Positions 1-64,000 of a DNA stretch of 64,000 nucleotides are shown in pieces. Location of the stretch: the sequence record MG655267.1. One strand, 5' to 3'. How positions within the stretch are numbered: position 1 is the stretch's first letter; the number at the start of each line of letters is the position of its first letter. The notes below the pieces were generated by a model. The model had not been told where the DNA came from, searched no databases, and worked only from the letters and a program-made list of their open reading frames with translations. Made by a program: the position numbers and the translations under genes.

Positions 1-3000
1 CATCATCATTAAGTTCACCGGTTGACCACGGCGAGGTCTTAATGGTCCAAACAGAGATCGCATTCACGCCATCGCTGTATTTGGCATTGGTCATCGCTGT
101 CGCTGCAGCGAACTTCAACTCAGGTGGCATCTTCGGTACAGCAAGCGTCGGTCGACTGTCTCCGGTCTGGGTATAGACCGTGCTGGCAAACGCTAAGTAC
201 GCCGGTAAGAAGCGACGAGTAAACCATGGCTCCCATGATTTGTAAGACCACTGGTTGGATGGACTCAAGCCAAAGCTTGCAGCAACAACCCGGTAGATGT
301 CTGAGGCTTTACCGTCAAACGTCGCACCATTATCTGCAAACTTGATCTTGTTCGCCATCACCAGTTCCAACTGCAGGAGTGTCGACACACGATCAACATC
401 CAACGTTGGCAGGCCATACACTTTCATACGCAGCGCAGTGAGATCATCCATCGGCTGACCGGCTTTAGGTAGTAAGCCACCTAAGAGATCCCCGGCACTG
501 ACCACAGTACGATCACCGGTAAACCACGACGACTCTTTATGTCCAACCGTTTTCAGCTCAGGGATATCACCATTTGGATTAATGGCTTTGACCATGTCAC
601 TGCTGAGTTCACGGCTGGAGGCAACCTTATCCATCCCGGTTGCAAAGACCGACGCTGATTTCCCCGTGGTCATCTTCTGAGCTTTGTTGCGCAGACGATC
701 CAGCACATCTTTTACCAGCGCTTCGGTCTGTTTGCGATCAGTTGCATTCAGATCCGGGAAGATACGACCAGTAAACATGTACGGGTGATCAGATGACTCA
801 TCGAACTGTTGTGCGCGTTTGGCGATCTCGTACTTTGCCGCTTCATCCGTCGACTTATCCAGATCCATGAAGGCCTGGCTTGGGAGGACTTGTTTCGCCA
901 CGGCTTTGTGGGTCAGGTAAACCGGTTTGAAGCGATGCAGGAACCAACCCGCGAATTGCTCCACTTGCTCACGGTCATTCGGGTCATCAACAAACAATGA
1001 ACCGAGTTGGGCGATTGGGGCTTTCGGGTCGAGTGAGGCATAGCCATCATCGGTGGTTTTGACATACGGCTCTAACGCTGCTTCCAACTTCAGGATGGCC
1101 GAGACATGACTGGAGTCATTATCCGGAACACCATACTGACGCAGACGCATCTGCTGCAGTAAACCCGGGTCATTAAACCAAGTGTATAAAGAACGACCGA
1201 TAGCACCGCCCCCTAATGCACCAATGGCCCCGCCAGCAATAGCACCAATGGCTGTACCGACAACTGGCACGACTGAACCGATAGCCGCACCCATCGCCGC
1301 ACCGCCCAGAATACCACCAATACCGGAGCCAGCTGCTTCTGCCACACCTGCATTGTCACCTGCCTTGTACGAATCCCACGCTTCCAGTGCTGAGACCCCG
1401 GCTGTGACAATCCCGCCACCTTTAACCAATAGTTTCAGGTTACCGGCAACACCCCGGCCCAGCATACCGCCTGTACGACCGACGATACCCCGACCCAGAC
1501 CACGGACACCACGGGCAGCTTTGCCGGCTAAGCGACTAATCAACCCACCACGTGGGCGAGGACCACCACCGCCGCGATTACGACGCCCACCCCGACGTCT
1601 CCGCCGCCTGCGACCGCCTTCCTCTTCACCGCCCTCATCATCACCGAGCGCATCGCTGAGTTCATCCATGACGCCTTTGCCGCCGGAGATCACACTACCG
1701 ATCCCTTTGACAATATCACCGATCCAACCCAGTCCTAAGAACTTGGCCAGCCCACCGAGGATACCGAACTCCTTGATACCGGAGACCAGACCAGTAACGG
1801 AGGAGAACAACCCCGCCACCAATCCAAACAATGTGGTGGGTTTCTCCTTGTCTTTGGCGTGGTCGTCAGAGTCATGTGCGTGTTGGGCTTCTTCACGTTC
1901 TTTCTTCTGTTGAGCACGGCGACGAATCAGATCAGCAACCGAGTTATTACGCACCCCATCGTGATCCGGGTCACTGGCATCTTCCCGTTTCTTATCACGT
2001 AACATCCGCCATAAGCCACGAGTCGCTTTGAAGCCTAATACTGCCGGCATGACAGTAGTCCACTTCGCAACGGTCAAGACAGGGCTGTTAATATTCGGTA
2101 AGCTTTTGAAGACTTTACGAATCAACCCAGATGACTTGCCTTGGTTACTCATCCGACCCGACAGTTTACGCAACCACCCCTGACGCTCATTCACCGAATC
2201 CTTCATAATGTCAGGATCACCGGTCACTTGCGCAATGGTGGCATCTTTGGTTGCTGTTACGCTATCACGCACAGAAGCCAGGACACCGATGGTTTCACGC
2301 AGCAAGGCATTGTTATCAAGTTGGGCCTGTACAATCGCTGCCGTCTCTGATGCACTGCCCGCATCCGGTGCAGTAATCCCTTCAGAAGGTAAGCGAGTGC
2401 GTGAAGCCCGATCCGCCGTACCGTCATTGAACACACCAGAGGAGCGTACGACTTCTGCTTCCTGAGCAATCTCTGAAGCTGCCTCTTCTACAGCTTGACG
2501 ACCAAAGCGACGTTGCAGTTCGGTGGTGGCATTACGCAACGCTTCCTTACCACTGGATGCCGCATTCAGCAACGCTTGTTTCACCGCACTGGTGTCTGGA
2601 CGGACTGAGTTGATCTTGCCAAACAAGTTACTGGCACTTTCACCCATGTTACGCAATGAATCACCCAGACCGCCACTACCGCCTGCAGCGCCTGCCGCAC
2701 CCGCACCACCAAAGCCGTTTACTCGATCGCGCAGACTTTGGCCAAGGCTATTATCCAAACGACGAGCAATACGATTAACAGCAACCTCCCCATATCGCGC
2801 ACGAAGCTGCTGAAGCACCACTTGATAATATTCCGGACTGTTAGCTCGGGCTTGGGAAAGTTGTGCACGGATCTCCTCCTCTTGTTCACGGGTGAGTCGA
2901 CCCCGCAGGTTGCCCAGACTGTCTGTTACGCCACGACGCAGGTTATCCAGCGTCTCACGCCCCATCTCACCGAGTTCTGCTCCAGGGTTAACATTACTGC

Positions 3001-5137
3001 CGCGTTCATTGGAATCTTCCCCTTCACGATCAGGACGATAGTTCGGGTTAGCAATGAACTTCTGCATCATCTCCCAGTACATCTCGTGGTTAAAGACATC
3101 CTGGCCATTAACCCGTTTGATGACGCCCATGTCTTTGAGCTGTGCCCGACTACCACTGTTGGCCATGGTATTCAGTGACTGCTCGACATTCGGCATATAC
3201 TGCGACTGGGCCTGCATAACGTTAGACAGGTTGTTACGCATCTGTGCCAGTTCGGGTGCATCGCCAATCTGATAATCACCAAAGGCTTTGGCCCGACCGG
3301 TTGCTTCCCGAGTGTCGAAACGTTTGTGCAAGAACTCATTGATCTCCTGCACTGCTTCTTTATTGGCATTGCCCCAGCCACTGGACTTCAAGTAGGTGTT
3401 GACGTTGAAGCCATCACCCGCTTCAGCATCCCGGGCAAAACGCATCGCTAATGCCACACGGGCATTGGGTGAGAGCTCCTGGTCGGGGTCGAGGGTTTCC
3501 ACCATGGTATTGAAGGAACCTGCGGCCGAGGAGAACTCATTGCGATTAAAGATCGACGAACGCAGATCGACGTTCGCCCGTTTCTTGGAAGTGAAGCCAC
3601 CCTGGATGTGGTTGAAGTGCACTTCCGACACCGACCCGACATCTGCTTCCAGTTTATTGGCAATCGCCGTTTGCTGGGCCAGTTGTTTAGTCAGTAAGCC
3701 TGGAATCACTTCCACCAATGAACGCCGTGACATCTGATCCCAAACAGCCGGTTCAGTCAGGTCTTTCACGCCAGGGTTGTGCAACCGAGTACGGTTACCC
3801 ATGGAGGCCGGCAATTGAAAGAGGGCGTTATTCAGGAAGGGGTTGACGACGCGCTTTTGTAACCGCGTGTGCCATTTATTCCCCTCGGCATTCGGATCGA
3901 AGTTCTCATCAAACGACTGACGGTTACGTAACCAACCATTGATCAGACCCGGTGCCGCATTTGAGTAATAGCTTAAGTCATGACCCATGCGGTTCAGACC
4001 CGGGTTACGCGACAGTGCAGGACGGGCTAAAGAGGAAAGCATCATCGGCAACATACCGACCAGTCCTTGACCCGCCATCTGTCCGTAGTCACGGGCGCCA
4101 AGCGAACGCCCCATCATGCGGGCCTGTTGTGCACCCATCATGGCAGCACGGGCGGCAGCAATGCCGCCCGAAGCGCGGTGGTTCATATCCTGGCTACGCT
4201 GATCCACCATGTTAAAGACATTGTCAAACAGACGGTTACCAAATTGCGAGACCGTACCACCTAACCCACCCAGTGCACGTTTACGAATCAACTCACGGGC
4301 CGAGGCAGAATGACTCATCTTTTCGAAGTCAGTTAAGCCGGTATTTTTCACCAGACTTGACATGGCGTCCAGACTGCGTTTGTAGAAACGTTCTTGCATC
4401 TTGCCAATTGACAACTGCAGTTTATACGAACGGTACTGGAGCTCTAATGACTTGCGCTGGTAGTTGGCAGTGAACTGCTCATTAAAGCCAACGGTACGGG
4501 CTGTGAGGCGATGGATGCCTTGCATGAAGGCCAGACTGTCTGCAGAGACGCTCGCTTGTCTGGTGGCGACTGCGGCGGTCTGTGCCATGCTCTCTTTATG
4601 CAGGGCCACAGCCAGCTGACTCGACTGCAGCGTAGCCTGCTGCATCATGGTGACGTAGTCATCGTTCTCGTTACCGGTTGAGCCGTCGTCCAGACCGGGA
4701 TCGGCAGGTTTGGTGCTGGAGACCGAATAATCGATGTCTTTATTCTCAGCCCAGACTTCAATTTGCTTTAAGACCTTCTCCGGCAATTTCCCACCGTACA
4801 TCGATAATGCATCGAGGGTTAGGTCTTTGATGTCATTGACAGAGTTACGGGTATTACTTTTAACTTTATCGTATAGGTCATCTTTGAATCTTGCTGCGCG
4901 ATCTTTTGCATCAAACGCAGGCGAAAACGATGCGGGTAACAAAGAGCGAATGATACGCTGAGGAGTGCCTTTAGTGAACACTTCCTCTTTGGCACCAGTC
5001 CAAAGGCCTGCGGCGAACTCACGAATCGCCCCGCCTTTACCCTTCTTCTTCGTACTTGCATCGTCACCGAAATCGAAGTCAAAGTCCAGGTCAAGGTCAC
5101 CCAGATCTTCGTACTCGACTTTGACATTCTCGGCCAT
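1..5137 (-). CDS. Tape-measure/large tail protein (phiKZ gp181-like), 3'-truncated by the window edge (>1700 aa)
   Basis: ATG at 5137 (MAENVKVEYEDLGDLDLDFDF...). The same frame is open wherever I translated it, down to base 2. It contains Gly/Ala-rich TMP-type repeats (GIGGILGGAAMGAAIGSVVPVVGTAIGAIAGG), an acidic/Arg-rich patch and a duplicated 'LR..YG...WF..RF.P.YL' unit. It lies divergent from the vRNAP genes, as in phiKZ-like phages. It is absent from the ORF track, probably because it has no stop codon in the window. Confidence 0.85.
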   Translation of the reverse strand, partial: MAENVKVEYEDLGDLDLDFDFDFGDDASTKKKGKGGAIREFAAGLWTGAKEEVFTKGTPQRIIRSLLPASFSPAFDAKDRAARFKDDLYDKVKSNTRNSVNDIKDLTLDALSMYGGKLPEKVLKQIEVWAENKDIDYSVSSTKPADPGLDDGSTGNENDDYVTMMQQATLQSSQLAVALHKESMAQTAAVATRQASVSADSLAFMQGIHRLTARTVGFNEQFTANYQRKSLELQYRSYKLQLSIGKMQERFYKRSLDAMSSLVKNTGLTDFEKMSHSASARELIRKRALGGLGGTVSQFGNRLFDNVFNMVDQRSQDMNHRASGGIAAARAAMMGAQQARMMGRSLGARDYGQMAGQGLVGMLPMMLSSLARPALSRNPGLNRMGHDLSYYSNAAPGLINGWLRNRQSFDENFDPNAEGNKWHTRLQKRVVNPFLNNALFQLPASMGNRTRLHNPGVKDLTEPAVWDQMSRRSLVEVIPGLLTKQLAQQTAIANKLEADVGSVSEVHFNHIQGGFTSKKRANVDLRSSIFNRNEFSSAAGSFNTMVETLDPDQELSPNARVALAMRFARDAEAGDGFNVNTYLKSSGWGNANKEAVQEINEFLHKRFDTREATGRAKAFGDYQIGDAPELAQMRNNLSNVMQAQSQYMPNVEQSLNTMANSGSRAQLKDMGVIKRVNGQDVFNHEMYWEMMQKFIANPNYRPDREGEDSNERGSNVNPGAELGEMGRETLDNLRRGVTDSLGNLRGRLTREQEEEIRAQLSQARANSPEYYQVVLQQLRARYGEVAVNRIARRLDNSLGQSLRDRVNGFGGAGAAGAAGGSGGLGDSLRNMGESASNLFGKINSVRPDTSAVKQALLNAASSGKEALRNATTELQRRFGRQAVEEAASEIAQEAEVVRSSGVFNDGTADRASRTRLPSEGITAPDAGSASETAAIVQAQLDNNALLRETIGVLASVRDSVTATKDATIAQVTGDPDIMKDSVNERQGWLRKLSGRMSNQGKSSGLIRKVFKSLPNINSPVLTVAKWTTVMPAVLGFKATRGLWRMLRDKKREDASDPDHDGVRNNSVADLIRRRAQQKKEREEAQHAHDSDDHAKDKEKPTTLFGLVAGLFSSVTGLVSGIKEFGILGGLAKFLGLGWIGDIVKGIGSVISGGKGVMDELSDALGDDEGGEEEGGRRRRRRRGGRRNRGGGGPRPRGGLISRLAGKAARGVRGLGRGIVGRTGGMLGRGVAGNLKLLVKGGGIVTAGVSALEAWDSYKAGDNAGVAEAAGSGIGGILGGAAMGAAIGSVVPVVGTAIGAIAGGAIGALGGGAIGRSLYTWFNDPGLLQQMRLRQYGVPDNDSSHVSAILKLEAALEPYVKTTDDGYASLDPKAPIAQLGSLFVDDPNDREQVEQFAGWFLHRFKPVYLTHKAVAKQVLPSQAFMDLDKSTDEAAKYEIAKRAQQFDESSDHPYMFTGRIFPDLNATDRKQTEALVKDVLDRLRNKAQKMTTGKSASVFATGMDKVASSRELSSDMVKAINPNGDIPELKTVGHKESSWFTGDRTVVSAGDLLGGLLPKAGQPMDDLTALRMKVYGLPTLDVDRVSTLLQLELVMANKIKFADNGATFDGKASDIYRVVAASFGLSPSNQWSYKSWEPWFTRRFLPAYLAFASTVYTQTGDSRPTLAVPKMPPELKFAAATAMTNAKYSDGVNAISVWTIKTSPWSTGELNDD

Positions 5138-5179
5138 GTTAACACCTTTATCAAGTTGCTGCTAAAAGGATCACTCATC

Positions 5180-6796
5180 ATGCGGTCAGCATTACTACCT
5201 TTTAACATTAAGATTACTGACTCCAAGCAGATCCCCTGGAGAATGATGCGACCCGTTACGTCGCTCGATATTTACGACGGCCTAACCACTGAGCTGAACG
5301 ATAACGGTCTGTACTCAATTCCCATTTTTGGACGCGTTGGATCGGAAGAACGTGATGAGCGATTTAGCTACATCCACATCAAGTGCGCCGTGTTCCATCC
5401 TGATATCTTCCGGGCACTGACTGCATTAAAGCAGATGTACGCAGGGATTCTCTCCGGTAACGTGTACGCGACATGGAGCGAGGAAGAGAAGGACTTCATA
5501 AAATCTACCCCGCTTGATGGCGACACCGGTTTTTCCTTCTTTGTTAAACATTGGAAAAGCATAGAATTTAAGCAGACTGGCTCGCCGGCCCGTAGCGACA
5601 AGATCGCCCTGGTCGAGAAGTTCAAGGATGTGGCCCTCTATCGTAACATCCTGGTCTCACCAGCAGGTATCCGTGAAATCCAGATTGATGAGCGCGGGCG
5701 CACCATCGAGAACGAAGTCAACTCCCTGTACCGTAAGTTATTGTCAGCCGCGAACACCATCACTGATGATCCTTCTGCCGCCGATACCTCACTGTATGAC
5801 TCGGTGCGTTGGTCATTACAGAACCGCTTCAATGAGATCTACAAAAGTTACGCGGACATGCTGGAAGGTAAACGCGGGATCTTACAACAGAAGTGGGGTC
5901 GTCGTCGTATCTTCAACGGCACCCGAAACGTCATCACGGCCGCCCCTATCGGTACAGCCACACTCGGTGCGTTAAACTCCCCGCACATGAATGACACCCA
6001 GATCGGTCTGCATGAACTGGCCCGTGGTGCATTGCCGTTAACCATCCATGGTTTATTGAATGGTTGGCTGAAGCATGTCTTTAATGACGGGACGCGGATT
6101 CAGGTCATCAACCCGAAGACCCTGAAACAGGAGTCGGTGGAAGTCGACATCCCGACCGTCACCAAGTGGACGACCCAGGAAGGCCTGGAGAAGCTTATCG
6201 CGGGCTTTAAAGATGTGACGTTGCGTAACAAGCCGATCACCATCCAAGGCCGCTACATCGGTTTGGTGTACGCTGACAACGATCATTTCCGGGTGTTCGG
6301 GGATATCGATGAATTACCTGCTTCGTTTAATCGCGAGCTGGTTCATCCGATGACCTACACCGAGTTACTGTACCTGTGTTTGTACCAACGCTGGAACACT
6401 CTTTATATGCTGGTTACTCGTTACCCCATTACGGGTATGGGGTCGGTATACCAGACCAAAGCGTTTGTGCGCACAACCATCAAATCCAGCGTGAAGATCG
6501 AACTCGATGCCGAATGGAAACCCATTCCTGGCGCGTACGCTACCGCCTTCCCGATTCACGATCGCTTTGCTGAGTTCATGGATTCGCTTTCAGTTCACCC
6601 CAGTCGCCTTGGCTTGCTCGGTGGTGACTATGACGGTGACACCATGTCAGCAACCATCCTGCTCGGTGACGATGTCCTGCGGGAATGTGCGATGTTGCTC
6701 TCACGGCGTGAATCGTACATTACCGGCCGCGGTGAGTTCTTGATCGATGTCACCAATGAAACCTTGGACTTTACCCTCAAGGCGCTGACTTCTTAA
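5180..6796 (+). CDS. Virion RNA polymerase beta' subunit, catalytic (middle) fragment (phiKZ gp180-like)
   Basis: Contains RLGLLGGDYDGDT (DxDGD Mg-binding motif) and GKRGILQQKWGRRRIFNGTRNVI (beta' conserved region). AAGGA RBS at 5166-5170 supports the ATG at 5180. Confidence 0.92.
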   Translation: MRSALLPFNIKITDSKQIPWRMMRPVTSLDIYDGLTTELNDNGLYSIPIFGRVGSEERDERFSYIHIKCAVFHPDIFRALTALKQMYAGILSGNVYATWSEEEKDFIKSTPLDGDTGFSFFVKHWKSIEFKQTGSPARSDKIALVEKFKDVALYRNILVSPAGIREIQIDERGRTIENEVNSLYRKLLSAANTITDDPSAADTSLYDSVRWSLQNRFNEIYKSYADMLEGKRGILQQKWGRRRIFNGTRNVITAAPIGTATLGALNSPHMNDTQIGLHELARGALPLTIHGLLNGWLKHVFNDGTRIQVINPKTLKQESVEVDIPTVTKWTTQEGLEKLIAGFKDVTLRNKPITIQGRYIGLVYADNDHFRVFGDIDELPASFNRELVHPMTYTELLYLCLYQRWNTLYMLVTRYPITGMGSVYQTKAFVRTTIKSSVKIELDAEWKPIPGAYATAFPIHDRFAEFMDSLSVHPSRLGLLGGDYDGDTMSATILLGDDVLRECAMLLSRRESYITGRGEFLIDVTNETLDFTLKALTS

Positions 6797-6807
6797 TAAG
6801 GTGTCCC

Positions 6808-9800
6808 ATGATTCTTTATAATGCTTTCTTCCGTCGAACTGTAGTGCGCAAGAAAGAACAGATCTTTGGCCCGCGGTTCTTGCAACTGTCACAGTTTGAA
6901 TTACCCCGTGGGTCATTGCTTCATTATATCCCAACGGATCTGACTGAACAGGGGATTGAGAACAACGACCTGTTGATCAACCGTTACAGTGATGACATCT
7001 ATATCGACCACGTACCACAGATCCAAACGCCGTTGGGTAACCCGCAGCGCAAACCGATCTCCCTGATGCCTGCGATCAAGCGTTATCACAACACCCACCG
7101 TCGCTTTAAGCTGGTGCGTAACATCAACTCCGTAATCCGCAACAAGCTGTACATGATCGTGGAGAACTACGCCATTGCTCAGCACCAGTTGGTGTATCGC
7201 CCGGCTATGTATTCCAACTACTACCGTTGGTACAACATGCAGTACACGGTGATGCACAACATGACCCGGCTGCAAGGTGAGTCAGATCGCAACCAGTTTG
7301 TCTATCTGCCGATTCCTGCTTCGCTGCCGCAGTTGGCCCAGCTGAAGATCTACGAAGAGCGTCTGTCCGCAGGCTTGGATAAAGTCAGCAATGGCACCGG
7401 GCTTGAGAACTTCGATGACCTCAGCGCCGAAGCGCGCATTGGTTACGCCATGGAAGCCATGCTGGAATACCAGGATACGGCGGACCTGAGTCAACCAATG
7501 GCCCGTGACCAGGCGATGGCTTTCCAGACCCTGGTGATGAACGCCACCAATGACACGGTGAACCTGGCACAACGTATTCCCGGTTACTACAACGGCGATG
7601 CAGGCTCGGTGCTACGGGTTGGGATGGAAGCGTTGGGTGCGTATGCCTCGAAGGTGATGAACTTCACCCCGCAGTTGTCCATGGCGGTGATGAACCGTTT
7701 ACGTACGCCGGCGGATTACTGGTTCATTCACTTCTGGATGTGGCTCGGTAATCAACGTGAAGCCTCGCTGTTCAGTATGCTTGACCACGACAAGCTCGAT
7801 AAGATCCACTTGGTGTTGGGTAACGTTGGTGCGTACTCCGTCATCCGTTTGGATATTCTCGATCAGTGGCGTACTGAGATCTTAAGCAAGACCTCAAACC
7901 CTGAAACCGCGGTGCAGAACTTCCGTAAGCATATCCTGAAGTTCTTGACCCGTCTGTTTGATGTGAAGAACGGTAACGAACTGGTTATTGAACATCTTGA
8001 CGATGGAGCGGATGCACATGAGGTCGGTGAAGAAGGTCAGGAGATTGCGCCGGAGCAGGGCAGTGTGGTTCCGCCAACAGCAGATACCGGACTATTCGGT
8101 ACTGAGCTTCCAACCCTGGACGACCCCGCCCCTGTCGTTGCGTCTAGCACTAAGAAGGGAACAAGTAAAGGAAAAGACATTGGTTCTGCTCTGAACGACG
8201 AAGAGCCGATCGATGCCGTGGACCTCTACGAAACCCGCACCTTAGCCGATGACATCGACGACGATGAGTTTAACCACGACACCGAAAGCCGTCGGGGTGA
8301 AGCAGCAGCGTATACCGACACGAGCACTAATCCGGAAGACGGGGTGTTGCTCTACCTGGAACGCCTGAGCGATGCCGGAGTGTTAACGGTTGCGGAATAC
8401 AAACGTTTCCAGCAATTGGCCGTGGCGTATAAGAACATCCCGAACCCCGTGGGTGAAGGGACGTTAGCCGACCTGATGATTATCGACCCGTTAAAGGTCA
8501 CTGATCTCGGTGGTCTCGATGCCCCGGACTCAATCAGTATTATCGATAAGGGCTTACTCAAATCCTCCACCAAGGACTTTGATAAGAACTACATCAAGAA
8601 CCTGATGGAAGCGGATATCCTCAATGCGGTGTTGTCGATTCAGAACTCCGGTGTGGCGATCATCGATTACCAGCGTGAAGAGAAGAAAGACGCCCGCAAC
8701 AGCTACGTGGTTTACAGCGTGCAGGTGCAGCCGGTTGGCGGTAAAGTCACCACCCTGCGTTTTCGTGTCCCGAAGCTGAACGAAGATGGCACCTCGGTGG
8801 TCAATGGCGTGAAATCCCGTCTGCGTAAACAACGTGTGGATATTCCGATTCGTAAAGTCTCTGCCAGCAAAGTCTCATTAACCAGTTACTACGGTAAACT
8901 GTTTATGGAGCGCTCTGAACTGTCGGTACACAACTACAGCGAATGGTTATCACGGCGTATCAAAGCGCTGGCGATTGCGGATACCCCAGAGATCACCCGT
9001 CTGGTACTGGGTCGCTCCTTTGATCCGAAGGTACGCGTCCCTCACCTGTATGCGATTCTGGCCTCGCAGTTCAAAGGTTTCCAGTATCTCGATTACACCT
9101 TCAACTTTAACCGCCGGGAAATGGTGGCGGTGTTTGGCGAAGAGGTGATTGAGAAATACGCTGAGAACCGTTTCGTGGTCTGTGGCATGATCGAAGACAG
9201 TCCGCTGTTGATGGATGATAACGGCACGCTGTATCAAGCCAACAACGACGTGTTGTCAAACCTGGGTGATTTCGAAACCTTAATTGGTCTGGATGTTTCC
9301 AAGGCGCCAATCGAAACTGTGGTGTTAGGCGTATTCCGTCAGAAGGTACCGATTGGAGTTATCCTCGCGTACTACTACGGTCTGGGTGCGATGATTGAGC
9401 AGTTCAATCTGCAGGTGCGTACGGCTAACCGGGGTGAGCGTTATCAACTGACCAAAGATGAACGGGCGATCTTGTTCAACGATGAAGTGCTGATCTTTAA
9501 CCGTACCGATCGTTTGGGTGCGATGTTACTGAACGGCTTTAACTCGTATGCCAAAGAAGTCAGTCGCTTCTCGCGGTATGACTTTGACCGTAAGTCGGTT
9601 TACCTGAATGTGCTCTCTTCTGCGGGTATGGGTGTGCGGTGGTTACGTGAGTTCGATCTGATGCGTGAGATGTACATCGATCCGATCACGCGTGAAGAAC
9701 TGCTGAAGATGAATGCGCCGGTGAAGTTTGATCTGCTGCTGGTTCATGGCACGAAGATGCTGCTGAATGATCAACACATTCGTGAGACCTCATTCCGTGA

Positions 9801-11391
9801 GCAACGTGTGCGTGGTGCCGAGCGTATCTCGGGTGCTATCTATCTGGAACTCGTGCGTTCAATGCGTATCCAGAAAGCGCGTGCTACGTCATCGAAGGTG
9901 GGCTTGGAATTACACCCAGATGCAGTCTGGTTTGATTTGATGCAGGATACCTCCGCGATTCCGGTCGAAGAGTGTAACCCGATTCACAACATCAAAGACA
10001 TGGAAGTGATCACGTATGGCGGAAGCGGTGGGCGTACCTCACGTTCCATGACCAAGCCGACACGTGAATACATCAAAGACAACATGGGGATGATCTCTGA
10101 AGCTTCGGTCGATAACGCCGATGTAGGGTATACCGCGTACATGTCGATGGACCCGTTGATGACCGACCTGCGCGGGAACACCCAAGCAGCGACCGATGAC
10201 ACCAGTCCGACGCATATCGTGTCAACCTCGGCGTTGTTAGCGCCAGCGGCTGACCGTGATTCACCGAACCGTACCAACTTCATTTCGATTCAGCACTCCC
10301 AGGCAATGTATGCGGATGGGTATCAAACCACCCCGTATCGTACTGGCGCTGAGCGTATGATTGCACACCGTGCCTCTAAACTGTTTGCCTATGCAGCGGA
10401 AGAAGATGGTGTGATTACCGAGATCTCTGCGAAGCACTTAATGGCGCAGTACAAAGATCGTCGGGTTGGGGTCGAGCTCGGGATTCGTTACGGGAATGCT
10501 TCTGGTACCACGTATGTGCATCCGATCATCACCGACATGGCGGTAGGGCAGGCGTTTAAGAAAGGTGACATTCTGTGTTGGAACCGAAATTACTTTGAAC
10601 GTGATTTCATGGAACCGATGCAGTGCTCTTGGAAGGCAGGGGCGATGGTGCGGGTTGCATTAATGGAAGAAGAGTTTACCTTTGAAGACTCCTCGGTCAT
10701 TTCGCAAACCACCGCCAAGCGTCTTGGAACCCGGACGGCGAAGCCAATTGCTATTACAGTTGACTTCACTCAAGAGGTGCGTAACTTACTCCCGGTCGGC
10801 ACACAAGTAGACCCGGAAACTATTTTATGTACCCTGGAAGATCCAGTCACGGCGAACCTTGGGCAGTTTGATGACGAGTCATTCGACAGTTTACGAATCC
10901 TTGCCAACAAAAACCCGAAAGCCAAAGTTACCGGTGAGATCGCAAGGATCGAAGTAACGTATCGCGGCAGTGTCGATGACATGTCCGAATCGTTAGGGTT
11001 GATCGCGAACCGCTCTGACCGTGAACGCACTAAACTCAATCGTCAGCTGGGTAACAATGAAGCGAACACCGGTGAGTCATTGACACCGATTCGTGTTCAA
11101 GGGACTCCACTGGAAGCCAACCAGGCGATCATCGAAGTTTACGTCATTACCCCAATGCCGACACTGTCAGGCGATAAAGGGGTGTTTGCTAACCAGATGA
11201 AATCCACCTTCGGGTCGATCATGCCAGATGGTATCACGACAGCCTCCGGCAAACGCCTGGATGCGAAGTTTAGTAACAAGAGTATTGCCAACCGTATGGT
11301 AACCTCTCCTTACGTGATGGGCACCACCAACGTCCTTCTTGACACCATTACCCGTAAAGCCTGTGCGATGTACAAACGTCTCAAAGGTTAA
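6808..11391 (+). CDS. Virion RNA polymerase beta subunit, large N-terminal part (phiKZ gp178-like), 1527 aa
   Basis: Beta-type motifs DRDSPNRTNFISIQHSQ, FTFEDS and GDKGVFANQMKS. Size and position next to the beta' fragment fit. AAGGTG RBS. Confidence 0.9.
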   Translation: MILYNAFFRRTVVRKKEQIFGPRFLQLSQFELPRGSLLHYIPTDLTEQGIENNDLLINRYSDDIYIDHVPQIQTPLGNPQRKPISLMPAIKRYHNTHRRFKLVRNINSVIRNKLYMIVENYAIAQHQLVYRPAMYSNYYRWYNMQYTVMHNMTRLQGESDRNQFVYLPIPASLPQLAQLKIYEERLSAGLDKVSNGTGLENFDDLSAEARIGYAMEAMLEYQDTADLSQPMARDQAMAFQTLVMNATNDTVNLAQRIPGYYNGDAGSVLRVGMEALGAYASKVMNFTPQLSMAVMNRLRTPADYWFIHFWMWLGNQREASLFSMLDHDKLDKIHLVLGNVGAYSVIRLDILDQWRTEILSKTSNPETAVQNFRKHILKFLTRLFDVKNGNELVIEHLDDGADAHEVGEEGQEIAPEQGSVVPPTADTGLFGTELPTLDDPAPVVASSTKKGTSKGKDIGSALNDEEPIDAVDLYETRTLADDIDDDEFNHDTESRRGEAAAYTDTSTNPEDGVLLYLERLSDAGVLTVAEYKRFQQLAVAYKNIPNPVGEGTLADLMIIDPLKVTDLGGLDAPDSISIIDKGLLKSSTKDFDKNYIKNLMEADILNAVLSIQNSGVAIIDYQREEKKDARNSYVVYSVQVQPVGGKVTTLRFRVPKLNEDGTSVVNGVKSRLRKQRVDIPIRKVSASKVSLTSYYGKLFMERSELSVHNYSEWLSRRIKALAIADTPEITRLVLGRSFDPKVRVPHLYAILASQFKGFQYLDYTFNFNRREMVAVFGEEVIEKYAENRFVVCGMIEDSPLLMDDNGTLYQANNDVLSNLGDFETLIGLDVSKAPIETVVLGVFRQKVPIGVILAYYYGLGAMIEQFNLQVRTANRGERYQLTKDERAILFNDEVLIFNRTDRLGAMLLNGFNSYAKEVSRFSRYDFDRKSVYLNVLSSAGMGVRWLREFDLMREMYIDPITREELLKMNAPVKFDLLLVHGTKMLLNDQHIRETSFREQRVRGAERISGAIYLELVRSMRIQKARATSSKVGLELHPDAVWFDLMQDTSAIPVEECNPIHNIKDMEVITYGGSGGRTSRSMTKPTREYIKDNMGMISEASVDNADVGYTAYMSMDPLMTDLRGNTQAATDDTSPTHIVSTSALLAPAADRDSPNRTNFISIQHSQAMYADGYQTTPYRTGAERMIAHRASKLFAYAAEEDGVITEISAKHLMAQYKDRRVGVELGIRYGNASGTTYVHPIITDMAVGQAFKKGDILCWNRNYFERDFMEPMQCSWKAGAMVRVALMEEEFTFEDSSVISQTTAKRLGTRTAKPIAITVDFTQEVRNLLPVGTQVDPETILCTLEDPVTANLGQFDDESFDSLRILANKNPKAKVTGEIARIEVTYRGSVDDMSESLGLIANRSDRERTKLNRQLGNNEANTGESLTPIRVQGTPLEANQAIIEVYVITPMPTLSGDKGVFANQMKSTFGSIMPDGITTASGKRLDAKFSNKSIANRMVTSPYVMGTTNVLLDTITRKACAMYKRLKG

Positions 11392-11412
11392 CGGCGCAAC
11401 TGCAAGGTGATA

Positions 11413-12129
11413 ATGATGAACAAAGACATTTTAGAAGTCCAGCAGATGTTAATCGGCGGTGGCTTCAATGTCGGGAAAGCAGGTGCAGACGGTCTCTATG
11501 GCCCGAGTACTCGTGAAGCCCTTCGTCAGTGTATTGCCAAAGCAACCACCGGTGGGGCCGCAAGCCCCACCACTCCTATCGTTAGCACTGGCGATAGTTA
11601 TGACCTGGCCTGGAGTGCAAAAGTCACTCCAGAGTTTTGTCGTAAGGTTGAGCACATGGCACAAGCACTGCTACTGCCCGCTGATGGCGCCAACAACTTC
11701 ATGGCCTGCATGGCTTTTGAAACCGGCGAAACCTTCAGCCCCAGTATTCAAAACGGCGCCGGTGCACCTTACTATGGTTTGATTCAGTTTGGTGCCGATG
11801 CAGCTATCGATTTGAAAACCACCACTGATGCACTGCGTAAGATGTCGGCGTTTGATCAGCTGGATTACGTGTACGAGTTCTTCCGTCCGTATGCCGGCAA
11901 ACTCAAAACGCTGAGCGACATCTATATGCGTATTCTTTGGCCACGTGCCGTTGGGCAGCCAGAGTCGTATGAGCTGTGGAACAAAGTCAGTCGCCCTACC
12001 ACCTATCTTCAAAACCGCGGTTTGGACATCGACAAAAATGGTTCGATAACCAAAGCCGAGGCTGCGCAGATGGTGACGGCAAAATTAACGCGTGGCATGC
12101 AACCACAATTCCGTCGCAAGTTAACATAA
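11413..12129 (+). CDS. Modular lysin: N-terminal peptidoglycan-binding domain plus lysozyme/lytic-transglycosylase-like domain
   Basis: N-terminal 'VQQMLIGGGFNVGKAGADGLYGPSTREAL' is PG_binding_1-like, followed by a Thr/Pro linker. 'CMAFETGETFSPSIQN...YGLIQF' is a lysozyme-superfamily core (catalytic Glu, GLIQ). Confidence 0.8.
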   Translation: MMNKDILEVQQMLIGGGFNVGKAGADGLYGPSTREALRQCIAKATTGGAASPTTPIVSTGDSYDLAWSAKVTPEFCRKVEHMAQALLLPADGANNFMACMAFETGETFSPSIQNGAGAPYYGLIQFGADAAIDLKTTTDALRKMSAFDQLDYVYEFFRPYAGKLKTLSDIYMRILWPRAVGQPESYELWNKVSRPTTYLQNRGLDIDKNGSITKAEAAQMVTAKLTRGMQPQFRRKLT

Positions 12130-12153
12130 GTTTTTATCAGTAAGGAGAGGTGT

Positions 12154-12354
12154 ATGTCACAGGTTAGCCTGTATGATAACGCAAACGTCGTCGCGAACAT
12201 CATCAGTGTCACTGCTGCAGTGCATGAAGCTGTCGCCGGCAATGAGATCGCTGCATTGAGTTCGCCAAAAGACCCGGGTGCGTTAAGCTACCTGATCGCT
12301 GCGAAGCTGCAAGCGCGCATGGCTTCAATGATTGCCAACGGAGCCAATAAATGA
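12154..12354 (+). CDS. Small hypothetical protein (66 aa)
   Basis: Strong AAGGAG RBS; ATGA-coupled to the next gene. Confidence 0.7.
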   Translation: MSQVSLYDNANVVANIISVTAAVHEAVAGNEIAALSSPKDPGALSYLIAAKLQARMASMIANGANK

Positions 12355-13889
12355 TCAGAAAAAATGAAGCTGCTGCCGGTGTAGAACTGGCACAGTTACT
12401 CACCCGTTCTGGTGTGAGTTTAGTTGCTCAGGACAACCTGCCACTGGGTGCCCTGCGTCTGGCCACGGAAGTGGTTACACCTGTTAGCGATGATGATGTC
12501 GAAGCCACACTGGTAAATCGCACGAAAGCGGTGATGCTGGGCGGGGTAGAAGAAGATGGGTCACCGCGCATGATTCCGTCTGAACACGGTTATGCCAAAA
12601 GTCGTCTGGTTGATGCGATGGCTGCCGGTGTGAAAGCGGTGATCAGTGCGGCTCGTACTACGGTCATTCCGTTGATCCGCAGTTCACACGATGCGGTGGA
12701 CAAATATGTCGCTGAGAAAACTGACCCGCTGGCGATGATGCCGGACCTGGCCGTTTACAACTACGACGCGGTGTGGGATTCGCAGATCGTCGATGGTGTG
12801 GTTACGCACTACGCACAGGTAGCGCTGGTTGGCATGCCGATTGTTAGCCTGCCCGATCTGAGCGATGAGCAATTGGCTGAGCTGGTTTCCTCTGGTTCAT
12901 CTGAGCTGCGTGACTTTGTTCAGCGTCTGACTGCGTCTCAGCCGGATCTGGTGCGGGCGATTTATCAGGTGTGGTTCCAGGGTGCAGCGGTGTCTGATTC
13001 GGATGACTTCAGTTATCTGAGCCGCTCGCTGACGGTGACTGCAGATGCACGTGCGTTGGCGATTACCGGTAATGATCCACTGGATGTGTGTCGTTCGTAC
13101 GAACCTATCGTGCTGGCGTATTTGATGGCTGACAACCTGTACAACAACCCGGTTGCGGGTTCAGGTCTGGGTGCTGATCGCTATGCCATGGTGACGTCTG
13201 CCTTCCGGGCGCACTTTGCCAAATGCATGGAGCGGATCTATCGCGTGCGTTCCGGTAACCTTGATCGTAAGATCCTGGTCATTAGCATGCCGGTGGTTGA
13301 CTCTTGGCGTTCTTATGCGCTGACCGGTGAACGTCTGCTGATCAATGGCGATGTGTATAAATGGTACCTGGAAGCCGGTGGGTCGGTGGAAGCGCTGGTT
13401 GGGAACTGTTATACGGAGCGTTCTATTAATGCCCGTACTATCCTCGATGCCAAAGACCGTCTCGAAGCGGAGTTTGCGCGTATTGGTAGCATGGCCAAAT
13501 CCATTGCGGTCACTAACCTGCACACGCTGACCATCCAGGGTATTTTGAACGTGGTGGAAAACCATGTGGTCAACGAGATCGATATCCAAGCGTGGGATAA
13601 GATGTACAGTAAGTACAACTACACCACGACCAAGAACGATGCGATCACGGATGTGCGTCATTACTTATCTTCTATTCAGAACGTTTCGACGTATGAAGCA
13701 GTGGATAACGTCCTGACCTATATCTTCGCCTCGATGATCTACGGTCCACTGGAAACTGCGCCGTTCATGCTGGCCATGGCAACGTACCCTGATCAGACGC
13801 TGTCTCCACGTGAGATTGCGGCCCATGTTGAAATCGACATGGTGCTCGACAACCTGCTGAACATGACGTACTACCGCGGCCTGCGTTGA
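12351..13889 (+). CDS. Probable virion structural protein (512 aa)
   Basis: Long ORF with strongly biased codons in the conserved vRNAP-protease block; function inferred from synteny. Confidence 0.6.
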   Translation: MIRKNEAAAGVELAQLLTRSGVSLVAQDNLPLGALRLATEVVTPVSDDDVEATLVNRTKAVMLGGVEEDGSPRMIPSEHGYAKSRLVDAMAAGVKAVISAARTTVIPLIRSSHDAVDKYVAEKTDPLAMMPDLAVYNYDAVWDSQIVDGVVTHYAQVALVGMPIVSLPDLSDEQLAELVSSGSSELRDFVQRLTASQPDLVRAIYQVWFQGAAVSDSDDFSYLSRSLTVTADARALAITGNDPLDVCRSYEPIVLAYLMADNLYNNPVAGSGLGADRYAMVTSAFRAHFAKCMERIYRVRSGNLDRKILVISMPVVDSWRSYALTGERLLINGDVYKWYLEAGGSVEALVGNCYTERSINARTILDAKDRLEAEFARIGSMAKSIAVTNLHTLTIQGILNVVENHVVNEIDIQAWDKMYSKYNYTTTKNDAITDVRHYLSSIQNVSTYEAVDNVLTYIFASMIYGPLETAPFMLAMATYPDQTLSPREIAAHVEIDMVLDNLLNMTYYRGLR

Positions 13890-13909
13890 TCTAACAACTG
13901 GAAGAAAAC

Positions 13910-14635
13910 ATGGACCTGTCTAAATTAACACGCAATAAAGACAAGGTCCGTGCCAACCTTGTAAAGCTTGACGACAACTCAGTAGTTGCAAAAGGGGGAT
14001 GTAAGATTTACATCCCTGGTCGTTATGTCAACAAAGGGCTGGCAGGGATCGGCGACACGATCTGGACGGTGGGGATCTTTACCATCGTGACTGACTCGGG
14101 CTTTTATTGTACTGCGCTCGGACCAGCAACCATTACACTGGACCCGACTGATATTCGTCAAGTGAAAGTAGATGGTAATCCGTACTACGAGTTCTCTTTT
14201 GAACCCGGAGCGACGGTGATCCAATCTACCATCGTTGGTAAAAACGATCGTCTGATCGGTCCGTTGTTTAATGAGTTCCTGATTAACGGGAATGTGCCTT
14301 ACGGGTTTAATCTGCTGGACCTGATCAAGTTGTTCAAGTTATCACAAAAGTACTGTGGGTTTACCATGGGTACGAACAACCAGATCTTCGAAGCGATCGT
14401 GAACATCGTGGCACGTGATAGCAAAGACCTGAACAAGCTGTATCGCTATACGGTGAACTCGCTGGATGAGATCTACACCAATCCGCCAACCATTATTGGG
14501 CTGCGCAATGCGGCGAAGACCTCAACCAATACCGTGGCGAAACTGGTGGGGAGTTATTTTGCTGACGGTCTGGTCTCTGCCTTGATCAACCCGTCTGATC
14601 GTGTTGAAGGCGTAGAAGAGATTCTGAGGAAATAA
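13910..14635 (+). CDS. Probable virion RNAP beta' C-terminal fragment (phiKZ gp176/SPN3US gp244-like)
   Basis: About 240 aa, in the position of the small beta'-C subunit between the structural gene and the prohead protease in phiKZ-like phages. Assigned by synteny and size; no catalytic motif is expected. Confidence 0.65.
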   Translation: MDLSKLTRNKDKVRANLVKLDDNSVVAKGGCKIYIPGRYVNKGLAGIGDTIWTVGIFTIVTDSGFYCTALGPATITLDPTDIRQVKVDGNPYYEFSFEPGATVIQSTIVGKNDRLIGPLFNEFLINGNVPYGFNLLDLIKLFKLSQKYCGFTMGTNNQIFEAIVNIVARDSKDLNKLYRYTVNSLDEIYTNPPTIIGLRNAAKTSTNTVAKLVGSYFADGLVSALINPSDRVEGVEEILRK

Positions 14636-14637
14636 CT

Positions 14638-15339
14638 GTGGACAACACTACGGCGATTAGCATCAATAACTTTTTGGACTTGTTCCCGAACACCATCCGC
14701 AACAATGTGGAGATCTTACAAGCCCCGGAAGGCGGTGAGGTGGTTTTCCATATTAGCACTAACCCGAAGATCAAGTTGTTTGAACCTCGGGTCTCTCGCC
14801 GTACCATGAATAAAGAAGACCGTAGTGTTCCTCGTATTTCTGCTGCTGCCACGTTAAATGGCTGCCTGTCTGGATACGCTGCGGCGATCTATGATTGGGA
14901 AGGGGTGTCTGCAGGGTGGGTCGGTGGCTGGAAGATTTACGCACTGACGTATGACATTGCACTAAAACCAAATAAAAAGATTCTGGCGGATGCAGAGAGC
15001 ACAGAAGAGATTTGGCTTGTCGGCTACGATAAAGAACACCGGGCTTATCCCGCTGTCCCGATGGGTGAGGTCTTTTTTGTTTCGGTTGCTCGTCAAACTA
15101 CCGGTGATAAGAACCGACCGCGCAAGACGGCAGTCGTGGCTTATCTGCGGGTTGGTGAAGGTTACACTTTGCCGTTGAACAAAACTACGTTATTACGCTC
15201 GGGCTTTTACCAGATCACGTATAACGATTATTACCAGGCGATGGATGTACGTAATCCTCAGGACATAATCGTTAAGCCGATCTCAGCTGCCGTTTACGGT
15301 GAGTATAAAAAACTCGATGCCGGGCTACTGAGCTTCTAA
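14638..15339 (+). CDS. Hypothetical protein with an ADP-ribosyltransferase-like motif pattern
   Basis: GTG start with GAGGA RBS. Motif order FHIS...FEPR...PRISAA.TLNGCL...KIY...DAESTEEIWL. Confidence 0.55.
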   Translation: MDNTTAISINNFLDLFPNTIRNNVEILQAPEGGEVVFHISTNPKIKLFEPRVSRRTMNKEDRSVPRISAAATLNGCLSGYAAAIYDWEGVSAGWVGGWKIYALTYDIALKPNKKILADAESTEEIWLVGYDKEHRAYPAVPMGEVFFVSVARQTTGDKNRPRKTAVVAYLRVGEGYTLPLNKTTLLRSGFYQITYNDYYQAMDVRNPQDIIVKPISAAVYGEYKKLDAGLLSF

Positions 15340-15360
15340 TCTTTACTTCTCGGTGAAATC

Positions 15361-16149
15361 ATGCCAGCGAATATTTCTTTTACTTGCCAGACCCTGCGTG
15401 GCACAAATAAAGCAGGCCTGTTGAAGCCGGATGAGAATGGGTATTACACTGTTCTTCTGGGTGGGTTCAACTTACGTAACGAGATGGGTAACTTCTATCC
15501 GTTCAACAAATACCTGGAAGAGATCTTTAAAGCCAGCTCAACCTTTATGCGTCGTGTTGAGCGTGGTCACCTGCGCGGTGAGATGGATCACCCCCAACCG
15601 TGGAAGGGAATGACGGAGCGGGAATGGTTCAGTCGTCTGCGTAAGATCGACATGGGGAATGTTTCACACCACATCCGTCGCGTGACCCTGGACTTCCAGA
15701 ACTACCGGAGTCAGCATGGCGAAACGATGGTGGCGGTGCTGGGTGAAGTCAAACCGGGTGGCGGTCCAATCGGTGATCGTTTAAAAGCCTCGCTCGATAA
15801 CCCGGATGAAGACACCTGCTTCTCCATTCGTACCCTGACCCTGGACCAACCAATGGTGACGGGTGCCTGGCGTAAGGATGTCTATGAACTGGTCACCTGG
15901 GACTGGGTGCCTGAGCCGGGTGTGCGTAATGCTACCAAGTATCACTCCCCGGGTCTGGAGTCGTTCCAGGAATACCCAATCAGTGCACAGACGGTACAGG
16001 ACGTTCTGGCGACCGGTAATAATGGCGCAATGGGTTACGGGCTGGAATCCGGCGGTAGCGACATGGCAGGCCTGAACAACCTGATGAAAGACTATGCAGC
16101 CGCACCGGGTCAGAAAATCCTGACACGTAAAGCGCATCTGCGTTGGTAA
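15361..16149 (+). CDS. Prohead (head maturation) serine protease (phiKZ gp175/SPN3US gp245-like)
   Basis: GEMDHP (catalytic His), FSIRT (catalytic Ser) and TWDWVPEPG (Asp) motifs; C-terminal GLES sites are candidate autocleavage sites. Confidence 0.9.
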   Translation: MPANISFTCQTLRGTNKAGLLKPDENGYYTVLLGGFNLRNEMGNFYPFNKYLEEIFKASSTFMRRVERGHLRGEMDHPQPWKGMTEREWFSRLRKIDMGNVSHHIRRVTLDFQNYRSQHGETMVAVLGEVKPGGGPIGDRLKASLDNPDEDTCFSIRTLTLDQPMVTGAWRKDVYELVTWDWVPEPGVRNATKYHSPGLESFQEYPISAQTVQDVLATGNNGAMGYGLESGGSDMAGLNNLMKDYAAAPGQKILTRKAHLRW

Positions 16150-16153
16150 TCTG

Positions 16154-16181
16154 AAGAGGGGGCTTCGGCCTCCTCTTATGC
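16154..16181 (+). terminator. Hairpin terminator with TTATGC tail
   Basis: AAGAGGGGGC-TTCG-GCCTCCTCTT, overlapping TTATGC(CG) at 16176-16181, directly after the protease stop codon. Confidence 0.8.
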
Positions 16182-16246
16182 CGTCTGTAAAATTTAACGG
16201 GGATTGCCCTTAGTATGTACAAAAACCCAACAGGTAGGAAACCGTC

Positions 16247-16750
16247 ATGATTGACCTTCCCCACGTGCTGGCAAAGTCGATCTTTGCTATGCATGATCTG
16301 GCGCGCTTCGTTGAACGCTATCAGAGAGCCCACAGCGCCATTGTAACGACGTATAGCAATGCAGCCATGGCTTTGGATGTCTCTGAGAAGAAAAGCCGTG
16401 ACAACGTGTTAGCGGCGCTTTTAAAGGATATCAACATTATCCTTATTGGCAACCCCGATACACAACCCTGGCCGTTGGTCGATATGAACCCGTATCACAT
16501 CGGTCTGGCGTTCCGTCATGAGATGTTGAACCTCATGATGCAGGATGACATCGGCATGGAGCAGCTTAACCTGTTCATTAACAAAGTGTACTTCCCTGCG
16601 TTGGTGTTAAAAGACCTGCAGACCATTTTGTTAACGCAAGGTAAATGCCCGCTGTATGACAAAGCGGTGGTGGATGCGATGGCCGGCTTAGCGCACCAAG
16701 CGGCGTGCTTGCGAACCAACAACGCATTAGAGGTACCGAAAGATGCCTGA
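16247..16750 (+). CDS. Hypothetical protein (167 aa)
   Basis: ORF with a TAGGAA RBS. Confidence 0.7.
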   Translation: MIDLPHVLAKSIFAMHDLARFVERYQRAHSAIVTTYSNAAMALDVSEKKSRDNVLAALLKDINIILIGNPDTQPWPLVDMNPYHIGLAFRHEMLNLMMQDDIGMEQLNLFINKVYFPALVLKDLQTILLTQGKCPLYDKAVVDAMAGLAHQAACLRTNNALEVPKDA

Positions 16751-16916
16751 GCAGGATTTAGCTTTACTGGTGAAAATGATCGCTGCAGGATACCAGAGAC
16801 AGATTGAGGCAGAACGCTTCAATGGCATGAGTCCGAAAACCCTGCACTTAAAAGCACTGCGTCAAGCTGCCGATGAGATGATCAACCCCGGGGTGATGGA
16901 TTCAAAAAAATCATAG
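16743..16916 (+). CDS. Small hypothetical protein (57 aa, MPEQDLALLVKMIAAGYQRQ...), not in the ORF track
   Basis: GAGGT RBS upstream; overlaps the upstream stop codon; fills the gap before the next promoter. Confidence 0.65.
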   Translation: MPEQDLALLVKMIAAGYQRQIEAERFNGMSPKTLHLKALRQAADEMINPGVMDSKKS

Positions 16917-16919
16917 CCC

Positions 16920-16927
16920 TATATTAC
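16920..16927 (+). promoter_or_regulatory. Early (vRNAP-type) promoter box TATATTAC
   Basis: Exact match to the phiKZ early promoter consensus, with an A-tract upstream (16904-16910), ahead of the 17003 gene. Confidence 0.7.
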
Positions 16928-17002
16928 CCATGTGCTTTATACACTAAGTGTAAACACTATCGATAGCCATACACAAATTAACCCGTAAAAGGAAACTGTC
17001 AC

Positions 17003-17449
17003 ATGAGCAAGACCACTACTGAAGTCAACGCAGCTACCCGTACTCTGGCCGACTCACTGAAAGCAGCAATGACCGGCGGCGAGAAAGGTAACTATGCAAC
17101 GACTGAAACCTGGTATGCAGAAAACCTGCCAGAAGGTCTGACCATCGAACAGCGTCAGAAATTCCAGGAGCATGACACCACTGTGCTGGCAGCCGCCGCA
17201 TTGGCACTCGGTGAAGTGAGCGTTCCTGCAATGAAAGAAAACGGTGACATCACCGAAGCGACTGTTGCAGTTAATGTCGGTCATGACCGTATCACCGCAT
17301 CGGTGCTGCGCGATTACACCAACGGCAAAGAACAGTATCACGGTCACGTGATTGCGGCGTATGAAGTTAACAGCGCCGGCGCGAACAGTGGCCAGCTGGG
17401 TATTGCACTGAGCACCGTGCGTTCTCTGGCCGACGAACTGCTGGGTTAA
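17003..17449 (+). CDS. Hypothetical early protein (148 aa)
   Basis: AAGGAA RBS; codon usage typical of highly expressed genes; downstream of a TATATTAC box. Confidence 0.8.
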   Translation: MSKTTTEVNAATRTLADSLKAAMTGGEKGNYATTETWYAENLPEGLTIEQRQKFQEHDTTVLAAAALALGEVSVPAMKENGDITEATVAVNVGHDRITASVLRDYTNGKEQYHGHVIAAYEVNSAGANSGQLGIALSTVRSLADELLG

Positions 17450-17701
17450 TCACTAACCCAAACTGTAACCATGGGAAGCCTAGACACCTTCCCATGTTAA
17501 ACATCCCTGGCTGCAATACTGCAGTCATTCACTTATAAGTGCGAAGTCAACTCAAGCACCCATAAGCGAACCGAAGCATTCGAAAAATAGACAAAGTAAT
17601 CAAAGGTATGGTCCGGAAACCGTGCCTTTCTTTACTGTGTTTAATCCCAAATACAGTACGCCCTGCATTCAGAAAGAATGCCAATTGAAAAGGACAGTAC
17701 C

Positions 17702-18886
17702 ATGAAAATTGAATACACCATCGACCCAATCGCTTCGCCGATTAACGAACAACGTATCCTGGCGAATCGTTTCACTATCGACACCCCTGATCTCAGCATC
17801 ACCGGATTCATCTCATCACTCGATGTGCTGATCAAACCGACCGGTCCTGATGCGCGCCCACATGGCACCTACGACCGTCATCTCGCCTACGAGATTTCTG
17901 TTGTAATGAAAGATCTTGAGAAACGCTATCCGGCACGTCCAGATGGTTCATTTCGCTTGAACGTAAGTGTGGGTGACTTCCCAGAGAAAGAAGCGGATGG
18001 TTATACTCGCCGCTGGTTGCCTATCATCGGCTTGGAAGCTGAATCAGAAATCGACGCAATGCGTTTAGTTATCCGCGCACTCTTCGGTGAATTATTGCGC
18101 CCCCACGACTACTCACATACAGTGGTCAATAAAAAATACCTGCATGTCTGTGAGCAACTCATGGATCTGGGTTTGGTAAACATCCCTAACGGCGATTATA
18201 AAAGCCCACTGGTGATGACGCGTGTTCATGATGGTGAGGTCAGTGTTGATCGTGCATGGCGTGTGGTAAATAACAAGCTGGCGTTAAAGCGCACCATACT
18301 GACACGTCAGATTGATGCTAACACTCGCCAGACCCGGATGTTTACCCCAGCTGAACATCAGTTCTTTGAACTGGATGGAAGCTTGCCGTTTAATCCAACG
18401 CAGAATCGCGGTCATGGGTTCTTTCAACCGTGCCACAATTCAGGGTTGAGTCAGGACTCCTGGATGCGTCAACAAGCTGCTATGCAGATGAACGCCATGG
18501 GATCGGTTGCTCAATACGGATTGAATGCCATGAATTATCAGCAACCGTCAATGCAACACGGAGTACCAGCACATCACAATCGTTCGTTGGTTGAAAGTGA
18601 TCTGGGTCCACGTAACGAAGATACACCGATCCGTGGTAAGGTGAAGTATATCGAAGTAGCTCCTGTTTTGATTACTGAAGATAGCGCATCAATTGTCAAC
18701 GATGGCAGCCATAACGCATATGGCGTGTATCGTCGTGAAGAACTCGGTGGCGGTAACCTTGCCGTGCATATCGGTGACTTCCTGGACGGTGGGCTCGCTG
18801 TAGCGTACGCAACCAAAATGGGTAAGTTCTTCAATGTTGATGTCGAAGACTATGTTAGTCCTGCGCCTGCAGAATATAACAAGTAA
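17702..18886 (+). CDS. Hypothetical protein (~394 aa) with a Q/M/N-rich internal segment
   Basis: Long ORF; AAGGAC RBS favours the ATG at 17702. Confidence 0.75.
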   Translation: MKIEYTIDPIASPINEQRILANRFTIDTPDLSITGFISSLDVLIKPTGPDARPHGTYDRHLAYEISVVMKDLEKRYPARPDGSFRLNVSVGDFPEKEADGYTRRWLPIIGLEAESEIDAMRLVIRALFGELLRPHDYSHTVVNKKYLHVCEQLMDLGLVNIPNGDYKSPLVMTRVHDGEVSVDRAWRVVNNKLALKRTILTRQIDANTRQTRMFTPAEHQFFELDGSLPFNPTQNRGHGFFQPCHNSGLSQDSWMRQQAAMQMNAMGSVAQYGLNAMNYQQPSMQHGVPAHHNRSLVESDLGPRNEDTPIRGKVKYIEVAPVLITEDSASIVNDGSHNAYGVYRREELGGGNLAVHIGDFLDGGLAVAYATKMGKFFNVDVEDYVSPAPAEYNK

Positions 18887-18911
18887 TTAGTTTCCTGATA
18901 ACAATAATAAC

Positions 18912-19050
18912 GGCCCGGGGTAACACTTGGGCCGAGCTGTCTTTTTCCGCCATGGGGGGTTTCTGTTCCCCCTCTTTTTTTTATCCTAATTCACAAAGAG
19001 GTAGCCGGCAATGACCGGTTGCCCTTTCATACCACTCTTTTTTTTTTATT
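18912..19050 (+). terminator. Cluster of hairpins with T-tracts
   Basis: GGCCCGG-GGTAACAC-TTGGGCC, a GGGGG/CCCCC stem followed by a T-run, and GTAGCCGG-CAATGA-CCGGTTGC followed by a long T-run. Confidence 0.6.
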
Positions 19051-19085
19051 AAGATTACACACAGCATCCTCAATAGGTGACCATC

Positions 19086-19481
19086 ATGAATGTTTGGACT
19101 ATCCAGATCGCTCGATGGAAACTGGCTAAAGAGCGTAACATTGCTTTTCTTGATACCACTGTTAAATCTGCAAAAGAGTATGCCTTTCTGGCCCCGACCT
19201 GGAAGATGGTCATGGAGCATAAACAAGGCAGTCTCTCTGATACAGGTTACACGCAACTTTACTATGAGTTGTTACGTGCTCGCTATCGTGAGAACCGACA
19301 ACCTTTTTTAAAGCTGTTTCATGACTTTGCTGACCAGGATATTGCCGTGGCGTGCTTTTGCACTCCCGGTCATTTTTGTCACCGTCATTTGCTTGTAGAT
19401 ATTCTACGCGCTATAGCCGTTAGTGAACATATACCGTTTTGCTACAAAGGTGAACTTACTTTAGGAGAACACGTCACATGA
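19086..19481 (+). CDS. DUF488-like protein
   Basis: C-terminal 'IAVACFCTPGHFCHRHLL' motif (C.C...CHR) plus 'FLAPTWKM', as I recall for the DUF488/YeaO-like family. AGGTGA RBS favours the ATG at 19086. Confidence 0.6.
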   Translation: MNVWTIQIARWKLAKERNIAFLDTTVKSAKEYAFLAPTWKMVMEHKQGSLSDTGYTQLYYELLRARYRENRQPFLKLFHDFADQDIAVACFCTPGHFCHRHLLVDILRAIAVSEHIPFCYKGELTLGEHVT

Positions 19482-19864
19482 GCGACATCAATCAGGCGTA
19501 CACACGACTACAGGGATCAACGGACTTACCCACGGGTGAATTGATTAACCCACCGAAAGGGTGCCCGGGGATTACCGCACAGGTCGTCTTACGTCTGTTT
19601 CACAAAGTCAACGGATTGATCATTTACACGGAAGAGGTTCCAATCACTGTATTGAACATGCGGTGTTGTGAGATCTCAATGTACATGTTTATGAACCCGG
19701 TACTGGAGCATACTGCCGCTCCGTTAACACCCAGTCTTTATATGGTTGGTAATAACGTGTTCTTAGACGTGGAAGTGCAGCTTGATCGTATGGCCCTTTC
19801 CTCCGGGGATGTCGGTCGTTATTGTCAGGCGATGTTTTACCAGCAGTCCCTCAAGAGTAACTGA
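19478..19864 (+). CDS. Hypothetical protein (128 aa)
   Basis: AGGAGA RBS; ATGA overlap with the upstream gene. Confidence 0.7.
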   Translation: MSDINQAYTRLQGSTDLPTGELINPPKGCPGITAQVVLRLFHKVNGLIIYTEEVPITVLNMRCCEISMYMFMNPVLEHTAAPLTPSLYMVGNNVFLDVEVQLDRMALSSGDVGRYCQAMFYQQSLKSN

Positions 19865-19883
19865 ATTCAAATAAATTCAGGAC

Positions 19884-19891
19884 TATATCAC
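19884..19891 (+). promoter_or_regulatory. Early promoter-like box TATATCAC
   Basis: One mismatch to TATATTAC, with an AT-rich upstream element. Confidence 0.5.
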
Positions 19892-19928
19892 TTACGTGAG
19901 TAATAATAAGATAAAAAGGTTTTGAGCT

Positions 19929-20369
19929 ATGAGTGTAGCAGGTTCTATCTTAGCCTGGATCAATAATCAAATTGATCGGTTTGCCGACAGTCAGGAAGCC
20001 CAAGTCTGGACCGCCATTATTGTGCTGTTCTTTCTGTGCTTGCTTGTTAGTGAATTGCGCACTGTGCGACAAACCGAAAAGTTTGAAAATGGCTTACGTT
20101 TATTAATTGGGAAATACAATCTTTATTCACCAGAGGATGTCGAATCACTTAATCAACGCGGTTATGATTTGTTTGAGCTGTATGTTGAAAGCTTGACAGA
20201 ATGTAACATCCCGGTCTATGACCGTGAGCGAGAAGAAGAGGAGTTTATGAAAGGCTTCTTCCACGGTTATGTGATCGGAAGACGTGTTATGGCCAAAGTG
20301 CATCCTGACCCAAGAGTTGTGGAGTGCTTTGAGAAAAAGTTTTACAAGTATCTCGGCGATATTCGTTAA
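19929..20369 (+). CDS. Hypothetical membrane protein (146 aa)
   Basis: Hydrophobic helix VWTAIIVLFFLCLLV near the N-terminus. Confidence 0.7.
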   Translation: MSVAGSILAWINNQIDRFADSQEAQVWTAIIVLFFLCLLVSELRTVRQTEKFENGLRLLIGKYNLYSPEDVESLNQRGYDLFELYVESLTECNIPVYDREREEEEFMKGFFHGYVIGRRVMAKVHPDPRVVECFEKKFYKYLGDIR

Positions 20370-20373
20370 ACCG

Positions 20374-20432
20374 GCATAAAGGCTAGCATTCCCCAACGGG
20401 AATGCTAGCCTGCTTATGCTGCTTTTTTTTTT
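20374..20432. terminator. Bidirectional terminator between convergent genes
   Basis: GCATAA-AGGCTAGCATTCCC-CAAC-GGGAATGCTAGCCT-GC-TTATGC, then a T-run. Confidence 0.85.
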
Positions 20433-21306
20433 ATCGAGTCGGGGTGACTTGATTGTTACGGGCGTCTTCAACATCCTGCGCGTAACCGGCCTTGATAGCC
20501 TGGACGTCAGCAGTGATCTGCTTCATGCGATCTGGCAGGTCCTGCGTGTACGGGTTGGCATTCAGAGGCGCGGTGTCTTTCAGGATCTTCGCAGCCAAGT
20601 TGTCCACAGCAAGGTTCATGATGAACGTGCCGGTAAACTCGATGCTGTGTACCCAGTCCGCTGCGCCTTGTGATTTATCAAAGCGAGACTCACGGGTACC
20701 TGAAGATTTCGGACGCATGTTCACGCCGAGGTAGGCGTTGATCACTTCCAGGCCCGTTGGGTCAGATTCCACATACAGACAGATCATGGAGATCATGTCC
20801 GGCAGCAGATCTGTCGGTGGGTTTGGATAAGTCATGATCAGTGGACGCTTAACATCAGGGTCCATGATGAACAGACGAATCCACCACTCGAACAACGTAC
20901 CGTGCGGGAAGCCGTACTTTTCACCGATCTCATGTACTGGGACCGGCTGCTGTTGGGTGACGTTACCTGGGTCGTGCTGTTCAGCACCGGCACCGCCGGC
21001 AGGCTGAGTGAAGTCATCAACAGTCAGTGCACGCTGGAAGCCCGTAATGGTACGGGTGTGTTTTTCCATCACTGTCTTGATGTGACCGTGCCACAATTCA
21101 GGGTGATCCAGGTAACGAATAGCACCTGGCGTTTCGAGAACGAAACAGCGCAGTTGCTGCTGGCGGAAGCCGGCGTTATCAACGTAACGTGCGAGGTTGG
21201 CGTTGAAGCCAAAGTAACCGCCCGTGAGGGCGTTTACCATGGTTGCGTTCGTGAACGCTGCCGGACCGACGCCAGACTGGGCGACGCTATCAGTAAAACG
21301 TGGCAT
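20431..21306 (-). CDS. Tail tube protein (phiKZ gp30-like)
   Basis: 291 aa, immediately downstream of the sheath gene, the conserved myovirus sheath-tube arrangement. Confidence 0.8.
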   Translation of the reverse strand: MPRFTDSVAQSGVGPAAFTNATMVNALTGGYFGFNANLARYVDNAGFRQQQLRCFVLETPGAIRYLDHPELWHGHIKTVMEKHTRTITGFQRALTVDDFTQPAGGAGAEQHDPGNVTQQQPVPVHEIGEKYGFPHGTLFEWWIRLFIMDPDVKRPLIMTYPNPPTDLLPDMISMICLYVESDPTGLEVINAYLGVNMRPKSSGTRESRFDKSQGAADWVHSIEFTGTFIMNLAVDNLAAKILKDTAPLNANPYTQDLPDRMKQITADVQAIKAGYAQDVEDARNNQVTPTR

Positions 21307-21307
21307 A

Positions 21308-23395
21308 TTACACTAAGTCCTCTTGGTTACGTGAGACGACCGTGAAGCTGCCGATGTACATGCCTTTATTGAAGGCAGCACTTACCTCACAGGAGTAGCG
21401 AACACGGCTGTTCTGGTCAGCGATGGTCCGGAACGAGTTCACGCTAATAACTACGCGGTTGTCGTAACGGTCTTTCGTCAGGTTTTCCAGAATGCGGTTG
21501 AGTTCAGACAACGTCTGTGCGGTGGTGCGACGGGTATCGGTACCGAGCATGCGATAAGCGATCTGACACTGCTTCTCGATGTCCACACAAATGGTCAGCG
21601 CGATTTCATCACGCAGCACAGAGGATTCGGTATCGTACACGGTCTGCACATGCGGAACGTACGCCTGACGACGGTTGTACGTCTGTGCGTAGTTCAGACC
21701 CAGGCCCCACTCGGTATTGCGTACTTCGTTTGGTTCCCAAAGCGCGTCCATGTTTTTCATGAGCTGCACTTTGTTGTTTTCTGCTGCATCATACGCGAAC
21801 GCATTCTTCAGCACACCATCACCGCTACCCGCATACCGTGCACGCTTGTAGGCGTGGTCGAGCAGATGCGGATAGAAGTCATCGCTGTCTTCAGACGCCA
21901 GTTGACCTGACTGCATGAAGAACACCGCACGGCAGGTTGAGGTACCGTACAGAGATGACTCTGGGAACAGCATGGCGTAAGAACGCAACGATGCGGCCAT
22001 GGAACGTTGCTCCAGGCTTGACAGACGGCTACCGCCAGCGATGTAGGTACCCACGTAGACGGTGATGTCTTTGCGTTTACCCAACAGGCTGATCAGTGAC
22101 TTCTTGGTTTCCAGGCTATAGCCCGCATCCCAGTAAGCCGATACCGGATAACGTGCGTCATCCAGCATTTCAATCCCTTCCAGGTCGCCGTAGTTATCGA
22201 ACTGCTGTTTACACAGCGCGTCGTATACGGACGTTGGGGTGATCGCTTTGCCATTGGCATCAACACCAGACAGCTTACCGTCAGTGCCGCCTTCTGCGTA
22301 GTAGATCGCGGTGTCATTGAGGTTCACACCGCCATCTGCTGTACCTTGCAGACGGAACGCGTAGTACGGTTGCCCGTAGAAGTCTACGCCGCCAATCAGG
22401 TTGATCTGATGTGCTGCATTGGTGCCTTCAGCCAAACCGGGGTTCAGCGGTTGCTCCAGTGCATAGATCTGATTCAGAACCTGGTCGAGGTTGTCATGAT
22501 AGACAAACAGGTTGTCCATCGGACCTGGCATCGGGGTGGTGCCATCATCGCCGCTGTTTGCGTAATCTTTAATACGCAGCTGCAGACCGTACTTGGTGTC
22601 AGTTGAGGTATCAACCACATCGCGACGGAAAGCAAAGTTGATCGCAGAAGCACGATCCTGGGTCAGCTTCACCACGGCAGTAGACTGCGCGTTCGGACGC
22701 TCGTAGAAACGCAGGCGATAGAGCTGGCTCAGCTGGTCAACAGCAACATTGACATTCAGCGGATCAGAACTCTTCGCGCTAGGTGCCCACAGCGACACGC
22801 CGACGTTGTTACCGAAAGCCCCTGGTGATGGCACTTCCAGATCGAGGAGGGGATAGAAGTCAGACTGAGTACCGCTACCGGACATCAGCTGGCCTTTCTT
22901 CTTCTCACCGGCACCGATTGCTCGGGTTACATCACGGTTGATCACCAGACGACCCAACATGCCGTTGGTGGTGGTGTCAGCTTCGACGTAAGCGCCATTT
23001 TCATCTTTGACAGCATTGCCGTCTTCATCGCGCTCGTAATCTTTGATGACGTCTGCTACCAGCTCAATCCCCAGAGTAAACATAGCAGGCTTAACGGCAT
23101 CCGCTGGGACCACACGCTGAACGATCAGGGTGTTTGCTGCCTGTGCAAAGATGTTCGCAAAGGCAGAGCCCATGGTGAAGAACTTTGACAGGTGGTTAAA
23201 AGTTGCAGAACCATACAGGGTGGTCAGTAACGTCGGGTCGATTAACTGCGGGTCAAGCGAACCACGCTCTGCCAATAAGTAGACATGCGGAAGGTGCTGG
23301 GGATACACCTCGGGCACGGCTACCGGTGCCAGTACGGACTCGTCCCGAATACCATTCAGGATGAACCGCGGTGCACCGTTGGAGATATTTGACAT
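21308..23395 (-). CDS. Contractile tail sheath protein (phiKZ gp29-like)
   Basis: About 695 aa; N-terminus MSNISNGAPRFILNGIRDES...PQHLPHVYLLAERG; 'RYPVSAYWDAGYSLETK' segment. GAAGGAGA RBS supports the ATG at 23395. Confidence 0.88.
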   Translation of the reverse strand: MSNISNGAPRFILNGIRDESVLAPVAVPEVYPQHLPHVYLLAERGSLDPQLIDPTLLTTLYGSATFNHLSKFFTMGSAFANIFAQAANTLIVQRVVPADAVKPAMFTLGIELVADVIKDYERDEDGNAVKDENGAYVEADTTTNGMLGRLVINRDVTRAIGAGEKKKGQLMSGSGTQSDFYPLLDLEVPSPGAFGNNVGVSLWAPSAKSSDPLNVNVAVDQLSQLYRLRFYERPNAQSTAVVKLTQDRASAINFAFRRDVVDTSTDTKYGLQLRIKDYANSGDDGTTPMPGPMDNLFVYHDNLDQVLNQIYALEQPLNPGLAEGTNAAHQINLIGGVDFYGQPYYAFRLQGTADGGVNLNDTAIYYAEGGTDGKLSGVDANGKAITPTSVYDALCKQQFDNYGDLEGIEMLDDARYPVSAYWDAGYSLETKKSLISLLGKRKDITVYVGTYIAGGSRLSSLEQRSMAASLRSYAMLFPESSLYGTSTCRAVFFMQSGQLASEDSDDFYPHLLDHAYKRARYAGSGDGVLKNAFAYDAAENNKVQLMKNMDALWEPNEVRNTEWGLGLNYAQTYNRRQAYVPHVQTVYDTESSVLRDEIALTICVDIEKQCQIAYRMLGTDTRRTTAQTLSELNRILENLTKDRYDNRVVISVNSFRTIADQNSRVRYSCEVSAAFNKGMYIGSFTVVSRNQEDLV

Positions 23396-23597
23396 TTCTG
23401 TCTCCTTCACTATCGATAGTTGTTTGTTTGTCACTTGGGTGAAACTTAAGCTTGCCTTAATTAAGGGCTACCACATACGTCCTGATTACCCGGGAGTAGA
23501 AAGTAAATGGTATGGTTCACTATTAGCTTTAACCCTAGCAGTGCCATAGAATAAAGTGTTATTCTTAACATATTTGCCTATAGAGGGTTTTCTCCTT

Positions 23598-24560
23598 ATG
23601 TTTAAGTCCCCTTATGATACCACCACGGCACGCTGGACGCCGGGTCTGGAAGGTATCCGAAAAGAATTGCGGGTAGCAAAAATCGAACGACGTTTAACAT
23701 CCGCATCCACGCCGCTTCCAGTGAGTGACCCTCTAGGCGCCTCTCCTTCTCCTAGCGATAAGCTGTGGTATGTCGTGTCAGGTGTGCCTGGAAACGAACG
23801 CATTCCACCGTTTATGCATCCACTGGAATTTACCGATACGTTGGGTCGCACCAACATGGCCATTGATTTGCGCTCCGCTATCGGCATGGCGCCGGACGGT
23901 CGTACTCTGGTTGTGCGTAACCGCAATGGTCAACTCGATGCTGAACAACTGATCATCCGTCTGAAGGCAACCGCCTACTGGATGTTGGAAAGCAGTGGTC
24001 CCCGTGACCTGATGAACTTAAGTGGTGTCCCGATGCGTATCTTTGCACGCTGGATCACTGAGAACATCTCCCGTCGGGTTGGTCTGGATTACGATGCGGT
24101 TCCCCGTTATCTGGTTTACGCCTCCTGGTACTACTTCTGCCTGTTCTTTAATAAAGAGCAGATGAGCGATGACCTGCGCCTGATTGCCATCAACAAGATT
24201 GCCACTCAAGGCGGGTTGCGTCGTGACATCGTGGCAGACGTATTGCAGGATGTCGGTTACGTTGGCAGCATCAGTGAGTTCTGTGAAACGGCACAAGCAG
24301 TTGTCGGTGCAGATCAGCTCAGCCTGGTTGACGTGAAGACGTTGATCACCTTGGCCGGTAATGCCTGGTTTGGTCAGAATGCCAAAGAAGGTGGTGGGGT
24401 TGCCCTCGAGTATCCACCGCTGTTCCTGTCCATGCTCTACGGGGCGATGGGGAACAAGGCGTATCGCAACACCGCCATCGGTACCATTGCCGATCGCAAA
24501 GATTACCAACGAGACGGCGCGGTATTCACACGAGCCTTCGTAGGAACGATTAACGATTAA
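23598..24560 (+). CDS. Virion structural protein (phiKZ gp28-like)
   Basis: Divergent from the sheath gene, first of three genes before terminase; assigned by synteny. Confidence 0.6.
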   Translation: MFKSPYDTTTARWTPGLEGIRKELRVAKIERRLTSASTPLPVSDPLGASPSPSDKLWYVVSGVPGNERIPPFMHPLEFTDTLGRTNMAIDLRSAIGMAPDGRTLVVRNRNGQLDAEQLIIRLKATAYWMLESSGPRDLMNLSGVPMRIFARWITENISRRVGLDYDAVPRYLVYASWYYFCLFFNKEQMSDDLRLIAINKIATQGGLRRDIVADVLQDVGYVGSISEFCETAQAVVGADQLSLVDVKTLITLAGNAWFGQNAKEGGGVALEYPPLFLSMLYGAMGNKAYRNTAIGTIADRKDYQRDGAVFTRAFVGTIND

Positions 24561-24571
24561 GCGGGGTGTGT

Positions 24572-27124
24572 ATGACAAGTCCGTTAGTGGAAAATGCGAT
24601 TGAATACGCATGGGCTAACCCACAAGCGGATAGACAACACGTTCTACGACTGGCAAGGGTGTCACGTGATGTCGGGGCTATGAACCACACCAGGGTCATG
24701 CGCATCGACATTCCCTTGCCAACACGAGAAGAAGTCTATCACGTTTTTCAGATCGGACAGAACCACCCTTGGGAGTGGAACTTTGGTGAGCGCTACGTCA
24801 CCCCGATCCCTTTTGAAACTTGGGTTCCGTTAACCGAGTTGAACGAAAAGCAGTTGTTGGTCAGTAACGTTTACATGGACAACGGCGTACAATTTCCGAA
24901 TGCGGGCGTCTATGTACGCTTGCGCTATGATCATAACATCATTGTCGCAATCAAACCATTCGCAAATATGACCGTCCCACGTAACGTACAAGTCTACCTC
25001 CGGGTGTACTCTAACGCCTACCTGGAAGACGCTGTATTGGGTGATGATGCGATCCAAAACTTTGGTGGTGTCATGACCGATACGACCAAAGTCCTCGATT
25101 GGCAGAACCGCTATCTGGCCTTAAAGCAGGCGCCGGGCTTAGCACAGGCTTTTGTTAATGGGGTGCTGGTCGACGATTTCCCGCCGGGTAGTTACCGGGC
25201 GCGTGATTGGGTCGATGTGCGTTACGACGCCACTGTGCGTAAAGTGGTGGACCTCAATATCAGTGACTTGCCTTCTTTTATGTCGACGCAGGACAAGAAG
25301 CGTAAGTACATTGTGCATCCGCCACGTGGTAGTGATGACTTCGATGTCATCTACCATGATGACATTGACTTCTGGTTAATCGGTCCGGACGGCACAGGCA
25401 TCTACTTCCACCGTAACTTACCTGATGCGGTTCGTATGCTAACCCATCGTGATTATGCGCTGACCGTTGCCTATGTCTCGAATGCCATTGTCAATTTCCC
25501 GGCCTGGGAAGATGTCTCAAAACTGAAGCTGCGGGCAGTGATGCGTCGGGGTGGTCGTCAGAATACATTGGTGCATGAAGCCCATCGTTTACGGGAAATG
25601 TACAAGTTACCCGACTCGGTGATCCTGCAAGCCTTCCAGGGTATCGATTCTACGCTCCCAGAGTGGTCTGCAGACGGTTTAGAGCAATCTTGGTACAATG
25701 TACTGCTTGGAACGCCTTATCCCTTCCTGGGCATTCCTGTGGTGCGTGACGCCTATGGTTACAATGCCATGACCAAAGTGATGGCAACCACCCCCATGGC
25801 AACCGCGACAACTGGTCTGGGTCAGGTCGCTACCCTGGCGCCGTCTTTACGGGAGAACGCCACGGTCTACGAGTATGACAAGGACGGGTTATACCTCGGC
25901 AGTCAATACTGGTCAGCCGGTGCGCGTTACATTGCCAAGCACGCCAACTGTGCGTTAATCGAACCGCGCAGTGGGAAAGCCAGCAAGTCCTTAAGTTATG
26001 TACTGGGTAATGACATGGTGCCGTTGAAGAAAGCTTACGGCTACCGGTTATACCAAGCGCATTGGACGGGCGGTGTGGTGGATGAAACCACTTGGGTTGA
26101 TGTGACCGATGATGACACAGTTGCGAAGGTGGATAATGGGGTGGTGAGTTGGTTGCACAACCCGGTGCGACGTGTGGGGTTGGTGTTGTTCAATGACATC
26201 TTCCTGGGGTATGACTTCACCCTGAACTACGCTGACAAGTCGTTGTCCTTTGCGGTGACCCATACCTGGCCAACCGGCGGATTACTCTCACCCTTCCCGT
26301 TGGGACAGATTGAACTGATCATGAATCAGCGGTCATTAATCCCGGGGTTGGATTACTTCGGTAAGTTCCCACGTTTTGTGGTGGTGAATAAAGAGTACAT
26401 CAATCAGGACGGTGCACAGAACTTTACCTTGCGCTGTACCGGTTATCCTCAGAAAGACCTGACGCCACAACCGGTCAACGAAGGCGGCTGGATGATCTTT
26501 AATCAGATCTCGGCCAACGACGTCTATAACCTGCGTGATGACCGAACGGTGCGGTGTATTCTGCGCGGACGGGTAGTCCCTAAAGAGACGTTGGTGTTTA
26601 CTGAAGACCTGATGGCACGTGCGGTACCAGCAGCCAGTAATGGCGATCCGTATCACATCAGTAACGTCATGGCGTCTGTACGGGAAGTGAACGATTACGA
26701 GACCTATCCGTTGCGGGATGCCTCGGTGGATCTGGATAAGCGTCTGTCAGCTTATTTGACCGCACATCGTCCACAACCGGATCTGGGTAACCCGGCACCG
26801 ATCGCTGACAAGTATGTCCTGTACTCGCCGTTCTTGTGCAAGCTTATCAATGACATCCGTTTGAAGGTACTGGTTATTGGCAACGGCTGGCAATCTGATC
26901 AGAACCTGGACAAGATCATCACACCGTATAAATGGTGGTTGGACTTTGACCCGGCGATCAAAGATGAGATGGATTGGACGTATATTGAAGTGCACCCGCA
27001 TAACGAGGTGAATCCGATTGCGGTCACGGCAGTTGAGTACGCCTTCCTGAACCGGGTCATTGCACTGTATCTGAGTAGCCGTGTTCAGTTGTCTGGACAT
27101 CTGACGATTAAGCAGGATACCTAA
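24572..27124 (+). CDS. Virion structural protein (phiKZ gp27-like, ~850 aa)
   Basis: Size, beta-rich composition and synteny. Confidence 0.6.
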   Translation: MTSPLVENAIEYAWANPQADRQHVLRLARVSRDVGAMNHTRVMRIDIPLPTREEVYHVFQIGQNHPWEWNFGERYVTPIPFETWVPLTELNEKQLLVSNVYMDNGVQFPNAGVYVRLRYDHNIIVAIKPFANMTVPRNVQVYLRVYSNAYLEDAVLGDDAIQNFGGVMTDTTKVLDWQNRYLALKQAPGLAQAFVNGVLVDDFPPGSYRARDWVDVRYDATVRKVVDLNISDLPSFMSTQDKKRKYIVHPPRGSDDFDVIYHDDIDFWLIGPDGTGIYFHRNLPDAVRMLTHRDYALTVAYVSNAIVNFPAWEDVSKLKLRAVMRRGGRQNTLVHEAHRLREMYKLPDSVILQAFQGIDSTLPEWSADGLEQSWYNVLLGTPYPFLGIPVVRDAYGYNAMTKVMATTPMATATTGLGQVATLAPSLRENATVYEYDKDGLYLGSQYWSAGARYIAKHANCALIEPRSGKASKSLSYVLGNDMVPLKKAYGYRLYQAHWTGGVVDETTWVDVTDDDTVAKVDNGVVSWLHNPVRRVGLVLFNDIFLGYDFTLNYADKSLSFAVTHTWPTGGLLSPFPLGQIELIMNQRSLIPGLDYFGKFPRFVVVNKEYINQDGAQNFTLRCTGYPQKDLTPQPVNEGGWMIFNQISANDVYNLRDDRTVRCILRGRVVPKETLVFTEDLMARAVPAASNGDPYHISNVMASVREVNDYETYPLRDASVDLDKRLSAYLTAHRPQPDLGNPAPIADKYVLYSPFLCKLINDIRLKVLVIGNGWQSDQNLDKIITPYKWWLDFDPAIKDEMDWTYIEVHPHNEVNPIAVTAVEYAFLNRVIALYLSSRVQLSGHLTIKQDT

Positions 27125-27126
27125 TA

Positions 27127-28845
27127 ATGAATGATTTATCAAAGCTGTTTTCTAACTCACCGGTCAGTGCGGTCGTCACAGCACCGACGGTGCGGACTGA
27201 AGCGGATAAGTGGACGGTCTGGAATCGGGATGTGATCTACGTCCCGGGCGTCCCGGTTACTGCCACCAAGAACTACATTGTACCAAAGCCCGATGATTTG
27301 ATCTGGGACAAAGCACAAGGTTGGTTCTACGTGTCGCACGTTGACCTGGAAGGTGACCTGACTTCTACCCTCGAGCCATGGTCGCCAGCGATGACAGAAG
27401 GCGGTGACACGGATGACTTGGTGGTGCTGGGCAATATCTCCCGACTGACCTCTGAGTTCATCATCTGTGCCATTGACTATTCACAGATGCCACCGACCAT
27501 GATCGTGGATGACCGTATCCAGATTAATGGGTCGAAAGCCAAGTACGCGAAAGTGTTCCTGGGAACCGACATCGGGAAAGCGGGTCAGGTTGTCAGTTGC
27601 ATGTATGACAGCTCCGGTAACGTGGTCAGTGAGAATATCCCGTTGGAGCTGATGGCACTGCCGGGGATGATCAACAAAACCATTCGTCGGCCTGCAGTGG
27701 CGAACTGCACGACCACGATCCCCGATGGCGAACTGCTCTCCTTGGTTGTGTACGATGATCAAGGGGGTTGGATTCCACCGGTGTACCGTATGGTAGCGCA
27801 GAACTCTGCGTTTGTGCGTCAGGCTGAATCGGGTCAGAAGTACGTCAAGGGTATTCAGTTACTCTCGCCGTTTGCTTCGAGCAGCAACCCATCGCTGTTA
27901 GAGATCCCGGTAAACGTCAATGGTCTGGCGTCGGTCGAGATGCGTGGTCGGGTCTGGTACAGCGACAACACCTACAAAGATCTGTCGGTCGACGGAACCA
28001 AGATGGTGTTGAACGGTGCGCGGGAATACATCCCAACCATCGTGGGCCAACGGGCGAATGTAACCCTGACCTATTTCCTCTCCAGTGATGAAGCAGCAAT
28101 CTCTGCCAACCCGGGTGAGATCACCCATGTGGACGAGACCTACGACATCACCACCGTGGATGCGGTTGGGGCTTACTCACCGAAACTGTACGGCTATCCG
28201 GTCTGGGACAATGCAACCAGCACGTATCGTTTGACCTGGTGGTTGTACAACCTCGATCGTCAGATTGCGTATGAAGTCACCAACAAAGTGGATCTGGCGG
28301 TGAACAGCCCAGCCTTTGATCCGGCATTGTATGGGACGGTACAGCACCTGAAGGCCGCCGTGACCTTGTCACAGGTCGACAGTCGCTTTAAAGCCTATCG
28401 TCATGTACAGGCGATCGACATCACCCTGTATCAAGCCGCAACGCTGAATGGTACGGCGTGGACGGTTGGGTTTGATCCCGGTCAAACGCCACAGTTCGGT
28501 CCAGGTCTGAAAGCCACCATCAAATCGATGGCTGCCAACAATCGCCGGATGCGGATTGATGCCGGTATTGCGACATACACCGACTGGTTAGATCAGCTGT
28601 ACTACAACATCCGACCGCTGCGTGCTGTAAACTCAGAGACCAAAGCCCCTGAGCCTACGCACTTTATTCTCTACATTGATGACACCCATGAATACCGCTT
28701 CCCGATTGCCAACTGGAACCAAGACCTTCCGGTCGACGTGAACGTGGACAACGGTCAGTCTGTATTCGTGAAGTGGATCAAAGCGGACTCAGGTAACACT
28801 GAGCTGCAACTGGGTATCTCTTCCCTGGTAGCGAAGACAGCTTAA
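27127..28845 (+). CDS. Virion structural protein (phiKZ gp26-like, 572 aa)
   Basis: Beta-rich ORF directly upstream of terminase; assigned by synteny. Confidence 0.6.
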   Translation: MNDLSKLFSNSPVSAVVTAPTVRTEADKWTVWNRDVIYVPGVPVTATKNYIVPKPDDLIWDKAQGWFYVSHVDLEGDLTSTLEPWSPAMTEGGDTDDLVVLGNISRLTSEFIICAIDYSQMPPTMIVDDRIQINGSKAKYAKVFLGTDIGKAGQVVSCMYDSSGNVVSENIPLELMALPGMINKTIRRPAVANCTTTIPDGELLSLVVYDDQGGWIPPVYRMVAQNSAFVRQAESGQKYVKGIQLLSPFASSSNPSLLEIPVNVNGLASVEMRGRVWYSDNTYKDLSVDGTKMVLNGAREYIPTIVGQRANVTLTYFLSSDEAAISANPGEITHVDETYDITTVDAVGAYSPKLYGYPVWDNATSTYRLTWWLYNLDRQIAYEVTNKVDLAVNSPAFDPALYGTVQHLKAAVTLSQVDSRFKAYRHVQAIDITLYQAATLNGTAWTVGFDPGQTPQFGPGLKATIKSMAANNRRMRIDAGIATYTDWLDQLYYNIRPLRAVNSETKAPEPTHFILYIDDTHEYRFPIANWNQDLPVDVNVDNGQSVFVKWIKADSGNTELQLGISSLVAKTA

Positions 28846-28856
28846 CTGTAACACAT

Positions 28857-28899
28857 CAGGCCGGTGGGGGTAACCTCACTGGTCTGGTTTCACTTATGC
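28857..28899 (+). terminator. Hairpin plus TTATGC before terminase
   Basis: CAGGCCGGTGGGG-GTAA-CCTCACTGGTCTG, then TTATGC at 28894-28899. Confidence 0.65.
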
Positions 28900-28911
28900 G
28901 GAATGCTAACG

Positions 28912-31107
28912 ATGATCCTCTATGCGAACGATTGGATTAAATACCAAACCCAACCGCATGTGCATTATGAAACCCGTAACGATTCCTTTCGTCAGATGGC
29001 ATCCAAGTATCATGAGATGGGTGTTAAGAACTGTCTGTTCCATCTGTCGTTGTTCAACCGCACATTGATCGGGGTAGATCCACACAGCCCGAACTTAACG
29101 CCTGAACAGAAAGCGGCTATCGCGATCGAGTGCACGCAGAACTTTTGGTATTTTATCCGTGAGGTTATACGCATACCCGTAAAAGGGGTAGAAGGCGGTA
29201 TCAGTTATATCGCCAACCGCGGTAACCTTGCGCTCTCCTGGCTCTACCTGTGTCACATCGACACCTTCTTAATTCAGCCACGTCAGACCGGTAAGTCGGT
29301 CTCGACGGACTGTGTGATGTTGTGGTTGATCTATTTCGGTTCTTTGAAGAACACCTACTCGCTGATTACCAAAGGCGACTTGCGTGCAGAGAACATCAAG
29401 CGTATTAAAAGCATGCGTGACATGCTGCCGCCGTATCTGATTGTACGGGACAAGAAAGACCCGGATAACTCAGAGTGGATCGGGTATGCCAAACTCGGGA
29501 ACGTTTACAAGGCGGCAATTGCCCAGGGTAACGAGACCGCAGCCAACAACCTTGGTCGTGGTATTACCACGGCCACCATCCACATCGATGAAGGCCCGTT
29601 CCTTTCGTTTATCGACATCACGGTTCCGGCGGCGCTGAACGCCACAACCAACGCCCGTCGTTACGCTGAGATGAACGGCACGCCCCACGGCAACATCTTT
29701 ACTACAACAGCCGGTCGACGCGACTCCCGTGAAGGTAAATACTTCTACGGCATTCTGCAGAAAGCCGCCACCTGGTCAGAGATCTATCTGGACTGTGTTG
29801 ACTTTAATGAACTGTCTGAGCTCATCATGAGTAACAGCGGGTCAGCAGCACCGGCGGTGAACATCACCATGTCGCACCGACAACTGGGGTACACTGACGA
29901 ATGGCTGCGTAAAGTTATTGCCCAGAACCAGAACACCAAAGACTCCGCGGAACGTGACTATCTGAACCGTTGGACGTCAGGTAACTTGACTTCGCCTTTA
30001 TCCATTGCACTCAACGAAAAGGTTACGGCCTCGATGCGTGAAGTGGTATGGGAGGAGATCACCCGTCAGAAGTTCATTATCCGTTGGTATATTTCCAAGC
30101 GTGATGTGGAGGCGAACAAAACGCTGACGCACTATGTCATTGGGATGGATACCTCCGATGCCACCACCACCGGCGATGGGATCACTGTGGTGATTCGTGA
30201 TATCCGTGACATGGGTGTGGTCGGTGTCATGAACTTCCGTAACACTAACCTGGTTCCGGTATCCCAGATGGTGGCTGAACTGCTGATCACGCATGTCAAC
30301 TCCACCTTGGTTATCGAACGTAACCGCGCACAAGGTCTGATCGATCACCTGTTGATCGAACTGCCGAAACGGGGCATTGATCCCTTCAAGCGTATCTACA
30401 ACACGCTGGTCAATGACCAAACAGTGCGCCGGGCTGAGTTCATGGAACTTACCCAAACCAATCTCGGTCAGCGTACACAAGAGTTCTACGATTCCAAACG
30501 TACCTGCTTTGGTTTCTGGACAGGGGCACAAACCCGTTCGTTACTGTACGGTACGGTTCTGCAAGAGTCCGCTAAACAAACCGGTTACCTGGTGCGTGAT
30601 GCCGAACTCATTAGTCAGATCACCGGCCTGGTTGCGAAGAACTCGCGTGTCGACCATAAGTCAAACTCCCACGATGACCTCGTGATTGCCTGGCTTCTGA
30701 CCTACTGGTTTATCACTGAAGCCCGACACCATGATTTCTACGGCATCAACACCGGACAAGTCATGTCGGTTAAAGAGCGTACCCAAACCTTCAGTCCGCA
30801 AGAAGAGGCGTGGCTGGATCAACAGGAACGCTATCGTGAAGAGTTGGCCGAAATTATGGAACAACTCAAATCAACCTCAAACCCAATGCTACTTGCTCGT
30901 CTTGAGAAGAAACTTGTGTTTGTGAAATCGAAGATCGTCGCCACTGACGAAGCTGCCGTGACGGTCGATCAGTTATTGCAAGAAGCGAAAGAAGCGCGTG
31001 CACTGAAGGCGCGTACTGAACGTGTCAATAATTCACCGCTCCGTCGCAACATGGGTTACCGGCCACCAAGTGCGCGTCGTGCGTACGCTGGCGCTGGATT
31101 CTTCTAA
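28912..31107 (+). CDS. terL: Terminase large subunit
   Basis: Walker A PRQTGKS, Walker B IHIDEGPF, RNase H-like nuclease motifs YVIGMDTS and HDDLVIAW. Confidence 0.95.
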   Translation: MILYANDWIKYQTQPHVHYETRNDSFRQMASKYHEMGVKNCLFHLSLFNRTLIGVDPHSPNLTPEQKAAIAIECTQNFWYFIREVIRIPVKGVEGGISYIANRGNLALSWLYLCHIDTFLIQPRQTGKSVSTDCVMLWLIYFGSLKNTYSLITKGDLRAENIKRIKSMRDMLPPYLIVRDKKDPDNSEWIGYAKLGNVYKAAIAQGNETAANNLGRGITTATIHIDEGPFLSFIDITVPAALNATTNARRYAEMNGTPHGNIFTTTAGRRDSREGKYFYGILQKAATWSEIYLDCVDFNELSELIMSNSGSAAPAVNITMSHRQLGYTDEWLRKVIAQNQNTKDSAERDYLNRWTSGNLTSPLSIALNEKVTASMREVVWEEITRQKFIIRWYISKRDVEANKTLTHYVIGMDTSDATTTGDGITVVIRDIRDMGVVGVMNFRNTNLVPVSQMVAELLITHVNSTLVIERNRAQGLIDHLLIELPKRGIDPFKRIYNTLVNDQTVRRAEFMELTQTNLGQRTQEFYDSKRTCFGFWTGAQTRSLLYGTVLQESAKQTGYLVRDAELISQITGLVAKNSRVDHKSNSHDDLVIAWLLTYWFITEARHHDFYGINTGQVMSVKERTQTFSPQEEAWLDQQERYREELAEIMEQLKSTSNPMLLARLEKKLVFVKSKIVATDEAAVTVDQLLQEAKEARALKARTERVNNSPLRRNMGYRPPSARRAYAGAGFF

Positions 31108-31151
31108 CCCGCTTGTACATTGTGACATAGTTCACTAACTATATAAGGGCT

Positions 31152-31484
31152 ATGTCACAATCCAATCGCGAGGTAATCATGGTGGACCCGAAAGAGCTAG
31201 AAGTCCTGATGGGTTTAATCCGGCAATTAGAGCACTCGCCTTTGCCGCAGAACCCATCCAACATTTTGCAAGAAGGGATGTCCGAACTGGGCGATCGAAT
31301 CATTAATAAGATCCGTCGTCACGTTACCGGTCCTTATGGTTATACCAATGCAGATTTTGTCAGTGTAATGCAGGCGCACGGTTACAGTGTGCTTCCGCTA
31401 CTGCAGGATCTGGTTTGCCCGACTTTATATGGACTACCCACCACCAAAGGGATGATTCAGGTTAAGCCGATGCATATGCACTAA
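31152..31484 (+). CDS. Hypothetical protein (110 aa)
   Basis: ORF with an AAGGG RBS, ending before a bidirectional terminator. Confidence 0.65.
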   Translation: MSQSNREVIMVDPKELEVLMGLIRQLEHSPLPQNPSNILQEGMSELGDRIINKIRRHVTGPYGYTNADFVSVMQAHGYSVLPLLQDLVCPTLYGLPTTKGMIQVKPMHMH

Positions 31485-31498
31485 CCTGAACTTGATCA

Positions 31499-31535
31499 GC
31501 ATAAGGAGAGGGCAAACGCCCTCTCCTCTATGCCG
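31499..31535. terminator. Bidirectional terminator
   Basis: GCATA-AGGAGAGGGC-AAAC-GCCCTCTCCT-CTATGCCG between convergent genes. Confidence 0.85.
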
Positions 31536-31561
31536 ATTAAAAATCGAGTCGTGCTGATCAG

Positions 31562-32002
31562 TTACTCTGCCGGAGCCGGCTGAGGGGCTGGATCGTTTGG
31601 TGCACCTACAGGCGGCTCACCGGCAGGCTGTGGTTGTGGATCTGGTTTAGGATCAGAACCCGGAACCGTAGGCGGTGGATTACTTTCAGTACCCGCGCCC
31701 AGCTCACCTTCTTCGTGTGCTTCTTCTTTTGCCTGCAGCAGCTGCAAACCTTCAATACCGTTGGAGAGTTTGGCAATCAAGGTATCAATACCTTCCATAC
31801 CGGAACCAACTGTAAAGATGTCAGGGTACTTGGCAGCCATGCCAGATTGAATCAGGTTACCGGTAGGGTAATCCATAGACTCTAAGCCGGCATTGACGAA
31901 GCCTGTCTTGTATTGACACAGCGCATCCAGGTCGGCCTTGAGTTCTTCAATCCCTGCACCGATATCAATCGGCTTACCCGACTTGGTCGTTAGGATAGTC
32001 AT
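31562..32002 (-). CDS. Probable internal head protein; propeptide paralog of 32065-33030 with a Pro-rich tail
   Basis: Repeated G-x-E sites (AGIEE, AGLES, SGMEG, NGIEG, AGTES); its N-terminal ~75 aa align by eye with the neighbouring gene. Confidence 0.7.
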   Translation of the reverse strand: MTILTTKSGKPIDIGAGIEELKADLDALCQYKTGFVNAGLESMDYPTGNLIQSGMAAKYPDIFTVGSGMEGIDTLIAKLSNGIEGLQLLQAKEEAHEEGELGAGTESNPPPTVPGSDPKPDPQPQPAGEPPVGAPNDPAPQPAPAE

Positions 32003-32064
32003 GTTTAAACCTCTCTATTATAAAAAAGGAGGGCCAAAGCCCACCACATATATATTAGCCACTT

Positions 32065-33030
32065 TTACTTAATAGAGGCCAAGATAACTGCTTCGAGTGC
32101 TTTTGCAACCGAGAGCAGGTTCTTAGCTGCTTCTTCTGCAATGTCCGATACCGGGAACGTCAACATTTCCCAGTGAGTGCGGTCGTACAGCGCGTCTGAC
32201 AGATCTTCACTGGCGATACCATCATAGTCGCCGATATCACTCAGACCACAGTTGATGCGCAGATCTTCAGCAACCTCTTCCATCTGGTTACCGTGGTCAA
32301 ACAGATCGAGAATCAGCAGACCGGCTTTCGTTAAGTTTTCTTTGCTTAGTGCAAAGATCTTATCGTTGTCGCCTTCCAGCTTATACGTTGGGAGTGTGCG
32401 GTTGATTGACTTACCCGGTCTTTCAGGCAGGGCTTTGACCAGGTCAGCTTTCACCGCAGACGCTGTTTCTTCAGTGGCGCTTTTGGCTTTGGCAATGAAA
32501 GGTTTAACTTTCGCCCAGTAATCCTTGGTTTCTTTTGCGCTGGCATTGACCGCGTCTTTGTTGAACTTAACGAGATCATTGATCTTTGCAACAATCTCAT
32601 CGTAGTCTTTAGCGCCGCCGATCAGTTTAACAATAGGGGCGATAGACACACTGCCTTTGGCACCGGTTTGTGCTTCTGCCCATTTTGGGTCAGCGTAGGT
32701 TTTCTTCACCTCGTTGATCACCGCCATGGTTTGCTTTTCAATAACCGGCTTAGCTTTGCCGCGCGCTAGCTTCTTCAGACCAGCAATGCCTTTTTTCAGG
32801 CTTTCGATCAAACTACCGATACCTTCAATGCCGCTGCCAAGCTGAAAGGCCTGTGGGTACTTAGCCGCCATACCAGACTGGATCAACAATCCGGTTGGGT
32901 TATCCATCGACTCCATACCCGCATTAACAAAACCATGACGGTATTGCTCTAACATCTTGACATCTGCCTGCAGTTCTTCCATACCGGCGCGCAGAAGATG
33001 AAGTTTAATAAATGAATCAGTAATAAGCAT
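32065..33030 (-). CDS. Probable internal head (ejection) protein with a cleavable propeptide
   Basis: N-terminal AGMEE, AGMES and SGIEG sites, followed by a Lys/Ala-rich helical mature region. Confidence 0.7.
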   Translation of the reverse strand: MLITDSFIKLHLLRAGMEELQADVKMLEQYRHGFVNAGMESMDNPTGLLIQSGMAAKYPQAFQLGSGIEGIGSLIESLKKGIAGLKKLARGKAKPVIEKQTMAVINEVKKTYADPKWAEAQTGAKGSVSIAPIVKLIGGAKDYDEIVAKINDLVKFNKDAVNASAKETKDYWAKVKPFIAKAKSATEETASAVKADLVKALPERPGKSINRTLPTYKLEGDNDKIFALSKENLTKAGLLILDLFDHGNQMEEVAEDLRINCGLSDIGDYDGIASEDLSDALYDRTHWEMLTFPVSDIAEEAAKNLLSVAKALEAVILASIK

Positions 33031-33039
33031 GATTAACCT

Positions 33040-34389
33040 TTACGAAGTATAATGTTGCATGGAGAGCGCACGGATAATAACATACAGGAACACCCCAACG
33101 CGCACCGTGGCGATTGTTGCAGGGGCTTTAATGCCAGTGGCGATCTTCACCAGTTCATCTCCTGCTTCACGCATCTTCAGCACCGATGCATTGGAGGTTC
33201 GACTGGAGCGATAGGCACCGCGCATTTTGGACACCACATCTGGGAAGTCATTCAGACGCAGGTTCTTCTGGCTGATGTACTCAAACAGATGCTGGATGGT
33301 TTCTGACAACAGCTCGTCAATTACCCCGTCTTTATCATAGCGGTAGTTCTGCGAGATAAACTTCAGGGTATCCGAGAGCGGTTTCTCGGGGATAGTGTTG
33401 TTGGAGCGCACCACCATCTCCAGGAGCTCAGGGCGATACCAGTCTGACTCAACCCCGACGATGTTCTTGATGTAGCGCACATACTTGGTTACCGTCTTCT
33501 CGACATCACGGATATGCTTGACCCCATCGAGTTCGACGGTGTTCTTGCCTTCTACCACTAACGCTTCTTTGAGCTTCACGGTGTGAAAGACATTGTTGAT
33601 TGAATTGACCACATCACGCAGACGGTCCTGCACATCCCCCACCATGTAGACCACGGCTTTGTCATCTACCATGCGCACATAGGTTTCGTAGTGAATACCG
33701 GTGCCTTTGGTGATGATGGATTTCGAACGCGCATCGATCAATGCACCCCAGGAACCGTAGACCTTTAAGTCAAACTTCTTCGAAAGTTGCTTATAGGTTT
33801 CCATGGCCACGGACTTGTTGGCCGGGTAGGGGTAATCGTGGTTCAGAATAGATGACAGGTTTTTGTAGTGGAAGATGCGCACCACATTCATCTTCGACTC
33901 TTCGATCTCCGCAGGTGATAACCCAACCGCTTCGTTGTGCAGGATGTGTAACAAGTACGGCATGCACTGGTTAAACATATCGCCGGTGACGTGGAACTTC
34001 GGGTTAACGAATTGGGTACCGTGGACATCGGCAGTCAGATCCACTTCATCGCAATCCATGATCGTATCAAACCACTCGTTACGATCTGATACAGTAAACT
34101 TGATCGGATATACCCCAATCAGGTTAGAACCAAAGAAGTCGATATGGTCCTGATTCTTGGTACGAAACCGACTGGCGTATTTGGCCAGGTTCAGGGCTAA
34201 GGCTTTATCGGCAACGAGCGTAGGGCAGTTCTTTTTGAATGCCTCTTTGATCGTCATGCCATTACCGGGACCAAATCCTAAGGCTTCCAAACCTGCGGCT
34301 ACATGAGCATAGCCCCGACTGTAATCGATTTCATCCTGGATCAGCCGGTTGTCAAACGGGAAGAACCCGGTCAAGAGGCTAGCTAACAT
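33040..34389 (-). CDS. Conserved phiKZ-like protein (gp32-like), probably virion-associated
   Basis: 449 aa helical ORF with an N-terminal AGLEA site; the family assignment rests on recalled synteny. Confidence 0.55.
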   Translation of the reverse strand: MLASLLTGFFPFDNRLIQDEIDYSRGYAHVAAGLEALGFGPGNGMTIKEAFKKNCPTLVADKALALNLAKYASRFRTKNQDHIDFFGSNLIGVYPIKFTVSDRNEWFDTIMDCDEVDLTADVHGTQFVNPKFHVTGDMFNQCMPYLLHILHNEAVGLSPAEIEESKMNVVRIFHYKNLSSILNHDYPYPANKSVAMETYKQLSKKFDLKVYGSWGALIDARSKSIITKGTGIHYETYVRMVDDKAVVYMVGDVQDRLRDVVNSINNVFHTVKLKEALVVEGKNTVELDGVKHIRDVEKTVTKYVRYIKNIVGVESDWYRPELLEMVVRSNNTIPEKPLSDTLKFISQNYRYDKDGVIDELLSETIQHLFEYISQKNLRLNDFPDVVSKMRGAYRSSRTSNASVLKMREAGDELVKIATGIKAPATIATVRVGVFLYVIIRALSMQHYTS

Positions 34390-34423
34390 AATGGTTCCTT
34401 AATATTGAAGATATTGTCAAACC

Positions 34424-34431
34424 TATATTAT
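34424..34431 (+). promoter_or_regulatory. Early promoter-like box TATATTAT
   Basis: Near-consensus box in the AT-rich divergent gap upstream of 34470. Confidence 0.55.
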
Positions 34432-34469
34432 CCATCTGGTAGAACATTAACTAATCAAGGACATTGGTC

Positions 34470-35327
34470 ATGAAAGTATTAACCTTAAGTGAATTCGCTG
34501 AATTCCTGAACACCACATCGGGCACTGATCAACTGCAGTTTGCCGTCATTCCCGGACAAGTCATGACAGGTGATAACAACATCACCATCTTTGCCAAACG
34601 TGAACAGGGGGTGAACTACCTGCTCGAGCACACTTACAGTAAACCGGTAAATGTGGTTGAGATCACCGACCCGAAAGTCAGTGCAGTTATTACCGCCGCT
34701 TGTCAGGATGACGAGGCGGATTGCGTACTGGCGTTCAACATGAAGTTCGACAGTATCGCTGAACTCATCCCGGCGCATGAACTGTCAGTAAAAGAATCGA
34801 TCAGCGTGTTCGCCAGTAAGTTGGTTGAGAAGCTGGCGGTAACAACCCCAGTGGTTTGCCGTGCAATTGACACCACCACACTCGTGCCCCGTAATGGGCT
34901 CGACTTGGTGCTCAGTGCGGCACACTGCATAAACCTCTCATTGATCGCGTATCAGTGGGAAGGGGAAACCGTCGTCGTCATTGGAAAAGGCTTTAAGGAA
35001 GAAGTGGTACTGGACCTGGTGCGTTTTGATGCCGAGAAGCGTCATGCGTTCTTCTCCGGAATCGTGGCAGGGAAGCCCATCTATCAGCGCGTGGTCATCG
35101 ATGAAGTGATGTTCAAAGGCGACCGGGCTTTCTTGAAGTGGGTCTCGTGCAATAACGTCGATGCCAGTAAAGGCGGGTCATTGTGGTGGGTGCGTCACAT
35201 GGGTGTCTCGTTACATGACGAGAGCAACAGCCTGACCTTGAAAAACCCGCACATCTCCATCCGCGGTCAGCTCGACAAAATCCCTGACGAATACGACTTC
35301 GTCAATAACCGTAACGTCATTCTCTAA
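34470..35327 (+). CDS. Hypothetical protein (~285 aa)
   Basis: AAGGAC RBS; long ORF. Confidence 0.75.
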   Translation: MKVLTLSEFAEFLNTTSGTDQLQFAVIPGQVMTGDNNITIFAKREQGVNYLLEHTYSKPVNVVEITDPKVSAVITAACQDDEADCVLAFNMKFDSIAELIPAHELSVKESISVFASKLVEKLAVTTPVVCRAIDTTTLVPRNGLDLVLSAAHCINLSLIAYQWEGETVVVIGKGFKEEVVLDLVRFDAEKRHAFFSGIVAGKPIYQRVVIDEVMFKGDRAFLKWVSCNNVDASKGGSLWWVRHMGVSLHDESNSLTLKNPHISIRGQLDKIPDEYDFVNNRNVIL

Positions 35328-35336
35328 GAGGCAGTC

Positions 35337-35810
35337 ATGATTCCAACAAAAGCGCGTTTTGTAAAAGACATCACTGCGGTGCTCGAACACCACCAGGTCG
35401 AAGACACCACTGTGCGGGTCTTTGAAACACAAGCCGGTAAACCTTTCCACCTGGCGATTGAAGCAGGTGTCTCGGGCGAGATCACGGACTATTTGGTGAT
35501 CAACAACAACTATGCCAAAGAGATGGTTGTTGCCTGGTTGCGTAACACCTCCGTCAATGTCTGGCCATACAGCGAAATGGACTATTCGCAAGAAGGGGTC
35601 ATCAAAGCGATTATCAAAGTAGATGATCCAAGCTTTGGTGATCAAGATTACAAAGTCGCCCATTATGTCCGTGCGGCTCTGCGCTCTGCCATCAAACATG
35701 GCGATAACGTCTGGTTGTCTACCAAAGCCGGTGCATTGCCAAGTGCCGGTACTGCATCGGGTACTATCGGGGCATCTGGCCCAGTCAGTCAAACCCGCGC
35801 TCCACTGTAA
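35337..35810 (+). CDS. Hypothetical protein (157 aa)
   Basis: AGAGG RBS. Confidence 0.75.
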   Translation: MIPTKARFVKDITAVLEHHQVEDTTVRVFETQAGKPFHLAIEAGVSGEITDYLVINNNYAKEMVVAWLRNTSVNVWPYSEMDYSQEGVIKAIIKVDDPSFGDQDYKVAHYVRAALRSAIKHGDNVWLSTKAGALPSAGTASGTIGASGPVSQTRAPL

Positions 35811-35842
35811 GTTCACCCATTAACCTTTAGTAAGGATTTATC

Positions 35843-37102
35843 ATGCAACAGTCAACTTCCCTCGGCGCTCTGCTGGACCACGCTTACCGTATGGGTGACA
35901 TTCACCTGATCATTCGTGTGGGCGAACTCGCCACCACTGTCGTTATCCCACACCGTAAAGCACGTCACGCCTGTATCGCGTTGCTGGAGTTCTTTGACCG
36001 CAATAAGGTACTGGTTCAGCGGGTACTGGATCGCAGCGGGAATACCATCGACATCACGCTGGATGATTTCCAACATGAAGCCACAATCCCGGGCTATGAT
36101 CGCGAGCACTACCTGAAGACCCTGACGCATCGGGTGGAAGCCATGGCTGCACCGGATGATGTTACTGAGCAGACAAACCAAAACGCAGGCATCTATAACC
36201 CACATGCTGGGTTTGAGAAAGCCGCGGCAAATGTTGCGCAGTTACTTACGTCAGAGCGGCGTTATGCGTTTGTCGATCACATCGGATCTGTGGTGGGTGA
36301 CGGTATGGTCCTGGTGCGTCGTAGCGACCTGCCAAGTAATGTCCAGAACGTAACAGAAATCACCGATCCACGCTGGCTCAGTATGTTGGTGGTGAACGAA
36401 GCTACTTTCGAACGTTTACCGACAGGGCGTGAAGTCTACGCCTATGCGCAGGCGACACGTCTGGGTGATTTGATCAATCTGCTGGGTGAAGAAGGTTTCG
36501 CTATCGATGGGATCAGTTATCCGTGGGTGCATATCGTACGCAAAACGGATGTGGTGCGTGATGCACGTTCAGTGGAGTGGGGTCAGGTTGCGGATGAACT
36601 GACTAACGCTGAAGGGCCAGTGGGTATTCGGCAGACATTAGGCTCTGGCGCGCCGAACCCGTTCCTTCATGAAGATGGGAGTGTGCGCGGGTTACTGTTC
36701 TCCGGTCGGCCACAGGGTTACCCAGAGCAACCAGCAACACCTGCTGAACCAGTCGTGACCAAGCTGGTCGAACACGGTATGACCCGTCAGTACGGGTCCG
36801 TGACTCCACCACGGACGGTAACCACCTCACCATTAGGTACACCGGCGAGTGTATCGAGTGAAGCGAAGTGGGCAGCAGCCATTGCTGCAGTAGTGGCAGA
36901 GGGTTATGAGTTCCGGGGTAGTAAGGAAGACATCAATCCTGAGTTGTTCAAGATTGCCTCAACGATGAGATACTGGGCAGGATGCCAGGGCAGTGATACT
37001 CTCCAGAAACGAGATGAGGTTGTCTCTACACCGGAGCTGATGATGCTGCTGGCAGGTAAGCCTTCTGGCAGTGAGATTGATCACGAAGAGAATGACGAAT
37101 AA
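35843..37102 (+). CDS. Hypothetical protein (419 aa)
   Basis: AAGGA RBS; followed by a terminator. Confidence 0.8.
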   Translation: MQQSTSLGALLDHAYRMGDIHLIIRVGELATTVVIPHRKARHACIALLEFFDRNKVLVQRVLDRSGNTIDITLDDFQHEATIPGYDREHYLKTLTHRVEAMAAPDDVTEQTNQNAGIYNPHAGFEKAAANVAQLLTSERRYAFVDHIGSVVGDGMVLVRRSDLPSNVQNVTEITDPRWLSMLVVNEATFERLPTGREVYAYAQATRLGDLINLLGEEGFAIDGISYPWVHIVRKTDVVRDARSVEWGQVADELTNAEGPVGIRQTLGSGAPNPFLHEDGSVRGLLFSGRPQGYPEQPATPAEPVVTKLVEHGMTRQYGSVTPPRTVTTSPLGTPASVSSEAKWAAAIAAVVAEGYEFRGSKEDINPELFKIASTMRYWAGCQGSDTLQKRDEVVSTPELMMLLAGKPSGSEIDHEENDE

Positions 37103-37110
37103 GTAAAGCT

Positions 37111-37152
37111 AGGCAGGAGGGGGCAACCTCTCCTGCTCTTTATGCTTTTTTA
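37111..37152 (+). terminator. Hairpin plus TTATGC and T-run
   Basis: GCAGGAGGGG-GCAA-CCTCTCCTGC, then TTATGC at 37140-37145 and TTTTTT. Confidence 0.8.
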
Positions 37153-37260
37153 ATTTTTGTCAAATATAGTATTATGCAATTCTAGTAATTAACGACACGG
37201 TAAAGTATACTTATAAGGAGAACAGGCCAGCAATGGGGGAAACCTTTAAGGATGGGGGCT

Positions 37261-37405
37261 TATGCTGATATATATTACAGACAGTATTAACAGTGATATA
37301 TTGAGTATATCAGCATACCGGTAAGTAGCCTTATAGCTGTCAATAATCATTATCTATTATAACCCAGAGAGAACACCCTCTTAGAACAAAGATATAATAG
37401 ATAAT
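37261..37405. repeat. Two perfect inverted repeats in an AT-rich intergenic region
   Basis: TATGCTGATATA (37261-72)/TATATCAGCATA (37306-17); ATTATCTATTATA (37349-61)/TATAATAGATAAT (37393-405). Confidence 0.8.
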
Positions 37406-37619
37406 CATTAACCTGTAATCGGATAAAAAAAAAACCGCGAAATTGAAACCGGGAGGCTGAAGCCTCCCTTTATGCTTGTTTAGTTTATCTTAGTAATTCA
37501 TGACTAGAGTGGCTAACAGTATGAAAGTATTTAAATCTTTCACCCGAGCTAAGGGTAACGTAGAGGTTTAGATATATGCTGATTAAATTTTAATTAAGAT
37601 TAAGAGAAGGATCGTTATC

Positions 37620-38045
37620 ATGACAGATCTCAACAAAGACAACTTAATGAAACCCGGGGATGTGAAAGCCTTGTTTGCCAATAACGAGCATGTCAATCTC
37701 CCGACGTTAGTCAGTGAAGTCCGTGGGTTGTTTACCCTGTTATGCAATGAACCCGAGAATGCTCGCTTCTTGTGGTTTCCAGATCATGCTTCGGTGCTCT
37801 CCTGGGTGGGGCAATTCAGTGTACAGTTGAAAGTCTATTTCAGCGGTGAGATTGAAGTGAGCATCAATACCGAGTTGGGAGCGTCAGTGATTGGTCAGGA
37901 ACGGGCGAATGCGTTGGTGTTTGTTGATCGTATCTTACCCCTTACGGGTTACTACGCGAATATCACCCATTGGCCTGCAAAAGAGGGGCACGGTGAGATC
38001 ATCCTGATCCAGTACTTACTGAAGGCGCCGTCAGCTGACGTGTAG
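37620..38045 (+). CDS. Hypothetical protein (141 aa)
   Basis: GAAGGA RBS. Confidence 0.75.
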   Translation: MTDLNKDNLMKPGDVKALFANNEHVNLPTLVSEVRGLFTLLCNEPENARFLWFPDHASVLSWVGQFSVQLKVYFSGEIEVSINTELGASVIGQERANALVFVDRILPLTGYYANITHWPAKEGHGEIILIQYLLKAPSADV

Positions 38046-38116
38046 GGTTATAACTATGGGTGATTCCGTCCTTGAGTCACACCACTCAACCTGCACACGG
38101 CCGAGACATACGCACT

Positions 38117-38455
38117 ATGATAACACAACCCAATGTCAGATTAACCCCCGAGGACACGCAATACCGAATCTACCTGGCAAATGACTTAGGTCTGGATTCC
38201 AGCCCGATGCTCCATCTGGAGTGGGAAAAAGGACGTAATGAGTATTTAATTGGAGACCTCATCCTGGCGCGCCAAGGTGATCATTTTCTCCTGTCGATCA
38301 AAAGCTGTCGTCGTAAAACTGTCATCGCTTCTGCCAAAGTTTTAGATAACGGCTCAGTGGGTATTTATCTAAACCAGTGCTTTAGCAACATGGCCAACAA
38401 AGCAGAATTGGTGTTGAGTTTACGCGACGCTGTGACGCGATACCTCTACTGTTAG
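38117..38455 (+). CDS. Hypothetical protein (~112 aa)
   Basis: ORF; start uncertain (GTG 38060 or ATG 38117). Confidence 0.6.
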   Translation: MITQPNVRLTPEDTQYRIYLANDLGLDSSPMLHLEWEKGRNEYLIGDLILARQGDHFLLSIKSCRRKTVIASAKVLDNGSVGIYLNQCFSNMANKAELVLSLRDAVTRYLYC

Positions 38456-38563
38456 TCGTCGTATATCTTATGAAATAGACTCCTTCGCCCGCCTCCTTCT
38501 TCCTGAGGGTCGTGGGTTGAAGGGTCTATGCCGATCGATATGTAATCTAATAAATTTTGTATC

Positions 38564-38571
38564 TATATTAC
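38564..38571 (+). promoter_or_regulatory. Early promoter box TATATTAC
   Basis: Exact consensus about 30 nt after a hairpin ending in CTATGCCG (38526-33). Confidence 0.7.
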
Positions 38572-38644
38572 GAATAGGTAATTGTTGGCCAACAACATGA
38601 CAGCATTTTTATGACTGTCTTATTAACCCCTCGGAGTTGCTTCT

Positions 38645-39190
38645 ATGATGAACGAAGATTTTGTCGGTACTGGTACGTATTACAAGACCGCTGTTGAACA
38701 ACCAGCTGTACCGACCGTGCCGGCAAGTGATGCACAGATCGTCGAGTCAAGCACCAAGTTTGAAGCATGGTTAGCCTCCGTGGGTTGGCCGGCATGCAAA
38801 CGCCCGCGCAGCTACCCGGCGGTAGTGACTCTTTATAAAGGGAAGGCATCCACCTTTACTGCCATTGAGATCAATACCCGTACCCGCTACTACCTGGCGA
38901 TCCAGCGCATCGCGGCAAACTATGCACACCTGGTCAAAGCCGAGCCGAACAAACGTCACCGGATCATCTTGCGGGGTTCATTACTGACCAGCCGTATGGA
39001 TGGACGGGTCGCAGTGGTACTGGCTGATCAAGATGTCACTGACCTGGTCGTGGGTATCGCCTACAACAAAGTCAGTGTCGTGTTTAATCCACAATCGTTC
39101 ATCAACGCCATAGAGGACATCGATAACAGCTTTCGCAATCAAAACAAATGGAGCTGGTCGATTGGGCTGGAGATTGTGACATCCCGTTAG
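38645..39190 (+). CDS. Hypothetical protein (181 aa)
   Basis: GGAG RBS; downstream of the promoter box. Confidence 0.75.
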   Translation: MMNEDFVGTGTYYKTAVEQPAVPTVPASDAQIVESSTKFEAWLASVGWPACKRPRSYPAVVTLYKGKASTFTAIEINTRTRYYLAIQRIAANYAHLVKAEPNKRHRIILRGSLLTSRMDGRVAVVLADQDVTDLVVGIAYNKVSVVFNPQSFINAIEDIDNSFRNQNKWSWSIGLEIVTSR

Positions 39191-39202
39191 TAGGAATTGG
39201 TC

Positions 39203-39604
39203 ATGGAACATTTAACTTTTGCTGATCTCACTGCTGATCAGTTTACTGCTTTACTTCAGACCGTTACACACCGTGTAACCATTCATTGTCCCGATAAATG
39301 GCTCTGGGTTGATTCATCTGCAAAGCAACCGCAACTTGTGGTTTCTACGCGCTTTTCAGATAAACGCAATCCTTCGGGCTGGGCACCCTACCTTACGCGA
39401 CTCAATCTTCCTTCAGATGTCGAGGTGACATCAGTGTCTGTCCTTTGGATAGAGAAGGCAGATTGGTTCTTGTATGAAGTAACTGGGGTTGATGCACAAG
39501 GGAGCTTGTGTCATCAGTTTATCAAAGCTACAGTGCAAGGGGAAAAGAAATACAAAACCCACGCACTGTGCCTCTATCGGGATCGTCTCACATTACAGGA
39601 GTAA
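39203..39604 (+). CDS. Hypothetical protein (~133 aa)
   Basis: TAGGAA RBS before the ATG at 39203. Confidence 0.7.
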   Translation: MEHLTFADLTADQFTALLQTVTHRVTIHCPDKWLWVDSSAKQPQLVVSTRFSDKRNPSGWAPYLTRLNLPSDVEVTSVSVLWIEKADWFLYEVTGVDAQGSLCHQFIKATVQGEKKYKTHALCLYRDRLTLQE

Positions 39605-39609
39605 ACCTC

Positions 39610-39882
39610 ATGAAACTAACTTTATGCCAGGCCAACGGGTATTCATTGATTCACCCGGCGTACCACAGTCACACCCCGAAGAACAACGTCGTGTTGGCGG
39701 AGGGGAAGTTATCCTTTAAAGACAACCGCTGTTTCCTCGGTACCAAAGAGATCGGCCATGTGCTGGCGAACGGTAACGTACAGCTGAACACCGATGTGGT
39801 GCTGCCTACCCTCGGCTTTGTCACCGGGTTGCGTAACCAGATCCGCTTCCTGCACAAAACCATTGCCCGTCAGCTTCATTAA
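39610..39882 (+). CDS. Hypothetical protein (90 aa)
   Basis: AGGAG RBS before the ATG at 39610; the ORF-track start (39508) overlaps the upstream gene. Confidence 0.7.
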   Translation: MKLTLCQANGYSLIHPAYHSHTPKNNVVLAEGKLSFKDNRCFLGTKEIGHVLANGNVQLNTDVVLPTLGFVTGLRNQIRFLHKTIARQLH

Positions 39883-39889
39883 GGTCACA

Positions 39890-39940
39890 GGGGGTAGTCC
39901 AACTACCCCCTCGCCTTTATGCTCTCTTTTTTTTTTGTAT
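39890..39940 (+). terminator. Hairpin plus TTATGC and T-run
   Basis: GGGGGTAGT-CCA-ACTACCCCC, then TTATGC at 39917-39922 and a long T-run. Confidence 0.75.
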
Positions 39941-40092
39941 TTAATTACACAAGAGAGCATCGTATGTAGGTCAGTCGTGACCACCAATAGTGACAACAAC
40001 TAAATTAAGTTCACCAGTACTCTTGGCGGGGGATGTGTCAGTAACGGTACGCACCCCCGTTCCTTTTTTATACCGCACCCAAATTACCGAAC

Positions 40093-40196
40093 AGGTTGAG
40101 CAGATCACCCAGGTCACGTTGTCCTAGCAGCGTACTTACGGCGCCCGTCGTATCAGACACCCCCTGCGTCTAAGTTTGACCCGATCTGCTCGACCT
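40093..40196 (+). ncRNA. Candidate structured RNA (long closing stem with branched interior)
   Basis: AGGTTGAGCAGATC/GATCTGCTCGACCT 14-bp stem (one G-U pair), inner GGTCA/TGACC helix and internal hairpins; no ORF. Confidence 0.45.
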
Positions 40197-40228
40197 TCCT
40201 TATCTACCACTACCCTAAGGAACCTGCT

Positions 40229-40549
40229 GTGAGCGATGATATCAAAGTAACCAAACAACTGACCGTGTCCGCCCCTGAGCACGGTATCAAGGTACAGATC
40301 GACGCCCTGGCATTAAAGGACGATGAACACGCTGATCCTGAGCAGTACCGGATCATCTCAACCGCGATCGCTGAAACTGGCGGTGAGCCGTTGACGGAAG
40401 GTGAGTTCAATGATTTCCGTCGTTATGACGAAGAAGGCCGTCTGCTGTTCTCCTTCTTCCCGGCCAGCGGCATCCTTGAGATTGCCCACGGTTACGACAA
40501 CGAGATCGACCTGACGGTGGTTGTTACCCTGCGTGAAGTCGCTGCGTAA
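40229..40549 (+). CDS. Hypothetical acidic protein (106 aa)
   Basis: AAGGAA RBS, GTG start, biased codons. Confidence 0.8.
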   Translation: MSDDIKVTKQLTVSAPEHGIKVQIDALALKDDEHADPEQYRIISTAIAETGGEPLTEGEFNDFRRYDEEGRLLFSFFPASGILEIAHGYDNEIDLTVVVTLREVAA

Positions 40550-40660
40550 TGCCTTGCTCGGGTTTAGGGGTGCGGCGTAACAGCCGCACTATCTCCGTAC
40601 GGGAGAAACGACGCCGTACTGCGCTCTATCGTGCCTTAGCTAAAGCTAGAGAGGTGTGCG

Positions 40661-40900
40661 GTGGAGCGAACTGAACTTATGGCCGGCGGGGAATACACCC
40701 ACTATAAAGGCGGTTGCTACAAGGTTGTTGGGTTTACGAACCTGCATGCAAAAGACAACCCGCAGTTTATTCCGCAAGTGGTGTATCACTCGATCAGCCC
40801 AAACGACCCCAATAACTGGTACTCGCGTCCACTGAGTGAGTTCCTGGAAAAGTTCAGGCCAATTACGCCTGAAGATGTGAAGGCCGACATCGGTCTTTAA
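40661..40900 (+). CDS. DUF1653-family protein
   Basis: Signature 'Y.HYKGG.Y.V.G...VVY......WYSRPLSEFLEKF'. Confidence 0.75.
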   Translation: MERTELMAGGEYTHYKGGCYKVVGFTNLHAKDNPQFIPQVVYHSISPNDPNNWYSRPLSEFLEKFRPITPEDVKADIGL

Positions 40901-40975
40901 TCACGACCCGGCTTACGAGCCACGGTGTTACGACACCACCTTTAACTACTACTCTTAACTACTAAGGAATGACTA

Positions 40976-42115
40976 ATGTCCATGATCGTGAAAATCACCT
41001 CGGGTGAAGATAAAGCTGACAACAATGTGAGCAAAGGGTTTGAACTGATCCCAGTAGCGGCCGGTATGCGCACTGCCTTTGAGCGCGATGAACAATCCCG
41101 CGCCTGGTTTAAGTTGTTCAATACGGATGCAGAAGGTATTGAACAGCAACTGCTCACCCGTCAGGTACTGGGTAACGTCTATGTGATGGAAGCCGGTAAG
41201 ACTATCGCCAGTTTCTCCTCGGCCGATATCAGTGATATCCGGACGTCAGCAGAAGGCACAGTGTTCTTGAGCAGCCCTGCCAACGGTATCAGTAACCAAC
41301 CTTATACCGAGCCTGCTATCTCTGAACTCAACATATTGGGATATAATGACCGCCTGCACGACTATACCCAGCTGCCCTTTATCACCTCGGAAGAAGTGAA
41401 CGATGCCCGGGTGTTTAAGTTTCATGCCAACTTAGGGCCAGAAGTCTGGTATGTCAATGCCGATAAAGAGTGGCAGCTGCATGAGCAGGCAACACTCAAC
41501 CATCGCCAGTCCGGTGCAGTGCCCGGTGAGCGCGTAGATGTCGAGGAACTCGCCGCAGAGATCATCAACATCGTATTCGGTACCATCACTGACCCGGGTG
41601 CTGACGATAAGACGATGTTTGCTAAAGCGTTAGCTGCAGCCGTTATCACCGCCCATGAGCAGAATGCCGGCGACTACATGGGGTTAGAACTCCTGTCAGA
41701 CATTCGTGTACCATTTGGGCGTTTAAAAGCGCTGGAAGAGTACTTGCGTGTCTGTAAGTACCCAGTGACCACTCAGTTTCGTACCGAAGGTACGCATATT
41801 TTGGGTTACCGTGTGCGGGCGTATGAACCGATCAATGATATCCTGCCTGGTACAGAGCTTCTACTCCAACGCCTTAAAGGCGAACAGAAAGGTCTGATAA
41901 AGAACCTGGTTGATAAGATCGTTAAGTACTACCGTGCGGATTGCACTGTCGTGCCGGTCGAACCCAACCTGGTTTTTGATGCACTCGAGGATCGGGCGCT
42001 GATTGAGGAGTTCAGACGGTTGCTTAAAATCCAGCTGGACTTCATCATGAACGATGACGGTCATTGCCATACCGCAGTGATCAGTTATCCGAGTATCATC
42101 CGTATGGGTGCGTAG
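40976..42115 (+). CDS. Hypothetical, probably multidomain protein (379 aa)
   Basis: AAGGAA RBS; long ORF. Confidence 0.8.
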   Translation: MSMIVKITSGEDKADNNVSKGFELIPVAAGMRTAFERDEQSRAWFKLFNTDAEGIEQQLLTRQVLGNVYVMEAGKTIASFSSADISDIRTSAEGTVFLSSPANGISNQPYTEPAISELNILGYNDRLHDYTQLPFITSEEVNDARVFKFHANLGPEVWYVNADKEWQLHEQATLNHRQSGAVPGERVDVEELAAEIINIVFGTITDPGADDKTMFAKALAAAVITAHEQNAGDYMGLELLSDIRVPFGRLKALEEYLRVCKYPVTTQFRTEGTHILGYRVRAYEPINDILPGTELLLQRLKGEQKGLIKNLVDKIVKYYRADCTVVPVEPNLVFDALEDRALIEEFRRLLKIQLDFIMNDDGHCHTAVISYPSIIRMGA

Positions 42116-42468
42116 CAGGTATTTGTAAATAAATACTAGATATCTGCTATTACTATGTAAACTACGACGCTCCGAAAATCCCCCAAGATAAAGGAGTCAT
42201 AACCTCTCCGTTATGCGCCTCGTAGTTTTCTTTTGAGACAGGCAAGGACGTCGACTGGGTTCAGCTGATACTGTAAAGTGTTGCTGTGTGTGCCCGGTCC
42301 CTTGCCGTCTCCTTTTTCTCGATTTGTGCGATTCTCTTCCAGGCTGTTCTTACCTGATCTCGTGTCAGGAAACAGATCGAAGACAGACATGCGAATCAAC
42401 TTTGGTAGTGCCTACTATATACACACTTAGCTGTAAATTTTACTCAAAAGCAATATTAAGGATGACCC

Positions 42469-42636
42469 ATGGACAAGCAGAGAGAAGATTCTATCGTTGA
42501 GATGATGACACTCGCTCAGCGATTAAATAACTTAGTCGTTGGAATGCAAGTCCGCAAAGCCCAGTTAACGTCAGGTTCCGCCAAAGTCGTCGCTGATGCA
42601 ATCAGCAAAGCGAATGTGAAACCTGAGGATCACTGA
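42469..42636 (+). CDS. Small hypothetical protein (55 aa, MDKQREDSIVEMMTLAQRL...), not in the ORF track
   Basis: AAGGA RBS at 42458-62; reads as an amphipathic helix. Confidence 0.6.
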   Translation: MDKQREDSIVEMMTLAQRLNNLVVGMQVRKAQLTSGSAKVVADAISKANVKPEDH

Positions 42637-42796
42637 GGTAGCCGTAAACGTAGTGGGTATGGCGGGGATCAATGATAGCCCTGCTCGGTGAGTTTGTTAA
42701 TCCCCGCCGTATCGCTTCGTAGAACACAGGGTCACTCATGACGTGGGGAGTGGCATAAACACCTGGGGTAGAAGTCCCAACTGCATCCAAAATTCT

Positions 42797-42872
42797 TGGT
42801 CTATAGTTCAGTCGGTAGAACAGCGGACTGTTAATCCGTAGGTCGCTGGTTCGAATCCAGCTAGACCAGCCA
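42797..42872 (+). tRNA. trnN: tRNA-Asn (GTT) with encoded CCA
   Basis: Full cloverleaf: TGGTCTA/TAGACCA acceptor, GTTC/GAAC D-stem, GCGGA-CT-GTT-AA-TCCGT anticodon arm, GCTGG-TTCGAAT-CCAGC T-arm, then G-CCA; 76 nt. Confidence 0.97.
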
Positions 42873-43104
42873 AACAATGACACCCGTCACAGCCGCTTAA
42901 GCGCGCAGAAGATGACTTGTGTGCTCTGTGGCGATACTCGGACTTGCCAGCCTGTGGGGGCGGAGTAAAGTCTGGGTGTTAGCCCGCTGCCATGTTACCA
43001 CGTGAAAGTCGTGGGGGCGTCACCCTATTAGATCGATCGCTGACAGTACGTGTTTATACTTACTTGCTTCTCTGGTTACGCTAACCTATCGTGAGGAGAT
43101 AAAC

Positions 43105-43401
43105 ATGAATCTGTATATAGTCAAACGTGATGATAGAGCTGTGGATTTCGAACAGTGTGCGGGGATGGTGGTTGCTGCGTCGTCTGAGGATGAAGCTTTG
43201 CGATTGCACCCGATGGTTCTTGACTCTAGCCACCCAGACAATGCTGAGCGGCACCTGGCTGAATCGGCGGAGAACTTCGAGGATGGTACGTTGTACGGCT
43301 GGCCTAGCCAGGACCGTTTTCACGAACTGACCATAACCTTGATAGGAACCACACACCTGACTATTCCGCAAGTTCTGTTACTCGACTATAAAGGCGGTTG
43401 A
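43105..43401 (+). CDS. Hypothetical phage protein (98 aa)
   Basis: GAGGAG RBS; the 'MVVAASSEDEALRLHP' motif is one I recall from small phage proteins. Confidence 0.8.
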   Translation: MNLYIVKRDDRAVDFEQCAGMVVAASSEDEALRLHPMVLDSSHPDNAERHLAESAENFEDGTLYGWPSQDRFHELTITLIGTTHLTIPQVLLLDYKGG

Positions 43402-43520
43402 TCTAAGTCCGGGGTAACACCCGGACACCCTATTCTGTTTTTCAGTACATCACTGGAAGATACTATCGAGAGCAGCCACTCCGATACTCTAACTTATAAA
43501 GTTTAAAAAGGATAATAACG

Positions 43521-44174
43521 ATGTCAACCGAAATGACCATTTCTCGTGCACTGGCTACAGTGAAGTCTTTGAATGTCCGCATCAAAGATATCTCTAAAAA
43601 GCAGGTGCTGATTCTGCCAACCGCCGGTACTGGCGACATGCAATCGGTGATCAACAACAGCATCACTGTTACCGATGCTGAAGCCGCCATCCAGAATAAC
43701 TGGAATGCGCTGAACGACATGATCAAAGTGCGTAACGATATTCGTGCGAAGATCATCCTGTCGAACGCCACAACCAAAGTGACCATCGCCGGTAAAGAAT
43801 ACACCATTGTTGAGGCATTGGACTTCCGCAACTCCCTGGTCGAAAAGAAAGACACGGTTGAGTGCCTGAAGCGCAACTACGACTCCACAATGAAAGTTCA
43901 CCGCCAGCAGGGCGACATCTACGAAAAGCGTTTAAGCGATGTGCGCTCCGAAGCCCTGGCCTCCGGCAAGAAGTTTGATGAAGCCAGCTTGAAGACCTTC
44001 ACCGATCCAATCGATGTGAAGATGAAACCAGGCCTGATCGATCCTCTGGGTATCTCAGCAGTTATTGAGAAGCTGGACAAAGAGATCGCTGACTTCGAAC
44101 TTAACGCCGACTACGCGTTGTCCGAATCTAACGCAACGACCAAGATCACTGTTGAACTTGGTAACATTGCTTAA
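43521..44174 (+). CDS. Long helical/coiled-coil protein (217 aa), putative partner of the downstream ncRNA
   Basis: AAGGA RBS; heptad-rich; terminal motifs MTISRALATVKSLNVRI and IDPL...LSESNATTKITVE. Confidence 0.85.
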   Translation: MSTEMTISRALATVKSLNVRIKDISKKQVLILPTAGTGDMQSVINNSITVTDAEAAIQNNWNALNDMIKVRNDIRAKIILSNATTKVTIAGKEYTIVEALDFRNSLVEKKDTVECLKRNYDSTMKVHRQQGDIYEKRLSDVRSEALASGKKFDEASLKTFTDPIDVKMKPGLIDPLGISAVIEKLDKEIADFELNADYALSESNATTKITVELGNIA

Positions 44175-44270
44175 CCCGTATTAAAAGGCTTGTCTTCGTT
44201 TGACGAAAGATCAAACACCGCCTTCCTATTTGGCCGGATGGAAGTAAAATAACCGGCCAGCCATTATACA

Positions 44271-44336
44271 TCTGTAGGTCGCAGGTTCGATTCCTGTCGG
44301 GGTGAAACCCGTAGCTCAGTCGGTTAGAGCAGCAGA
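44271..44336 (+). ncRNA. Circularly permuted tRNA-like domain (T-arm, closed acceptor, D-arm)
   Basis: TCTGT-AGGTC-GCAGG-TTCGATT-CCTGT-CGGG-GTGAAA-CCCG-TA-GCTC-AGTCGGTTA-GAGC-A-GCAGA. Confidence 0.85.
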
Positions 44337-44409
44337 ACAACTGCTTATGCTAAAAGCAATGATCTTTGGGATCATCAATGGTGTACTGTGAGCACCTTGA
44401 AATCACAGG

Positions 44410-44533
44410 TCTAAAGCTTAAAGCTATAACGTATAATGACTAAAGCTCTAAAGGTTTAAACTTATAACGTTAAAAAGATCTACACTCCCTGATGACTGTG
44501 TTCGTCGGGCTATAACGCTAAAACCTTTTAAAC
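44410..44533 (+). repeat. Imperfect 7-9-nt tandem units (N-N-TAAAG / N-TATAAC)
   Basis: TCTAAAG CTTAAAG CTATAAC GTATAAT GACTAAAG CTCTAAAG GTTTAAA CTTATAAC GTTAAAAAG (44410-77), then CTATAAC GCTAAAAC CTTTTAAAC (44510-33). Confidence 0.75.
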
Positions 44534-44648
44534 AAATCCTGGGTATTCCTCCGCTGTGAGGATGGGTAATGTGGAGTGTGGTCTGCCACGTATCGCCGCC
44601 AGGCTGTCTTGCGGAGACAAGTCTTTCCCTTTTGCAATAGGTGACCTA

Positions 44649-44819
44649 ATGACAGGCACTGCATTAATGATCATTGAGCAACCACAACCGGAATTCAATA
44701 TCCCGTTGAGGTCGCCTTATCCTACCCTTCATGACGTAAGGTTTTCTATGTTCCCTGTTATGGGTGAACCTGAGAACGAAGGGTTTGAACAAGATTCAGA
44801 AACTGACGCATTACATTGA
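44649..44819 (+). CDS. Small acidic hypothetical protein (56 aa)
   Basis: AGGTGA RBS before the ATG at 44649; the ORF-track start (44556) lies inside the structured RNA. Confidence 0.5.
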   Translation: MTGTALMIIEQPQPEFNIPLRSPYPTLHDVRFSMFPVMGEPENEGFEQDSETDALH

Positions 44820-44860
44820 GGAGATTCAATCGCGCAGGTTCTTAACCGACTAACGCCAGG

Positions 44861-45088
44861 GTGACTTGTGTTATCTTGGTAAAAGGTGAACGCGTCGTTA
44901 CAGCGCATACGACTGAATGGGCCGATCCCCCCTTCGGAGTAATATTAGCCCAGATCCATTGCACACCGATAAGTCAATGGCTAGCCAGACACACAAAAAA
45001 CTATTATGCTTCGACAGATGGTAGGTGCCTGATTACTACAATTCGATTCGATACCTCAACTAAAAGGCGGACACAAGGGCCGTTATGA
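44861..45088 (+). CDS. Possible small protein (75 aa)
   Basis: GTG-start ORF with a weak RBS. Confidence 0.35.
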   Translation: MTCVILVKGERVVTAHTTEWADPPFGVILAQIHCTPISQWLARHTKNYYASTDGRCLITTIRFDTSTKRRTQGPL

Positions 45089-45108
45089 GTGAAGCACCAG
45101 GAAACTAT

Positions 45109-45160
45109 ACCTTGGTAAGGCCCCAGGCTTTTTATCCTTACCAAGGTTCTCTTTCTTTTA
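45109..45160 (+). terminator. Intrinsic terminator-like hairpin
   Basis: ACCTTGGTAAGG/CCTTACCAAGGT 12-bp perfect stem followed by a T-rich tract. Confidence 0.6.
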
Positions 45161-45267
45161 CTACCTGATAATGGGTGGATGCCTTAGTCACCTTTCTTTC
45201 ACAGAGGCAACAACCTAAGGCGTCTGCCCGCCCTATAACCCGAGTCGTCTAGCGACAAGACACCGTC

Positions 45268-45348
45268 AGACCCATTTGGTAACAGCCTAACTTACCTGTT
45301 ACCCAACCTATGACGGAAACAGGTGGTTCAACTCCACCTCTTGGGTCT
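45268..45348 (+). ncRNA. tRNA-like fold with a T-loop arm and no canonical anticodon arm
   Basis: AGACCCA/TGGGTCT closing stem, GGTAACAG/CTGTTACC hairpin and AGGTGG-TTCAACT-CCACCT T-arm. Confidence 0.5.
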
Positions 45349-45431
45349 TAGGTATTGGCTTAGGCAAACTCCGTCGCGGCTTTACCCTCAATAGGCTGCG
45401 TTGCGTAAGTCAGTACCGTGCTGTGCGTCGT

Positions 45432-45580
45432 ACTCCCTGATGAGGCGCCCGACGTTAAAAGGCACGAAACGGGGACAGAGGATACTCCATCGGTGATTGC
45501 AATCAACCACGCTGGGGTTTATACAGGCACTTGAGAGACACGCTGGTTTCTCGTTGCCTGTCCCTTTGTCCCGTCGGAGT
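45432..45580 (+). ncRNA. Hammerhead ribozyme (type I topology) with a large stem-III insertion
   Basis: Stem I ACTCC/GGAGT; core CTGATGA (45437-43); imperfect stem II; GAAA (45466-69); stem III ACGGG(G)ACA/TGTCCCGT; GTC cleavage triplet at 45573-75. Confidence 0.75.
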
Positions 45581-45984
45581 CCCTTGCGTTCCTGGAGGGA
45601 TGACACCGCGTTAAGACTGATCCCCTTAACGAAGTTGCAATAGCCGGGGGTGATTCTTGCAAAGGTTACTCACAGCAGACTGCCTCCGCCAATTGCGGAT
45701 GGCTTAGGCCCTCAGTCCGTCAGGAAGTTGTCGTTGAATAAGTGACAGCTGGACTAGGGTTGCATTATAACCCGGCAAGTGTGCAGCCTGTTTTTTCTTC
45801 ATGTGTACCTGAACCGGTTCAGGAGCCTACAGATGAGGGAACGACGGGAAGCATATTGCTACCGATCATTTGCTGTGTGACCGGGCCAAGGATGGCATAT
45901 ACCGGAACCAGTAACCGTATTCAGCGCAGGTGCGCTTTCTCTTCCTTATCTTGTGGTTAAACCGCGCCTGTCTGGATCATATGT

Positions 45985-46012
45985 GCCGGGGTCACACCTG
46001 GCGCTTATGCCG
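45985..46012 (+). terminator. Hairpin plus TTATGCCG closing the RNA island
   Basis: GCCGGG-GTCACA-CCTGGC, then TTATGC at 46005-46010. Confidence 0.6.
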
Positions 46013-46037
46013 TCTGAGTTGTATCCTTTTTTACTCC

Positions 46038-46045
46038 TACATTAC
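46038..46045 (+). promoter_or_regulatory. Early promoter-like box TACATTAC
   Basis: One mismatch to the consensus, about 28 nt after TTATGC. Confidence 0.55.
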
Positions 46046-46087
46046 GAAGCTGATATACCCATCAATTCAATTTAAAGGAGTTTAGTT

Positions 46088-46510
46088 ATGAAGAACGTTA
46101 CTATTGCTATTGGTCGTAATCCGCTGTCCAACCAGAAATGGATTCTGGATCAGATCGTGAGTCTGGTGAAGTCCGGTAAGTCCGACATCTTCATCGTCAA
46201 TACCGACTCACGGGTTTCCACTGCGGTACTCAATGCCTTGAAAGAGTATACGAAGGATGATGCGGAATACACTCGCTTGGTTGCTGAGAACGGTGTCATG
46301 TTCCACACAACCGAGACCGAAGACCTGCAAACGCTGGATGATGCTAAGATGAACAGCCGGTCGGCGATTCTGGCCAACATGCTGTTCAGCCTGCCATTGG
46401 TCAAACAGTGTCGTGATCTGGCGCGTCATCACGTCCCGGTCTTTGTGAGTGCCACACCTGCCATGTCTGGTAAGGTGCCGGCTTCCGCCCATACCAAGTT
46501 CCTCGATTAA
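46088..46510 (+). CDS. Hypothetical protein (140 aa)
   Basis: AAGGAG RBS. Confidence 0.8.
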   Translation: MKNVTIAIGRNPLSNQKWILDQIVSLVKSGKSDIFIVNTDSRVSTAVLNALKEYTKDDAEYTRLVAENGVMFHTTETEDLQTLDDAKMNSRSAILANMLFSLPLVKQCRDLARHHVPVFVSATPAMSGKVPASAHTKFLD

Positions 46511-46519
46511 GGATAGCCC

Positions 46520-46981
46520 ATGGTAAATCACCTGTGGGGTCAGTTGTCGGAGCGTGCAATTCGCGCTGCTGCTACTGACCTACGGTTGAAGCCTGTAGAG
46601 AGCCTGCCCATGTGTTGGGCAGAGCTCCTCTCCATCGGGATCACCAAACCCCTTGGACGCTTTGACGTTCTTACCCATATTGGCCGTCGTCCTGAGCTTC
46701 ACTATTTAACTGTGTTAGCAGAGGAAGGTGTCCGTTTCATCGATGTGTTAGCGGAAGATACTGATGCCCGTCACGCACATCGCGCTCGAGCAAACGCAGT
46801 CTGCTATTATGACAAAGATCAGAAGCCGCAACTGTGTTGGTTATACCTCTCCCGTGGTGAGTTAACGGAGGGGAATTTTAGTCGTGCTGTGCGTGAAGGT
46901 ATTCATCGTGTCGCTGGGAAGTTCCCGGAGGACACCAACACTCACTTCTGTGATCTATCGGGATTGACCCATGCTAAGTAA
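46520..46981 (+). CDS. Hypothetical protein (153 aa)
   Basis: AAGGA RBS. Confidence 0.75.
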   Translation: MVNHLWGQLSERAIRAAATDLRLKPVESLPMCWAELLSIGITKPLGRFDVLTHIGRRPELHYLTVLAEEGVRFIDVLAEDTDARHAHRARANAVCYYDKDQKPQLCWLYLSRGELTEGNFSRAVREGIHRVAGKFPEDTNTHFCDLSGLTHAK

Positions 46982-47113
46982 AAAGATTATGACTGAACTG
47001 CGCCGTCGGATTAATAAAGGCAATAAGCCTCAGCAGTCAGGTCGTTTGACCCATGTTCTTGTAGACAGCAAGTCTACAGGCTTTAAACCACAATAACGTT
47101 TCTCGGTGTCCTC

Positions 47114-47659
47114 ATGACTCAAACACAAAGTTATTCCGTTAATGCCTTTGACGAAATCGTCATCACCGCTACCCGTCACGCGTCCAACCATATTCACTAC
47201 CAATTCGCAACCCCTGGGGAAAAATCGGTAGTGATCCATGCGTTTGACTCAACCACAGAGCTGACCACCCAGGAGGCCTTTAAACGGGCTTATGCCGAAC
47301 TGGCACACTGGGTAGGGGTTAAGGCCGGTTATGATCACCTGCAGCGTAACGATGCCATTCCGTTGCTGATCTCGGTGGCCCGTGATCTGTTTGTTGATAA
47401 CATTTTCAAAGACATGAAAGATCTCAGCGGCGAGTTCCTGCACAATGGCGTGTCTGTCAACTGGAAACGCACGTTGATGATGGATGTGTTACTGACCAGT
47501 TTTGAAACCCAGGTAAGTGACCATATCAGCGAAGATGGTTTGGGTGTTCGGACGTATTCCAAGATCGAGCTGCGCACCCACTCGAAAGAAGACAACCTGT
47601 CACCAAGCCTGCAGTACGCGGAATACGCGGGGGTATTTGATCGTGGTACAACTCTCTAA
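47114..47659 (+). CDS. Hypothetical protein (181 aa)
   Basis: ORF in a co-directional cluster. Confidence 0.7.
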   Translation: MTQTQSYSVNAFDEIVITATRHASNHIHYQFATPGEKSVVIHAFDSTTELTTQEAFKRAYAELAHWVGVKAGYDHLQRNDAIPLLISVARDLFVDNIFKDMKDLSGEFLHNGVSVNWKRTLMMDVLLTSFETQVSDHISEDGLGVRTYSKIELRTHSKEDNLSPSLQYAEYAGVFDRGTTL

Positions 47660-48215
47660 CTTCGCCCATCCTGTTAACGCGGTTAATACGCAGCAACAGT
47701 TCGAGCTGTTTACGATCACTACCCTGCAGTTGCATGGCGGGAGTGTTTTCCATCGGGTGACATTGCCTTTGGATGGACACCCTACCGAGATCGCATTGTT
47801 TGCCCAGCCCACGAAGATGTCACATGTCGATGTGTTGCGCACGGTGCACGATCTGGTGTTTCTGTGGATTCCGCCGGTGACTGATCCGCGGGGGTTAATC
47901 ATGGGTCATCGTGATTATATCCTCAATCTCTGTAAAGAGACCTTGCGGGTTGTTGCAGGTGTGGGTAGCTGGCCAGTCCCGGCGTTTAACAAACAGGATG
48001 TCACGGATAACGGCGTGCTTCATTTGTTGCGCTACTATGATCCGATAATGGATCGTATCATCACTCAGGTGGTTGGTACGCCGCCAATGGATCTGGATGA
48101 TCGGGATATGCGCCAGGATAAGCAAGGGGCAGGGCTTGTCGCCTTCTCACCCTCGTGGCTTGACCCAGGGCCTTTCACGGCACAGGATCACAACTACGGC
48201 GTTGCGGATGCATAA
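47643..48215 (+). CDS. Hypothetical protein (~190 aa)
   Basis: In-frame GTG at 47643 after a G-rich RBS; this start avoids a long overlap with the upstream gene. Confidence 0.65.
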   Translation: MVQLSNFAHPVNAVNTQQQFELFTITTLQLHGGSVFHRVTLPLDGHPTEIALFAQPTKMSHVDVLRTVHDLVFLWIPPVTDPRGLIMGHRDYILNLCKETLRVVAGVGSWPVPAFNKQDVTDNGVLHLLRYYDPIMDRIITQVVGTPPMDLDDRDMRQDKQGAGLVAFSPSWLDPGPFTAQDHNYGVADA

Positions 48216-48219
48216 AACG

Positions 48220-48272
48220 GCATAAGAGGAGGGGCAAATGCCCCTCCTCTGTTTATGCTCTTTTTTTTTTGT
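48220..48272. terminator. Bidirectional terminator
   Basis: GCATAA-GAGGAGGGGCA-AA-TGCCCCTCCTC-TGT-TTATGC, then a T-run, between convergent genes. Confidence 0.85.
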
Positions 48273-49123
48273 TATCGTTTGGGGACACTCATCCGAATCG
48301 AGCGGTGCTTACGGAGTTTGTCTGACCACGCCGCTGTCTTCTTCCATCGGGTTTCCAGGAAGTCGGTGTAGTTGTCCACCGCATCAGCATAGCTTTCAAT
48401 GGTGTCTTTAAACGCCCCGAGTTCCACACCACCCACTAACGCCCCTTGGTCAACAGGAATACGCAGACGTTGATAGATGTAGGCTTTCACCGCATAGTTC
48501 ACCAACTGTGAGAACCGAGTGTAAGCCCGCACCGGGATGTTAGTCATCTCTGAGTCGTTTGAGACAATACAACGCAGGGTCAGCATGTTCGTGATCATTT
48601 GGGTTTCATAGATCGCTACCATGTTCTGGCCAATCAACGCTACGTTGGTCATCTGAATCTCAGGGGCTGGGGAGTAAGACTGCAACATCTGCTGCATACC
48701 CTGGGTGATTGCCCCGTTACTGCACCCCATGTTCATTCCACCGGTATACCCGCCAATCCCTGCACCACCGGGTACGCCAAATAACGCATCGGGGTAACCG
48801 TACATCAAGGAGAGAATCGAGGTGATCACTCGCCCGCCGGTTAACGACTTCGGTACCCGAAAGACCGTGGTGAAGTTATCGGGTTGAACATACTCCACAT
48901 CCCGTAAGGGTATGATGACTTCTACCCCACCCACGACGTCACAATCACGACGCACTTTGGCATCGATCACTTTCGTACGGATGGCTTCATTAAGTGAAGT
49001 GTTGAGAACCTGACGAACGCCAGTGTGGTAGTAAGCAACATCATTGGTCATGAACGCTGCTCTTAACAAACTGGGATCAAAGTTCCACATCACATCATTA
49101 ATGGCATGATCTATCGCGCTCAT
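48272..49123 (-). CDS. Conserved phiKZ-like protein, probably structural (283 aa)
   Basis: Long ORF divergent from phuZ; function inferred from position only. Confidence 0.6.
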   Translation of the reverse strand: MSAIDHAINDVMWNFDPSLLRAAFMTNDVAYYHTGVRQVLNTSLNEAIRTKVIDAKVRRDCDVVGGVEVIIPLRDVEYVQPDNFTTVFRVPKSLTGGRVITSILSLMYGYPDALFGVPGGAGIGGYTGGMNMGCSNGAITQGMQQMLQSYSPAPEIQMTNVALIGQNMVAIYETQMITNMLTLRCIVSNDSEMTNIPVRAYTRFSQLVNYAVKAYIYQRLRIPVDQGALVGGVELGAFKDTIESYADAVDNYTDFLETRWKKTAAWSDKLRKHRSIRMSVPKR

Positions 49124-49211
49124 AATCGCACCTTTGTTACATTCTACATGGATGTATGTATATATGTTGAAAAACTGATCTCATAGAATTTAACCAACGG
49201 AGCAATATCAC

Positions 49212-50186
49212 ATGTCAAAACGTTTAACCCGCATCTACGCTTGTGGCGGTGCTGCCATCAACATCACCGCGGCGCAGAAGGACCAGCACGATCAACTGGG
49301 CTTCTCTGACCTCAGCGTATCACGTATCGATACTTCGGATAAGAACATCAAACCAGGCATGTCACCGAACAGCGTCTACATCCTGGAAAACGCAGACGGT
49401 TCTGGTAAAGAGCGTAAACACAACTACAAAGCGATCGTGGCCTCACTCGAACAGATCCTGGCGATGCACAAACCGGGCGATTACAACATCGTCATGATGT
49501 CAGCCTCAGGCGGTTCTGGTTCGGTCATCGGTCCGGTAATCATTGGCGAACTGCTGAAGCGTAAGATCCCAGTGGTTGCGCTGGTTGTGGGTACCATCGG
49601 TTCTGAAACTGAAACGCAGAACTCCATCAATACCCTGAAGTCCCTGGCCGGCGTCTCTGAAGCTCAGAAAGCCCCACTGGTGATGTCATACTTCCCGGTG
49701 AACCAGCACTTCGATCAGCGTGAAGTGGACAAGCAAGTCCTGACCACCATGACGCTGTTGCTCAACCTGTTCGACTCGAAGAACATCGAAATCGATTACA
49801 AAGATATCGTGAACTTCCTGAACTACACCAACATCCGCAACACCCGCCCTGGCCTGGTTGGCCTCGAAACGTACAACGACGACGAACTGCAGACCATCGC
49901 CGGTACCTCGCCGTTGTCCATGGCGTCAGTGTTCAAAGATGATAACCGTCCGTTCCTGCCGGTTACCCCGGACTACCATGCCACCGGTACCCGTGACCAG
50001 GACATGAAAGATGAGCGTATGCAGTTCAATGCGCACTATGTCATTACCTCAGCGCCGGTTAAAATGGCGTTCGAAGATCTGAACAAACGTATGAAGCAGA
50101 TCACTGATCAGCAGCATACTCGCGGCCAGAACTTCAACCTGCTGGGTGATGGCGACCAGGGTGATGATAACGGGATGTTCCTGTAA
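49212..50186 (+). CDS. phuZ: Phage tubulin PhuZ
   Basis: T1 motif IYACGGAAINI, tubulin signature SASGGSGS, T7-loop IDYKD and an acidic C-terminal tail DDNGMFL; 324 aa. Confidence 0.93.
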   Translation: MSKRLTRIYACGGAAINITAAQKDQHDQLGFSDLSVSRIDTSDKNIKPGMSPNSVYILENADGSGKERKHNYKAIVASLEQILAMHKPGDYNIVMMSASGGSGSVIGPVIIGELLKRKIPVVALVVGTIGSETETQNSINTLKSLAGVSEAQKAPLVMSYFPVNQHFDQREVDKQVLTTMTLLLNLFDSKNIEIDYKDIVNFLNYTNIRNTRPGLVGLETYNDDELQTIAGTSPLSMASVFKDDNRPFLPVTPDYHATGTRDQDMKDERMQFNAHYVITSAPVKMAFEDLNKRMKQITDQQHTRGQNFNLLGDGDQGDDNGMFL

Positions 50187-50333
50187 TCCACTGAGCCTCT
50201 CTATTATATGTAACCGCTGCTGCAACACTCCTCTGTCTGGGTTTTCTGTATTCCTTTTACCAGAGATGAGTGAAGCGTTACATTTCTTCCGTGACCATGG
50301 CTGCTAGCGGGAGAGGCTGTTTAAAGAGCGAAT

Positions 50334-50366
50334 CCCCTCCACCGTTTTGGTGGAGGGGTTATGCCG
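50334..50366 (+). terminator. Hairpin plus TTATGCCG
   Basis: CCCCTCCACC-GTTTT-GGTGGAGGGG immediately followed by TTATGCCG. Confidence 0.8.
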
Positions 50367-50384
50367 TCAAAAATAATTCAAACC

Positions 50385-50392
50385 TACATTAT
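50385..50392 (+). promoter_or_regulatory. Early promoter-like box TACATTAT
   Basis: A-rich upstream element; about 20 nt after TTATGC. Confidence 0.5.
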
Positions 50393-50488
50393 AATCACGA
50401 GCAGTACCAATTACTTTCGTACATTAACGTACTATTATTTAGGGCATAGCCCTTTTATAGTTGGATGTATGACTAGGAGCTTAACACC

Positions 50489-51778
50489 GTGAACTACAGC
50501 ACAGACAATTTTATTATCGACGTTGGTCAGTATATTCCAACCATCATGTTTCGCGCACCGTACCTGAACGGTAAGCCATTAACCCACGAACAAACGTATT
50601 GTATTTTCGCTGCCATCCACGATGAAATCTTTAATGAGACATTCCCGTGGGCCCACATTAACAACAGTTTAGAAACCGCCTTATCAACGGTGTATGCAGA
50701 CTACCCTTTATTTACTCTTGGTGAACCACGCTATTGGCGTTTTGGAAATAACGGCTATGAGATCTATCGCCCAACCCAAAATGGCTTTAATTACATGGAT
50801 GCTCCGCATGGACGTTTACCGCAGAACCCACCACGTGGTTCGATCTTTAAGATTGCCGGCGGACGGGTCTATGCAGAGTGGTTAAGCGCGTTTGTCACGA
50901 ACACCTTGTTTGGTATTCGTAACCGACTCCACGACGAACTGCTCCGTTTCGTCGGTACGGCTGCGGATTACGAATGGCACTTTGAGTATGTGTCAAACGG
51001 AATTTTCTATACCAAAGTTTCTAAGAACCCATTAGTTACCCAACCAGTGCATGTCAAGCTCCAGGCGCTGACTGAAGCTGAGCAGATACAACAGGCGATT
51101 TCAGATCTTCCAGATGTTCGTCAACCAACCGTAGGGAATGCGGTGGCGGTGAATCTGGATATTCGTGCACACAGCAGTCTCGAACGTATCCCTGAAGTTT
51201 GTGGTTATCTGCAACAGCTGATCATGCATGCGCAACAACATCATGCACCACTTGAAGTGAAGGTGATCTATCACAGCAAAACCTACTACGATAAAGTAGT
51301 CAGCTTTGCGCGTGGGTTTATTGAACAATATCAATTGCCGGTGAAGCTCGCCTTCAAAGAGCAATGGGTGGACTTACAACAAACTCACCCAGTATCCCTG
51401 GGCGCTGTATCGGTATCTTCTGACATCCCTAGCATTAAAGATATAGAGCGTGACCACGATCGTCTGCGTGAAATCCGTACCCAGCTGATTCGTAATAACG
51501 CCCTCAGTCCCTGGTTGACACAAGAACTGTTGGCAATTGCACCAGGCTTGTTTAGTAAGAAGATCTCCGATGAAGAGATGTTCACGGCCATGATGACAAC
51601 GGATTGGGGGGTAAACAACAAAGGCCGGCGGGTAGATGCCACTCGACTGAACCCGATGGTGATTGGGGCAGTAATCTCCATTGATCGTCAGTTAGAAGGG
51701 GAAGCATTGCCACAGGTTACCCAGCCACAACACCAACTTCACGTGTTACATGAGATCAACTGGAATAATGTGCGATGA
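50489..51778 (+). CDS. Hypothetical protein (429 aa)
   Basis: GTG start with an AGGAG RBS. Confidence 0.8.
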   Translation: MNYSTDNFIIDVGQYIPTIMFRAPYLNGKPLTHEQTYCIFAAIHDEIFNETFPWAHINNSLETALSTVYADYPLFTLGEPRYWRFGNNGYEIYRPTQNGFNYMDAPHGRLPQNPPRGSIFKIAGGRVYAEWLSAFVTNTLFGIRNRLHDELLRFVGTAADYEWHFEYVSNGIFYTKVSKNPLVTQPVHVKLQALTEAEQIQQAISDLPDVRQPTVGNAVAVNLDIRAHSSLERIPEVCGYLQQLIMHAQQHHAPLEVKVIYHSKTYYDKVVSFARGFIEQYQLPVKLAFKEQWVDLQQTHPVSLGAVSVSSDIPSIKDIERDHDRLREIRTQLIRNNALSPWLTQELLAIAPGLFSKKISDEEMFTAMMTTDWGVNNKGRRVDATRLNPMVIGAVISIDRQLEGEALPQVTQPQHQLHVLHEINWNNVR

Positions 51779-52131
51779 ATGCCAATGTGCTTCTGATCGA
51801 TCTTAAACCGATAGTCTATCAGTGGTTCACACCAGAACAAGCCAATGACAGTGACTTGCACATGGCAATAGATGATCTGGCCATCTGGGCAACCAGCACG
51901 GCGGTGGAACAGGAATGCGACACCGACCTGATTGGCCCGACCTTCTTCCTGGTCAACTCAGGTTGGCAGCATGACCAATTGCAAGCCATGATCGATACAA
52001 TGGCCAAAGTAGTAAGAACGATCTACCTGACCCAGTCCACTCCCGAATGGCGTAGCGCCGGGGTGAAACGTATTCAGGTAGATCAATTCTATCTGATGAC
52101 CGTTAAGCTGGGGATTGATCCATATGTCTGA
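51775..52131 (+). CDS. Hypothetical protein (118 aa)
   Basis: ATGA-coupled to the upstream gene. Confidence 0.7.
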   Translation: MNANVLLIDLKPIVYQWFTPEQANDSDLHMAIDDLAIWATSTAVEQECDTDLIGPTFFLVNSGWQHDQLQAMIDTMAKVVRTIYLTQSTPEWRSAGVKRIQVDQFYLMTVKLGIDPYV

Positions 52132-52486
52132 AGTCCTGTCCCGAACCAAAGCCATCGTCCCGTGCGGTGAGCTGCTCGGGTCTTTGAAACGCCACCCTGG
52201 CGTGGGTGATGAAGCAGCCCATGCTTTTATCACCGCCGGGGCGGTACATTTATTCCACGACCGTTATGTTGATCCCATCCTCAGTGTAGATGACCTGGCG
52301 TTAATTGGGGAGACCCGGGCCAGCGTCTTGACCGGTTTAGCGTACGAGTGGTTGCATGATCAGTTCACGATCATTCACAACGACATCAAACGACACGTCA
52401 AGCACTTTGACGAGTTGCGTGCCGACGACTACAGCTGGGAGGGGGATTGCATACATCTTGACTTGTCGCTTTACGATGAGGACTAA
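52124..52486 (+). CDS. Hypothetical protein (~120 aa)
   Basis: ATG at 52124 overlaps the upstream stop; GGGGA RBS. Confidence 0.7.
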   Translation: MSEVLSRTKAIVPCGELLGSLKRHPGVGDEAAHAFITAGAVHLFHDRYVDPILSVDDLALIGETRASVLTGLAYEWLHDQFTIIHNDIKRHVKHFDELRADDYSWEGDCIHLDLSLYDED

Positions 52487-52489
52487 CCT

Positions 52490-53074
52490 ATGCAGCAGCA
52501 GGAACTTACAGTACACCCGTTTTCACCCGCTTTTATTCCCCAGCCTATACACACACCGTTTATAGTGGATATGCCAGACTTAATATCATGGCTGAAGACG
52601 CCAGTCAAGGGAGATCCTAATGACCCTGACCGGATTGATACCACCAGTATCTATGTTCCACCGGAGGTTGAAATGAAACCCGTCGCTATCATCGATTTGT
52701 TCGGTTTATCCTGGACAAACCACGGCGGGTTACTAACCATGTTCTCGCAGGTAAACCTGTTTGATCTGTTTGTCGAAGTGATCCACAAATCCCTGGGTCA
52801 GCCATCTTACAACCTGTATCTGTTGAACGAATGGATTGAGGCGATGATGGGTGTGGGCGATTACTTCGATCCTGAGACCAACCTCCCACAACCGTCAATG
52901 GAAGAAGTCATGGTGATGCAGGATGCATTGATGCGGATGTTCTGTGACTTCGTGGTTAACAACCAGAGCTTTATCATGAAAGTGCTTCAGCCGCTGTTGG
53001 TGAACCAGGCTGTGGATACGATCAGTCTGCAGCAATTAAAAGCAGGTGGCAGTATTGTCGTTAATTTAGGGTGA
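52490..53074 (+). CDS. Hypothetical acidic protein (194 aa)
   Basis: GAGGA RBS; tightly packed with its neighbours. Confidence 0.75.
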   Translation: MQQQELTVHPFSPAFIPQPIHTPFIVDMPDLISWLKTPVKGDPNDPDRIDTTSIYVPPEVEMKPVAIIDLFGLSWTNHGGLLTMFSQVNLFDLFVEVIHKSLGQPSYNLYLLNEWIEAMMGVGDYFDPETNLPQPSMEEVMVMQDALMRMFCDFVVNNQSFIMKVLQPLLVNQAVDTISLQQLKAGGSIVVNLG

Positions 53075-53082
53075 GGTAAGAA

Positions 53083-53466
53083 ATGAATACGCTTGTCGTA
53101 TTAGACCTGAAACCCAGTTGGGTATATCTTCGGGCGTGTTATGACCGCAGTACGGCTAATACCCTGATGATTCCCTTCGACCGTTTTCTGGAGATTGTCT
53201 TAGAAGCGTACACGGCCGAGTTAAATAAGCCGGGGAGTTCGGATGTGATATTGGAAGCCCTGGTTGACTTTGGCGAGCTCCAACCGATGATCGATCAATC
53301 GGATATGGTGAAGCGCGAGATCTGTATGGCATCCAATGTCATCGACGAGCAGCTGACCTATGCGATGGCTGGCTATTTTGGCGTGGAGTATTTAGGCGGG
53401 GTATCACAGATGCGGATTACCCCACATCGAACCTTAGAAGTGTATTACGGTAAGGAGGTCACATGA
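53083..53466 (+). CDS. Hypothetical acidic protein (127 aa)
   Basis: GAGGT RBS. Confidence 0.75.
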   Translation: MNTLVVLDLKPSWVYLRACYDRSTANTLMIPFDRFLEIVLEAYTAELNKPGSSDVILEALVDFGELQPMIDQSDMVKREICMASNVIDEQLTYAMAGYFGVEYLGGVSQMRITPHRTLEVYYGKEVT

Positions 53467-53891
53467 GCATTACCCGCGTGTCGTTGATCTTCAATATCAT
53501 GCCGGATGCCGAAAAGCGAATGTATGAAGGTGTGCGAAAAACACTGACGGATGTGGGTGAGGTTGACCGTAACACCCTTGTCTATCTGGCACTGAATGAA
53601 TTAACCCTGGGGCGTACCATCGCACACACCCCAACAATGTCTATGGCGGCGAAGATCCCGGTGATCTTTCCTCAGTACTCATACACCGCGCATGAAGCCA
53701 TCAAGCAAGCCGTTATGGTTGTTGCCTCTGAACTGTACAAGGAGTTCTTTACCATTCTGGAAGGTGCCCACATGAGTTACCCCGCTGTGCTATCACAAGC
53801 CGGCATCAGTGGGTGTTCGGTGAGCACCATCTTTGACAGTCATGAGGAGCCACGGCCATGCAACTGGCAGTACTCGAGTTCACCCCAATAA
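53463..53891 (+). CDS. Hypothetical protein (142 aa)
   Basis: AAGGAGGT RBS; ATGA overlap with the upstream gene. Confidence 0.8.
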   Translation: MSITRVSLIFNIMPDAEKRMYEGVRKTLTDVGEVDRNTLVYLALNELTLGRTIAHTPTMSMAAKIPVIFPQYSYTAHEAIKQAVMVVASELYKEFFTILEGAHMSYPAVLSQAGISGCSVSTIFDSHEEPRPCNWQYSSSPQ

Positions 53892-54439
53892 TGCAAGACA
53901 TCCAGACCACCTTGACCACGATGAGCAACATGGTTGTTAATCATGTGCAAATCACTCAAGCGGTCTGCGCTGGGTTTCCCGTGAAAGCCAGTTCAGCCAG
54001 TGAGCTGGATGTGTTGATCAGTAATACCCCAGGTTATCTCAGTCAACAGGATATCGAGAAGGTGCACCTGTGTGGTGAGCTGATCTTTGATTTCCTGGTT
54101 CAGCAACTGCAGCCCTATGCAGTGCCTCGGTTGTTGCGTTACGGTTGTCCTGGCTTTTTCCAAACTCAAGGTTATGTCCTGATGTCGCAATATCACGACG
54201 ACGCCTTCTTCAAAGAGTTTGTGAACATCCAGGCGAACATCACAACCCAGCAACTCCCAATCAGGAAACTGATGACGTTGGAACAGGTGGTTGAAAGCAG
54301 TGAGATGCGGATAGCCGAGCTCAATGCAATGCAGCTTAGTGGGGATAACAGCGTTGAAGTACATCGGCAAATTGCCAGACATCAAAACTATCTCGATCGG
54401 TATTCCGGTGAGATGGCGAAGATAAGAATAAAACAATAA
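53858..54439 (+). CDS. Hypothetical protein (193 aa) with a C-terminal coiled coil
   Basis: GAGGAG RBS inside the upstream gene. Confidence 0.7.
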   Translation: MQLAVLEFTPIMQDIQTTLTTMSNMVVNHVQITQAVCAGFPVKASSASELDVLISNTPGYLSQQDIEKVHLCGELIFDFLVQQLQPYAVPRLLRYGCPGFFQTQGYVLMSQYHDDAFFKEFVNIQANITTQQLPIRKLMTLEQVVESSEMRIAELNAMQLSGDNSVEVHRQIARHQNYLDRYSGEMAKIRIKQ

Positions 54440-54458
54440 CAGCAAAGAAGGTTTGCAC

Positions 54459-54761
54459 ATGGTTATCATCGACCGCAATCCAGAGTTTGAACATATCGTG
54501 GATGCCATCAAGCACCTGATAGACCCGGACGCGCCTGATGGTGCGTCTGTTAAAAGCATTAACGATGTCATCGATGACCTTCGCCACCACTACCACATGC
54601 GGTCGAACATTGTTGATATGGACCCGGACATTGCAGCATTGCATGAGCCATTTTATGTGGCACTTAACAATCTCTTAATCCGGTATGGTTTTCAAGAAGA
54701 CCAGATCATCAATTTCATCATCAGTGATAAGCATGCAAACTTTGTGCTCATCACAACGTAA
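54459..54761 (+). CDS. Hypothetical protein (100 aa)
   Basis: GAAGG RBS before the ATG at 54459. Confidence 0.7.
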   Translation: MVIIDRNPEFEHIVDAIKHLIDPDAPDGASVKSINDVIDDLRHHYHMRSNIVDMDPDIAALHEPFYVALNNLLIRYGFQEDQIINFIISDKHANFVLITT

Positions 54762-54778
54762 CACTTGGGAGTGTGCAC

Positions 54779-55198
54779 GTGTCAAAAAGCTATGCAGATC
54801 TCGTCAAGGGCGCGATCGTCGACTTTAATGTGGTGGCGCCAGATATCCTGGGCGAAGGGTTTACCTCATGTACGGTCAATGGTCGCTTTGATGCCGATAC
54901 CGCTAACCTGCTTGGGTTGGATGTCCAGGCGAAACACCAGAACCTGTACCCGCTGGTGAAACCCCAAGGCATCCCGGATAATCCTGATAGCTACGACTTT
55001 ATCAAGGTAACCAAAACCAGTGGCGCGCAAGCGATCCTGTGGCTACCCTGGATTGTCGAATCGACGATCGCCCCGGTCTCTCGTAACAAGATCAATGTGG
55101 TGATTGAAGACGTGGGATCAAAAGACATCGCTGTGGTTAAAGCCGCACTGGAGTCTAACGGTTATCTGAATGCAGTGGTTACCCTGATTGACAATTAA
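54779..55198 (+). CDS. Conserved small beta-rich (SH3-like) chimallivirus core protein (phiKZ gp49-like)
   Basis: Immediately upstream of the DNA polymerase gene, as in the conserved core block; GGAG RBS; family assignment is by recalled synteny. Confidence 0.55.
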   Translation: MSKSYADLVKGAIVDFNVVAPDILGEGFTSCTVNGRFDADTANLLGLDVQAKHQNLYPLVKPQGIPDNPDSYDFIKVTKTSGAQAILWLPWIVESTIAPVSRNKINVVIEDVGSKDIAVVKAALESNGYLNAVVTLIDN

Positions 55199-55206
55199 TA
55201 ATAAAC

Positions 55207-55252
55207 GCCTGTGGGTTTCCACAGGCTTTATGACCCACTTCTTTTTTTTTTG
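55207..55252 (+). terminator. Hairpin terminator
   Basis: GCCTGTGG-GTTT-CCACAGGC, then TTATGA and a long T-run. Confidence 0.7.
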
Positions 55253-55323
55253 TTATCAACTATTTCCTTACATGGATCGTCTAATCATTTAGAGAGTTAA
55301 GCCAGCGCTAAGGATATCCTGCC

Positions 55324-57435
55324 ATGGATTTATTCATTAACCACCCGAGTGAGTATAAACGCGATTACCGTATTTATCATCACTACGTTGAAGGAAAGGC
55401 ACTTGCCATTTCCAAGATCACCGGCCGTCCGCTTGATGAAGCACGTGAGTACGTTACCCGTGTTACCGGCGAGACCGGGAAGTTTGCGTTACAAGATCCG
55501 CGGGTTAAAATCCTGGTGCGGAACAAAGTGGGCGACCGTGAACTAAAGTACACCACCTTTAATAAGTTTCTGAAGGCCGTAGAAGACCGTGGTGCGATTT
55601 TATCACCGAGCCTGACTGCTTACCTACATCCGAAAGAGAAGGTCTCACAATACGCTGTATCGACTGATAAGAACATCAAAGCGCGTAAAGTGATTAAGCA
55701 TGAGATGTTCATCGCCGAACAACGCGGTGACATGGTGACCAAGAACGTAAAAGAGATCATGCAGACTGGGCGTAAGCTCACCAACAACGGAATGTCCGGC
55801 GGGTTTTGTACCGCATCGACTCCGTTCTTCTGCCGATCAGCCCACAGCTCACTGACCTCCTGCTGTCGTAGTGCTACCAGTTCCACCAATGCCTTCAACG
55901 AGAAGTTCTTGGCCGGTAACCGACACTACTACAGTCCCGAGATTACCATTGAGTCGATTACTACGCTGATCCGCTTCAGCGACCTGGAGAAAATCCAGGC
56001 GGTCATGACCGAGTTTAATCTGCAAGCACCAACCGTCACACAGACCATGGCCTGTATCTATCGCAGTACCCGGCGCTATTGGTCTGACAAGTACTTCATG
56101 GGGGTGATCTTAAAACTCATTGAAGGGTTGACGGATGTTGAGCGTGCGGCGTTCATGTTTGTCTCCGATCTCTATCACCTGCGTGAAGTCAACCCGGACT
56201 TTGTGCGCAAGTTCTTAATCGATCTGGCAGAGCGCAGTGAAGACCAGTTGGCTGACGATGTGAAGATGAAGGATGGGGATTGCCGTATCCTGGCGACCAT
56301 GAAGTGTGCGGACGATATCGCGCGTATCGGGACAAAGAACCTGGAGCACAGCGAAGAGTTCAAAGCACGCCTGAAAGCGAACTATGTATTGAGTGAACGC
56401 AACATCACGCAATATGAATCGTTCATCCGCGCCTTCTTTGTTACCAAGAACACCCCGACCAGCATTGCCATGATGCCGCACCATGTGCGTGAAGTGGTAT
56501 TGGCATCCGATACCGACTCCTCAATCTTTACCGAGCAGATCTGGATTGACTGGATTCAGCCAGACTACTCCAAACGCCAAGAACGTATCCAGGTAAACGC
56601 CGCAGTAACTTTCCTGATCTCGCAGCAGGTCGTGCATTTACTGGCAATCGTTTCCGGTAACATCGGGGTAGCGGACGAACATCTGTTCCGTCTGGCAATG
56701 AAGAACGAATACTACTTCGAAACGTTTGTGTTGACCAACATGGGTAAACACTACTTTGCGACCCAGGCTGCCCGTGAAGGGAACTTCTTCCCGAAACCCA
56801 AGCTTGAGCTCAAGGGTGTGCACTTACGCAACTCTAACGTACCGAAAGAGATTCGAGACCGCGGTAACAAACTGATCAACGACATCCTGGATAAGTCCAA
56901 CGTCAATGAGCAGTTCTCGGTGGTAGATCTGTTAAACCAGGTTGGGGATATAGAGCGCTTCATCATCAACTCCATTACCAAAGGCGAAACGATCTTCTTA
57001 ACCAAAGCCACGATCAAGGATAAGGGGTCTTACGCTAAACCGTACAGCTCAAACTACTACCACTACTGTATGTGGCAGGAAGTCTTTGCTGAGAAATATG
57101 GTCAAGCACCGCCATTGCAATACATTGGTCTGAAAGCGAAGTTGGGCCTGAGCTCACAAACCGCCGTGAATGACTGGCTGGATAGCTTAGAAGATCAAGC
57201 CCTGGCTGAGCGGATGCGTAAGTTCTTAGTGAAGTACGGCAAGAAGTCGATCACCCAGGTGGTCATGCCGGCGGATATCGTGATGAACATGGGCGTACCA
57301 CCTGAGATCATTGCCGGTATCGATCTGCGTAACCTGATCATGGAGAACCTGTCCATGGTGTATTCGTGTCTTGAATCGCTAGGCCTTTATTACGTAAACG
57401 ACAACGCAACCAAACTGGTATCTGACGAACATTAA
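55324..57435 (+). CDS. Split family-B DNA polymerase, palm/fingers-containing subunit (phiKZ gp50-like)
   Basis: Motif B-like KLTNNGMSG, motif C ASDTDS, and KHYF / ELKGVHLRNS. No exonuclease motifs or motif A seen, consistent with the two-gene polymerase of phiKZ-like phages. Confidence 0.88.
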   Translation: MDLFINHPSEYKRDYRIYHHYVEGKALAISKITGRPLDEAREYVTRVTGETGKFALQDPRVKILVRNKVGDRELKYTTFNKFLKAVEDRGAILSPSLTAYLHPKEKVSQYAVSTDKNIKARKVIKHEMFIAEQRGDMVTKNVKEIMQTGRKLTNNGMSGGFCTASTPFFCRSAHSSLTSCCRSATSSTNAFNEKFLAGNRHYYSPEITIESITTLIRFSDLEKIQAVMTEFNLQAPTVTQTMACIYRSTRRYWSDKYFMGVILKLIEGLTDVERAAFMFVSDLYHLREVNPDFVRKFLIDLAERSEDQLADDVKMKDGDCRILATMKCADDIARIGTKNLEHSEEFKARLKANYVLSERNITQYESFIRAFFVTKNTPTSIAMMPHHVREVVLASDTDSSIFTEQIWIDWIQPDYSKRQERIQVNAAVTFLISQQVVHLLAIVSGNIGVADEHLFRLAMKNEYYFETFVLTNMGKHYFATQAAREGNFFPKPKLELKGVHLRNSNVPKEIRDRGNKLINDILDKSNVNEQFSVVDLLNQVGDIERFIINSITKGETIFLTKATIKDKGSYAKPYSSNYYHYCMWQEVFAEKYGQAPPLQYIGLKAKLGLSSQTAVNDWLDSLEDQALAERMRKFLVKYGKKSITQVVMPADIVMNMGVPPEIIAGIDLRNLIMENLSMVYSCLESLGLYYVNDNATKLVSDEH

Positions 57436-57444
57436 TCTCCGTCG

Positions 57445-57500
57445 GCATAAAGGCCTCTTAGCGGGATAATCCCCGCTAAGAGCGCCCTTTTATTTATGTG
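57445..57500. terminator. Bidirectional terminator
   Basis: GCATAA, then CTCTTAGCGGG-ATAATC-CCCGCTAAGAG, then TTATGT, between convergent genes. Confidence 0.8.
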
Positions 57501-58606
57501 TCTTTGCCGGTGATCATATTCTGGATATGGGTCAGTTCGTAATCGATGGTGTTCTTGACCTTGCTGGTTAAGCCGCTCAGGTAGAAGGTGTTGTCTGACC
57601 GAATGCGTTGAATCGCATGCAGGATGGTGTTGAAGTTTGCCCCCTCTTTTCGCCGTTTAAACGACACCTCCAGTTCCACCAGGAAATCGATCACCCAGGT
57701 ACGGGCTATGATCCACGCCCAACGGTTCTGTCGCATTTCCATGTCAATCGGTAACCGGATCGCATCATGGCCGTTTCGCCAGACAGTGGGGATATGCAGT
57801 AACACCGCTTCAAAGAACCGCTGACTGCGTTGGAGCTCCACCACAGTTCTAACAATCACCTGATCGGTGATAGCCAGTTCATCGTTGAGCCAGAAGCTTT
57901 GCCGGACATTACGGGTTTCCCGTAAGTCATTCTCATAGCGACCGATAAAACGATTGAAGATGGCGATGTCATTGTGGGACTTGAGCAGATTGGGGATCGG
58001 GTACTTGGTGACGAACAGATAGGGCGCGGGTGCTGTTGCGCCCTCTTTGGTTTGCTCACGCAACCACATCAAGTACTGCAGTGCTAATAAAGGAATGTTG
58101 ATACTGAGCACCGCGATCCCTGAGCCGCCTAAGTCATGCTTCTTACAGAGCAAGCCGTAGTAGGTGACATTATAAGGGTGGCGATGGACTTTGATCGGTT
58201 CCGCATCTCGCCAGTTATACAGCATCTCCGGTTTAAACGGTTCAGAGTTGGTGATGATGATCTCATCTACCGAGTCGTCGTAGAACTGAGAGCGCACGAT
58301 CGCGCCGAAGCGGGTGGCACTGGTTAAGTTGAATTTATTACCGTAGCGGTAATCCACGGCCCGTAAGTCATCGTAGTACTTTCGTACATTATCGAGAGAT
58401 AATTGTGTAAGACTGCCGCCTGGTAGTGGTAACTCCTTTATGAGCTTCACCACCAGATGGTTATTCAATATGGAATTCTCGTTTGACCGCCAATGGTTAA
58501 GCGCACGTTCCATATTGCGATGGGAAATATCGACAAGTCTTTTGTGCAGCGGCGTCAACATGCTACCGTAATTGGTAGTGACGTCAGAGGCAAATAGGTT
58601 AAGCAT
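57494..58606 (-). CDS. Conserved core protein between DNA polymerase and chimallin (phiKZ gp52-like)
   Basis: 370 aa, minus strand, in the conserved polymerase-X-chimallin arrangement; AGAGG RBS. Confidence 0.65.
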   Translation of the reverse strand: MLNLFASDVTTNYGSMLTPLHKRLVDISHRNMERALNHWRSNENSILNNHLVVKLIKELPLPGGSLTQLSLDNVRKYYDDLRAVDYRYGNKFNLTSATRFGAIVRSQFYDDSVDEIIITNSEPFKPEMLYNWRDAEPIKVHRHPYNVTYYGLLCKKHDLGGSGIAVLSINIPLLALQYLMWLREQTKEGATAPAPYLFVTKYPIPNLLKSHNDIAIFNRFIGRYENDLRETRNVRQSFWLNDELAITDQVIVRTVVELQRSQRFFEAVLLHIPTVWRNGHDAIRLPIDMEMRQNRWAWIIARTWVIDFLVELEVSFKRRKEGANFNTILHAIQRIRSDNTFYLSGLTSKVKNTIDYELTHIQNMITGKDT

Positions 58607-58650
58607 ACGACCTCTATTGACTATATGTAAAAGTGTACATGGCTCGAGTA

Positions 58651-58759
58651 TATATTATGTAAGAGGTCACACTCTTGACTCCCTGTTCACGCAGGGGGTC
58701 GAACTGAGGGTAATGCTGCCTCAAAAGGTGAATTCAAAAAAATTACAAGTCTATATTAC
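58651..58759 (+). promoter_or_regulatory. Tandem early promoter boxes upstream of chmA
   Basis: TATATTAT at 58651-58 and TATATTAC at 58752-59, each with an A-rich upstream tract. Confidence 0.65.
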
Positions 58760-58828
58760 GTATGTGTATAGAGTAATCTATGCAACATTAGCTAATGTAA
58801 ACTTGCAAGTAAATTAAAAGGAATCGGT

Positions 58829-60964
58829 ATGAAAACTCCTGAAGGCGAAAACAAGGCACAGGGTCAGCAGCCATCTGACCAGCAGCAGCCTAACAATTCG
58901 GCAATGGGTGATGCGCTACTGCAAGCGCAACAGAGGCAGAGTCAGCAGCCACAGCAGCAGCAAACTCCGCCTCAACAAGCGCCGCAGTCAGCACCTCAAC
59001 CAGTGCAAGCAGCAACCCAGCAACAGCAACACACCCCACAATTTCATCAGACTGCAGGTAACAGCACCGTGAACAACACAACTAACAACACCAACACCGA
59101 ACAGCAGCAGCCGCGTCAGTCACGCATTTACGGCATGAACGAACGCCGTTCTCGTATCTTCGACGCGACCGCGTTTGGTGAAAACTTTAAGATCGCGCTG
59201 GAAGCGACCAAAGAAGTGCTGGAAGGCTATGAAGATAAAGGTTTCAACAAATCTTTCTTCCTGGTTCCCGTTGCTGATGCAACCCTGCACTGCAATGGTC
59301 TGGCGTATGCGTCTGTGTTCAACTTCGGCGGTAGCACCAAAGCGATCGTCTATACCCTGATGCTGGAAAACACCGGTTCTCCACTGAAGCCACAGCGCGG
59401 TAACGATCCACTGACGGGCGAACCGTTTGAGATCCCACGCATGACCGGTTCTCAGTACGACAACACCTACTGGGCTCGTGTAGCACAGCTAGTCGCACAC
59501 CGTGTTGGTAACAACGCAGAAGTGCTGGATGCTGGCGCCTGTGTGGTGCACGCTGAGATGAAGTGGGACGACAAGTCTGCGATCAAACAGCTGCTGAACA
59601 ACGCAGAAAACGCCACCATGGCGTATGCGAACAGCCTGTCTGGTTACCGTATCGAACCACCATTCAACATCGCGCAGGAAGTGGACCCGAACATCGACCG
59701 CATCACCGCGGGCTTTAACTTCAATCCACAGCCGCTGTTCACTGTTGATGGTCAGCCGATCCGTAACGACGTCGAAGTGAAACTGTCTGCTTACGCAGAA
59801 GGCGCAGGTCAGGTTCAGACCACCGAAGCCATCACCACCGTGAACGGCTATGTTGAGCTGATCGCTGCACCGCAGCAGCAGATGGGTTATCAGCAGCAGA
59901 TGATGATGGGTATGAACCCGCAGCAGGCGATGCAGTTCTACCGTCGCTTCTACCCGCAGTTCACCATCACTTCAACTGGTACCGGTATCTCTAACGCACA
60001 GGGTCCTGAGTTCCAGCTGCTGGCGCTGTTCGCTGCTTCACTGATTGGTGAAAACAGCAACTGGCACCATGCGTTTGCGCCGAAGATGGTAAACGGTGTC
60101 GATATCAACGATATCGGTGCGATCAACTACGAACTGAAAATGGGTCTGGAAAGCCCAGATGACCGTCCGAAGAAGATCATCACCAAAGACCACAGCTTCA
60201 CCACGCAGGCTCTGCATCAGCTGCTGTACACCGCATGCCACGAATCCATGTCAATCGCGATCGACATCGAAGAGACCGGCACGCGTACCTGGGTTAACTC
60301 CATGCTGCTTCTGGCTGGCGGTCAACCAAACGGTAATGCTGCAGCACTGAGCCCACAGGGTCAGCAGGCGCACAAAGCGATCATCCAGGCGGCGAACAAC
60401 CTGACCAACGGTGAGTTCAGCAAACACTTCACCGATCAGAACCAGCTGATTGCTGTACGTGACGGTACCCGTATTCAGGGTGGTTTCTACGTCTCTAAAG
60501 ACAACCATCAGAAAATGGATATCCGTAACGTCGACCTGCTGGCGGTTCTGAACTTCGTCGGTGAAACTGATCCGCGCATCGTGGAAGAGTGGAAAATCAT
60601 CACCAGCTCTACTTCTGGTATGTCTACTCCGAAACGTGTCGCGCTGCGTCAGCAGAAACTGCAGCAGCTGCTGGGTGAGTCTTTCGTCCTGAAAGCTTAC
60701 TACGAGCGTGTAGTGATTAACTGGGCATTCATGGATGCTCTGCGTAAAGCAATCACTGCAGCAGGCCTGATCGTGCGTCCGGAAAACACCAACATGCAGT
60801 ACAACGTACAGAGCTACGGCACGCCAATGGCGCAGCTGTACGGCATGCCTACCAACATCGGCAGCTCACTGCAGCAGGGTGCTTACGCAACCGACAACCA
60901 AGGTCGCGTAGTGAACATGGCAGCGTTCCGTACTGGTGGTGCATTCGGTACGTTCAACGGCTAA
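58829..60964 (+). CDS. chmA: Chimallin (phage nuclear shell protein)
   Basis: 711 aa, strongly biased codons, directly upstream of the nvRNAP beta' gene and downstream of the polymerase/gp52-like genes (the conserved chimallin locus), in a genome with phuZ. Assigned mainly by synteny and size. Confidence 0.85.
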   Translation: MKTPEGENKAQGQQPSDQQQPNNSAMGDALLQAQQRQSQQPQQQQTPPQQAPQSAPQPVQAATQQQQHTPQFHQTAGNSTVNNTTNNTNTEQQQPRQSRIYGMNERRSRIFDATAFGENFKIALEATKEVLEGYEDKGFNKSFFLVPVADATLHCNGLAYASVFNFGGSTKAIVYTLMLENTGSPLKPQRGNDPLTGEPFEIPRMTGSQYDNTYWARVAQLVAHRVGNNAEVLDAGACVVHAEMKWDDKSAIKQLLNNAENATMAYANSLSGYRIEPPFNIAQEVDPNIDRITAGFNFNPQPLFTVDGQPIRNDVEVKLSAYAEGAGQVQTTEAITTVNGYVELIAAPQQQMGYQQQMMMGMNPQQAMQFYRRFYPQFTITSTGTGISNAQGPEFQLLALFAASLIGENSNWHHAFAPKMVNGVDINDIGAINYELKMGLESPDDRPKKIITKDHSFTTQALHQLLYTACHESMSIAIDIEETGTRTWVNSMLLLAGGQPNGNAAALSPQGQQAHKAIIQAANNLTNGEFSKHFTDQNQLIAVRDGTRIQGGFYVSKDNHQKMDIRNVDLLAVLNFVGETDPRIVEEWKIITSSTSGMSTPKRVALRQQKLQQLLGESFVLKAYYERVVINWAFMDALRKAITAAGLIVRPENTNMQYNVQSYGTPMAQLYGMPTNIGSSLQQGAYATDNQGRVVNMAAFRTGGAFGTFNG

Positions 60965-60996
60965 TCCGGCGTTGTAAGCAAGCAGTAACATGAACG

Positions 60997-61040
60997 GGTA
61001 GGCGGGAAACCGCCTACCTTGTTTATGCCCACTTTATTTT
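60997..61040 (+). terminator. Hairpin plus TTATGC
   Basis: GGTAGGCGG-GAAA-CCGCCTACC, then TTATGC at 61023-28. Confidence 0.8.
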
Positions 61041-61069
61041 TTAGTAGTACGTAAAAAGGAAAACCGGTA

Positions 61070-62557
61070 ATGATGCATGAAATGCAAGCAGCGCAACCGG
61101 CACTCGTGCAAGAAGGTGGTTTGACAGCTGTTGTGGGAAACCATGACCAACACTTCTTCATGTTGTCGCGTCCACCCATCATTGCTAACGACTATGACCT
61201 CTCGATCGAAGCTGACCGACAAGCCCTGAATAACCATCTGCGGGTGAGTTATGATACGGACATGTTCAGTGTCAAGCCGAAGTGTCAGTGTGGTCATACC
61301 AGCGGCGGTGATAAAGTTGGAAAGCTGTGTGTAAAGTGCGGCACGAAGGTCACCACTGTAACCGAAGAAGAGATTGAGTCTCAGCTCTGGTTACGCAAGC
61401 CTGAAGGTGTAAAGGGCTTCATTAACCCACAGTTATGGTTATTGTTCTTTGAACCGTTTAATGTCAAAGGGTTCAATCCAATGGAGTGGTTTGCAGACCG
61501 TTCCTATACTCCAGCCAAGGGGGGTATGGATTACAAGAACAAAGATGTGTACAAAGTCTGCGCGGACATGGGTATCGAACGAGGCATAAACTCCTTGTAC
61601 GATAACTTTGACGCTATCGTAACAAACCTACTTAACTCTCCGGTCGTGCGTGATCAGGTCACGTCACAAGAAGTGCTGCGTCAACGTTCTGATTTGTTTA
61701 TTAAATACCGTGATCGTTTCTTCTGTGAACACTTACCGATGCCCTCCAAGCTGATGTTTGTGGTGGAATCCAATGCAACCGGTCGCTATGCTGCCCCTGA
61801 GATGAAACTGGCTCTGGATGCGGCGTTAACCGTCTGTTCAGCAAAACGCCAACTGCATACGGTGCGGGATGTGCGCTTTAATGAAAGCATTGCGATTAAA
61901 GTGGTCCGTCAGATCTCGAAGTTCTATGCGACGCATGACAGTGACAACTTTGCGGGTAAGTTAGGGTTACTGCGTAAGAACATTGCTGGGGCAAAACATC
62001 CGTGGACTGGTCGTTGCGTGATTACCTCGCACACCGGCGACCATGACATGGATGAAGTGATCCTGCCACGTTGTTTGGCGATCCCGATGTTGAAATACCA
62101 CATCATCAACAAACTGCGTCGTCGGAACTACACCCCAACACAATGCCTCAAACTGATCCAGGCGGGTATTAAGCAAACCATCCCAGTGATCGATGAGGTG
62201 TTGGATGAACTCCTCGCAGAAAGCCCTACAGCGTCGATACGGGTATATGTGCAACGAAACCCAACCCTGCGTTGGTTATCGAACCGCCGGTTCCATTGCC
62301 GAACCATCAACCGTGATCCAAATGACATCAGTATCCGTATCAGTACCTTATCTATCAAATCCTCGAATGCGGACTTTGATGGCGATGAACTGAACGTGAT
62401 GTTACAGCTGGATAACGTCTCAGCGAACTATGCGGAAGCGTTTGGTTCACACAACTGTGTGCTGGACATGAACACCCCGCTGAAGATCTCTGGTGACGTG
62501 GGTCTGCCGGGTACGTTGATCTCGACCATGAACCGTTGGATGTACAGTAACGACTAA
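61070..62557 (+). CDS. Non-virion RNA polymerase beta' subunit, N-terminal/catalytic part (phiKZ gp55-like)
   Basis: Zn-finger CQCG...CVKCG, GLLRKNIAGAKHPWTGRCVI, QRNPTL and the catalytic NADFDGDE motif. Confidence 0.93.
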   Translation: MMHEMQAAQPALVQEGGLTAVVGNHDQHFFMLSRPPIIANDYDLSIEADRQALNNHLRVSYDTDMFSVKPKCQCGHTSGGDKVGKLCVKCGTKVTTVTEEEIESQLWLRKPEGVKGFINPQLWLLFFEPFNVKGFNPMEWFADRSYTPAKGGMDYKNKDVYKVCADMGIERGINSLYDNFDAIVTNLLNSPVVRDQVTSQEVLRQRSDLFIKYRDRFFCEHLPMPSKLMFVVESNATGRYAAPEMKLALDAALTVCSAKRQLHTVRDVRFNESIAIKVVRQISKFYATHDSDNFAGKLGLLRKNIAGAKHPWTGRCVITSHTGDHDMDEVILPRCLAIPMLKYHIINKLRRRNYTPTQCLKLIQAGIKQTIPVIDEVLDELLAESPTASIRVYVQRNPTLRWLSNRRFHCRTINRDPNDISIRISTLSIKSSNADFDGDELNVMLQLDNVSANYAEAFGSHNCVLDMNTPLKISGDVGLPGTLISTMNRWMYSND

Positions 62558-62608
62558 ACTTATGGCCAGGGGTAATTCCCTGGCCTTATTACCGACGGGA
62601 TATTTTTT

Positions 62609-63256
62609 ATGGATAATTTGCTTGAAAGGGGACGGTTTCTTCTTGAGAACACTGCAGCCGCCATGAACCCTTATCCTTACACGATCATTTTCGTCACCAC
62701 CCCAATGGATTGGGATGCCGTGGTCACTGCCATGCATGCTAATGATCCTGCAGCAAACATCATTCAACATAAAGGACAGTTCACGACCGGGCGCGATTAC
62801 CAATATGTCATTTATCGAGATGAACATTGGTACATCGCTGGTGTGAATATGAGAAGCCTGCCTTACAACCATTACCTTGCCGGTGCGATGCTCGGCATTG
62901 CCATGGACCTGGGGCATGAGATCATTATCGATATCAGCAACCGCATCGGGAATGATGCGACTGCGGCTCCGGCAATAACAGCGATCATGCACGATTGGTT
63001 TATGGTTAACTGGCGTGAGGCCGTGTGTGTGACTCATGAGAACTACCTGGCGTTTATTCCGGATGATGATTACTTGTACTTGAGTAACAACAAAAAGATA
63101 CTCGGGCAGGTGATTCGCGCACAAGAACAACTGGGATCGCCCTTGGCATTGACGTCGGCGTTACAACGCGAGTGTCAACGCCTGATGAACACCCAGGTGG
63201 TGATCGCACCGACAGGCTGGAACGCTACTACGTACTACAGCGGAGGTGAGGTATGA
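62609..63256 (+). CDS. Hypothetical protein (215 aa)
   Basis: ORF after the hairpin GGCCAGGG-GTAATT-CCCTGGCC. Confidence 0.75.
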   Translation: MDNLLERGRFLLENTAAAMNPYPYTIIFVTTPMDWDAVVTAMHANDPAANIIQHKGQFTTGRDYQYVIYRDEHWYIAGVNMRSLPYNHYLAGAMLGIAMDLGHEIIIDISNRIGNDATAAPAITAIMHDWFMVNWREAVCVTHENYLAFIPDDDYLYLSNNKKILGQVIRAQEQLGSPLALTSALQRECQRLMNTQVVIAPTGWNATTYYSGGEV

Positions 63257-63924
63257 CGTTTGCTGAAGCTGAACAGTATATTTACAGTCTCAGTCAACAC
63301 GGCGGGGTCTATAAACAAGAGTTCATCTTTGTGTTTGATCCCGAGTCGTGGGATAAGGTGAACCTGGCGTTGGATATCCTGGACAATAACCGTGGGATCT
63401 GGGGGAAGAACGTTGGAGAGTTCAAAACCGCTGGTATGACGTCCTACGGACCGGTATCGGGAAGGCTTAAAGGGTATGTTGTTATTGCTGTCCATTTCAT
63501 GGGCGAACGTAAACTGTTCAATCCAGGGTATCTGCAGCATGTTTTGAATACCGCCACCCATGAGTTGGTCCACGCTGCTCAGTTCGCTGTTAGGGCGCAG
63601 AGCTACCATGATCCGTTGATTGCTGTAGAACCACTGGCTTATTTGACGGGTTGGTTAATGGAGAAATGGATCTATGCGGTCTGGGAGAAGTTTAAAGTCA
63701 CGATCGCAACAACACCAACCGGCGAGATCTCATACAACGTGTTGTTTGACATGCTGTATCGGTTTAATGACCGCCGGCTGGCAGATCGTTTGTGTGAACT
63801 TACCATGACACAGATTCAGAGTGCTTTAGTCAGGGAGTCGATTAACAGCTTGAATAACGTGGCAGTGGTAAACGATATCGGTTGGTCATCGACGACGTAT
63901 CTTGATGGAGTTAACAAGAAATGA
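63253..63924 (+). CDS. Putative zinc metallopeptidase-like protein (HExxH)
   Basis: TATHELVHAAQF plus a downstream EPLAY (candidate third ligand); GGAGGTG RBS. Confidence 0.6.
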   Translation: MTFAEAEQYIYSLSQHGGVYKQEFIFVFDPESWDKVNLALDILDNNRGIWGKNVGEFKTAGMTSYGPVSGRLKGYVVIAVHFMGERKLFNPGYLQHVLNTATHELVHAAQFAVRAQSYHDPLIAVEPLAYLTGWLMEKWIYAVWEKFKVTIATTPTGEISYNVLFDMLYRFNDRRLADRLCELTMTQIQSALVRESINSLNNVAVVNDIGWSSTTYLDGVNKK

Positions 63925-64000
63925 AGATGCCGGTCAGTCAGTATGTAGATAAGTTTCTATTAAGGCTGTTCCCTTATCCGCGGCAGTTTATCTTTGTCAC
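63921..64000 (+). CDS. Start of the next ORF, truncated by the window edge
   Basis: ATGA overlap with the upstream stop; frame open to the edge. Confidence 0.5.
   Translation, partial: MKMPVSQYVDKFLLRLFPYPRQFIFV

Follow-up and report, generated by a model that had tools for sequence, protein, structure and literature searches.

The window and its hairpin elements

The window analyzed here, a stretch of 64,000 nucleotides, corresponds to bases 124001–188000 of record MG655267.1, the genome of Erwinia phage vB_EamM_Bosolaphorus, a phiKZ-like jumbo phage of Agricanvirus. The annotation of this phage includes several genes for β and β′ fragments of the phiKZ-like virion and non-virion multisubunit RNA polymerases (vRNAP and nvRNAP). 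Homologues of one polymerase gene, gp225, are present across phiKZ-like phages, and gp2 is the orthologue of phiKZ GP123 (26% identity, E = 3e-50). The phiKZ-type non-virion polymerase is unlike the bacterial enzyme in that it has no alpha or omega homologues (PMC12809450).

Hairpins followed closely by the hexamer TTATGC were located in this window, with folding energies between −14.6 and −28.4 kcal/mol. The preliminary description had listed twelve exact copies on the plus strand, ten of which were retained (16176, 20414, 28894, 37140, 37470, 39917, 46005, 48253, 50359, and 61023); in these, a compact hairpin ends 0–5 nt before TTATGC and the 40 nt upstream fold with −14.6 to −26.9 kcal/mol. 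The other two were discarded as members: the stem at 42211 has only 4 bp (−4.4 kcal/mol), and the copy at 44345 (−7.7 kcal/mol) is placed directly past a tRNA-like/YrlA-like RNA, found at 44273–44336. Among the variants previously proposed, those at 31528 and 38526 (both CTATGCCG) and at 55228 (TTATGA) were kept, while 57494 (TTATGT), with 7 nt between it and the stem and with the minus-strand gene's stop codon overlapping it, was considered doubtful.

Most of the elements follow genes on the plus strand. The putative terminator after gp172 (16156–16184, −15.4 kcal/mol) starts 6 nt past the stop codon at 16149 and comprises a hairpin with a UUCG loop (16156–16175) and TTATGCCGT (16176–16184). 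After gp184 (28855–28901, −26.1 kcal/mol), the hairpin at 28855–28888 is separated by a 5-nt gap from TTATGCGG (28894–28901); the start codon of the terminase gene is 18 nt downstream of this motif, and the arrangement is kept in phage AH06, a relative, with a compensated stem and an unchanged motif. The element after gp192 (37112–37145, −21.5 kcal/mol) has its hairpin at 37112–37137 and TTATGC at 37140–37145, followed by T-rich sequence; AH06 retains the hairpin and carries a T-rich tract in place of the motif. A further intergenic copy (37451–37475, −14.6 kcal/mol) consists of a hairpin at 37451–37468 and TTATGC at 37470–37475. The element after gp194 (38481–38533) combines a long imperfect hairpin (38481–38524) with the variant CTATGCCG (38526–38533), and the one after gp197 (39882–39936, −21.2 kcal/mol) a hairpin at 39882–39916, with its core stem at 39889–39911, TTATGC at 39917–39922 and a T10 run at 39927–39936.

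On the same strand, TTATGCCGT was also found at 46005–46013 after a hairpin at 45983–46004 (whole element 45983–46013, −15.5 kcal/mol) and at 50359–50367 after a hairpin at 50334–50358 (50334–50367, −21.4 kcal/mol). The latter element lies 147 nt past the tubulin-like gene gp212 and is conserved in AH06. The candidate terminator after gp221 (55207–55251, −15.8 kcal/mol), whose AH06 copy is identical, includes a hairpin at 55207–55226, the variant TTATGACC at 55228 and a T10 run at 55242–55251, and the one after gp224 (60996–61030, −20.4 kcal/mol) has a hairpin with a GAAA loop (60996–61019), a 3-nt gap and TTATGCCC (61023–61030). A separate promoter-like box, CCTAYATTAC, was observed 25–37 nt after six of the motifs. 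Boxes of promoter-like sequence were recorded at 38563 (CTATATTAC, after the gp194 element), at 46037 (CTACATTAC, 32 nt downstream of its element) and at 50384 (CTACATTA, 25 nt downstream).

Where genes converge, putative bidirectional terminators were found. Between gp179 (+) and gp180 (−) (20372–20432, −26.9/−28.4 kcal/mol), a hairpin at 20380–20411 is flanked by TTATGC on the plus strand (20414–20419, with a T10 run at 20423–20432) and by TTATGCCG on the minus strand (20379–20372); in its AH06 orthologue the stem differs in a compensated manner and both motifs are unchanged. The junction of gp186 (+) and gp187 (−) (31497–31535, −20.1/−18.4 kcal/mol) contains a hairpin at 31504–31527, with the variant CTATGCCG on the plus strand (31528–31535) and TTATGCTG on the minus strand (31504–31497). 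Between gp210 (+) and gp211 (−) (48218–48270, −24.2/−21.7 kcal/mol), the hairpin occupies 48225–48250, with TTATGC at 48253–48258 and a T10 run at 48261–48270 on the plus strand, and TTATGCCG at 48225–48218 on the minus strand. This element is kept in AH06 with changes in stem and loop. An extra TTATGC at 48215–48210 overlaps the gp210 stop codon. The element of the minus-strand gene gp223 (57443–57487, −27.5 kcal/mol) has its hairpin at 57487–57451 and TTATGCCG at 57450–57443, with only TTTTATTTATGT, a doubtful match, on the plus side. The four GCATAA words noted earlier at convergent junctions (20374, 31499, 48220, and 57445) proved to be true minus-strand sites of hairpin plus TTATGC, with folds of −18.4 to −28.4 kcal/mol.

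Association of the motif with hairpins and gene ends

Folding was evaluated over the 40 nt upstream (or downstream) of each motif, and energies within the bottom 2% were taken as strong folds; 63 sites of the whole genome had such a fold, at −13.7 kcal/mol or below. In the window, 15 of the 36 TTATGC copies were preceded by a strong fold, against a background of 3.2% (binomial p ~1e-13). The preliminary description had proposed a genome-wide comparison with controls; once carried out, it showed clear enrichment, since a strong fold was present upstream of 63 of the 146 copies and downstream of none of the 146, the median for permuted control hexamers being 3%. By itself, the hexamer showed no enrichment in the window (36 copies, 28.6 expected), and TATGCCG and YTTATKYYGT by themselves were likewise not over-represented. 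With the words alone at background frequency, only their linkage to the hairpin is significant. In a search not anchored on the motif, no 4-mer was as enriched as TATG within 10 nt 3′ of perfect GC-rich hairpins (62/178 flanks, 3.1 expected), and TTAT and TATG were the top 4-mers 3′ of hairpins. A scan for the best minimum-free-energy hairpin after every stop codon was dropped as a classifier, as the motif was swallowed into long stems.

The consensus element is a GC-rich hairpin, a gap of 0–2 nt and then TTATGCCG. Across the 63 sites, the gap between stem and motif was 0 nt in 33, 1 nt in 13 and 2 nt in 11 (0–2 nt in 57/63). The base after TTATGC was C or T in 60 of them and the next one G in 46, while the final T was weak (22/63). 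When the flanks of hairpins bearing TAT were considered, a G followed in 61/86 and a C came next in 59/86. Tetraloops predominated (44/63); GNRA loops, described earlier as frequent, had been overstated (13/63, with UNCG in 6). The earlier remark that several sites have no adjacent U-tract was true of most sites in the genome, a run of at least five T within 24 nt after the motif being absent in 48/63 sites. Where runs of T9–T11 were present, they usually began 9–16 nt past the stem and did not adjoin it.

The elements were also placed regularly with respect to genes. The distance from the same-strand stop codon to the start of the element was 25–66 nt at 53 of 62 sites. Hairpin-linked copies at co-directional junctions were in the sense orientation in 19 cases (with another 10 masked by ORF calls that are too long) and antisense in two, and those at convergent junctions were divided between the plus (9) and minus (14) strands. 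The exact motif was found on both sides in nine of the 18 annotated convergent junctions, with the motif or a variant in eight more, and the hairpin-motif element was present at none of the 18 divergent junctions. The G and the CCG after it were kept no less strictly at convergent junctions, which have no downstream gene. At 10/32 co-directional sites only 16–30 nt, with a Shine-Dalgarno-like sequence, separate the element from the next start codon. The motif had been reported only on the downstream side of hairpins at co-directional junctions; this holds within the window, but genome-wide there are exceptions at genome positions 11331, 57916, and 271307. Pairing of the motif with the upstream flank at 33 co-directional sites was no better than that of random 12-mers, which rules out stem extension at these sites and agrees with the directional character attributed to the motif before.

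Comparison with terminators of other jumbo phages

The signal is of a known kind, previously mapped by RNA sequencing in phiKZ and 201phi2-1, to which Bosolaphorus adds a member. In phiKZ, the motif BCCYCCCCHWWDGGGRRGGBYTTATKYYGT was obtained at 61 terminator regions defined by the 3′ read ends of ONT-cappable-seq (Putzeys et al., 2024; PMC10914365); the Agricanvirus element was identified in DNA sequence. A search of public sequencing runs for Bosolaphorus turned up no RNA library, and two runs of unknown type and one metatranscriptome yielded just low-depth, DNA-like contigs from relatives, with no transcript ends. When 50 kb of phiKZ DNA were rescanned, the same signature was recovered, with TATG in 21/56 hairpin flanks (1.8 expected) and, after TAT, G in 20 and T in 9 of 41. 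In both phages, which have two multisubunit RNA polymerases each, a GC-rich stem-loop, usually a tetraloop, is followed at once by TTAT, G or T, two pyrimidines and G; it is located after genes, with bidirectional copies between convergent genes. Three sites of the window carry the full phiKZ-type YTTATKYYGT exactly. However, in Bosolaphorus a G nearly always occupies the fifth position, the tail is sharper (GCCG) and the final T weak, and the 5′ arm of the stem at co-directional sites is usually purine-rich (AGGAGAGG), unlike the CCYCCCC arm of phiKZ. The genomes differ in GC content as well (50% in Bosolaphorus, 38% in phiKZ).

For phage 201phi2-1, a terminator “motif A” (n = 59) has been described, which its authors found to strongly resemble the phiKZ motif (PMC11512511). 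According to the same study, in some copies the stem is made longer by a second motif, comparable by description to the GCATAA/TTATGC palindromes at convergent junctions of Bosolaphorus. Single examples of the signature were found in Xanthomonas phage RTH11. In the AH06 orthologues, the hairpins showed compensatory changes and the motif was fixed; the replacement of the motif by a T-rich tract at one site suggests that the two are functionally equivalent.

These elements are probably, as judged from sequence and comparison, terminators of the phage’s own multisubunit RNA polymerases, in the Agricanvirus form of a conserved phiKZ-type terminator. Their function in this phage is supported by homology, and the directional “hairpin + TTATGC” terminator code first proposed for the window is supported by the spacing from stop codons, its occurrence on the two strands of convergent junctions, with none at divergent ones, the compensation in AH06, and the match to phiKZ and 201phi2-1.

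Termination, initiation and processing

The element resembles a canonical bacterial intrinsic terminator in that the gene is closely followed by a stable GC-rich hairpin and the stem, immediately on its 3′ side, by A/U-rich sequence, but it has no uninterrupted U-tract at the stem: UU is followed by A and then by UGCCG. In the mechanism proposed, UUAUGCCG within 0–2 nt of the stem would replace the U run. The nascent hairpin would form while the polymerase stands on a weak UUAU:AATA hybrid, with the 3′ end at U and G as the next base; the GC-rich GCCG directly ahead would slow forward movement, and the hairpin would then release the transcript about 4–9 nt past the stem. UUAU may thus take the place of those U residues of a U-tract that are nearest the stem, with G(CCG) acting as the pause element. 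Since many sites lie between genes just 16–30 nt apart, attenuation is probably the outcome there rather than a full stop, and it would set the expression ratios of neighboring genes.

The same four bases form the core of the phiKZ late promoters, in which TATG is required, G is +1 and any substitution in TATG sharply cuts activity (PMC4666361). TATG promoters probably exist in Bosolaphorus too, as TATG was enriched before genes at divergent junctions (26 found, 8.1 expected). One possibility is that the element both terminates and supplies a late-promoter core, from which the non-virion polymerase would (re)start at G and make a short leader with the ribosome-binding site of the next gene. 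Release after UUAU would place G at +1, the short distances to the next start codon leave room for a ribosome-binding site, and the position of the terminase start codon after the 28894 motif is conserved in AH06. Nevertheless, such a dual element is unlikely: the G and CCG are equally strict at convergent junctions, where initiation would give only antisense RNA, and the TATG of divergent junctions is followed by T or A in 20/26 cases and by C in 3/26, in contrast to the C prevailing in the terminator flanks. Moreover, the phiKZ terminator tolerates G or T at a position where any change greatly weakens the promoter, and the phiKZ promoter P119L (TATGTAGAC) is hairpin-free and continues into easily melted sequence, whereas the Bosolaphorus TATG has a hairpin before it and CCG after it and is also found without a gene downstream. 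Read-through accounts equally well for the close spacing of genes. A late promoter after each terminator, the alternative offered earlier, is for these reasons unsupported as the main function; the polymerase may still re-initiate at the G now and then. A hairpin that terminates alone and is followed by chance by an independent TTATGC promoter shares the TATG core with the phiKZ late promoters, but is extremely improbable given the fixed 0–2 nt between stem and motif, the copies on both strands where genes converge and on neither where they diverge, the swap for a T-rich tract in AH06 and the derivation of the phiKZ motif from mapped 3′ ends (PMC10914365). In addition, with no U-tract at 48 of the 63 sites, a hairpin without the motif would be incomplete as a terminator.

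Single-stranded A/U-rich sequence beside a stable hairpin is a common context for nucleases, and the motif is of this type. The 3′ ends mapped in relatives could then be products of cleavage, in single-stranded UUAUGCCG, or of exonucleases that trim as far as the hairpin, perhaps with a phage RNA-binding protein as guide, and not of release by the polymerase. Sequencing of 3′ ends by itself cannot separate termination from processing, and ONT ends at a hairpin could reflect trimming. This explanation is very unlikely: eight 201phi2-1 terminators tested in vivo, in Pseudomonas without infection, blocked the expression of a reporter placed downstream (PMC11512511), a result more easily reconciled with termination than with a processing factor specific to the phage, and nothing points to a dedicated nuclease.

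Within the preferred reading of polymerase termination, the element might borrow the promoter-recognition pocket. Once the elongating non-virion polymerase had made UUAU, the non-template TATG would stand in the −3 to +1 register in which the β-like subunit (GP123 in phiKZ, here gp2) binds it at late promoters, and its capture would cause a pause directly past the hairpin. Such capture would replace the missing U-tract and might permit immediate re-initiation at G; if true, it would explain the G kept at convergent junctions and the use of one four-base word for starts and stops. Conservation of the pocket is partial, with three identical residues and one similar in Bosolaphorus gp2 among the seven named for GP123 (PMC12809450), and no proposal of this kind was found in the literature searched. 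We regard this idea as tentative and rather doubtful.

These results extend an experimentally mapped jumbo-phage terminator from Pseudomonas phages (Phikzvirus and Serwervirus) to an enterobacterial genus, and the single examples in RTH11 fit this distribution. The spread of the signal points to an old stop signal that is specific to this type of polymerase. With the element, transcription-unit ends can be annotated by a simple rule in Agricanvirus genomes, and start codons placed at the ATG of TTATGC can be flagged as probably wrong; it also offers compact terminators for the engineering of Agricanvirus phages. Its overlap with the late-promoter word TATG gives a lead on how these polymerases may terminate without a U-tract.

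The phage and the pairing of TTATGC with hairpins

The window corresponds to bases 124001-188000 of MG655267.1 (plus strand) and is identical to Erwinia phage vB_EamM_Bosolaphorus (species Agricanvirus ray), a phiKZ-like jumbo phage of 272 kb in which several genes encode beta/beta' fragments of two multisubunit RNA polymerases. The genome-wide tests were carried out on the entire record, and positions refer to the window unless marked as genome. As a bare word, TTATGC was not enriched in the window (36 copies observed, 28.6 expected), but 15 of these 36 copies stood behind a strongly folding segment, compared with a background of 3.2% (p about 1e-13). The signal is the pairing with hairpins. 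Genome-wide, a strong fold was found upstream of 63 of the 146 copies and downstream of none, and the corresponding figure for permuted control hexamers was about 3%. When the search was started without the motif, from perfect GC-rich hairpins, and the 4-mers in the next 10 nt were counted (178 flanks), TATG was the most enriched (62 flanks, 3.1 expected), followed by TTAT, ATGC, TGCC and GCCG.

The sites at which the preliminary description had placed a hairpin plus TTATGC as a candidate directional terminator were checked individually by reading the sequence and folding the 40 nt upstream. The hairpin-linked motif was confirmed at 10 of the 12 plus-strand sites with the exact sequence, at three of the four variants and at all four minus-strand copies of the reverse complement, GCATAA, at convergent junctions. 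It was not confirmed at 42211, where the stem has just 4 bp (-4.4 kcal/mol), at the variant site 57494, which lies 7 nt from the stem and overlaps a stop codon, or at 44345. The last site is just 3' of a tRNA-like RNA with a YrlA-like score, and its TTATGC belongs to that region and not to a terminator. The tRNA-like segment itself (44273-44336, plus strand) scored 44.5 bits against Rfam YrlA (Y RNA-like; E = 8e-8), short of the 69 bits required by the gathering score, and ARAGORN called no tRNA there.

Anatomy and direction of the element

Anchored on TTATGC, the distance from the end of the stem to the motif was 0-2 nt in 57 of 63 sites. The motif was followed by a pyrimidine in 60/63 and then by G in 46/63, giving the consensus hairpin + TTATGCCG; anchored on hairpins, TAT was followed by G in 61 of 86 flanks. 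The motif began 25-66 nt after the upstream stop codon of the same strand in 53 of 62 cases. Tetraloops were present at 44/63 sites (GNRA in 13, UNCG in 6), and no T-run of at least 5 was found in the 24 nt beyond the motif at 48/63.

At co-directional junctions the hairpin-linked motif was on the transcribed strand 19 times, with 10 more masked by over-long ORF calls, and on the opposite strand twice. The exact arrangement GCATAA-hairpin-TTATGC was observed at nine of the 18 annotated convergent junctions. In eight others the motif was present on a single side, and the opposite side had a one-base variant, a T-run or neither; the sole convergent junction without the element is the one without a spacer. 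The element was found at none of the 18 annotated divergent junctions. The motif paired with its upstream flank no better than random 12-mers at 33 co-directional sites, which bears out its description as a directional single-stranded element and not a longer stem. The accompanying claim, that at co-directional junctions the motif lies solely 3' of the hairpin, held genome-wide with three exceptions, in which GCATAA stands upstream as well or instead.

Several further features were observed around these elements. Runs of 8-11 T are nearly restricted to the plus strand (19, versus 3 on the minus strand, genome-wide), and each of the 19 has a hairpin no more than about 25 nt to its 5' side; those of 10 T in the window are at 20423-20432, 39927-39936, 48261-48270 and 55242-55251. 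Most do not adjoin the stem but begin 9-16 nt further on, past the motif or past a filler rich in C and T, and eight are at convergent junctions, there on the plus-strand side only. One of the two polymerases could use these runs as a second stop signal, or they could form a U-rich leader. At genome 120327-120372, a plus-strand hairpin + CTATGCTG + T9 lies between the minus-strand virion genes gp162 and gp163, antisense to both. It may serve to halt antisense transcripts or mark the 3' end of a plus-strand RNA that is not annotated. At 48212-48258, contigs from the sequencing run of a relative fork exactly at the hairpin into sequences matching other terminator copies of the genome; thus, assemblers encounter the near-identical AGAGGAGG...CCTCCTCT terminators as short dispersed repeats. 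In GenBank, the start codon assigned to gp51 (genome 46564) and to gp57 (genome 50045) is the ATG contained in a terminator TTATGC (genome 46562 and 50043), directly 3' of the hairpin. Another start 18 nt downstream, which has a GGAGG ribosome-binding site, is better for gp57, and both assigned start codons are probably mis-annotated.

The phiKZ motif and conservation among relatives

In phiKZ, 133 termination regions have been mapped by ONT-cappable-seq, 61 of them with a stem-loop + TTAT within 5'-BCCYCCCCHWWDGGGRRGGBYTTATKYYGT-3', and six bidirectional terminators were described between convergent genes (Putzeys et al., 2024; PMC10914365). The same 'motif A' (n=59) was reported in 201phi2-1, where eight selected terminators were functional in a terminator trap (PMC11512511). 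The Bosolaphorus element fits the phiKZ consensus base for base through TTAT-G-C-C-G; Erwinia phages are unmentioned in both papers (PMC10914365, PMC11512511).

A 50-kb sample of phiKZ showed the signature strongly (21 of 56 flanks with TATG, 1.8 expected), and single examples were detected in Xanthomonas phage RTH11 (TTTTTATGCCGTC), Goslar and EL. Samples of SPN3US and RSL2 showed ordinary T-tracts. In the related phage AH06, about 80% identical in the compared region, the orthologous junctions retain TTATGC and GCATAA with stems altered with compensation, most clearly at 20380 and 28855. At the AH06 counterpart of 37140 the hairpin is kept and a T-rich tract replaces the motif, which suggests that the two types of tail are interchangeable.

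Terminator and promoter readings

The late promoter of phiKZ consists of TATG, the G being position +1 (PMC4666361), and the beta-like subunit GP123 holds the non-template strand of this promoter in a pocket (PMC12809450); therefore, the overlap of the promoter with the terminator motif is real. A promoter as the main role is nevertheless argued against by the fixed distance between motif and stem, by the CCG that comes after the G, by the presence of the motif on both strands at convergent junctions, where neither the G nor the CCG is lost, and by its absence from divergent junctions. TATG was itself enriched in the 100 nt 5' of genes at divergent junctions (26, 8.1 expected), the next base being T or A in 20 of the 26 and C in three, and the phiKZ late promoter P119L reads TATGTAGAC, without a hairpin. 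A secondary role in re-initiation is possible, as at 10 of 32 co-directional sites just 16-30 nt separate the element from the following start codon.

In termination, the hairpin would fold while the polymerase holds a weak UUAU hybrid, with G next and a GC-rich duplex ahead, a combination that would favour pausing; the hairpin would then release the RNA from the paused polymerase. A more novel possibility is that the promoter pocket captures the non-template TATG and so brings about the pause. Of the seven GP123 pocket residues named in PMC12809450, three are identical in the Bosolaphorus orthologue, gp2, a partial conservation that speaks neither for nor against this possibility.

A box distinct from the terminator motif, CCTAYATTAC, in full (A/G)(A/C)CCTA(C/T)ATTA(C/T), occurs in 25 copies genome-wide, 24 of them on the plus strand, nearly always in gaps and 30-80 nt 5' of start codons. 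In the window, this promoter-like box has its CTAYATTA starts at 16919, 34423, 38563, 46037, 50384 and 58751, and six copies lie 25-37 nt 3' of hairpin-TTATGCCG elements. The early-promoter core of phiKZ is TATATTAC, and the box contains a resembling sequence. The box probably serves Agricanvirus as its virion-polymerase (early) promoter.

At 28894-28914, the gene for the terminase large subunit starts 18 nt past a hairpin-TTATGCGG element, an arrangement kept in AH06. Since this leaves no space for another promoter, terminase must be expressed by read-through of the element or by initiation at its TATG.

Follow-up and report, generated by a model that had tools for sequence, protein, structure and literature searches.

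The module in phage Bosolaphorus

The window analysed here, a whole stretch of 64,000 nt from MG655267.1, belongs to the Erwinia jumbo phage Bosolaphorus (Agricanvirus). It carries a conserved phage module of two parts, which comparison with other phages confirmed: a phrog_1491 gene and, following it on the same strand, a structured non-coding RNA. The features of the module and of its upstream border, all on the + strand, are as follows.

43407..43426, +: G+C-rich hairpin followed by a T-rich run, read by eye as GTCCGGGG-taaca-CCCGGAC ...ctgttttt
43491..43520, +: leader of the gene with three repeat-like units (identity to the tract, unit density)
43521..44174, +: gene for a 217-aa helical protein of the phrog_1491 family (open reading frame, family profile match)
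44184..44625, +: whole structured non-coding RNA, 442 nt (folding z-score, covariation, recurrence across loci)
44185..44208, +: 5' strand of the closing helix P1 (44185-44205), pairing with 44605-44625, and junction motif CGAAA (44204-44208)
44222..44259, +: H-type pseudoknot (stem A by RNAalifold, complementary stems across lineages)
44271..44336, +: permuted tRNA mimic of YrlA type (Rfam YrlA match, covariation)
44408..44535, +: array of units of about 7 nt (repeat and tandem-repeat tools)
44532..44606, +: 3' domain (helix variants, covariation, covariance model)
44605..44625, +: 3' strand of P1, then a U-rich run (UUUCCCUUUUG) (pairing with 44185-44205, covariation)

The RNA is thus built, from its 5' end, of the P1 5' strand, the H-type pseudoknot, a variable insertion site, the heptad array, the 3' domain and the P1 3' strand. 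It is present in a single copy in the phage genome, which was searched as separate pieces, and no open reading frame of 60 aa or more was found on the + strand between 44175 and 44555. The original prediction had placed its end at 44635; the actual end is at 44625. Upstream, the hairpin at 43407-43426 probably ends the preceding gene (43105-43401) and would separate its transcript from the module, a role that we infer, because a simple terminator scan did not list this hairpin. A search for sigma-70-like promoters on the + strand around the gene and the RNA found none.

Distribution and genomic surroundings

A helical, coiled-coil protein gene followed by a structured RNA had been proposed from the window, and the pair proved more widespread than was then supposed: hundreds of large lytic phages carry it, T5-like ones among them. 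Homologs of the gene are found in 724 phage records that span many families and hosts. Homologous genes do not lack the downstream structure and repeats, a circumstance that the original prediction had named as fatal to it: the RNA lies 3' of the gene in nearly all loci inspected, at least 85 of the 90 examined have the same RNA, and its architecture was seen in about 87 loci. These loci come from T5-like, rV5-like, Pseudomonas, Vibrio, Bacillus and Clostridium phages and from metagenomic contigs. Across them, the RNA begins 5-65 nt past the stop codon on the same strand and measures 290-445 nt, and every annotated example fetched has a non-coding gap of 340-640 nt after the gene.

The tRNA genes are frequent neighbours, lying within 1.5 kb in approximately 31 of 45 loci and often directly 3' of the RNA; in locus L053, a tRNA-Thr lies inside the RNA itself. 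Other downstream neighbours vary and include an HNH nuclease, terminators and PRPP synthetase. The Bosolaphorus genome also has annotated RtcB-like and RNA 2'-phosphotransferase genes. In several phages (L012, L013) a hairpin resembling an intrinsic terminator stands between the gene and the RNA, and in L083 an extra open reading frame separates them. Therefore, one shared transcript is not required. Adjacency by itself could stem from shared regulation and not from physical contact of protein and RNA.

The encoded protein

The 217-aa reading frame is present at 43521-44174 as proposed, the peptide quoted at first beginning at Met5. Its start codon, ATG at 43521, sits 8 nt past AAGGA, and homologs likewise begin with MSTEMT. 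The protein matches the phrog_1491 profile over its full length (E 1e-72, residues 1-212 against profile positions 1-210 of 211). The label of this family, 'tail fiber protein', is probably a misannotation, since both the helical fold and the early-gene and tRNA-region context leave it unsupported. An AlphaFold2 model (mean pLDDT 88.3) is mostly helical, with long helical hairpins and short strands, and SNATT-type motifs are conserved at residues 81-85 and 203-207. The charge of the family is near-neutral (median pI 6.1), which neither favours nor rules out RNA binding, and K15 is its only nearly invariant basic residue. With the window protein, Pfam gave no match and NCBIfam gave matches at noise level only; no RNA-binding fold was recognised by Pfam, NCBIfam or Foldseek.

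A likeness to DIP1984/DUF6847 proteins, which the original prediction had suggested from the terminal motifs, found support that is weak but real. The best PDB match of the family profile is 3kdq (E 0.005, profile against sequence), a Corynebacterium diphtheriae protein of unknown function that we take to be DIP1984. The same structure is the top Foldseek match of the model, with a probability of 1.0 but an E of 0.012 and TM-scores of only 0.40/0.55. Weak matches to Pfam DUF6847 (PF20935) were obtained for 5 of 94 homologs (best E 8.6e-4), and the window protein had no match at the curated cut-off. The phage proteins share with DIP1984/DUF6847 a helical hairpin bundle with short strands, but are approximately 60 residues longer, and the DUF6847 family is itself without a known function. 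The phage protein may thus be a distant, weakly supported relative of DIP1984/DUF6847.

Other identities were considered and set aside. Rad, the anti-retron protein of the T5 tRNA region, is a different protein of 189 aa with a Toprim-type domain (10.1101/2023.03.15.532788). A candidate tandem paralog 5' of the gene in L097 was rejected at a BLASTP E of 6.5. PADLOC defence profiles gave no convincing match for three family members, the sole match being to an oligonucleotide-cyclase profile by the Bacillus phage member (E 0.0054, 13.9 bits).

Fold and conservation of the RNA

The structured stretch that had been predicted downstream of the gene was borne out by its folding and by compensatory changes among relatives. 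The segment 44184-44625 folds with a z-score of -4.06 relative to dinucleotide shuffles. In unbiased MAFFT alignments, 11 jumbo-type RNAs were analysed with RNAalifold and by counting pairs. Among these relatives, 91.4% of positions in 60 pairs were paired and 32 of the 60 pairs had changed on both sides, with none of 500 shuffles as good; a slid-register control on the same 11 RNAs gave approximately 40% pairing. Recurrence across lineages, with unrelated helix sequences, was seen for P1 and the junction motifs, for the pseudoknot and the heptad tract, and for the 3' domain. The helices are strongly covarying, because their sequences differ completely between lineages. P1 and the helix of the 3' domain were found by rule-based searches, so that part of their pairing is selected, for which the non-cognate, slid-register and covariance-model controls are a partial remedy.

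The long-range closing helix P1 is flanked by CGAAA and GGCUG, and CGAAA or a one-base variant occurs in most lineages. It was recovered in 32 distinct sequences, with 12.8 of 14 positions paired between cognate strands and 9.1 between non-cognate ones. In the 11 jumbo-type RNAs, both sides had changed in 12 of its 19 pairs. The pseudoknot consists of stem A, CUUCC (44222-44226) with GGAAG (44240-44244), which RNAalifold recovered, and stem B, UGGCCGG (44231-44237) with CCGGCCA (44253-44259), and has an A-rich linker, UAAAAUAA. Both stems differ in sequence yet stay complementary in every lineage listed. Stem B scored only 67.5% paired in the MAFFT alignment, since the subgroups are out of register there by one column; by eye, each row pairs. 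A generic pseudoknot finder scored shuffles nearly as high and was too permissive to give a useful statistic; support for the pseudoknot comes instead from its consistent position and its covariation.

The 3' domain consists of AAAUCC, a helix of CCUGG (44538-44542) with CCAGG (44599-44603) enclosing internal hairpins, and the junction CUG (44604-44606). Its 5-bp helix occurs in 18 sequence variants across loci, with a covariation score of 0.575 against 0.16 in shuffles (0 of 500 as high), the helix having been a selection criterion for this alignment. A covariance model of the domain, a check proposed with the original prediction, gave a single + strand match 3' of the gene in 13 loci outside the seed; it matched nowhere else in the phage genome and not at all in a control locus.

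Relation to catalogued RNAs

Only fragments of the RNA are catalogued so far: its 5' domain, in some relatives, as RAGATH-27, and its tRNA mimic as a match to YrlA below threshold. The RAGATH-27 model (RF03100) is matched end to end by relatives L054 and L064, at 62.5 and 48.8 bits respectively, both below the gathering score of 76.1. The aligned part runs from the final bases of the 5' strand of P1 through CGAAAA to the pseudoknot region. The window RNA gave no match to this model at E values up to 10. By inspection and rule-based search, its architecture agrees with theirs, in that a strand ending in CGAAAA and then a pseudoknot with an A-rich linker stand immediately 3' of a phrog_1491 gene, and it may be homologous to the Rfam seed by way of these intermediates. 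RAGATH-27 is an orphan model of 86 nt with one annotated hairpin, which differs from the RNA described here in having no P1 partner, pseudoknot, heptad array or 3' domain. The RAGATH motifs reportedly come from a ribozyme paper in Nature Chemical Biology in 2015. We found no recorded function or protein partner for RAGATH-27.

GOLLD and ROOL are large ornate RNAs of phages and prophages that occur near tRNA genes and form RNA-only complexes (PMC5737381; PMC12286853). Their Rfam models had no matches in the window or in 19 related loci. Similar to these RNAs, the phrog_1491-linked RNA is large, elaborate and phage-borne, adjoins tRNA genes, at times embeds a tRNA, and is without a described function (PMC5737381, PMC12286853). 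It differs from them in its smaller size (290-445 nt), in its heptad array and in being tied to one protein gene. The original prediction knew of no described function for the pairing. This still holds after a search of the literature on phage YrlA, non-coding RNA of T5, large structured RNAs of phages, DIP1984 and RAGATH, in which we found no account of the pair, but RAGATH-27 already covers the 5' domain of some relatives.

The permuted tRNA mimic

The mimic consists of a closing stem (44271-44275/44332-44336), a T arm (44281-44297), a closed acceptor-like hairpin (44298-44311) and a D arm (44314-44330). Among the 11 relatives, pairs had changed on both sides in 5 of 5 positions of the acceptor-like hairpin, 3 of 5 of the closing stem and 2 of 5 of the T arm, and the order of T arm, acceptor-like hairpin and D arm is backed by covariation throughout. 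The mimic had been counted among the parts of the system; it is present and its arms covary, but it is no core part, being a lineage-specific insert limited to the jumbo-phage branch and one other contig. Elsewhere, the same insertion site holds the true tRNA-Thr of L053 or, in T5-like phages, other hairpins. ARAGORN called neither a tRNA nor a tmRNA over the mimic. Two adjacent tRNAs or a decayed tRNA gene were rejected, given that the acceptor-like arm is a closed hairpin of 4-5 bp kept by compensatory changes and that ARAGORN was silent. A permuted, two-piece tmRNA was rejected as well: there is no ARAGORN or Rfam tmRNA match, the mimic lies inside the RNA, and stop codons interrupt the A-rich tract every 7-8 nt.

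The Rfam YrlA model (RF02553) matches 44273-44336 at 44.5 bits (E 8e-8), with the arms in the same permuted order, and YrlA-like RNAs are known from phages (Chen et al. 2014, PMC4201824). In Enterococcus phage EFDG1, they adjoin a Ro-like gene. These points, together with the RtcB-like ligase encoded by the phage, would suit a bona fide Y RNA, of the kind by which a Ro60 (Rsr) ring is joined to an exoribonuclease in Deinococcus and Salmonella. In Salmonella, RtcB is in one operon with rsr and yrlA. However, the score does not reach the gathering score of 69 and the match covers model positions 23-87 only; positions 1-22 and 88-114, which include the terminal Ro-binding stem, are unmatched, and in place of that stem there is a 5-bp closing stem inside a larger RNA. 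Furthermore, a tblastn search with the Ro-like protein of EFDG1, covering the phage genome in all its pieces, found no Ro60 (best E 0.3), although the same query has matches in 712 other phage records. The mimic is also missing from most lineages of the RNA, T5-like phages included. Membership in the Y RNA family is thus largely refuted, and we regard it as highly improbable. What is shared with YrlA and Y RNAs is a stem-closed, phage-borne tRNA-like module with permuted arms; what differs is that here it is an insert in a far larger RNA, with neither Ro-binding stem nor phage Ro60, and is dispensable in most lineages.

The heptad array and the leader of the gene

The array is built on the unit consensus U-Y-A-A-A-G-N, with the Bosolaphorus forms YUAAAG, AUAACG, UUAAAC and UUAAAAAG. 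Within the repeat tract at 44408-44478, eight units occupy 44412-44477; a hairpin (approximately 44487-44510) and further units at 44513 and 44529 follow. The tract is thus present as predicted, but its period, given at first as 7-9 nt, was measured as 7 nt. In 32 lineages, AAAG cores are most often 7 or 14 nt apart. Arrays have 8-14 units. RNAalifold found no conserved pairing over the tract among the 11 relatives. A type III toxin-antitoxin system of the ToxIN kind, with repeats of about 34-36 nt and an endoribonuclease toxin, was rejected, the period here being 7 nt and the protein model a helical bundle.

Repeat units had also been predicted at the gene's own ribosome-binding region, and we confirmed them there beyond the expectation from composition and beyond the leaders of neighbouring genes. 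In Bosolaphorus, the units TAAAG (43497), AAAAG (43506) and TAACG (43516) overlap the Shine-Dalgarno sequence AAGGA (43508-43512), and 43491-43508 has 89% identity to 44459-44476. At least three units per 40 nt occur at only 6 places in 128 kb (the window, both strands), the leader among them. The motifs CTTATAAMGTT and TATAAMGYT are confined, within the 64 kb, to the leader and the tract, on which ground a general phage promoter or common motif was rejected; the count of CTTATAAMGTT at up to one mismatch (3 against 1.4 expected) is not rare enough alone to exclude chance. In 32 lineages, leaders and their own tracts had 226 6-mers in common, compared with 146.7 +/- 14 for shuffled leaders. 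Focal leaders shared 7.5 6-mers with the tract and leaders of neighbouring genes 3.2 (p = 2e-7; AT-matched, p = 0.0025). A unit lies between -45 and -12 of the ATG in 25 of the 32 lineages, with a peak at -25 to -16. This enrichment is significant but modest, approximately one unit each, and A/U-rich leaders are common among phage genes.

Discussion

We propose, at a probability of about 0.45, that the gene and the RNA constitute a conserved module in which the protein loads on the heptad array and autoregulates its expression through the leader. Binding to the units, with autoregulation by way of the leader, is the best-supported model that we infer for the pair, and the protein may in addition oligomerise on the array and serve a cellular role with it. 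The original prediction, which had included these ideas, is thus supported in the pairing of gene and RNA and in the leader units and, more weakly, in the DIP1984/DUF6847 kinship, and needs correction on the tRNA mimic, which is not a core part.

According to this proposal, the RNA would probably be cotranscribed with the gene or with neighbouring tRNA genes, and in many phages its 3' end could be set through processing of the tRNA that follows. It would probably accumulate as a stable species, its ends shielded by P1. The folded domains would hold and present the array, and the protein would recognise the heptad units and load along it in multiple copies. On the protein's own mRNA, the one to three units immediately before the Shine-Dalgarno sequence may act as a weaker operator, such that free protein would repress its own translation once the array is filled. 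Such a logic would resemble autoregulation by T4 gp32 or RegA combined with a multi-site RNA of the CsrB type. The precedents are the T4 gp32 operator, with a pseudoknot and UUAAA/UAAA repeats, T4 RegA and CsrA-CsrB. They share with the phage module A/U-rich repeats near the regulator's own ribosome-binding site, a pseudoknot beside unstructured repeats, or a separate RNA with many sites. In contrast to these systems, the repeats here lie mostly in an ornate RNA 3' of the gene and not in the leader, and the phage protein, whose binding is putative, is unrelated, having a helical DIP1984-like fold and not an OB or CsrA fold.

A possible role of the particle in the maintenance of tRNAs or translation during infection is pointed to by the constant tRNA-cluster context, the tRNA or mimic inserts, and the RtcB-like and RNA 2'-phosphotransferase genes. 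A more far-reaching possibility, which we consider doubtful, is that the module represents a new and widespread class of phage ribonucleoprotein. Here, the DIP1984-like protein would polymerise on the scaffolded array with one subunit per 7-nt unit, with feedback at the ribosome-binding site, and the particle, sometimes with a tRNA or mimic, would protect or redirect tRNAs and the translation machinery, for instance by decoying host defence nucleases that are directed at tRNAs. If the ribonucleoprotein interpretation were true, it would provide the first function for the orphan motif RAGATH-27 and for the DUF6847 fold.

The RNA might instead be a stable product of the tRNA cluster that acts on its own, either as an assembly of RNA alone or by decoying a host factor, with the gene adjacent through shared transcription or ancestry. 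The factor decoyed would be one that binds A-rich single strands or tRNA-like shapes, such as S1, Hfq, RNase E or Y, or tRNA-directed nucleases or modification enzymes. A model for such an RNA exists in the T4 species 1 and 2 RNAs, which probably mature from a tRNA precursor transcript. Favouring this explanation are the tRNA genes beside the RNA or immediately 3' of it in most loci and inside it in L053, the terminator-like hairpins that stand before it in some phages, and a protein of neutral pI in which no RNA-binding domain is recognised. Likewise, GOLLD and ROOL occur in the same context as RNA-only complexes (PMC5737381; PMC12286853). However, gene and RNA stay adjacent and co-oriented in phage families that share little else, while the downstream neighbours vary, and an RNA acting alone leaves unexplained why units of the tract occur in the leader of this gene and not in those of its neighbours. 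We therefore judge a stand-alone RNA unlikely.

Less probable again is a cis-acting 3' untranslated element that stabilises, localises or times the mRNA of the gene, or processes its transcript, and has no function in trans. The RNA begins 5-65 nt past the stop codon on the same strand, and the long closing helix could stop 3' exonucleases, as such an element might. Yet about 350-450 nt with the pseudoknot, the array, the conserved junctions and the tRNA-type inserts by far exceed the needs of an mRNA stabiliser, a terminator-like hairpin or an extra open reading frame may intervene, and tRNAs directly 3' imply processing that would release the RNA. Finally, chance or artefact, in the form of an AT-rich intergenic spacer with a decayed tRNA and low-complexity repeats, is scarcely credible: the count of CTTATAAMGTT alone could be coincidence, but the comparative data refute this reading, as the architecture is kept with compensatory changes in dozens of lineages whose hosts belong to two bacterial phyla.

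Large phage RNAs near tRNAs, such as GOLLD, ROOL and T4 species 1 and 2, have so far resisted functional explanation. The module described here offers a dedicated partner gene, a simple repeat and a regulatory clue in the leader, which make binding, regulation and phenotype testable in T5 and E. coli K-12. It occurs in more than 700 sequenced phages, long-studied T5-like ones included, in which databases show a 'tail fiber protein' and an unannotated gap. It also connects two orphans, RAGATH-27 and the DIP1984/DUF6847 fold, with the tRNA-mimic module of Y RNAs, which can evidently be grafted into a different RNA without Ro60. The annotation of large phages would gain an RNA gene and lose a probably wrong structural-protein label.

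A structured RNA downstream of a phrog_1491 gene

Across 43400-46100, the sequence matched Erwinia phage vB_EamM_Bosolaphorus at 100% identity. This jumbo phage (272 kb) belongs to the genus Agricanvirus and has Ea35-70, RAY and Deimos-Minion as its close relatives. Over the same segment, the next relative, Erwinia phage AH06, was ~81% identical. The features of the locus are as follows.

42797-42872 (+): tRNA-Asn (GTT)
43521-44174 (+): gene for a 217-aa protein, AAGGA 8 nt ahead of its ATG; 43521 is record position 167521
44184-44625 (+): structured RNA of 442 nt
44184-44198 with 44612-44626: 15-nt inverted repeat joining the RNA ends (at closing helix P1)
44271-44336 (+): permuted tRNA mimic
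44412-44477 (+): eight repeat units, with two more at 44513 and 44529
44649-44819 (+): 56-aa ORF (phrog_10783), immediately 3' of the RNA
44830-46087 (+): 1.26 kb without an annotated gene in most Agricanvirus records

No + strand ORF of at least 60 aa was present in 44175-44555. A longer, GTG-started ORF annotated in some records (44556-44819) overlaps the 3' domain of the RNA and is probably mis-started. The acidic C-terminal motif of the 56-aa ORF, EPENEGFEQDS, is retained in AH06, and in two homologous loci (L092, L093) the RNA is followed by 57-aa ORFs that share the N-terminal MTGTAL with it.

The window RNA alone folded at -141 kcal/mol (z = -4.06), with P1 and three tRNA-like arms. We then used a structure-free alignment of 11 jumbo-phage-type RNAs, from the window, AH06, Salmonella phage SA002, Erwinia phage pEa_SNUABM_37 and seven metagenomic contigs. 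RNAalifold recovered P1, pseudoknot stem A, a four-way tRNA-like domain and a 3' hairpin, with compensatory changes at 28 of the 56 pairs. When pseudoknot stem B was added, the 60 pairs were 91.4% paired and 32 had changed on both sides, a result reached by none of 500 shuffles; slid registers paired at ~40%. The low score of stem B in the pair table reflects only a one-column offset of one subgroup in the MAFFT alignment; by eye every row pairs, and some 25 lineages carry complementary yet unrelated stem B sequences.

Conservation of the RNA and its gene across lineages

We read the annotated homologous loci together with 80 further IMG/VR loci and eight metagenomic jumbo-phage loci. Every annotated locus fetched had a gap of 340-640 nt 3' of the gene, and almost all gaps read had one layout. 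A 5' strand ending in CGAAA leads into an H-type pseudoknot whose third loop is A-rich; after a variable region come successive A-rich units and the element AAAUCC-YRG...CYR-GGCUG, and the final strand is complementary to the first (P1). RNAduplex found P1 in ~87 loci (-17 to -44 kcal/mol). Among its 32 distinct sequences, cognate strands paired at 12.8 of 14 positions and non-cognate strands at 9.1. The 5-bp helix of the 3' domain occurred in 18 sequence variants; it served as a search criterion, so that its 100% pairing is partly by construction, but the variety of its pair types is not. Its covariation score in the MAFFT alignment of 32 lineages was 0.575, compared to 0.16 in shuffles (0 of 500 as high), and in slid registers pairing dropped to ~45%.

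As an independent check, a covariance model was built on the 3' domain. In 13 loci that lay outside the seed or had failed the search rule, it gave exactly one match, downstream of the gene and on its strand. Run piecewise over the complete Bosolaphorus genome, it again matched just once, and a control locus gave no match. The model misses the SA002-type subgroup, in which the junction reads GGUCUG. The RNA is strictly adjacent to, and co-oriented with, one gene family, in line with the pairing that the original prediction described for the window, and there is very little doubt that both the RNA and this pairing are real. Of the elements whose co-conservation was proposed there as a check, the repeats and the leader copies recurred across lineages; the tRNA-like domain was confined to the jumbo-phage branch and one other locus (L074), where it occupies the variable region, and T5-like RNAs have other hairpins at this position.

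The 217-aa protein

The protein had no Pfam match and was a full-length member of phrog_1491 (E 1e-72), a family labeled 'tail fiber protein' with a median pI of 6.1. Homologs were found by tblastn in 724 phage records, including T5-like phages of Salmonella and Escherichia, rV5-like phages of Klebsiella, Cronobacter and Enterobacter, Pseudomonas phiPsa374-like phages, Vibrio phages, Bacillus Herelleviridae and Clostridium phage phiCD211. An AlphaFold2 model from 94 homologs (mean pLDDT 88.3) showed long helical hairpins with short strands at one end. In the T5-like phage Shivani, the gene lies amid early genes (RNase H, exonuclease, HNH nuclease and tRNA genes). The family label is probably wrong, since the fold is not fiber-like and the setting in Shivani is that of early genes. 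The best solved relative, both by profile (E 0.005) and by fold (Foldseek probability 1.0, E 0.012, TM 0.40/0.55), was 3kdq, a Corynebacterium diphtheriae protein without assigned function, which we take to be DIP1984. Together with weak Pfam DUF6847 matches in 5 of the 94 homologs, this weakly supports the earlier suggested likeness to DIP1984/DUF6847 proteins, although no function comes with it.

A heptad array and its copies in the leader

The repeat tract was picked up by repeat tools in the window and was unpaired in the consensus fold of the 11 RNAs. Over 32 lineages, the spacing of AAAG/AACG cores had sharp maxima, one at 7 nt (36 cases) and another at 14 nt (28 cases), and the units, with the consensus U-Y-A-A-A-G-N, form a conserved single-stranded array of ~60-100 nt.

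Similar units had been noticed at the ribosome-binding region of the window gene, where 43491-43508 is 89% identical to 44459-44476 of the tract. Only six places in the window, both strands included, held at least three units per 40 nt, and the tract and the gene's leader were two of them. In the 32 lineages, the 50-nt stretch immediately upstream of the start codon had 226 6-mers in common with the lineage's own tract, compared to 146.7 ± 14 for dinucleotide-shuffled leaders (0 of 500). The mean was 7.5 for these leaders and 3.2 for 90 leaders of neighboring genes (p = 2e-7), or 7.4 and 4.5 when matched for A+T (p = 0.0025). A unit was present at -45 to -12 in 25 of 32 leaders, mostly at -25 to -16, which places it immediately upstream of the Shine-Dalgarno sequence, and leaders averaged 1.16 units as compared to 0.59 ± 0.12 after shuffling. 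Thus, the leader observation generalizes beyond the window.

tRNA context and the tRNA mimic

Approximately 31 of 45 loci had tRNA genes within 1.5 kb on the same strand, often starting a few bases past the 3' strand of P1, and in a metagenomic phage contig (L053) a complete tRNA-Thr (TGT; 2235-2311) is embedded in the RNA's variable region. In five rV5-like loci (L006, L014, L017, L048, L055), a tRNA-Thr (TGT) starts immediately 3' of the RNA. In the window, the tRNA-Asn was the sole ARAGORN find and the only Rfam match at gathering thresholds (76.4 bits); the RefSeq relative Deimos-Minion has no such annotation over this region, and the flanking 42116-42796 and 42873-43104 contain no convincing ORF.

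At permissive thresholds, 44273-44336 matched positions 23-87 of the Rfam YrlA (Y RNA-like) model (44.5 bits, E 8e-8). These positions make up its tRNA-like domain, whose arms are permuted (T arm, then a closed acceptor-like hairpin, then the D arm), so that the permuted tRNA mimic recognized earlier by eye is real. The acceptor-like hairpin has changed on both sides at every one of its five pairs (the window has CGGG/CCCG where AH06 has UAGCC/GGCUA, for instance), and the closing stem varies among UCUGU/GCAGA in the window (ACAGA in most relatives), ACUUU/AAAGU and UCUUU/AAAGA. T5-like RNAs gave no YrlA match. YrlA-type RNAs have been described as Ro60 partners, in phages as well as in bacteria (PMC4201824). 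The mimic acts in the manner of the YrlA effector module; the window RNA itself lies outside the YrlA family, and a true Ro-binding Y RNA is highly improbable, since no Ro-like protein was detected in Bosolaphorus (best E 0.3) and nothing matched the model's Ro-binding stem.

Enterococcus phage EFDG1 has the classical Ro60-Y RNA arrangement inside a tRNA cluster, with these features in its locus (L004):

1373-1473, 2802-2909 and 2980-3103: three YrlA-like RNAs in a row, unannotated in the record
3341-4873: Ro-like gene downstream of them, for a 510-aa DUF2828/DUF7788/vWA 'RNA-binding protein'

A possible mechanism

The protein may bind the heptads in multiple copies, the folded RNA domains would present the array, and the leader units would act as a weaker operator, giving translational feedback. 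We put the probability of protein binding with autoregulation at somewhat under one half (about 0.45); the array and the like units in the leader are consistent with it. A stable RNA independent of the protein is the less likely reading, and a purely cis-acting 3' element is improbable. As to the cellular purpose, the tRNA context is suggestive of maintenance of tRNA or translation, or of a decoy against host nucleases directed at tRNA.

Catalogued parts and neighboring elements

In the relatives L054 and L064, Rfam RAGATH-27 matched the initial 86 nt of the RNA end to end, at 62.5 and 48.8 bits, below the threshold of 76.1. This model takes in the last bases of the P1 5' strand, CGAAAA and the pseudoknot region, and has only one hairpin annotated. 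One sub-lineage therefore has its 5' domain catalogued already, as an orphan motif on which no text was found in the searchable literature. No description of the full RNA, its phrog_1491 link, the heptad array or the leader copies was found in Rfam 15 or the searchable literature (limited libraries). We rate the module as akin to known kinds, namely ornate phage tRNA-cluster RNAs, RNAs that offer many sites to an autoregulated binder, and tRNA mimicry of the Y RNA type; with parts catalogued and the mechanism a proposal, it is not categorically new. It is a previously uncharacterized gene-RNA module, widespread in phages, model phages included, and the hypothesis is immediately testable.

Another orphan motif, RAGATH-36, scored just below threshold beside the module in gut-type phage contigs (L064 2502-2653, L084 1-65). 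In Klebsiella phage NDO71, a 'tRNA-Cys' annotated over the RNA start (L006 2186-2261; a terminator-like hairpin and the P1 5' strand) had no support from ARAGORN or Rfam, and several true tRNAs in this record are annotated on the wrong strand. The Bosolaphorus record, outside the window, has an annotated tRNA repair toolkit of an RtcB-like RNA ligase (gp49, record 44975-46213) and an RNA 2'-phosphotransferase (gp83, record 68255-68836). At a distance of 3 kb downstream of its module, SA002 has a weak type III hammerhead ribozyme match (L003 7354-7406; 30.5 bits, E 0.008), and in pEa_SNUABM_37 a Tad2-like (anti-Thoeris family) gene lies ~0.7 kb downstream (L099 3313-3567). Finally, 44830-46087 had no Rfam match, is conserved at the DNA level within the genus only, and has a counterpart in AH06 that is broken by a 172-aa ORF (L002 4716-5234); it shows many G+C-rich inverted repeats by eye and may be a second large non-coding RNA.

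Follow-up and report, generated by a model that had tools for sequence, protein, structure and literature searches.

The 64,000-nucleotide stretch of DNA analysed here (the window; record MG655267.1) contains, at positions 44410-44533, an A-rich tract in which short, degenerate units follow one another at intervals of seven to eight nucleotides. The locus thus raises the question of whether such regularity is an accident of base composition or the mark of a functional element and, in the latter case, at what level, DNA or RNA, the element acts and what might recognize it. The initial annotation proposed that the tract is a single-stranded array within a candidate non-coding RNA, cooperatively bound by an oligomeric protein in the manner of TRAP. 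Sequence identity assigns the window to an Agricanvirus, a jumbo phage of Erwinia: a 501-base segment around the tract is 99.8-100% identical to 16 records of Erwinia amylovora jumbo phages (Ea35-70, RAY and Simmy50 among them) and 88% identical to Erwinia phage AH06. Genome-wide counts were made on the nearest complete genome (G001, 271,182 bp). In Ea35-70 the tract occupies an unannotated gap between Ea357_199, a gene labelled 'tail fiber protein' that corresponds to 43521-44174 of the window, and a small hypothetical ORF. The 3.5 kb surrounding the tract hold few convincing ORFs, and a tRNA-Asn gene lies within them at 42797-42872.

A periodic array inside a closed phage RNA

A stand-alone non-coding RNA of ~435 nt, encoded by the phage between about 44187 and 44623, contains the tract as its repeat module and consists of the following elements.

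44187-44204, plus strand: 5' strand of P1, the closing stem, with GAAAG directly after it at 44205 (family motif GAAAAC); fold and covariation
44228-44258, plus strand: 5'-domain hairpin (UGGCCGG/CCGGCCA); consensus fold of window and AH06
44271-44336, plus strand: tRNA mimic in circularly permuted order, with T arm, closed acceptor hairpin and D arm, at the site where the family has variable insertions; partial Rfam YrlA match
44386-44408, plus strand: pre-array hairpin (CUGUGA/UCACAG), directly 5' of the array; read from the sequence
44410-44477, plus strand: repeat array part 1, nine units of 7-8 nt each with the core UAA(A/C)(G); sequence, run search, shuffles and alignments
44487-44509, plus strand: array-splitting hairpin (CCC-GAUGA/UCGUC-GGG); sequence and fold
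44510-44533, plus strand: repeat array part 2, three units; sequence, shuffles and alignment with relatives
44526-44542, plus strand: junction motif (family UUUAYAAAAUCC; here UUUUAAACAAAUCC) and CCUGG, the 5' strand of the 3'-domain helix; alignment
44543-44598, plus strand: 3' domain inside the covarying helix; almost identical in window and AH06
44599-44606, plus strand: CCAGG, the 3' strand of the 3'-domain helix, overlapping the invariant GGCUG (44602-44606); covariation
44606-44623, plus strand: 3' strand of P1, the closing stem, with a U-rich tail behind it that runs to ~44636; fold, covariation and AH06 comparison

The nine consecutive units, the hairpin and the three further units described in the initial annotation were all recovered from the sequence. 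In part 1 the TAA cores start at 44412, 44419, 44427, 44434, 44441, 44449, 44457, 44465 and 44471, giving core-to-core spacings of 7, 8, 7, 7, 8, 8, 8 and 6, and in part 2 at 44513, 44519 and 44529. At 44410-44453 Tandem Repeats Finder calls an array of period 7, the score of which is low (32) because the units are degenerate. With 73% matches between units that abut without spacers, a CRISPR array or satellite was rejected, as the annotation had argued. A coding or tmRNA-tag reading was similarly discarded, as UAA is present in all three frames of the units, and ARAGORN finds no tmRNA.

Neither the genome nor randomized sequence readily produces such a run. Nine TAA trinucleotides at a spacing of 6-9 nt occur once in G001 when both strands are considered, the runner-up being a run of five, and across all 64 trinucleotides the TAA run is the longest, with any other reaching at most seven. 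Among 20,000 dinucleotide-preserving shuffles of the tract none attained nine units, the maximum being eight, on three occasions. These shuffle statistics, together with the conservation described below, indicate that the array is not a product of chance, and the periodicity is indeed stronger than in shuffled DNA, a comparison on which the annotation had staked its claim. The octamer YTATAACG is present in three copies in the 64-kb window, every one of them within the tract, which means that the unit does not recur across the genome as a promoter or ribosome-site word. A complementary U-rich partner array was sought in G001 and none was found.

In the fold of 44176-44640 the two ends pair with each other (z -3.7, unmatched by any shuffle). 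In P1, 44187-44204 pairs with 44606-44623 (12 of 14 positions in the core register plus 4 outer pairs), and in the 3'-domain helix CCUGG at 44538-44542 pairs with CCAGG at 44599-44603. The strand of the RNA is determined by G-U pairs in the consensus fold, and the acceptor hairpin of the tRNA mimic displays compensatory changes between the window and AH06. When these two phages are compared, conservation is higher in the non-coding stretch than at the end of the neighbouring gene and comes to a halt at ~44636. Leaf-litter metatranscriptome contigs from three studies correspond to 44209-44359, 44370-44519, 44389-44614 and 44383-44615, while elsewhere in 42500-46500 such contigs comprise only tRNA cross-matches and one 181-nt piece; the runs were, however, selected for holding a stretch of the tract, and the contigs are thus weak support for transcription. 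The ends of the contigs are nearly identical in two runs, which is suggestive. Thus, the view that the tract lies inside a non-coding RNA is borne out by a covarying closing stem, an adjoining covarying helix and RNA contigs, and it is because the stem enclosing the tract and the helix beside it both covary that we consider the tract to act as RNA, not DNA.

One element of the original proposal was not supported by folding. The array had been described as single-stranded, but partition-function folding gives it an unpaired probability of 0.41 against 0.39 for the rest of the RNA, a difference that is not significant, and ~60% of the array bases are predicted to be paired. The fold also predicts that unit 4 pairs within an 8-bp complement (44262-44269 with 44431-44438); this pairing was rejected, as it is not kept in the four relatives (L202-L205) introduced below.

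Conservation of the array and the RNA family to which it belongs

In AH06 all 12 TAA cores are kept despite ~20 changes at non-core positions of the tract. Four further relatives of intermediate distance (L202-L205; 47-59% protein identity), which come from Logan contigs of 9 kb to 288 kb, have the architecture of the window, namely nine TAA units, a hairpin and two or three more units, and most of their TAA core columns are invariant, with one or two units missing from part 1 in L205, the most distant of the four. The hairpin that splits the array is found at the equal position in these relatives with unrelated sequence, and L202-L204 likewise have, at the site of the pre-array hairpin, one of other sequence.

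Beyond the window clade, periodicity was measured as base autocorrelation over the 120 nt before the junction in 23 diverse representatives (GC 27-54%). The signal at lag 7/8 exceeded that of dinucleotide shuffles in 23/23, and in most of them this was the largest excess; the mean z was 3.4 at lag 7, 2.0 at lag 8 and 2.4 at lag 14, lag 8 being the strongest in the window clade. The distances between cores give the same picture: outside the window clade a spacing of 7 prevails (7, n=85; 8, n=14; 14, n=29), with harmonics at 14, 21 and 28, while in the window clade 8 (n=26) is more frequent than 7 (n=10). The family consensus unit is (U/C)-A-A-A-G-N-U, also written NAAAGYU, with period 7, and that of the window clade is U-A-A-(A/C)-G-Y-U with period 7-8 and, at times, one extra base. 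The periodicity is therefore kept in relatives, whereas its absence there would have counted against the annotation. Comparison of the sequences supports the view that the array is a selected periodic module, in which the cores are conserved and the spacers vary freely, and the tract is, very probably, a selected module of a real family of non-coding RNAs.

The first distant homologue (L106) was found by chance in a scan for the TAA-period pattern, a scan that on its own was unspecific and returned AT-rich giant viruses. In L106 a homologue of the upstream gene is followed by a tRNA-like element, UUAAAG-type units spaced 7-8 nt apart over ~100 nt and a 3' segment similar to that of the window. 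A 17-mer scan of IMG/VR yielded only chance matches and phage RAY, and a metagenome scan with a single protein returned nothing new. Two systematic sets were, however, assembled from opposite directions. In the gene-first set, in which the upstream protein was aligned with three distant homologues, 52 IMG/VR loci were obtained. At least 45 of the 52 carry the RNA as judged by strict anchors, AAA(U/C)CC and then (A/U)GGCUG 52-57 nt on (62-71 nt in a few), which start 175-611 nt after the gene; five further loci have variant anchors and were judged by eye, and the most distant gene homologues (L005/L199 and L198) are apparently without the RNA. In the RNA-first set IMG/VR was searched with the 3' motif of the RNA alone, giving 117 loci that fall into two clean groups. 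The 29 true members have at least five cores, 5/5 of the helix and 13-14/14 of the closing stem, while the chance matches have 0-2 cores, a poor helix and lack the closing stem.

The members share a common layout over 300-445 nt. The 5' part comprises the closing stem, GAAAAC, the 5' domain, the variable insert and CUGUAAAG; in the 3' part ~6 heptads, a small hairpin and 3-4 further heptads lead to UUUAYAAAAUCC, the 3' domain in its covarying helix, GGCUG and the other strand of the closing stem. The site of the 5'-domain hairpin is occupied in other members by a hairpin resembling an anticodon arm. What fills the variable insert differs: many members have a plain hairpin there, L194 has a true tRNA, L106/L169 have a tRNA-Ser-like gene and the window clade has the permuted tRNA mimic. 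In distant members the mid-array hairpin is formed by one unit that pairs with a downstream CUUUGAA.

Two helices carry the covariation. The closing stem is formed by the 14 nt after GGCUG and a strand 150-380 nt upstream that itself precedes GAAAAC; it is represented by 31 distinct sequences among 79 members, with four to six pair types per position, and at 13 of its 14 positions at least 29 of the 31 are paired. In the 3'-domain helix the triplet that follows CC pairs with the one that precedes GG, again with abundant covariation (the middle pair is AU in 8, GC in 4, UA in 4 and CG in 3), and AAA-CC of the junction motif is invariant in 22 aligned distant members. The window has the same traits: the closing stem with GAAA(A/G), the AAAUCC...GGCUG helix, although here these anchors lie 68 nt apart versus 52-57 nt in most members, a hairpin-split array 5' of the junction, and a P0001-family gene upstream. 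A covariance model built only from distant members has a sole match in the window, at 44518-44633 (20.3 bits, E 0.59); the score is modest, yet the match is full-length and exactly in place. The family is large and is not annotated as a whole, with only its 5' part catalogued (RAGATH-27), without a function. Rfam holds no model for the whole RNA, and we found no description of the family, or of the function of RAGATH-27, in the literature. The non-coding RNAs reported by Grad-seq of phiKZ were considered and are different RNAs.

The partner gene and the units in its leader

Two features immediately upstream of the RNA bear on what the array may bind.

43487-43520, plus strand: mini-array of four to five units over the leader and ribosome-binding site of the upstream gene; run search, relatives and enrichment test
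43521-44174, plus strand: P0001-family gene (217 aa, phrog_1491), the RNA's neighbour in every RNA-first locus

In 29/29 RNA-first loci a P0001-family gene lies 300-582 nt upstream of the RNA on the same strand. The genes that neighbour the gene-RNA pair are not conserved; the RNA sits at the head of tRNA islands. By tblastn the gene is found in 724 phage records, including several hundred T5-like phages of Salmonella and Escherichia, with matches also in phages of Vibrio, Pseudomonas, Klebsiella, Bacillus, Cronobacter and Clostridium. The T5-like form of the RNA is present in 451 GenBank phage records; of 25 rows inspected, 22 had no annotation for it. Shivani, a T5-like phage, has the gene among early genes (RNase H, exonuclease and HNH endonuclease), with the same RNA after it, here with an 11-unit array; the position of the gene makes the RefSeq label 'tail fiber protein' implausible, and the label is probably wrong.

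The protein itself offers few clues to its activity. It matches no Pfam domain, with weak matches to DUF6847 in a few members only. AlphaFold models it as a bundle of helices plus a small four-stranded sheet (pLDDT 83.5), and searches with model and sequence (PDB sequence, Foldseek, VIA-align and ESM Atlas) returned only uncharacterised phage proteins and generic coiled coils. Thus, no recognisable RNA-binding fold emerged from these Pfam, sequence and structure searches.

The initial annotation suggested that the genome be scanned for the unit near ribosome-binding sites, and units are indeed found on the ribosome-binding region of the upstream gene itself. The mini-array, with TAA starts at 43490, 43497, 43504, 43513 and 43516, reaches the start codon and is one of four 4-unit runs on the plus strand of the 271-kb genome (G001). 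It is kept in AH06 and in L202-L205, and the Shivani leader carries UUUAAAC, UUCAAAU and CUUAAAC. Across the family, the units per leader numbered 1.23 in 30 distinct P0001-family leaders compared with 0.40 in 348 other ORF leaders from the same loci (Mann-Whitney p = 7e-11), a p-value that overstates independence in that leaders share descent and ORF starts were called crudely. It should be emphasized that A-rich leaders are common translational enhancers. The strict linkage of gene and RNA, together with the units on the ribosome-binding region of the gene, has the logic of a titrating or autoregulatory protein-RNA pair; the linkage could, however, mean that the RNA is simply the 3' UTR of the gene.

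What the array may bind

Several properties of the array argue for multivalent recognition at the level of RNA: its strict register, conserved cores with free spacers, the absence of a complementary strand, its position between structured domains, its linkage to one gene and the presence of units in the leader of that gene. In the model that we favour the array would stay largely unpaired and act as a multivalent rail, with about ten copies of a single protein lined up along it at one per 7-8 nt. The best candidate ligand is encoded by the gene immediately upstream, because that gene always accompanies the RNA and its leader and ribosome-binding site bear the units. The P0001-family protein may repress its own translation at a leader that carries two to five units, and the 10-12 units of the RNA may titrate, scaffold or assemble it. 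The arguments for and against the array being a putative protein-binding platform are, in our judgement, evenly balanced, and the neighbouring gene product is put forward as its ligand only tentatively. Two observations stand against such a protein rail: the P0001-family protein has no known RNA-binding fold, and predicted folding does not set the array apart from the rest of the RNA as more unpaired. A broader reading, which we regard as doubtful, is that gene and RNA form an unrecognised, widespread phage ribonucleoprotein in which a helical-bundle protein is polymerised on the heptads, one subunit per 7-8 nt, on a scaffold of tRNA parts that controls the protein's own synthesis, the particle acting on tRNA or RNA metabolism or against RNA-targeting defences; its range would take in T5-like, nucleus-forming jumbo, gut, environmental, Vibrio, Pseudomonas, Klebsiella, Bacillus and Clostridium phages.

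It could be argued that the ligand is instead an abundant host factor that binds single-stranded RNA (S1 or the 30S subunit, the KH/S1 domains of PNPase, RNase E or Hfq), the array serving as decoy or tether in the manner of the Y RNA that links Ro to PNPase or of CrcZ, which sequesters Hfq. A conserved host target would fit the occurrence of the family in phages of many hosts; moreover, the units resemble the A/U-rich leaders 5' of Shine-Dalgarno sequences in the same phage, and the RNA has a Y-RNA-like tRNA mimic, albeit in a phage without a Ro/TROVE gene. However, this explanation, which we consider unlikely, does not account for the strict linkage to one phage gene, and the heptads provide neither contiguous A-R-N triplets for the distal face of Hfq nor GGA motifs for CsrA. 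An architectural role, in which the array is a flexible spacer, makes tertiary (A-minor) contacts or provides an interface for RNA-RNA pairing or self-assembly, brings to mind ROOL and GOLLD, large ornate phage-associated RNAs that form RNA-only cages. The context is shared, since ROOL and GOLLD, too, are large structured RNAs of phages and prophages that adjoin tRNA genes, and the predicted pairing of array bases, the CUUUGAA hairpin of distant members and the AGCU and AAGCUU palindromes that repeat where units join would all be consistent with such a role. In contrast, no sequence or structure match to either RNA was obtained with Rfam at E up to 10; the units have no conserved partner sequence, as the loss of the 44262-44269/44431-44438 complement in L202-L205 illustrates, and the A-rich array meets no matching U-rich strand. 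To our knowledge, ROOL and GOLLD have no heptad array and no obligate partner gene. We thus view an architectural role as decidedly unlikely.

Very improbable is the proposal that the array acts as decoy substrate or inhibitor of an endoribonuclease of a toxin-antitoxin or anti-phage system that cuts A-rich or AAA/AAG/UAA sites, and so shields phage mRNAs and tRNAs. In its favour, the RNA heads tRNA islands and is pieced together from tRNA-like parts, tRNA regions of phages being known sites of counter-defence, and the triplets concerned occur in every frame of the units. The core, however, varies by clade (UAA here, CAAAG elsewhere) and therefore no single nuclease motif fits, while the units in the leader of the neighbouring gene are left unexplained and no nuclease partner emerged. 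Finally, the tract contains TATAAT and TATAAC hexamers that could be read as stacked -10-like boxes, and repeat arrays, which might equally be iterons or a packaging/terminase site, flank some pac sites. A role at the level of DNA is, however, hard to reconcile with the covarying helices of one RNA strand that enclose the tract, the RNA contigs that cover it, a period of 7-8 bp that sets successive sites on different faces of the duplex and the absence of the unit from other intergenic regions; chance low complexity is ruled out by the shuffles and the conservation. We find this last pair of explanations scarcely credible.

If the array is a protein-binding rail, TRAP is only in part an appropriate precedent. 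The initial comparison stands to the extent that a selected periodic array is present in a transcribed, structured RNA and that, as in the trp leaders of Bacillus, the repeats are regular, degenerate and spacer-poor, with ~9-12 units on single-stranded RNA for which one unit per subunit is the natural reading. It fails in core, period and setting. The TRAP core is (G/U)AG, in contrast with UAA(A/C)G here and NAAAG in the family, and there is no GAG/UAG series; TRAP sites have a period of 5-6 (2-3 nt spacers) and number about 11, compared with a spacing of 6-8 and 9 + 3 units; and they lie in mRNA leaders and act by attenuation, whereas here the main array is in a closed non-coding RNA and the mini-array alone is in a leader. 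The present elements are phages, and their hosts are enterobacteria.

By analogy, CsrB/CsrA or CrcZ/Hfq are closer than TRAP. CsrB/RsmZ and CrcZ are also non-coding RNAs of several hundred nucleotides in which about 6-20 short motifs are repeated, the motif being present at regulated ribosome-binding sites as well, and their logic is that of titration plus translational repression. They differ from the phage RNA in that their motifs are GGA in hairpin loops or A-R-N tracts and not AAAG/UAA in a contiguous 7-8-nt register, and in that the ligand here is presumed to be an uncharacterised phage protein. There is no GGA series in 44410-44533, and no match to Csr/Rsm models of Rfam was found at E up to 10. 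The T4 gene 32 mRNA offers a further parallel. Its operator consists of unstructured A/U-rich repeats of the UUAAA type beside a pseudoknot, and the site size of gp32 is about 7 nt. It thus resembles the present system in placing A-rich repeats next to a structured nucleation element over a ribosome-binding site, for an autoregulatory cooperative binder that covers ~7 nt per monomer, but T4 has no separate non-coding RNA copy of the array and the P0001-family protein is unrelated to gp32. Plausibly, the array is a variant of the theme of repeat-array RNAs that dock proteins.

Few phage non-coding RNAs are understood, and the RNA described here has clear covariation and is tied to a single uncharacterised and probably mislabelled gene. 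Gene and RNA occur together in hundreds of phages, T5 itself among them. The heptad array is its most distinctive feature and a direct experimental handle in T5 with E. coli, a classic laboratory pair. If it is a rail for a cooperative binder, it would represent a new example of periodic protein-RNA recognition beside TRAP, CsrA/CsrB and Hfq/CrcZ, and could also account for what the tRNA-like mimics of phages are attached to; self-assembly of the RNA would instead place it alongside ROOL and GOLLD.

Bacterial Y RNAs (YrlA, RF02553, bound by Ro60/Rsr) share with this RNA a closing stem of 5' and 3' ends, a permuted tRNA-like module and the logic of a modular scaffold, but Y RNAs have no repeat array, and the tRNA mimic here is one filler of a variable site that holds hairpins or true tRNAs in other members. 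The partial match to YrlA (44273-44336, model positions 23-87 only) scores 44.5 bits, below the gathering score of 69, and the model gives sub-threshold matches in 13 of 14 control genomes too. Near their 5' end YrlA RNAs carry the motif GNCGAAN0-1G (PMC4201824). This is fitted by GACGAAAG at 44202-44209 and not by CCGAAAAC or UUGAAAAU, which take the homologous position in other members. A six-frame search of G001 (98% complete) for a Ro60/Rsr (TROVE) gene gave no PF05731 match at E up to 1. With no TROVE gene and a match to the Rsr motif that is not conserved in the family, Ro/Y-RNA was rejected as a frame for the whole RNA.

RAGATH-27 (RF03100) differs from the family in that its model lacks the array, the junction, the 3' domain and the closing stem. 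With E allowed up to 10 the model matches nothing in the window, and it has no match in the T5-like phage either. In a gut phage (L164), however, the 5' domain, comprising the 5' strand of the closing stem, CGAAAAC and the first hairpin, matches the full 86-nt model with 38.7 bits (E 9.5e-4; gathering score 76.1, which the match does not reach).

tRNA-like elements within the ncRNA

Many members of the ncRNA family carry, in the 5' domain, a short hairpin whose 7-nt loop has the form of an anticodon loop (C/U-U-N-N-N-A-A), exemplified by CUGAUAA and CUGCUAA and, in a T5-like phage, by CUUUUAA, which is the loop of tRNA-Lys(UUU). In the clade of the window a larger loop, at 44228-44258, occupies the place of this 7-nt anticodon-like loop. 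Some members also contain, within the variable insertion site of the ncRNA, either a complete tRNA or a gene resembling tRNA-Ser(UGA). Processing of such an embedded tRNA would leave the ncRNA in two pieces, joined through the closing stem.

Hairpins and embedded tRNAs of related loci
L323 (T5-like phage) 3274-3288, anticodon-loop-like hairpin
L164 (gut phage) about 3240-3256, anticodon-loop-like hairpin
L175 about 3237-3251, anticodon-loop-like hairpin
L147 about 3298-3316, anticodon-loop-like hairpin
L194 3321-3391, complete tRNA (Rfam, 61 bits)
L106 2305-2379, minus strand, tRNA-Ser(UGA)-like gene whose variable arm is short

RNA islands and the partner gene

The loci of the gut-phage relatives are dense islands of ncRNA and tRNA, in which RAGATH-36 RNAs (120-133 bits) lie some 1.5 kb upstream of the P0001-family gene and, in one relative, a tmRNA gene is present. 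The window region at 42.2-45.9 kb, which includes a tRNA-Asn, looks like a non-coding RNA island.

RNAs and partner genes of these loci
L175 903-1059, RAGATH-36
L164 937-1065, RAGATH-36
L162 1664-1806, RAGATH-36
L171 445-854, tmRNA gene (115 bits)
Window 42797-42872, tRNA-Asn
Window 43521-44174, P0001-family gene
L323 2501-3139, T5-like counterpart of this gene

The family of the partner gene, phrog_1491, is labelled ‘tail fiber protein', also in RefSeq. In T5-like phages, however, the gene is surrounded by early genes (RNase H, exonuclease, HNH endonuclease and tRNA-related genes), and everywhere the ncRNA comes after it. Thus, the label is probably an annotation error.

Possible protein-binding motifs and an environmental variant

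The sequence GACGAAAG (window 44202-44209) agrees with the published Rsr/Ro-binding motif of bacterial Y RNAs, GNCGAAN0-1G (PMC4201824). The homologous site of other family members (CCGAAAAC and similar) disagrees with this motif, and a six-frame search of the nearest complete phage genome, G001, with PF05731 (E up to 1) found no TROVE gene. The agreement may be coincidence.

Outside the window, on the minus strand of G001 (218202-218229), a second leader contains five TAA units, spaced 6-8 nt apart and lying immediately upstream of an ATG. The factor that reads these units may have a further target in this leader.

In leaf-litter metatranscriptome contigs, the T of the window at 44486 is replaced by C in three runs and the T at 44577 by C in one run, indicating that a close variant of the phage occurs in leaf litter.

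Follow-up and report, generated by a model that had tools for sequence, protein, structure and literature searches.

The plus-strand segment 45432-45580 of Erwinia phage vB_EamM_Bosolaphorus is, as read from its sequence, a complete type I hammerhead ribozyme core with three stems. We consider it very probable that this is a functional type I hammerhead, transcribed with its plus-strand neighbours and separating the flanking RNAs by self-cleavage, where we infer both the catalysis and the transcription. All coordinates refer to the window, the whole 64,000-nt stretch of DNA analysed here, which is identical to MG655267.1, the record of this phage, an Agricanvirus and jumbo phage infecting Erwinia amylovora; subtracting 124000 from a record position gives the window position. 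The phage is phiKZ-like, as the window carries genes for a PhuZ tubulin, for a vertex protein of the phiKZ type and for a split RNA polymerase subunit. The ribozyme lies in a stretch of about 1.9 kb (44175-46087) without a credible ORF, with gp204 on one side and gp206 on the other. All genes around this island lie on the plus strand, as does a tRNA-Asn (42797-42872). In Agricanvirus genomes the annotation of the ribozyme region consists of hypothetical proteins only, or is blank. The features of the locus and of its relatives are collected in Table 1.

Table 1. Features of the ribozyme locus in the window, and corresponding features in relatives (AH06, ZC08 and loci denoted by L numbers).
Feature	Position	Strand	Remarks
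Pseudoknot 5' strand, CGUCG	45426-45430	+	Pairs with loop II 45450-45454; a single base separates it from stem I
Stem I 5' strand, ACUCC	45432-45436	+	Pairs with 45576-45580
Catalytic core C3-A9, CUGAUGA	45437-45443	+	Read from the sequence
Stem II and loop	45444-45465	+	45444-45449 with 45461-45465; G.A mismatch, bulged C; covaries in relatives
11-nt loop II, CGACGUUAAAA	45450-45460	+	First five bases are the pseudoknot strand
Core G12 A13 A14	45466-45468	+	Unchanged in all homologues
GAAA	45466-45469	+	A15.1 is 45469
Stem III 5' strand	45469-45481	+	A15.1 is 45469; 12 pairs, G45474 bulged; partner 45563-45574
Distal stem III domain	45482-45562	+	Two hairpins; predicted by MFE fold and by consensus fold with compensatory pairs
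Hairpin A	~45484-45518	+	Conserved core CAUCGGUGAUUGCAAUCAACCACGCUG at 45488-45514
Hairpin B	45523-45561	+	ACAGGCA/UGCCUGU around GAGAGAC/GUUUCUC
Stem III 3' strand	45563-45574	+	Ends G16.2 U16.1
C17	45575	+	Placed by core geometry; predicted scissile bond 45575/45576
Stem I 3' strand, GGAGU	45576-45580	+	5' end of the downstream RNA if released
tRNA-like RNA	45239-45347	+	Upstream of the ribozyme; five-lineage alignment with compensatory changes
Downstream structured ncRNA/leader, ~510 nt	45581-46087	+	Runs to the gp206 start codon; four-lineage alignment
phiKZ vertex-binding protein (PhiKZ_VTX)	23556-24560		PF25614, E=4.3e-98
PhuZ tubulin	49212-50186		phrog_4733, E=1.9e-139
RNA polymerase beta'-like fragment (split RNA polymerase subunit)	61070-62557		PF00623
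172-aa ORF, phrog_2586	AH06 (L002) 5008-5526; L030 13799-14317 (-)		Matches window ~45100
ZC08 hammerhead	L053 2499-2568; KU356691.1 about 42366-42435		Unannotated, in tRNA array; 13 nt after tRNA-Met
Ribozyme start directly after CCA	L007; L077		tRNA-Arg in L007; tRNA-Leu in L077
Same-strand tRNAs 0.2-2 kb away	L034, L043, L046, L048, L073, L076, L080		
Amidoligase_2-like gene	L007 11604-12242; L043 551-1153; L047 214-813; L048 2964-3620; others	-	
Outer pseudoknot pair, variants			A-U: ZC08, L075, L076, L078; U-A: L077, L080, L074; G-C: L073
Inner pseudoknot pair (-7/loop position 1), variants			G-C; C-G: L007, L075, L076; U-A: AH06

The hammerhead core and its pseudoknot

Hammerheads are a textbook ribozyme class. 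Their cleavage by internal transesterification leaves 2',3'-cyclic phosphate and 5'-OH ends, and position N7 of their consensus, CUGANGA, is free. The original prediction had placed the conserved core nucleotides in this segment, and direct reading of the sequence confirmed every letter: the stem I strands ACTCC (45432-36) and GGAGT (45576-80), CTGATGA, G45444 opposite C45465, GAAA, the stem III strand ACGGG(G)ACA (45469-77) and the GTC triplet (45573-45575) are all present. The core complement therefore reads CUGAUGA, G10.1-C11.1, GAAA, A15.1-U16.1 and C17, with A45469-U45574 as the A15.1-U16.1 pair that starts stem III and TGTCCCGT as the stem III 3' strand at 45567-45574.

Stem I in this phage consists of five base pairs only. 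Stem II is formed by G45444-C45465, G45445.A45464, G45447-C45463, C45448-G45462 and C45449-G45461, with C45446 bulged; the G.A at positions 10.2/11.2 is a U-A in relatives, and the mismatch and bulge could slow catalysis. The stems of the plus strand contain G.U pairs. When energies are computed without the pseudoknot, the predicted nested hammerhead fold lies 10.5 kcal/mol above the minimum free energy (MFE) fold, and the latter is predicted to hide CUGAUGA within an alternative hairpin.

Fast hammerhead cleavage at physiological Mg2+ needs a tertiary contact linking stem I to stem II, made either by two loops or by a pseudoknot. A five-base-pair pseudoknot, absent from the original prediction, joins CGUCG (45426-45430) to CGACG (45450-45454) and is predicted to be the contact that keeps stem I alongside stem II; a sixth pair, G45425.U45455, is possible. 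CGUCG starts 11 nt upstream of C3, and in all true homologues a constant spacing of 7 nt sets CGUC apart from the CUGAUGAG that follows it. Patterns lacking the 5' CGUC requirement still recovered CGUC in every true member. Two of the pseudoknot pairs covary, and the outer pair (-11/loop position 5) occurs as all four Watson-Crick types, C-G, A-U, U-A and G-C. RNAalifold found this helix unprompted. It was left out of our covariance model, and the model-guided alignment was fitted to stems I-III only. Pseudoknots are present in about 40% of hammerheads, across all three types, and are a known means of fixing stems I and II (PMC3088659).

Homologues, covariation and Rfam

Given that BLAST against a phage collection, in near and distant modes, returned Agricanvirus only (near-identical genomes and AH06), we searched for homologues with degenerate patterns. 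Scans of IMG/VR viral and JGI metagenome contigs yielded about 25 sequence-distinct homologues with an identical core layout. AH06 is 84% identical overall; no change is found in its core, stem I, loop II or the first part of stem III, and its sequence diverges sharply and completely right after GGAGU (45580). One member, the cultured Pseudomonas phage ZC08 (Schitoviridae), was found by BLAST with a compact relative as query and offers a convenient laboratory system for testing the subfamily. In one genome each of 185,579 bacterial and archaeal species there were 19 pattern matches, all of which were rejected by the covariance model. Within the limits of the pattern search the subfamily is restricted to phages, its members being found only in viral or metagenomic contigs.

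The covariance model was built from six compact metagenomic members only, with the window left out. It produced one match in the window (45423-45499, 40.2 bits, E=3.8e-9), and it matches all suspected members but not one of the pattern hits that arose by chance. Owing to the long stem III insert, the model aligns the 3' half of the window to a false nearby closure, which we disregarded; the true 3' strands lie about 100 nt away, and the true closure of the stems in the window rests on the anchored comparison and on the relatives. MAFFT was unable to align 3' halves across differing stem III lengths, and an anchored table and the model-guided alignment were used instead.

All 17 sequences of the anchored table pair at positions 1-4 of stem I, with two to four pair types per position, and 14-17 of the 17 do so at positions 1-5 of stem III, with up to five pair types. 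Stem II exists in six covarying versions (GUUGC/GCAAC, GCUUC/GAAGC, GUCGC/GCGAC, GCUGC/GCAGC, GUUCC/GGAAC and GU(N)GCC/GGCAC). The model-guided alignment of the 13 compact members, which is fitted to stems I-III and so favours those stems, has 93.3% of cells paired compared with 70.6% in shuffles and 26-46% in slid controls, and none of 500 shuffles reached the observed values. Both-sided change was seen at 13 of its 20 pairs and at five of the six pairs of stem I. G10.1-C11.1, here G45444-C45465, is G-C in all 13 aligned members; C3-A9 is invariant among the homologues except for N7 = A in L081, and H17, wherever readable, is C, A or U and never G. The CTGATGA/GAAA/GTC core is thus retained among relatives, with N7 and H17 varying as the class allows, and both the core nucleotides and the three covarying helices of a hammerhead were found. 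The core and the compensatory stems of the roughly 25 homologues agree with what had been predicted from the sequence, a complete hammerhead with a putative cut after 45575 and a large insert in stem III.

An Infernal search with the Rfam hammerhead models, proposed as a check on the element, was negative. Scanned at the gathering score, the whole window lacked any hammerhead match, and the region 44000-47500, scanned at E<=10, gave no hammerhead, no other ribozyme family and no aptamer. We attribute this result to the limits of the Rfam models, since even compact relatives whose cores are textbook ones fall far below threshold, scoring 18.3-21.6 bits with RF00008 against a gathering score of 48.5 and giving sub-threshold Hammerhead_3 alignments. 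A match to Rfam is an operational criterion for hammerheads rather than a defining one, and other divergent hammerhead clusters under all Rfam cut-offs have been reported (bioRxiv 10.64898/2026.10.21.760802). No report of a hammerhead from Agricanvirus or any other jumbo phage turned up in our literature search. The hammerhead class, type I and the pseudoknot principle are already known; what appears to be new is that there is a subfamily beyond the reach of Rfam, that it is tied to tRNA clusters, and that a conserved branched domain can sit on its stem III. A subfamily of about 25 members escapes the current Rfam models, yet simple pattern scans find its members.

The stem III domain and the flanking RNAs

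The stem III hairpin measures 11-32 nt in total in compact members, 50 nt in L031, 69 nt in L038, and 104-110 nt in this phage, AH06, L030, L033 and L081 (104 nt in L081, as counted from its sequence). The long form begins with a helix of 12 bp (45469-81 with 45563-74) that opens into two hairpins, which make up a domain of 81 nt seen only in phiKZ-type jumbo phages (PhuZ, PhiKZ_VTX). This domain is dispensable for the fold, as relatives manage with a stem III of 11-32 nt. The core of hairpin A is nearly invariant (CAUCGGYGAUUG..AUCAACCACG) and is kept in five jumbo-phage lineages; hairpin B is variable in sequence and retains its hairpin form. In AH06 the stem III extension changes from ACAGAGG/CCUUUGU to ACGGGGG/CCCCUGU, and hairpin B changes from GAGAGAC/GUUUCUC in this phage to GAGGGAC/GUUCCUC in AH06, both compensatory. 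L030, L033 and L081 have wholly different stem III sequences with complementarity preserved. Folding and covariation agree with the hairpins GGTGATT/AATCAACC, ACAGGCA/TGCCTGT and GAGAGAC/GTTTCTC of the original prediction. Its further hairpin, GAG-GATA-CTC, is unsupported: G45478-G45481 pair with 45563-45566 and extend stem III, with compensatory changes in AH06, and C45485-C45488 are part of hairpin A.

Members of the subfamily lie in or beside tRNA clusters, and three of them adjoin a tRNA 3' end. In the compact lineages the ribozyme of many members is located 190-270 nt upstream of a gene of about 200 aa with a GIEIE motif, which has a weak Amidoligase_2 match (PF12224, 17-25 bits; phrog_2443). 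Genes for tRNA-Leu(UAA), tRNA-Arg(UCU) and tRNA-Met(CAU) follow on the same strand in compact lineages. A common structured RNA after the ribozyme of these lineages was considered and rejected, their leaders not being alignable with one another.

In the window the ribozyme has a tRNA-like RNA upstream, which was called neither by ARAGORN nor by Rfam. Its acceptor is CCCGAG/CUUGGG and its T-arm occupies 45322-45338; the 'anticodon' arm (45263-45316) is long and includes an inner hairpin as well as a conserved 10-nt loop, CCUAACUUAC (45286-45295). The RNA is conserved with compensatory changes in AH06, L030, L033 and L031. A 172-aa ORF with weak P-loop/AAA matches stands directly upstream of this RNA in AH06 and the L030 lineage; Bosolaphorus-type genomes are without it, which indicates an indel polymorphism within the non-coding island. 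Downstream of the ribozyme, the RNA of about 510 nt matches no Rfam family; it is strongly conserved among four divergent jumbo-phage lineages, whose alignment shows extended invariant blocks and 11 compensatory pairs. Within it, a pairing is predicted between ACUCCU (46033-46038) and AGGAGU (46076-46081), the Shine-Dalgarno sequence of gp206. This anti-Shine-Dalgarno pairing is conserved and would be a possible translational switch for gp206. A terminator-like hairpin is also present in this RNA, at 45923-45936.

Other elements of the island were evaluated alongside. A second copy of ACTCCCTGATGA, at 44484-44495, was rejected as a hammerhead: it has no GAAA and no proper closure, and its CTGATGA is CACGCGA in AH06. 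The helix enclosing this 12-mer, ACACUCC (44482-88)/GGAGUGU (44573-79), becomes ACAUUCC/GGAAUGU in AH06, and such a covarying helix around 44482-44579 (+) indicates another structured RNA element. Circularisation of an RNA by means of a second ribozyme was likewise rejected, there being one model match per locus and no other Rfam ribozyme family. At 44273-44336 (+) lies a YrlA-like tRNA-mimic module with a T-arm, a closed acceptor-like hairpin and a D-arm; YrlA RNAs, which are bacterial Y RNA-like, carry such a module inside a larger RNA beside an rsr (Ro60) gene. The score of 44.5 bits (E=6.6e-8) is below the gathering score, 69, and comes from a model that also matches the junction of two tandem true tRNAs in L007; the closed hairpin of the module shows a compensatory change from CGGGG/CCCG to UAGCC/GGCUA in AH06. 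To tie cyclic-phosphate ends to this YrlA-like element we searched for RtcB and Ro60; the 10 large ORFs of the window contain neither a TROVE (Ro60) nor an RtcB domain.

Alternative readings and proposed role

Taken by itself, the motif is unusual and suggestive rather than decisive. A type I descriptor found a single site on both strands of the window (128 kb), even at the loosest thresholds. First-order Markov simulations, using sequence of the same dinucleotide make-up as the window, gave 0.005 matches per 128 kb at stem I >=5, stem II >=4 and stem III >=5, and 0.1 at thresholds (3,3,3). Such a false-positive rate is non-zero, and some GenBank records annotate hypothetical proteins here, as would suit a chance match to the consensus in structured or coding DNA such as the minus-strand 72-aa ORF at 45388-45606. 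We regard this as exceedingly improbable and rejected it, because the core is kept and the stems covary in about 25 homologues from unrelated phage contigs, and a covariance model made from relatives matches the window at this site only. It is these homologues and their covariation, beyond the motif alone, that make the element genuine. The minus-strand ORF was rejected as an explanation since the indels between AH06 and the window inside the element, of 1, 2 and 1 nt, are not multiples of three and break the frame, which argues against coding.

A genuine hammerhead by descent could nevertheless be a slow or inactive relic in this phage, turned by the G.A mismatch of stem II and the large stem III domain into a structural scaffold rather than a processing site; hairpin A, for instance, might be bound by a protein. 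The Bosolaphorus-type sequence has the weakest stem II, hairpin A is conserved in sequence beyond the needs of a plain helix, the hammerhead fold differs from the predicted MFE fold, and there is no Rfam match. Against this, the core is canonical in all long-insert lineages (this phage, AH06, L030, L033 and L081) despite strong divergence of the stems; it varies at the free N7 only, H17 is never G, and the pseudoknot partner is kept. A canonical core with a kept pseudoknot is the pattern expected from selection for catalysis, and we consider the scaffold explanation unlikely. The branched stem III domain could instead sense a ligand, protein or RNA and decide whether stem III closes, in which case cleavage would be regulated during infection. 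Consistent with this, stem III closes only across the 81-nt domain, the internal-loop sequence of hairpin A is invariant in five lineages, the domain is confined to phiKZ-type jumbo phages, and the conserved anti-Shine-Dalgarno pairing in the downstream leader suggests regulation in the region. The extended stem III of 12 bp is, however, long and stable and should form whatever the distal hairpins do, no Rfam aptamer was matched, and the five available lineages fall into about three groups, a sample too small to reveal constraint other than on helices. We also know of no natural allosteric hammerhead, which counts against gating, and we judge regulated cleavage to be a very unlikely account of the element. 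That the domain 45482-45562 is a sensor gating self-cleavage, giving a natural regulated hammerhead in a phiKZ-like jumbo phage, is a doubtful proposal; if true, a gated hammerhead would control, in the course of infection, when the tRNA-like RNA and the large structured leader are released. The phage encodes a PhuZ tubulin, and we speculate that host RNases may be excluded from where the ribozyme RNA is made.

For the preferred reading, a functional type I hammerhead, we can hypothesise a mechanism. Stems I, II and III would form around the canonical core during transcription, the pseudoknot 45426-45430/45450-45454 would hold stems I and II side by side, and the RNA would cut itself between C45575 and G45576. 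The upstream fragment would consist of the tRNA-like RNA, a spacer and the ribozyme, and would carry a 2',3'-cyclic phosphate end; given that the hammerhead is of type I, the whole ribozyme body would stay on this fragment. The downstream product would start with a 5'-OH and comprise only five ribozyme bases (GGAGU), the leader/ncRNA of about 510 nt and the gp206 operon. In this way the ribozyme would be a protein-independent processing site that separates the tRNA-like RNA from the next transcript and fixes both ends. Self-cleavage likely separates the flanking RNAs, and it is from the context that a use for the two products is suggested. The original proposal that the ribozyme matures an RNA in the tRNA/ncRNA island is plausible, because relatives lie in tRNA clusters and here a tRNA-like RNA stands upstream and a structured RNA downstream.

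The closest known systems are type I hammerheads with a pseudoknot between stems I and II (Perreault et al. 2011, PMC3088659). These have the same canonical core, three stems and open stem I, and likewise a pseudoknot of 4-6 bp in place of a loop-loop tertiary contact. In the present subfamily, by contrast, the 5' flank of stem I joins loop II through a near-invariant CGUCG/CGACG at a fixed 7-nt spacing, and Rfam models from known members score it at 18-22 bits at best. Intergenic hammerheads of phages and prophages (the A. tumefaciens ardA cluster, C. scindens, PaP3, Bcep176 and halovirus HF1/HF2) have been proposed to cut polycistronic RNA into units, a role matched by the one proposed here, and for the helicase gene of HF1/HF2 the major transcript has its mapped 5' end <=3 nt from the ribozyme cleavage site (PMC3088659). 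Like the present ribozyme, these sit between genes of long phage transcripts; unlike them, the present subfamily is tied to tRNA clusters or tRNA-like RNAs, with one ribozyme per locus, and its jumbo-phage members carry the conserved branched stem III domain.

Two further systems invite comparison. Discontinuous mammalian hammerheads, reportedly described by Martick et al. in 2008 in the 3' UTR of C-type lectin genes, are said to have an unconserved insertion of hundreds of nt in stem I. They share with the present ribozyme the closure of a helix across a long intervening sequence, whereas here stem III is capped by an insert of 81 nt that is folded and conserved. RiboJ is a synthetic ribozyme insulator in which a hammerhead before a gene leader gives the mRNA a defined 5'-OH end, independent of upstream sequence. 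By analogy, both have a hammerhead upstream of a gene leader, RiboJ being engineered and the present one natural with a putative function.

The non-coding island of about 1.9 kb, in which the ribozyme is flanked by two more conserved and unannotated RNAs, merits experimental study. The association of the subfamily with tRNA clusters, in which some of the ribozymes start right after CCA, points to self-cleavage that would sort tRNAs or tRNA-like RNAs from neighbouring transcripts.
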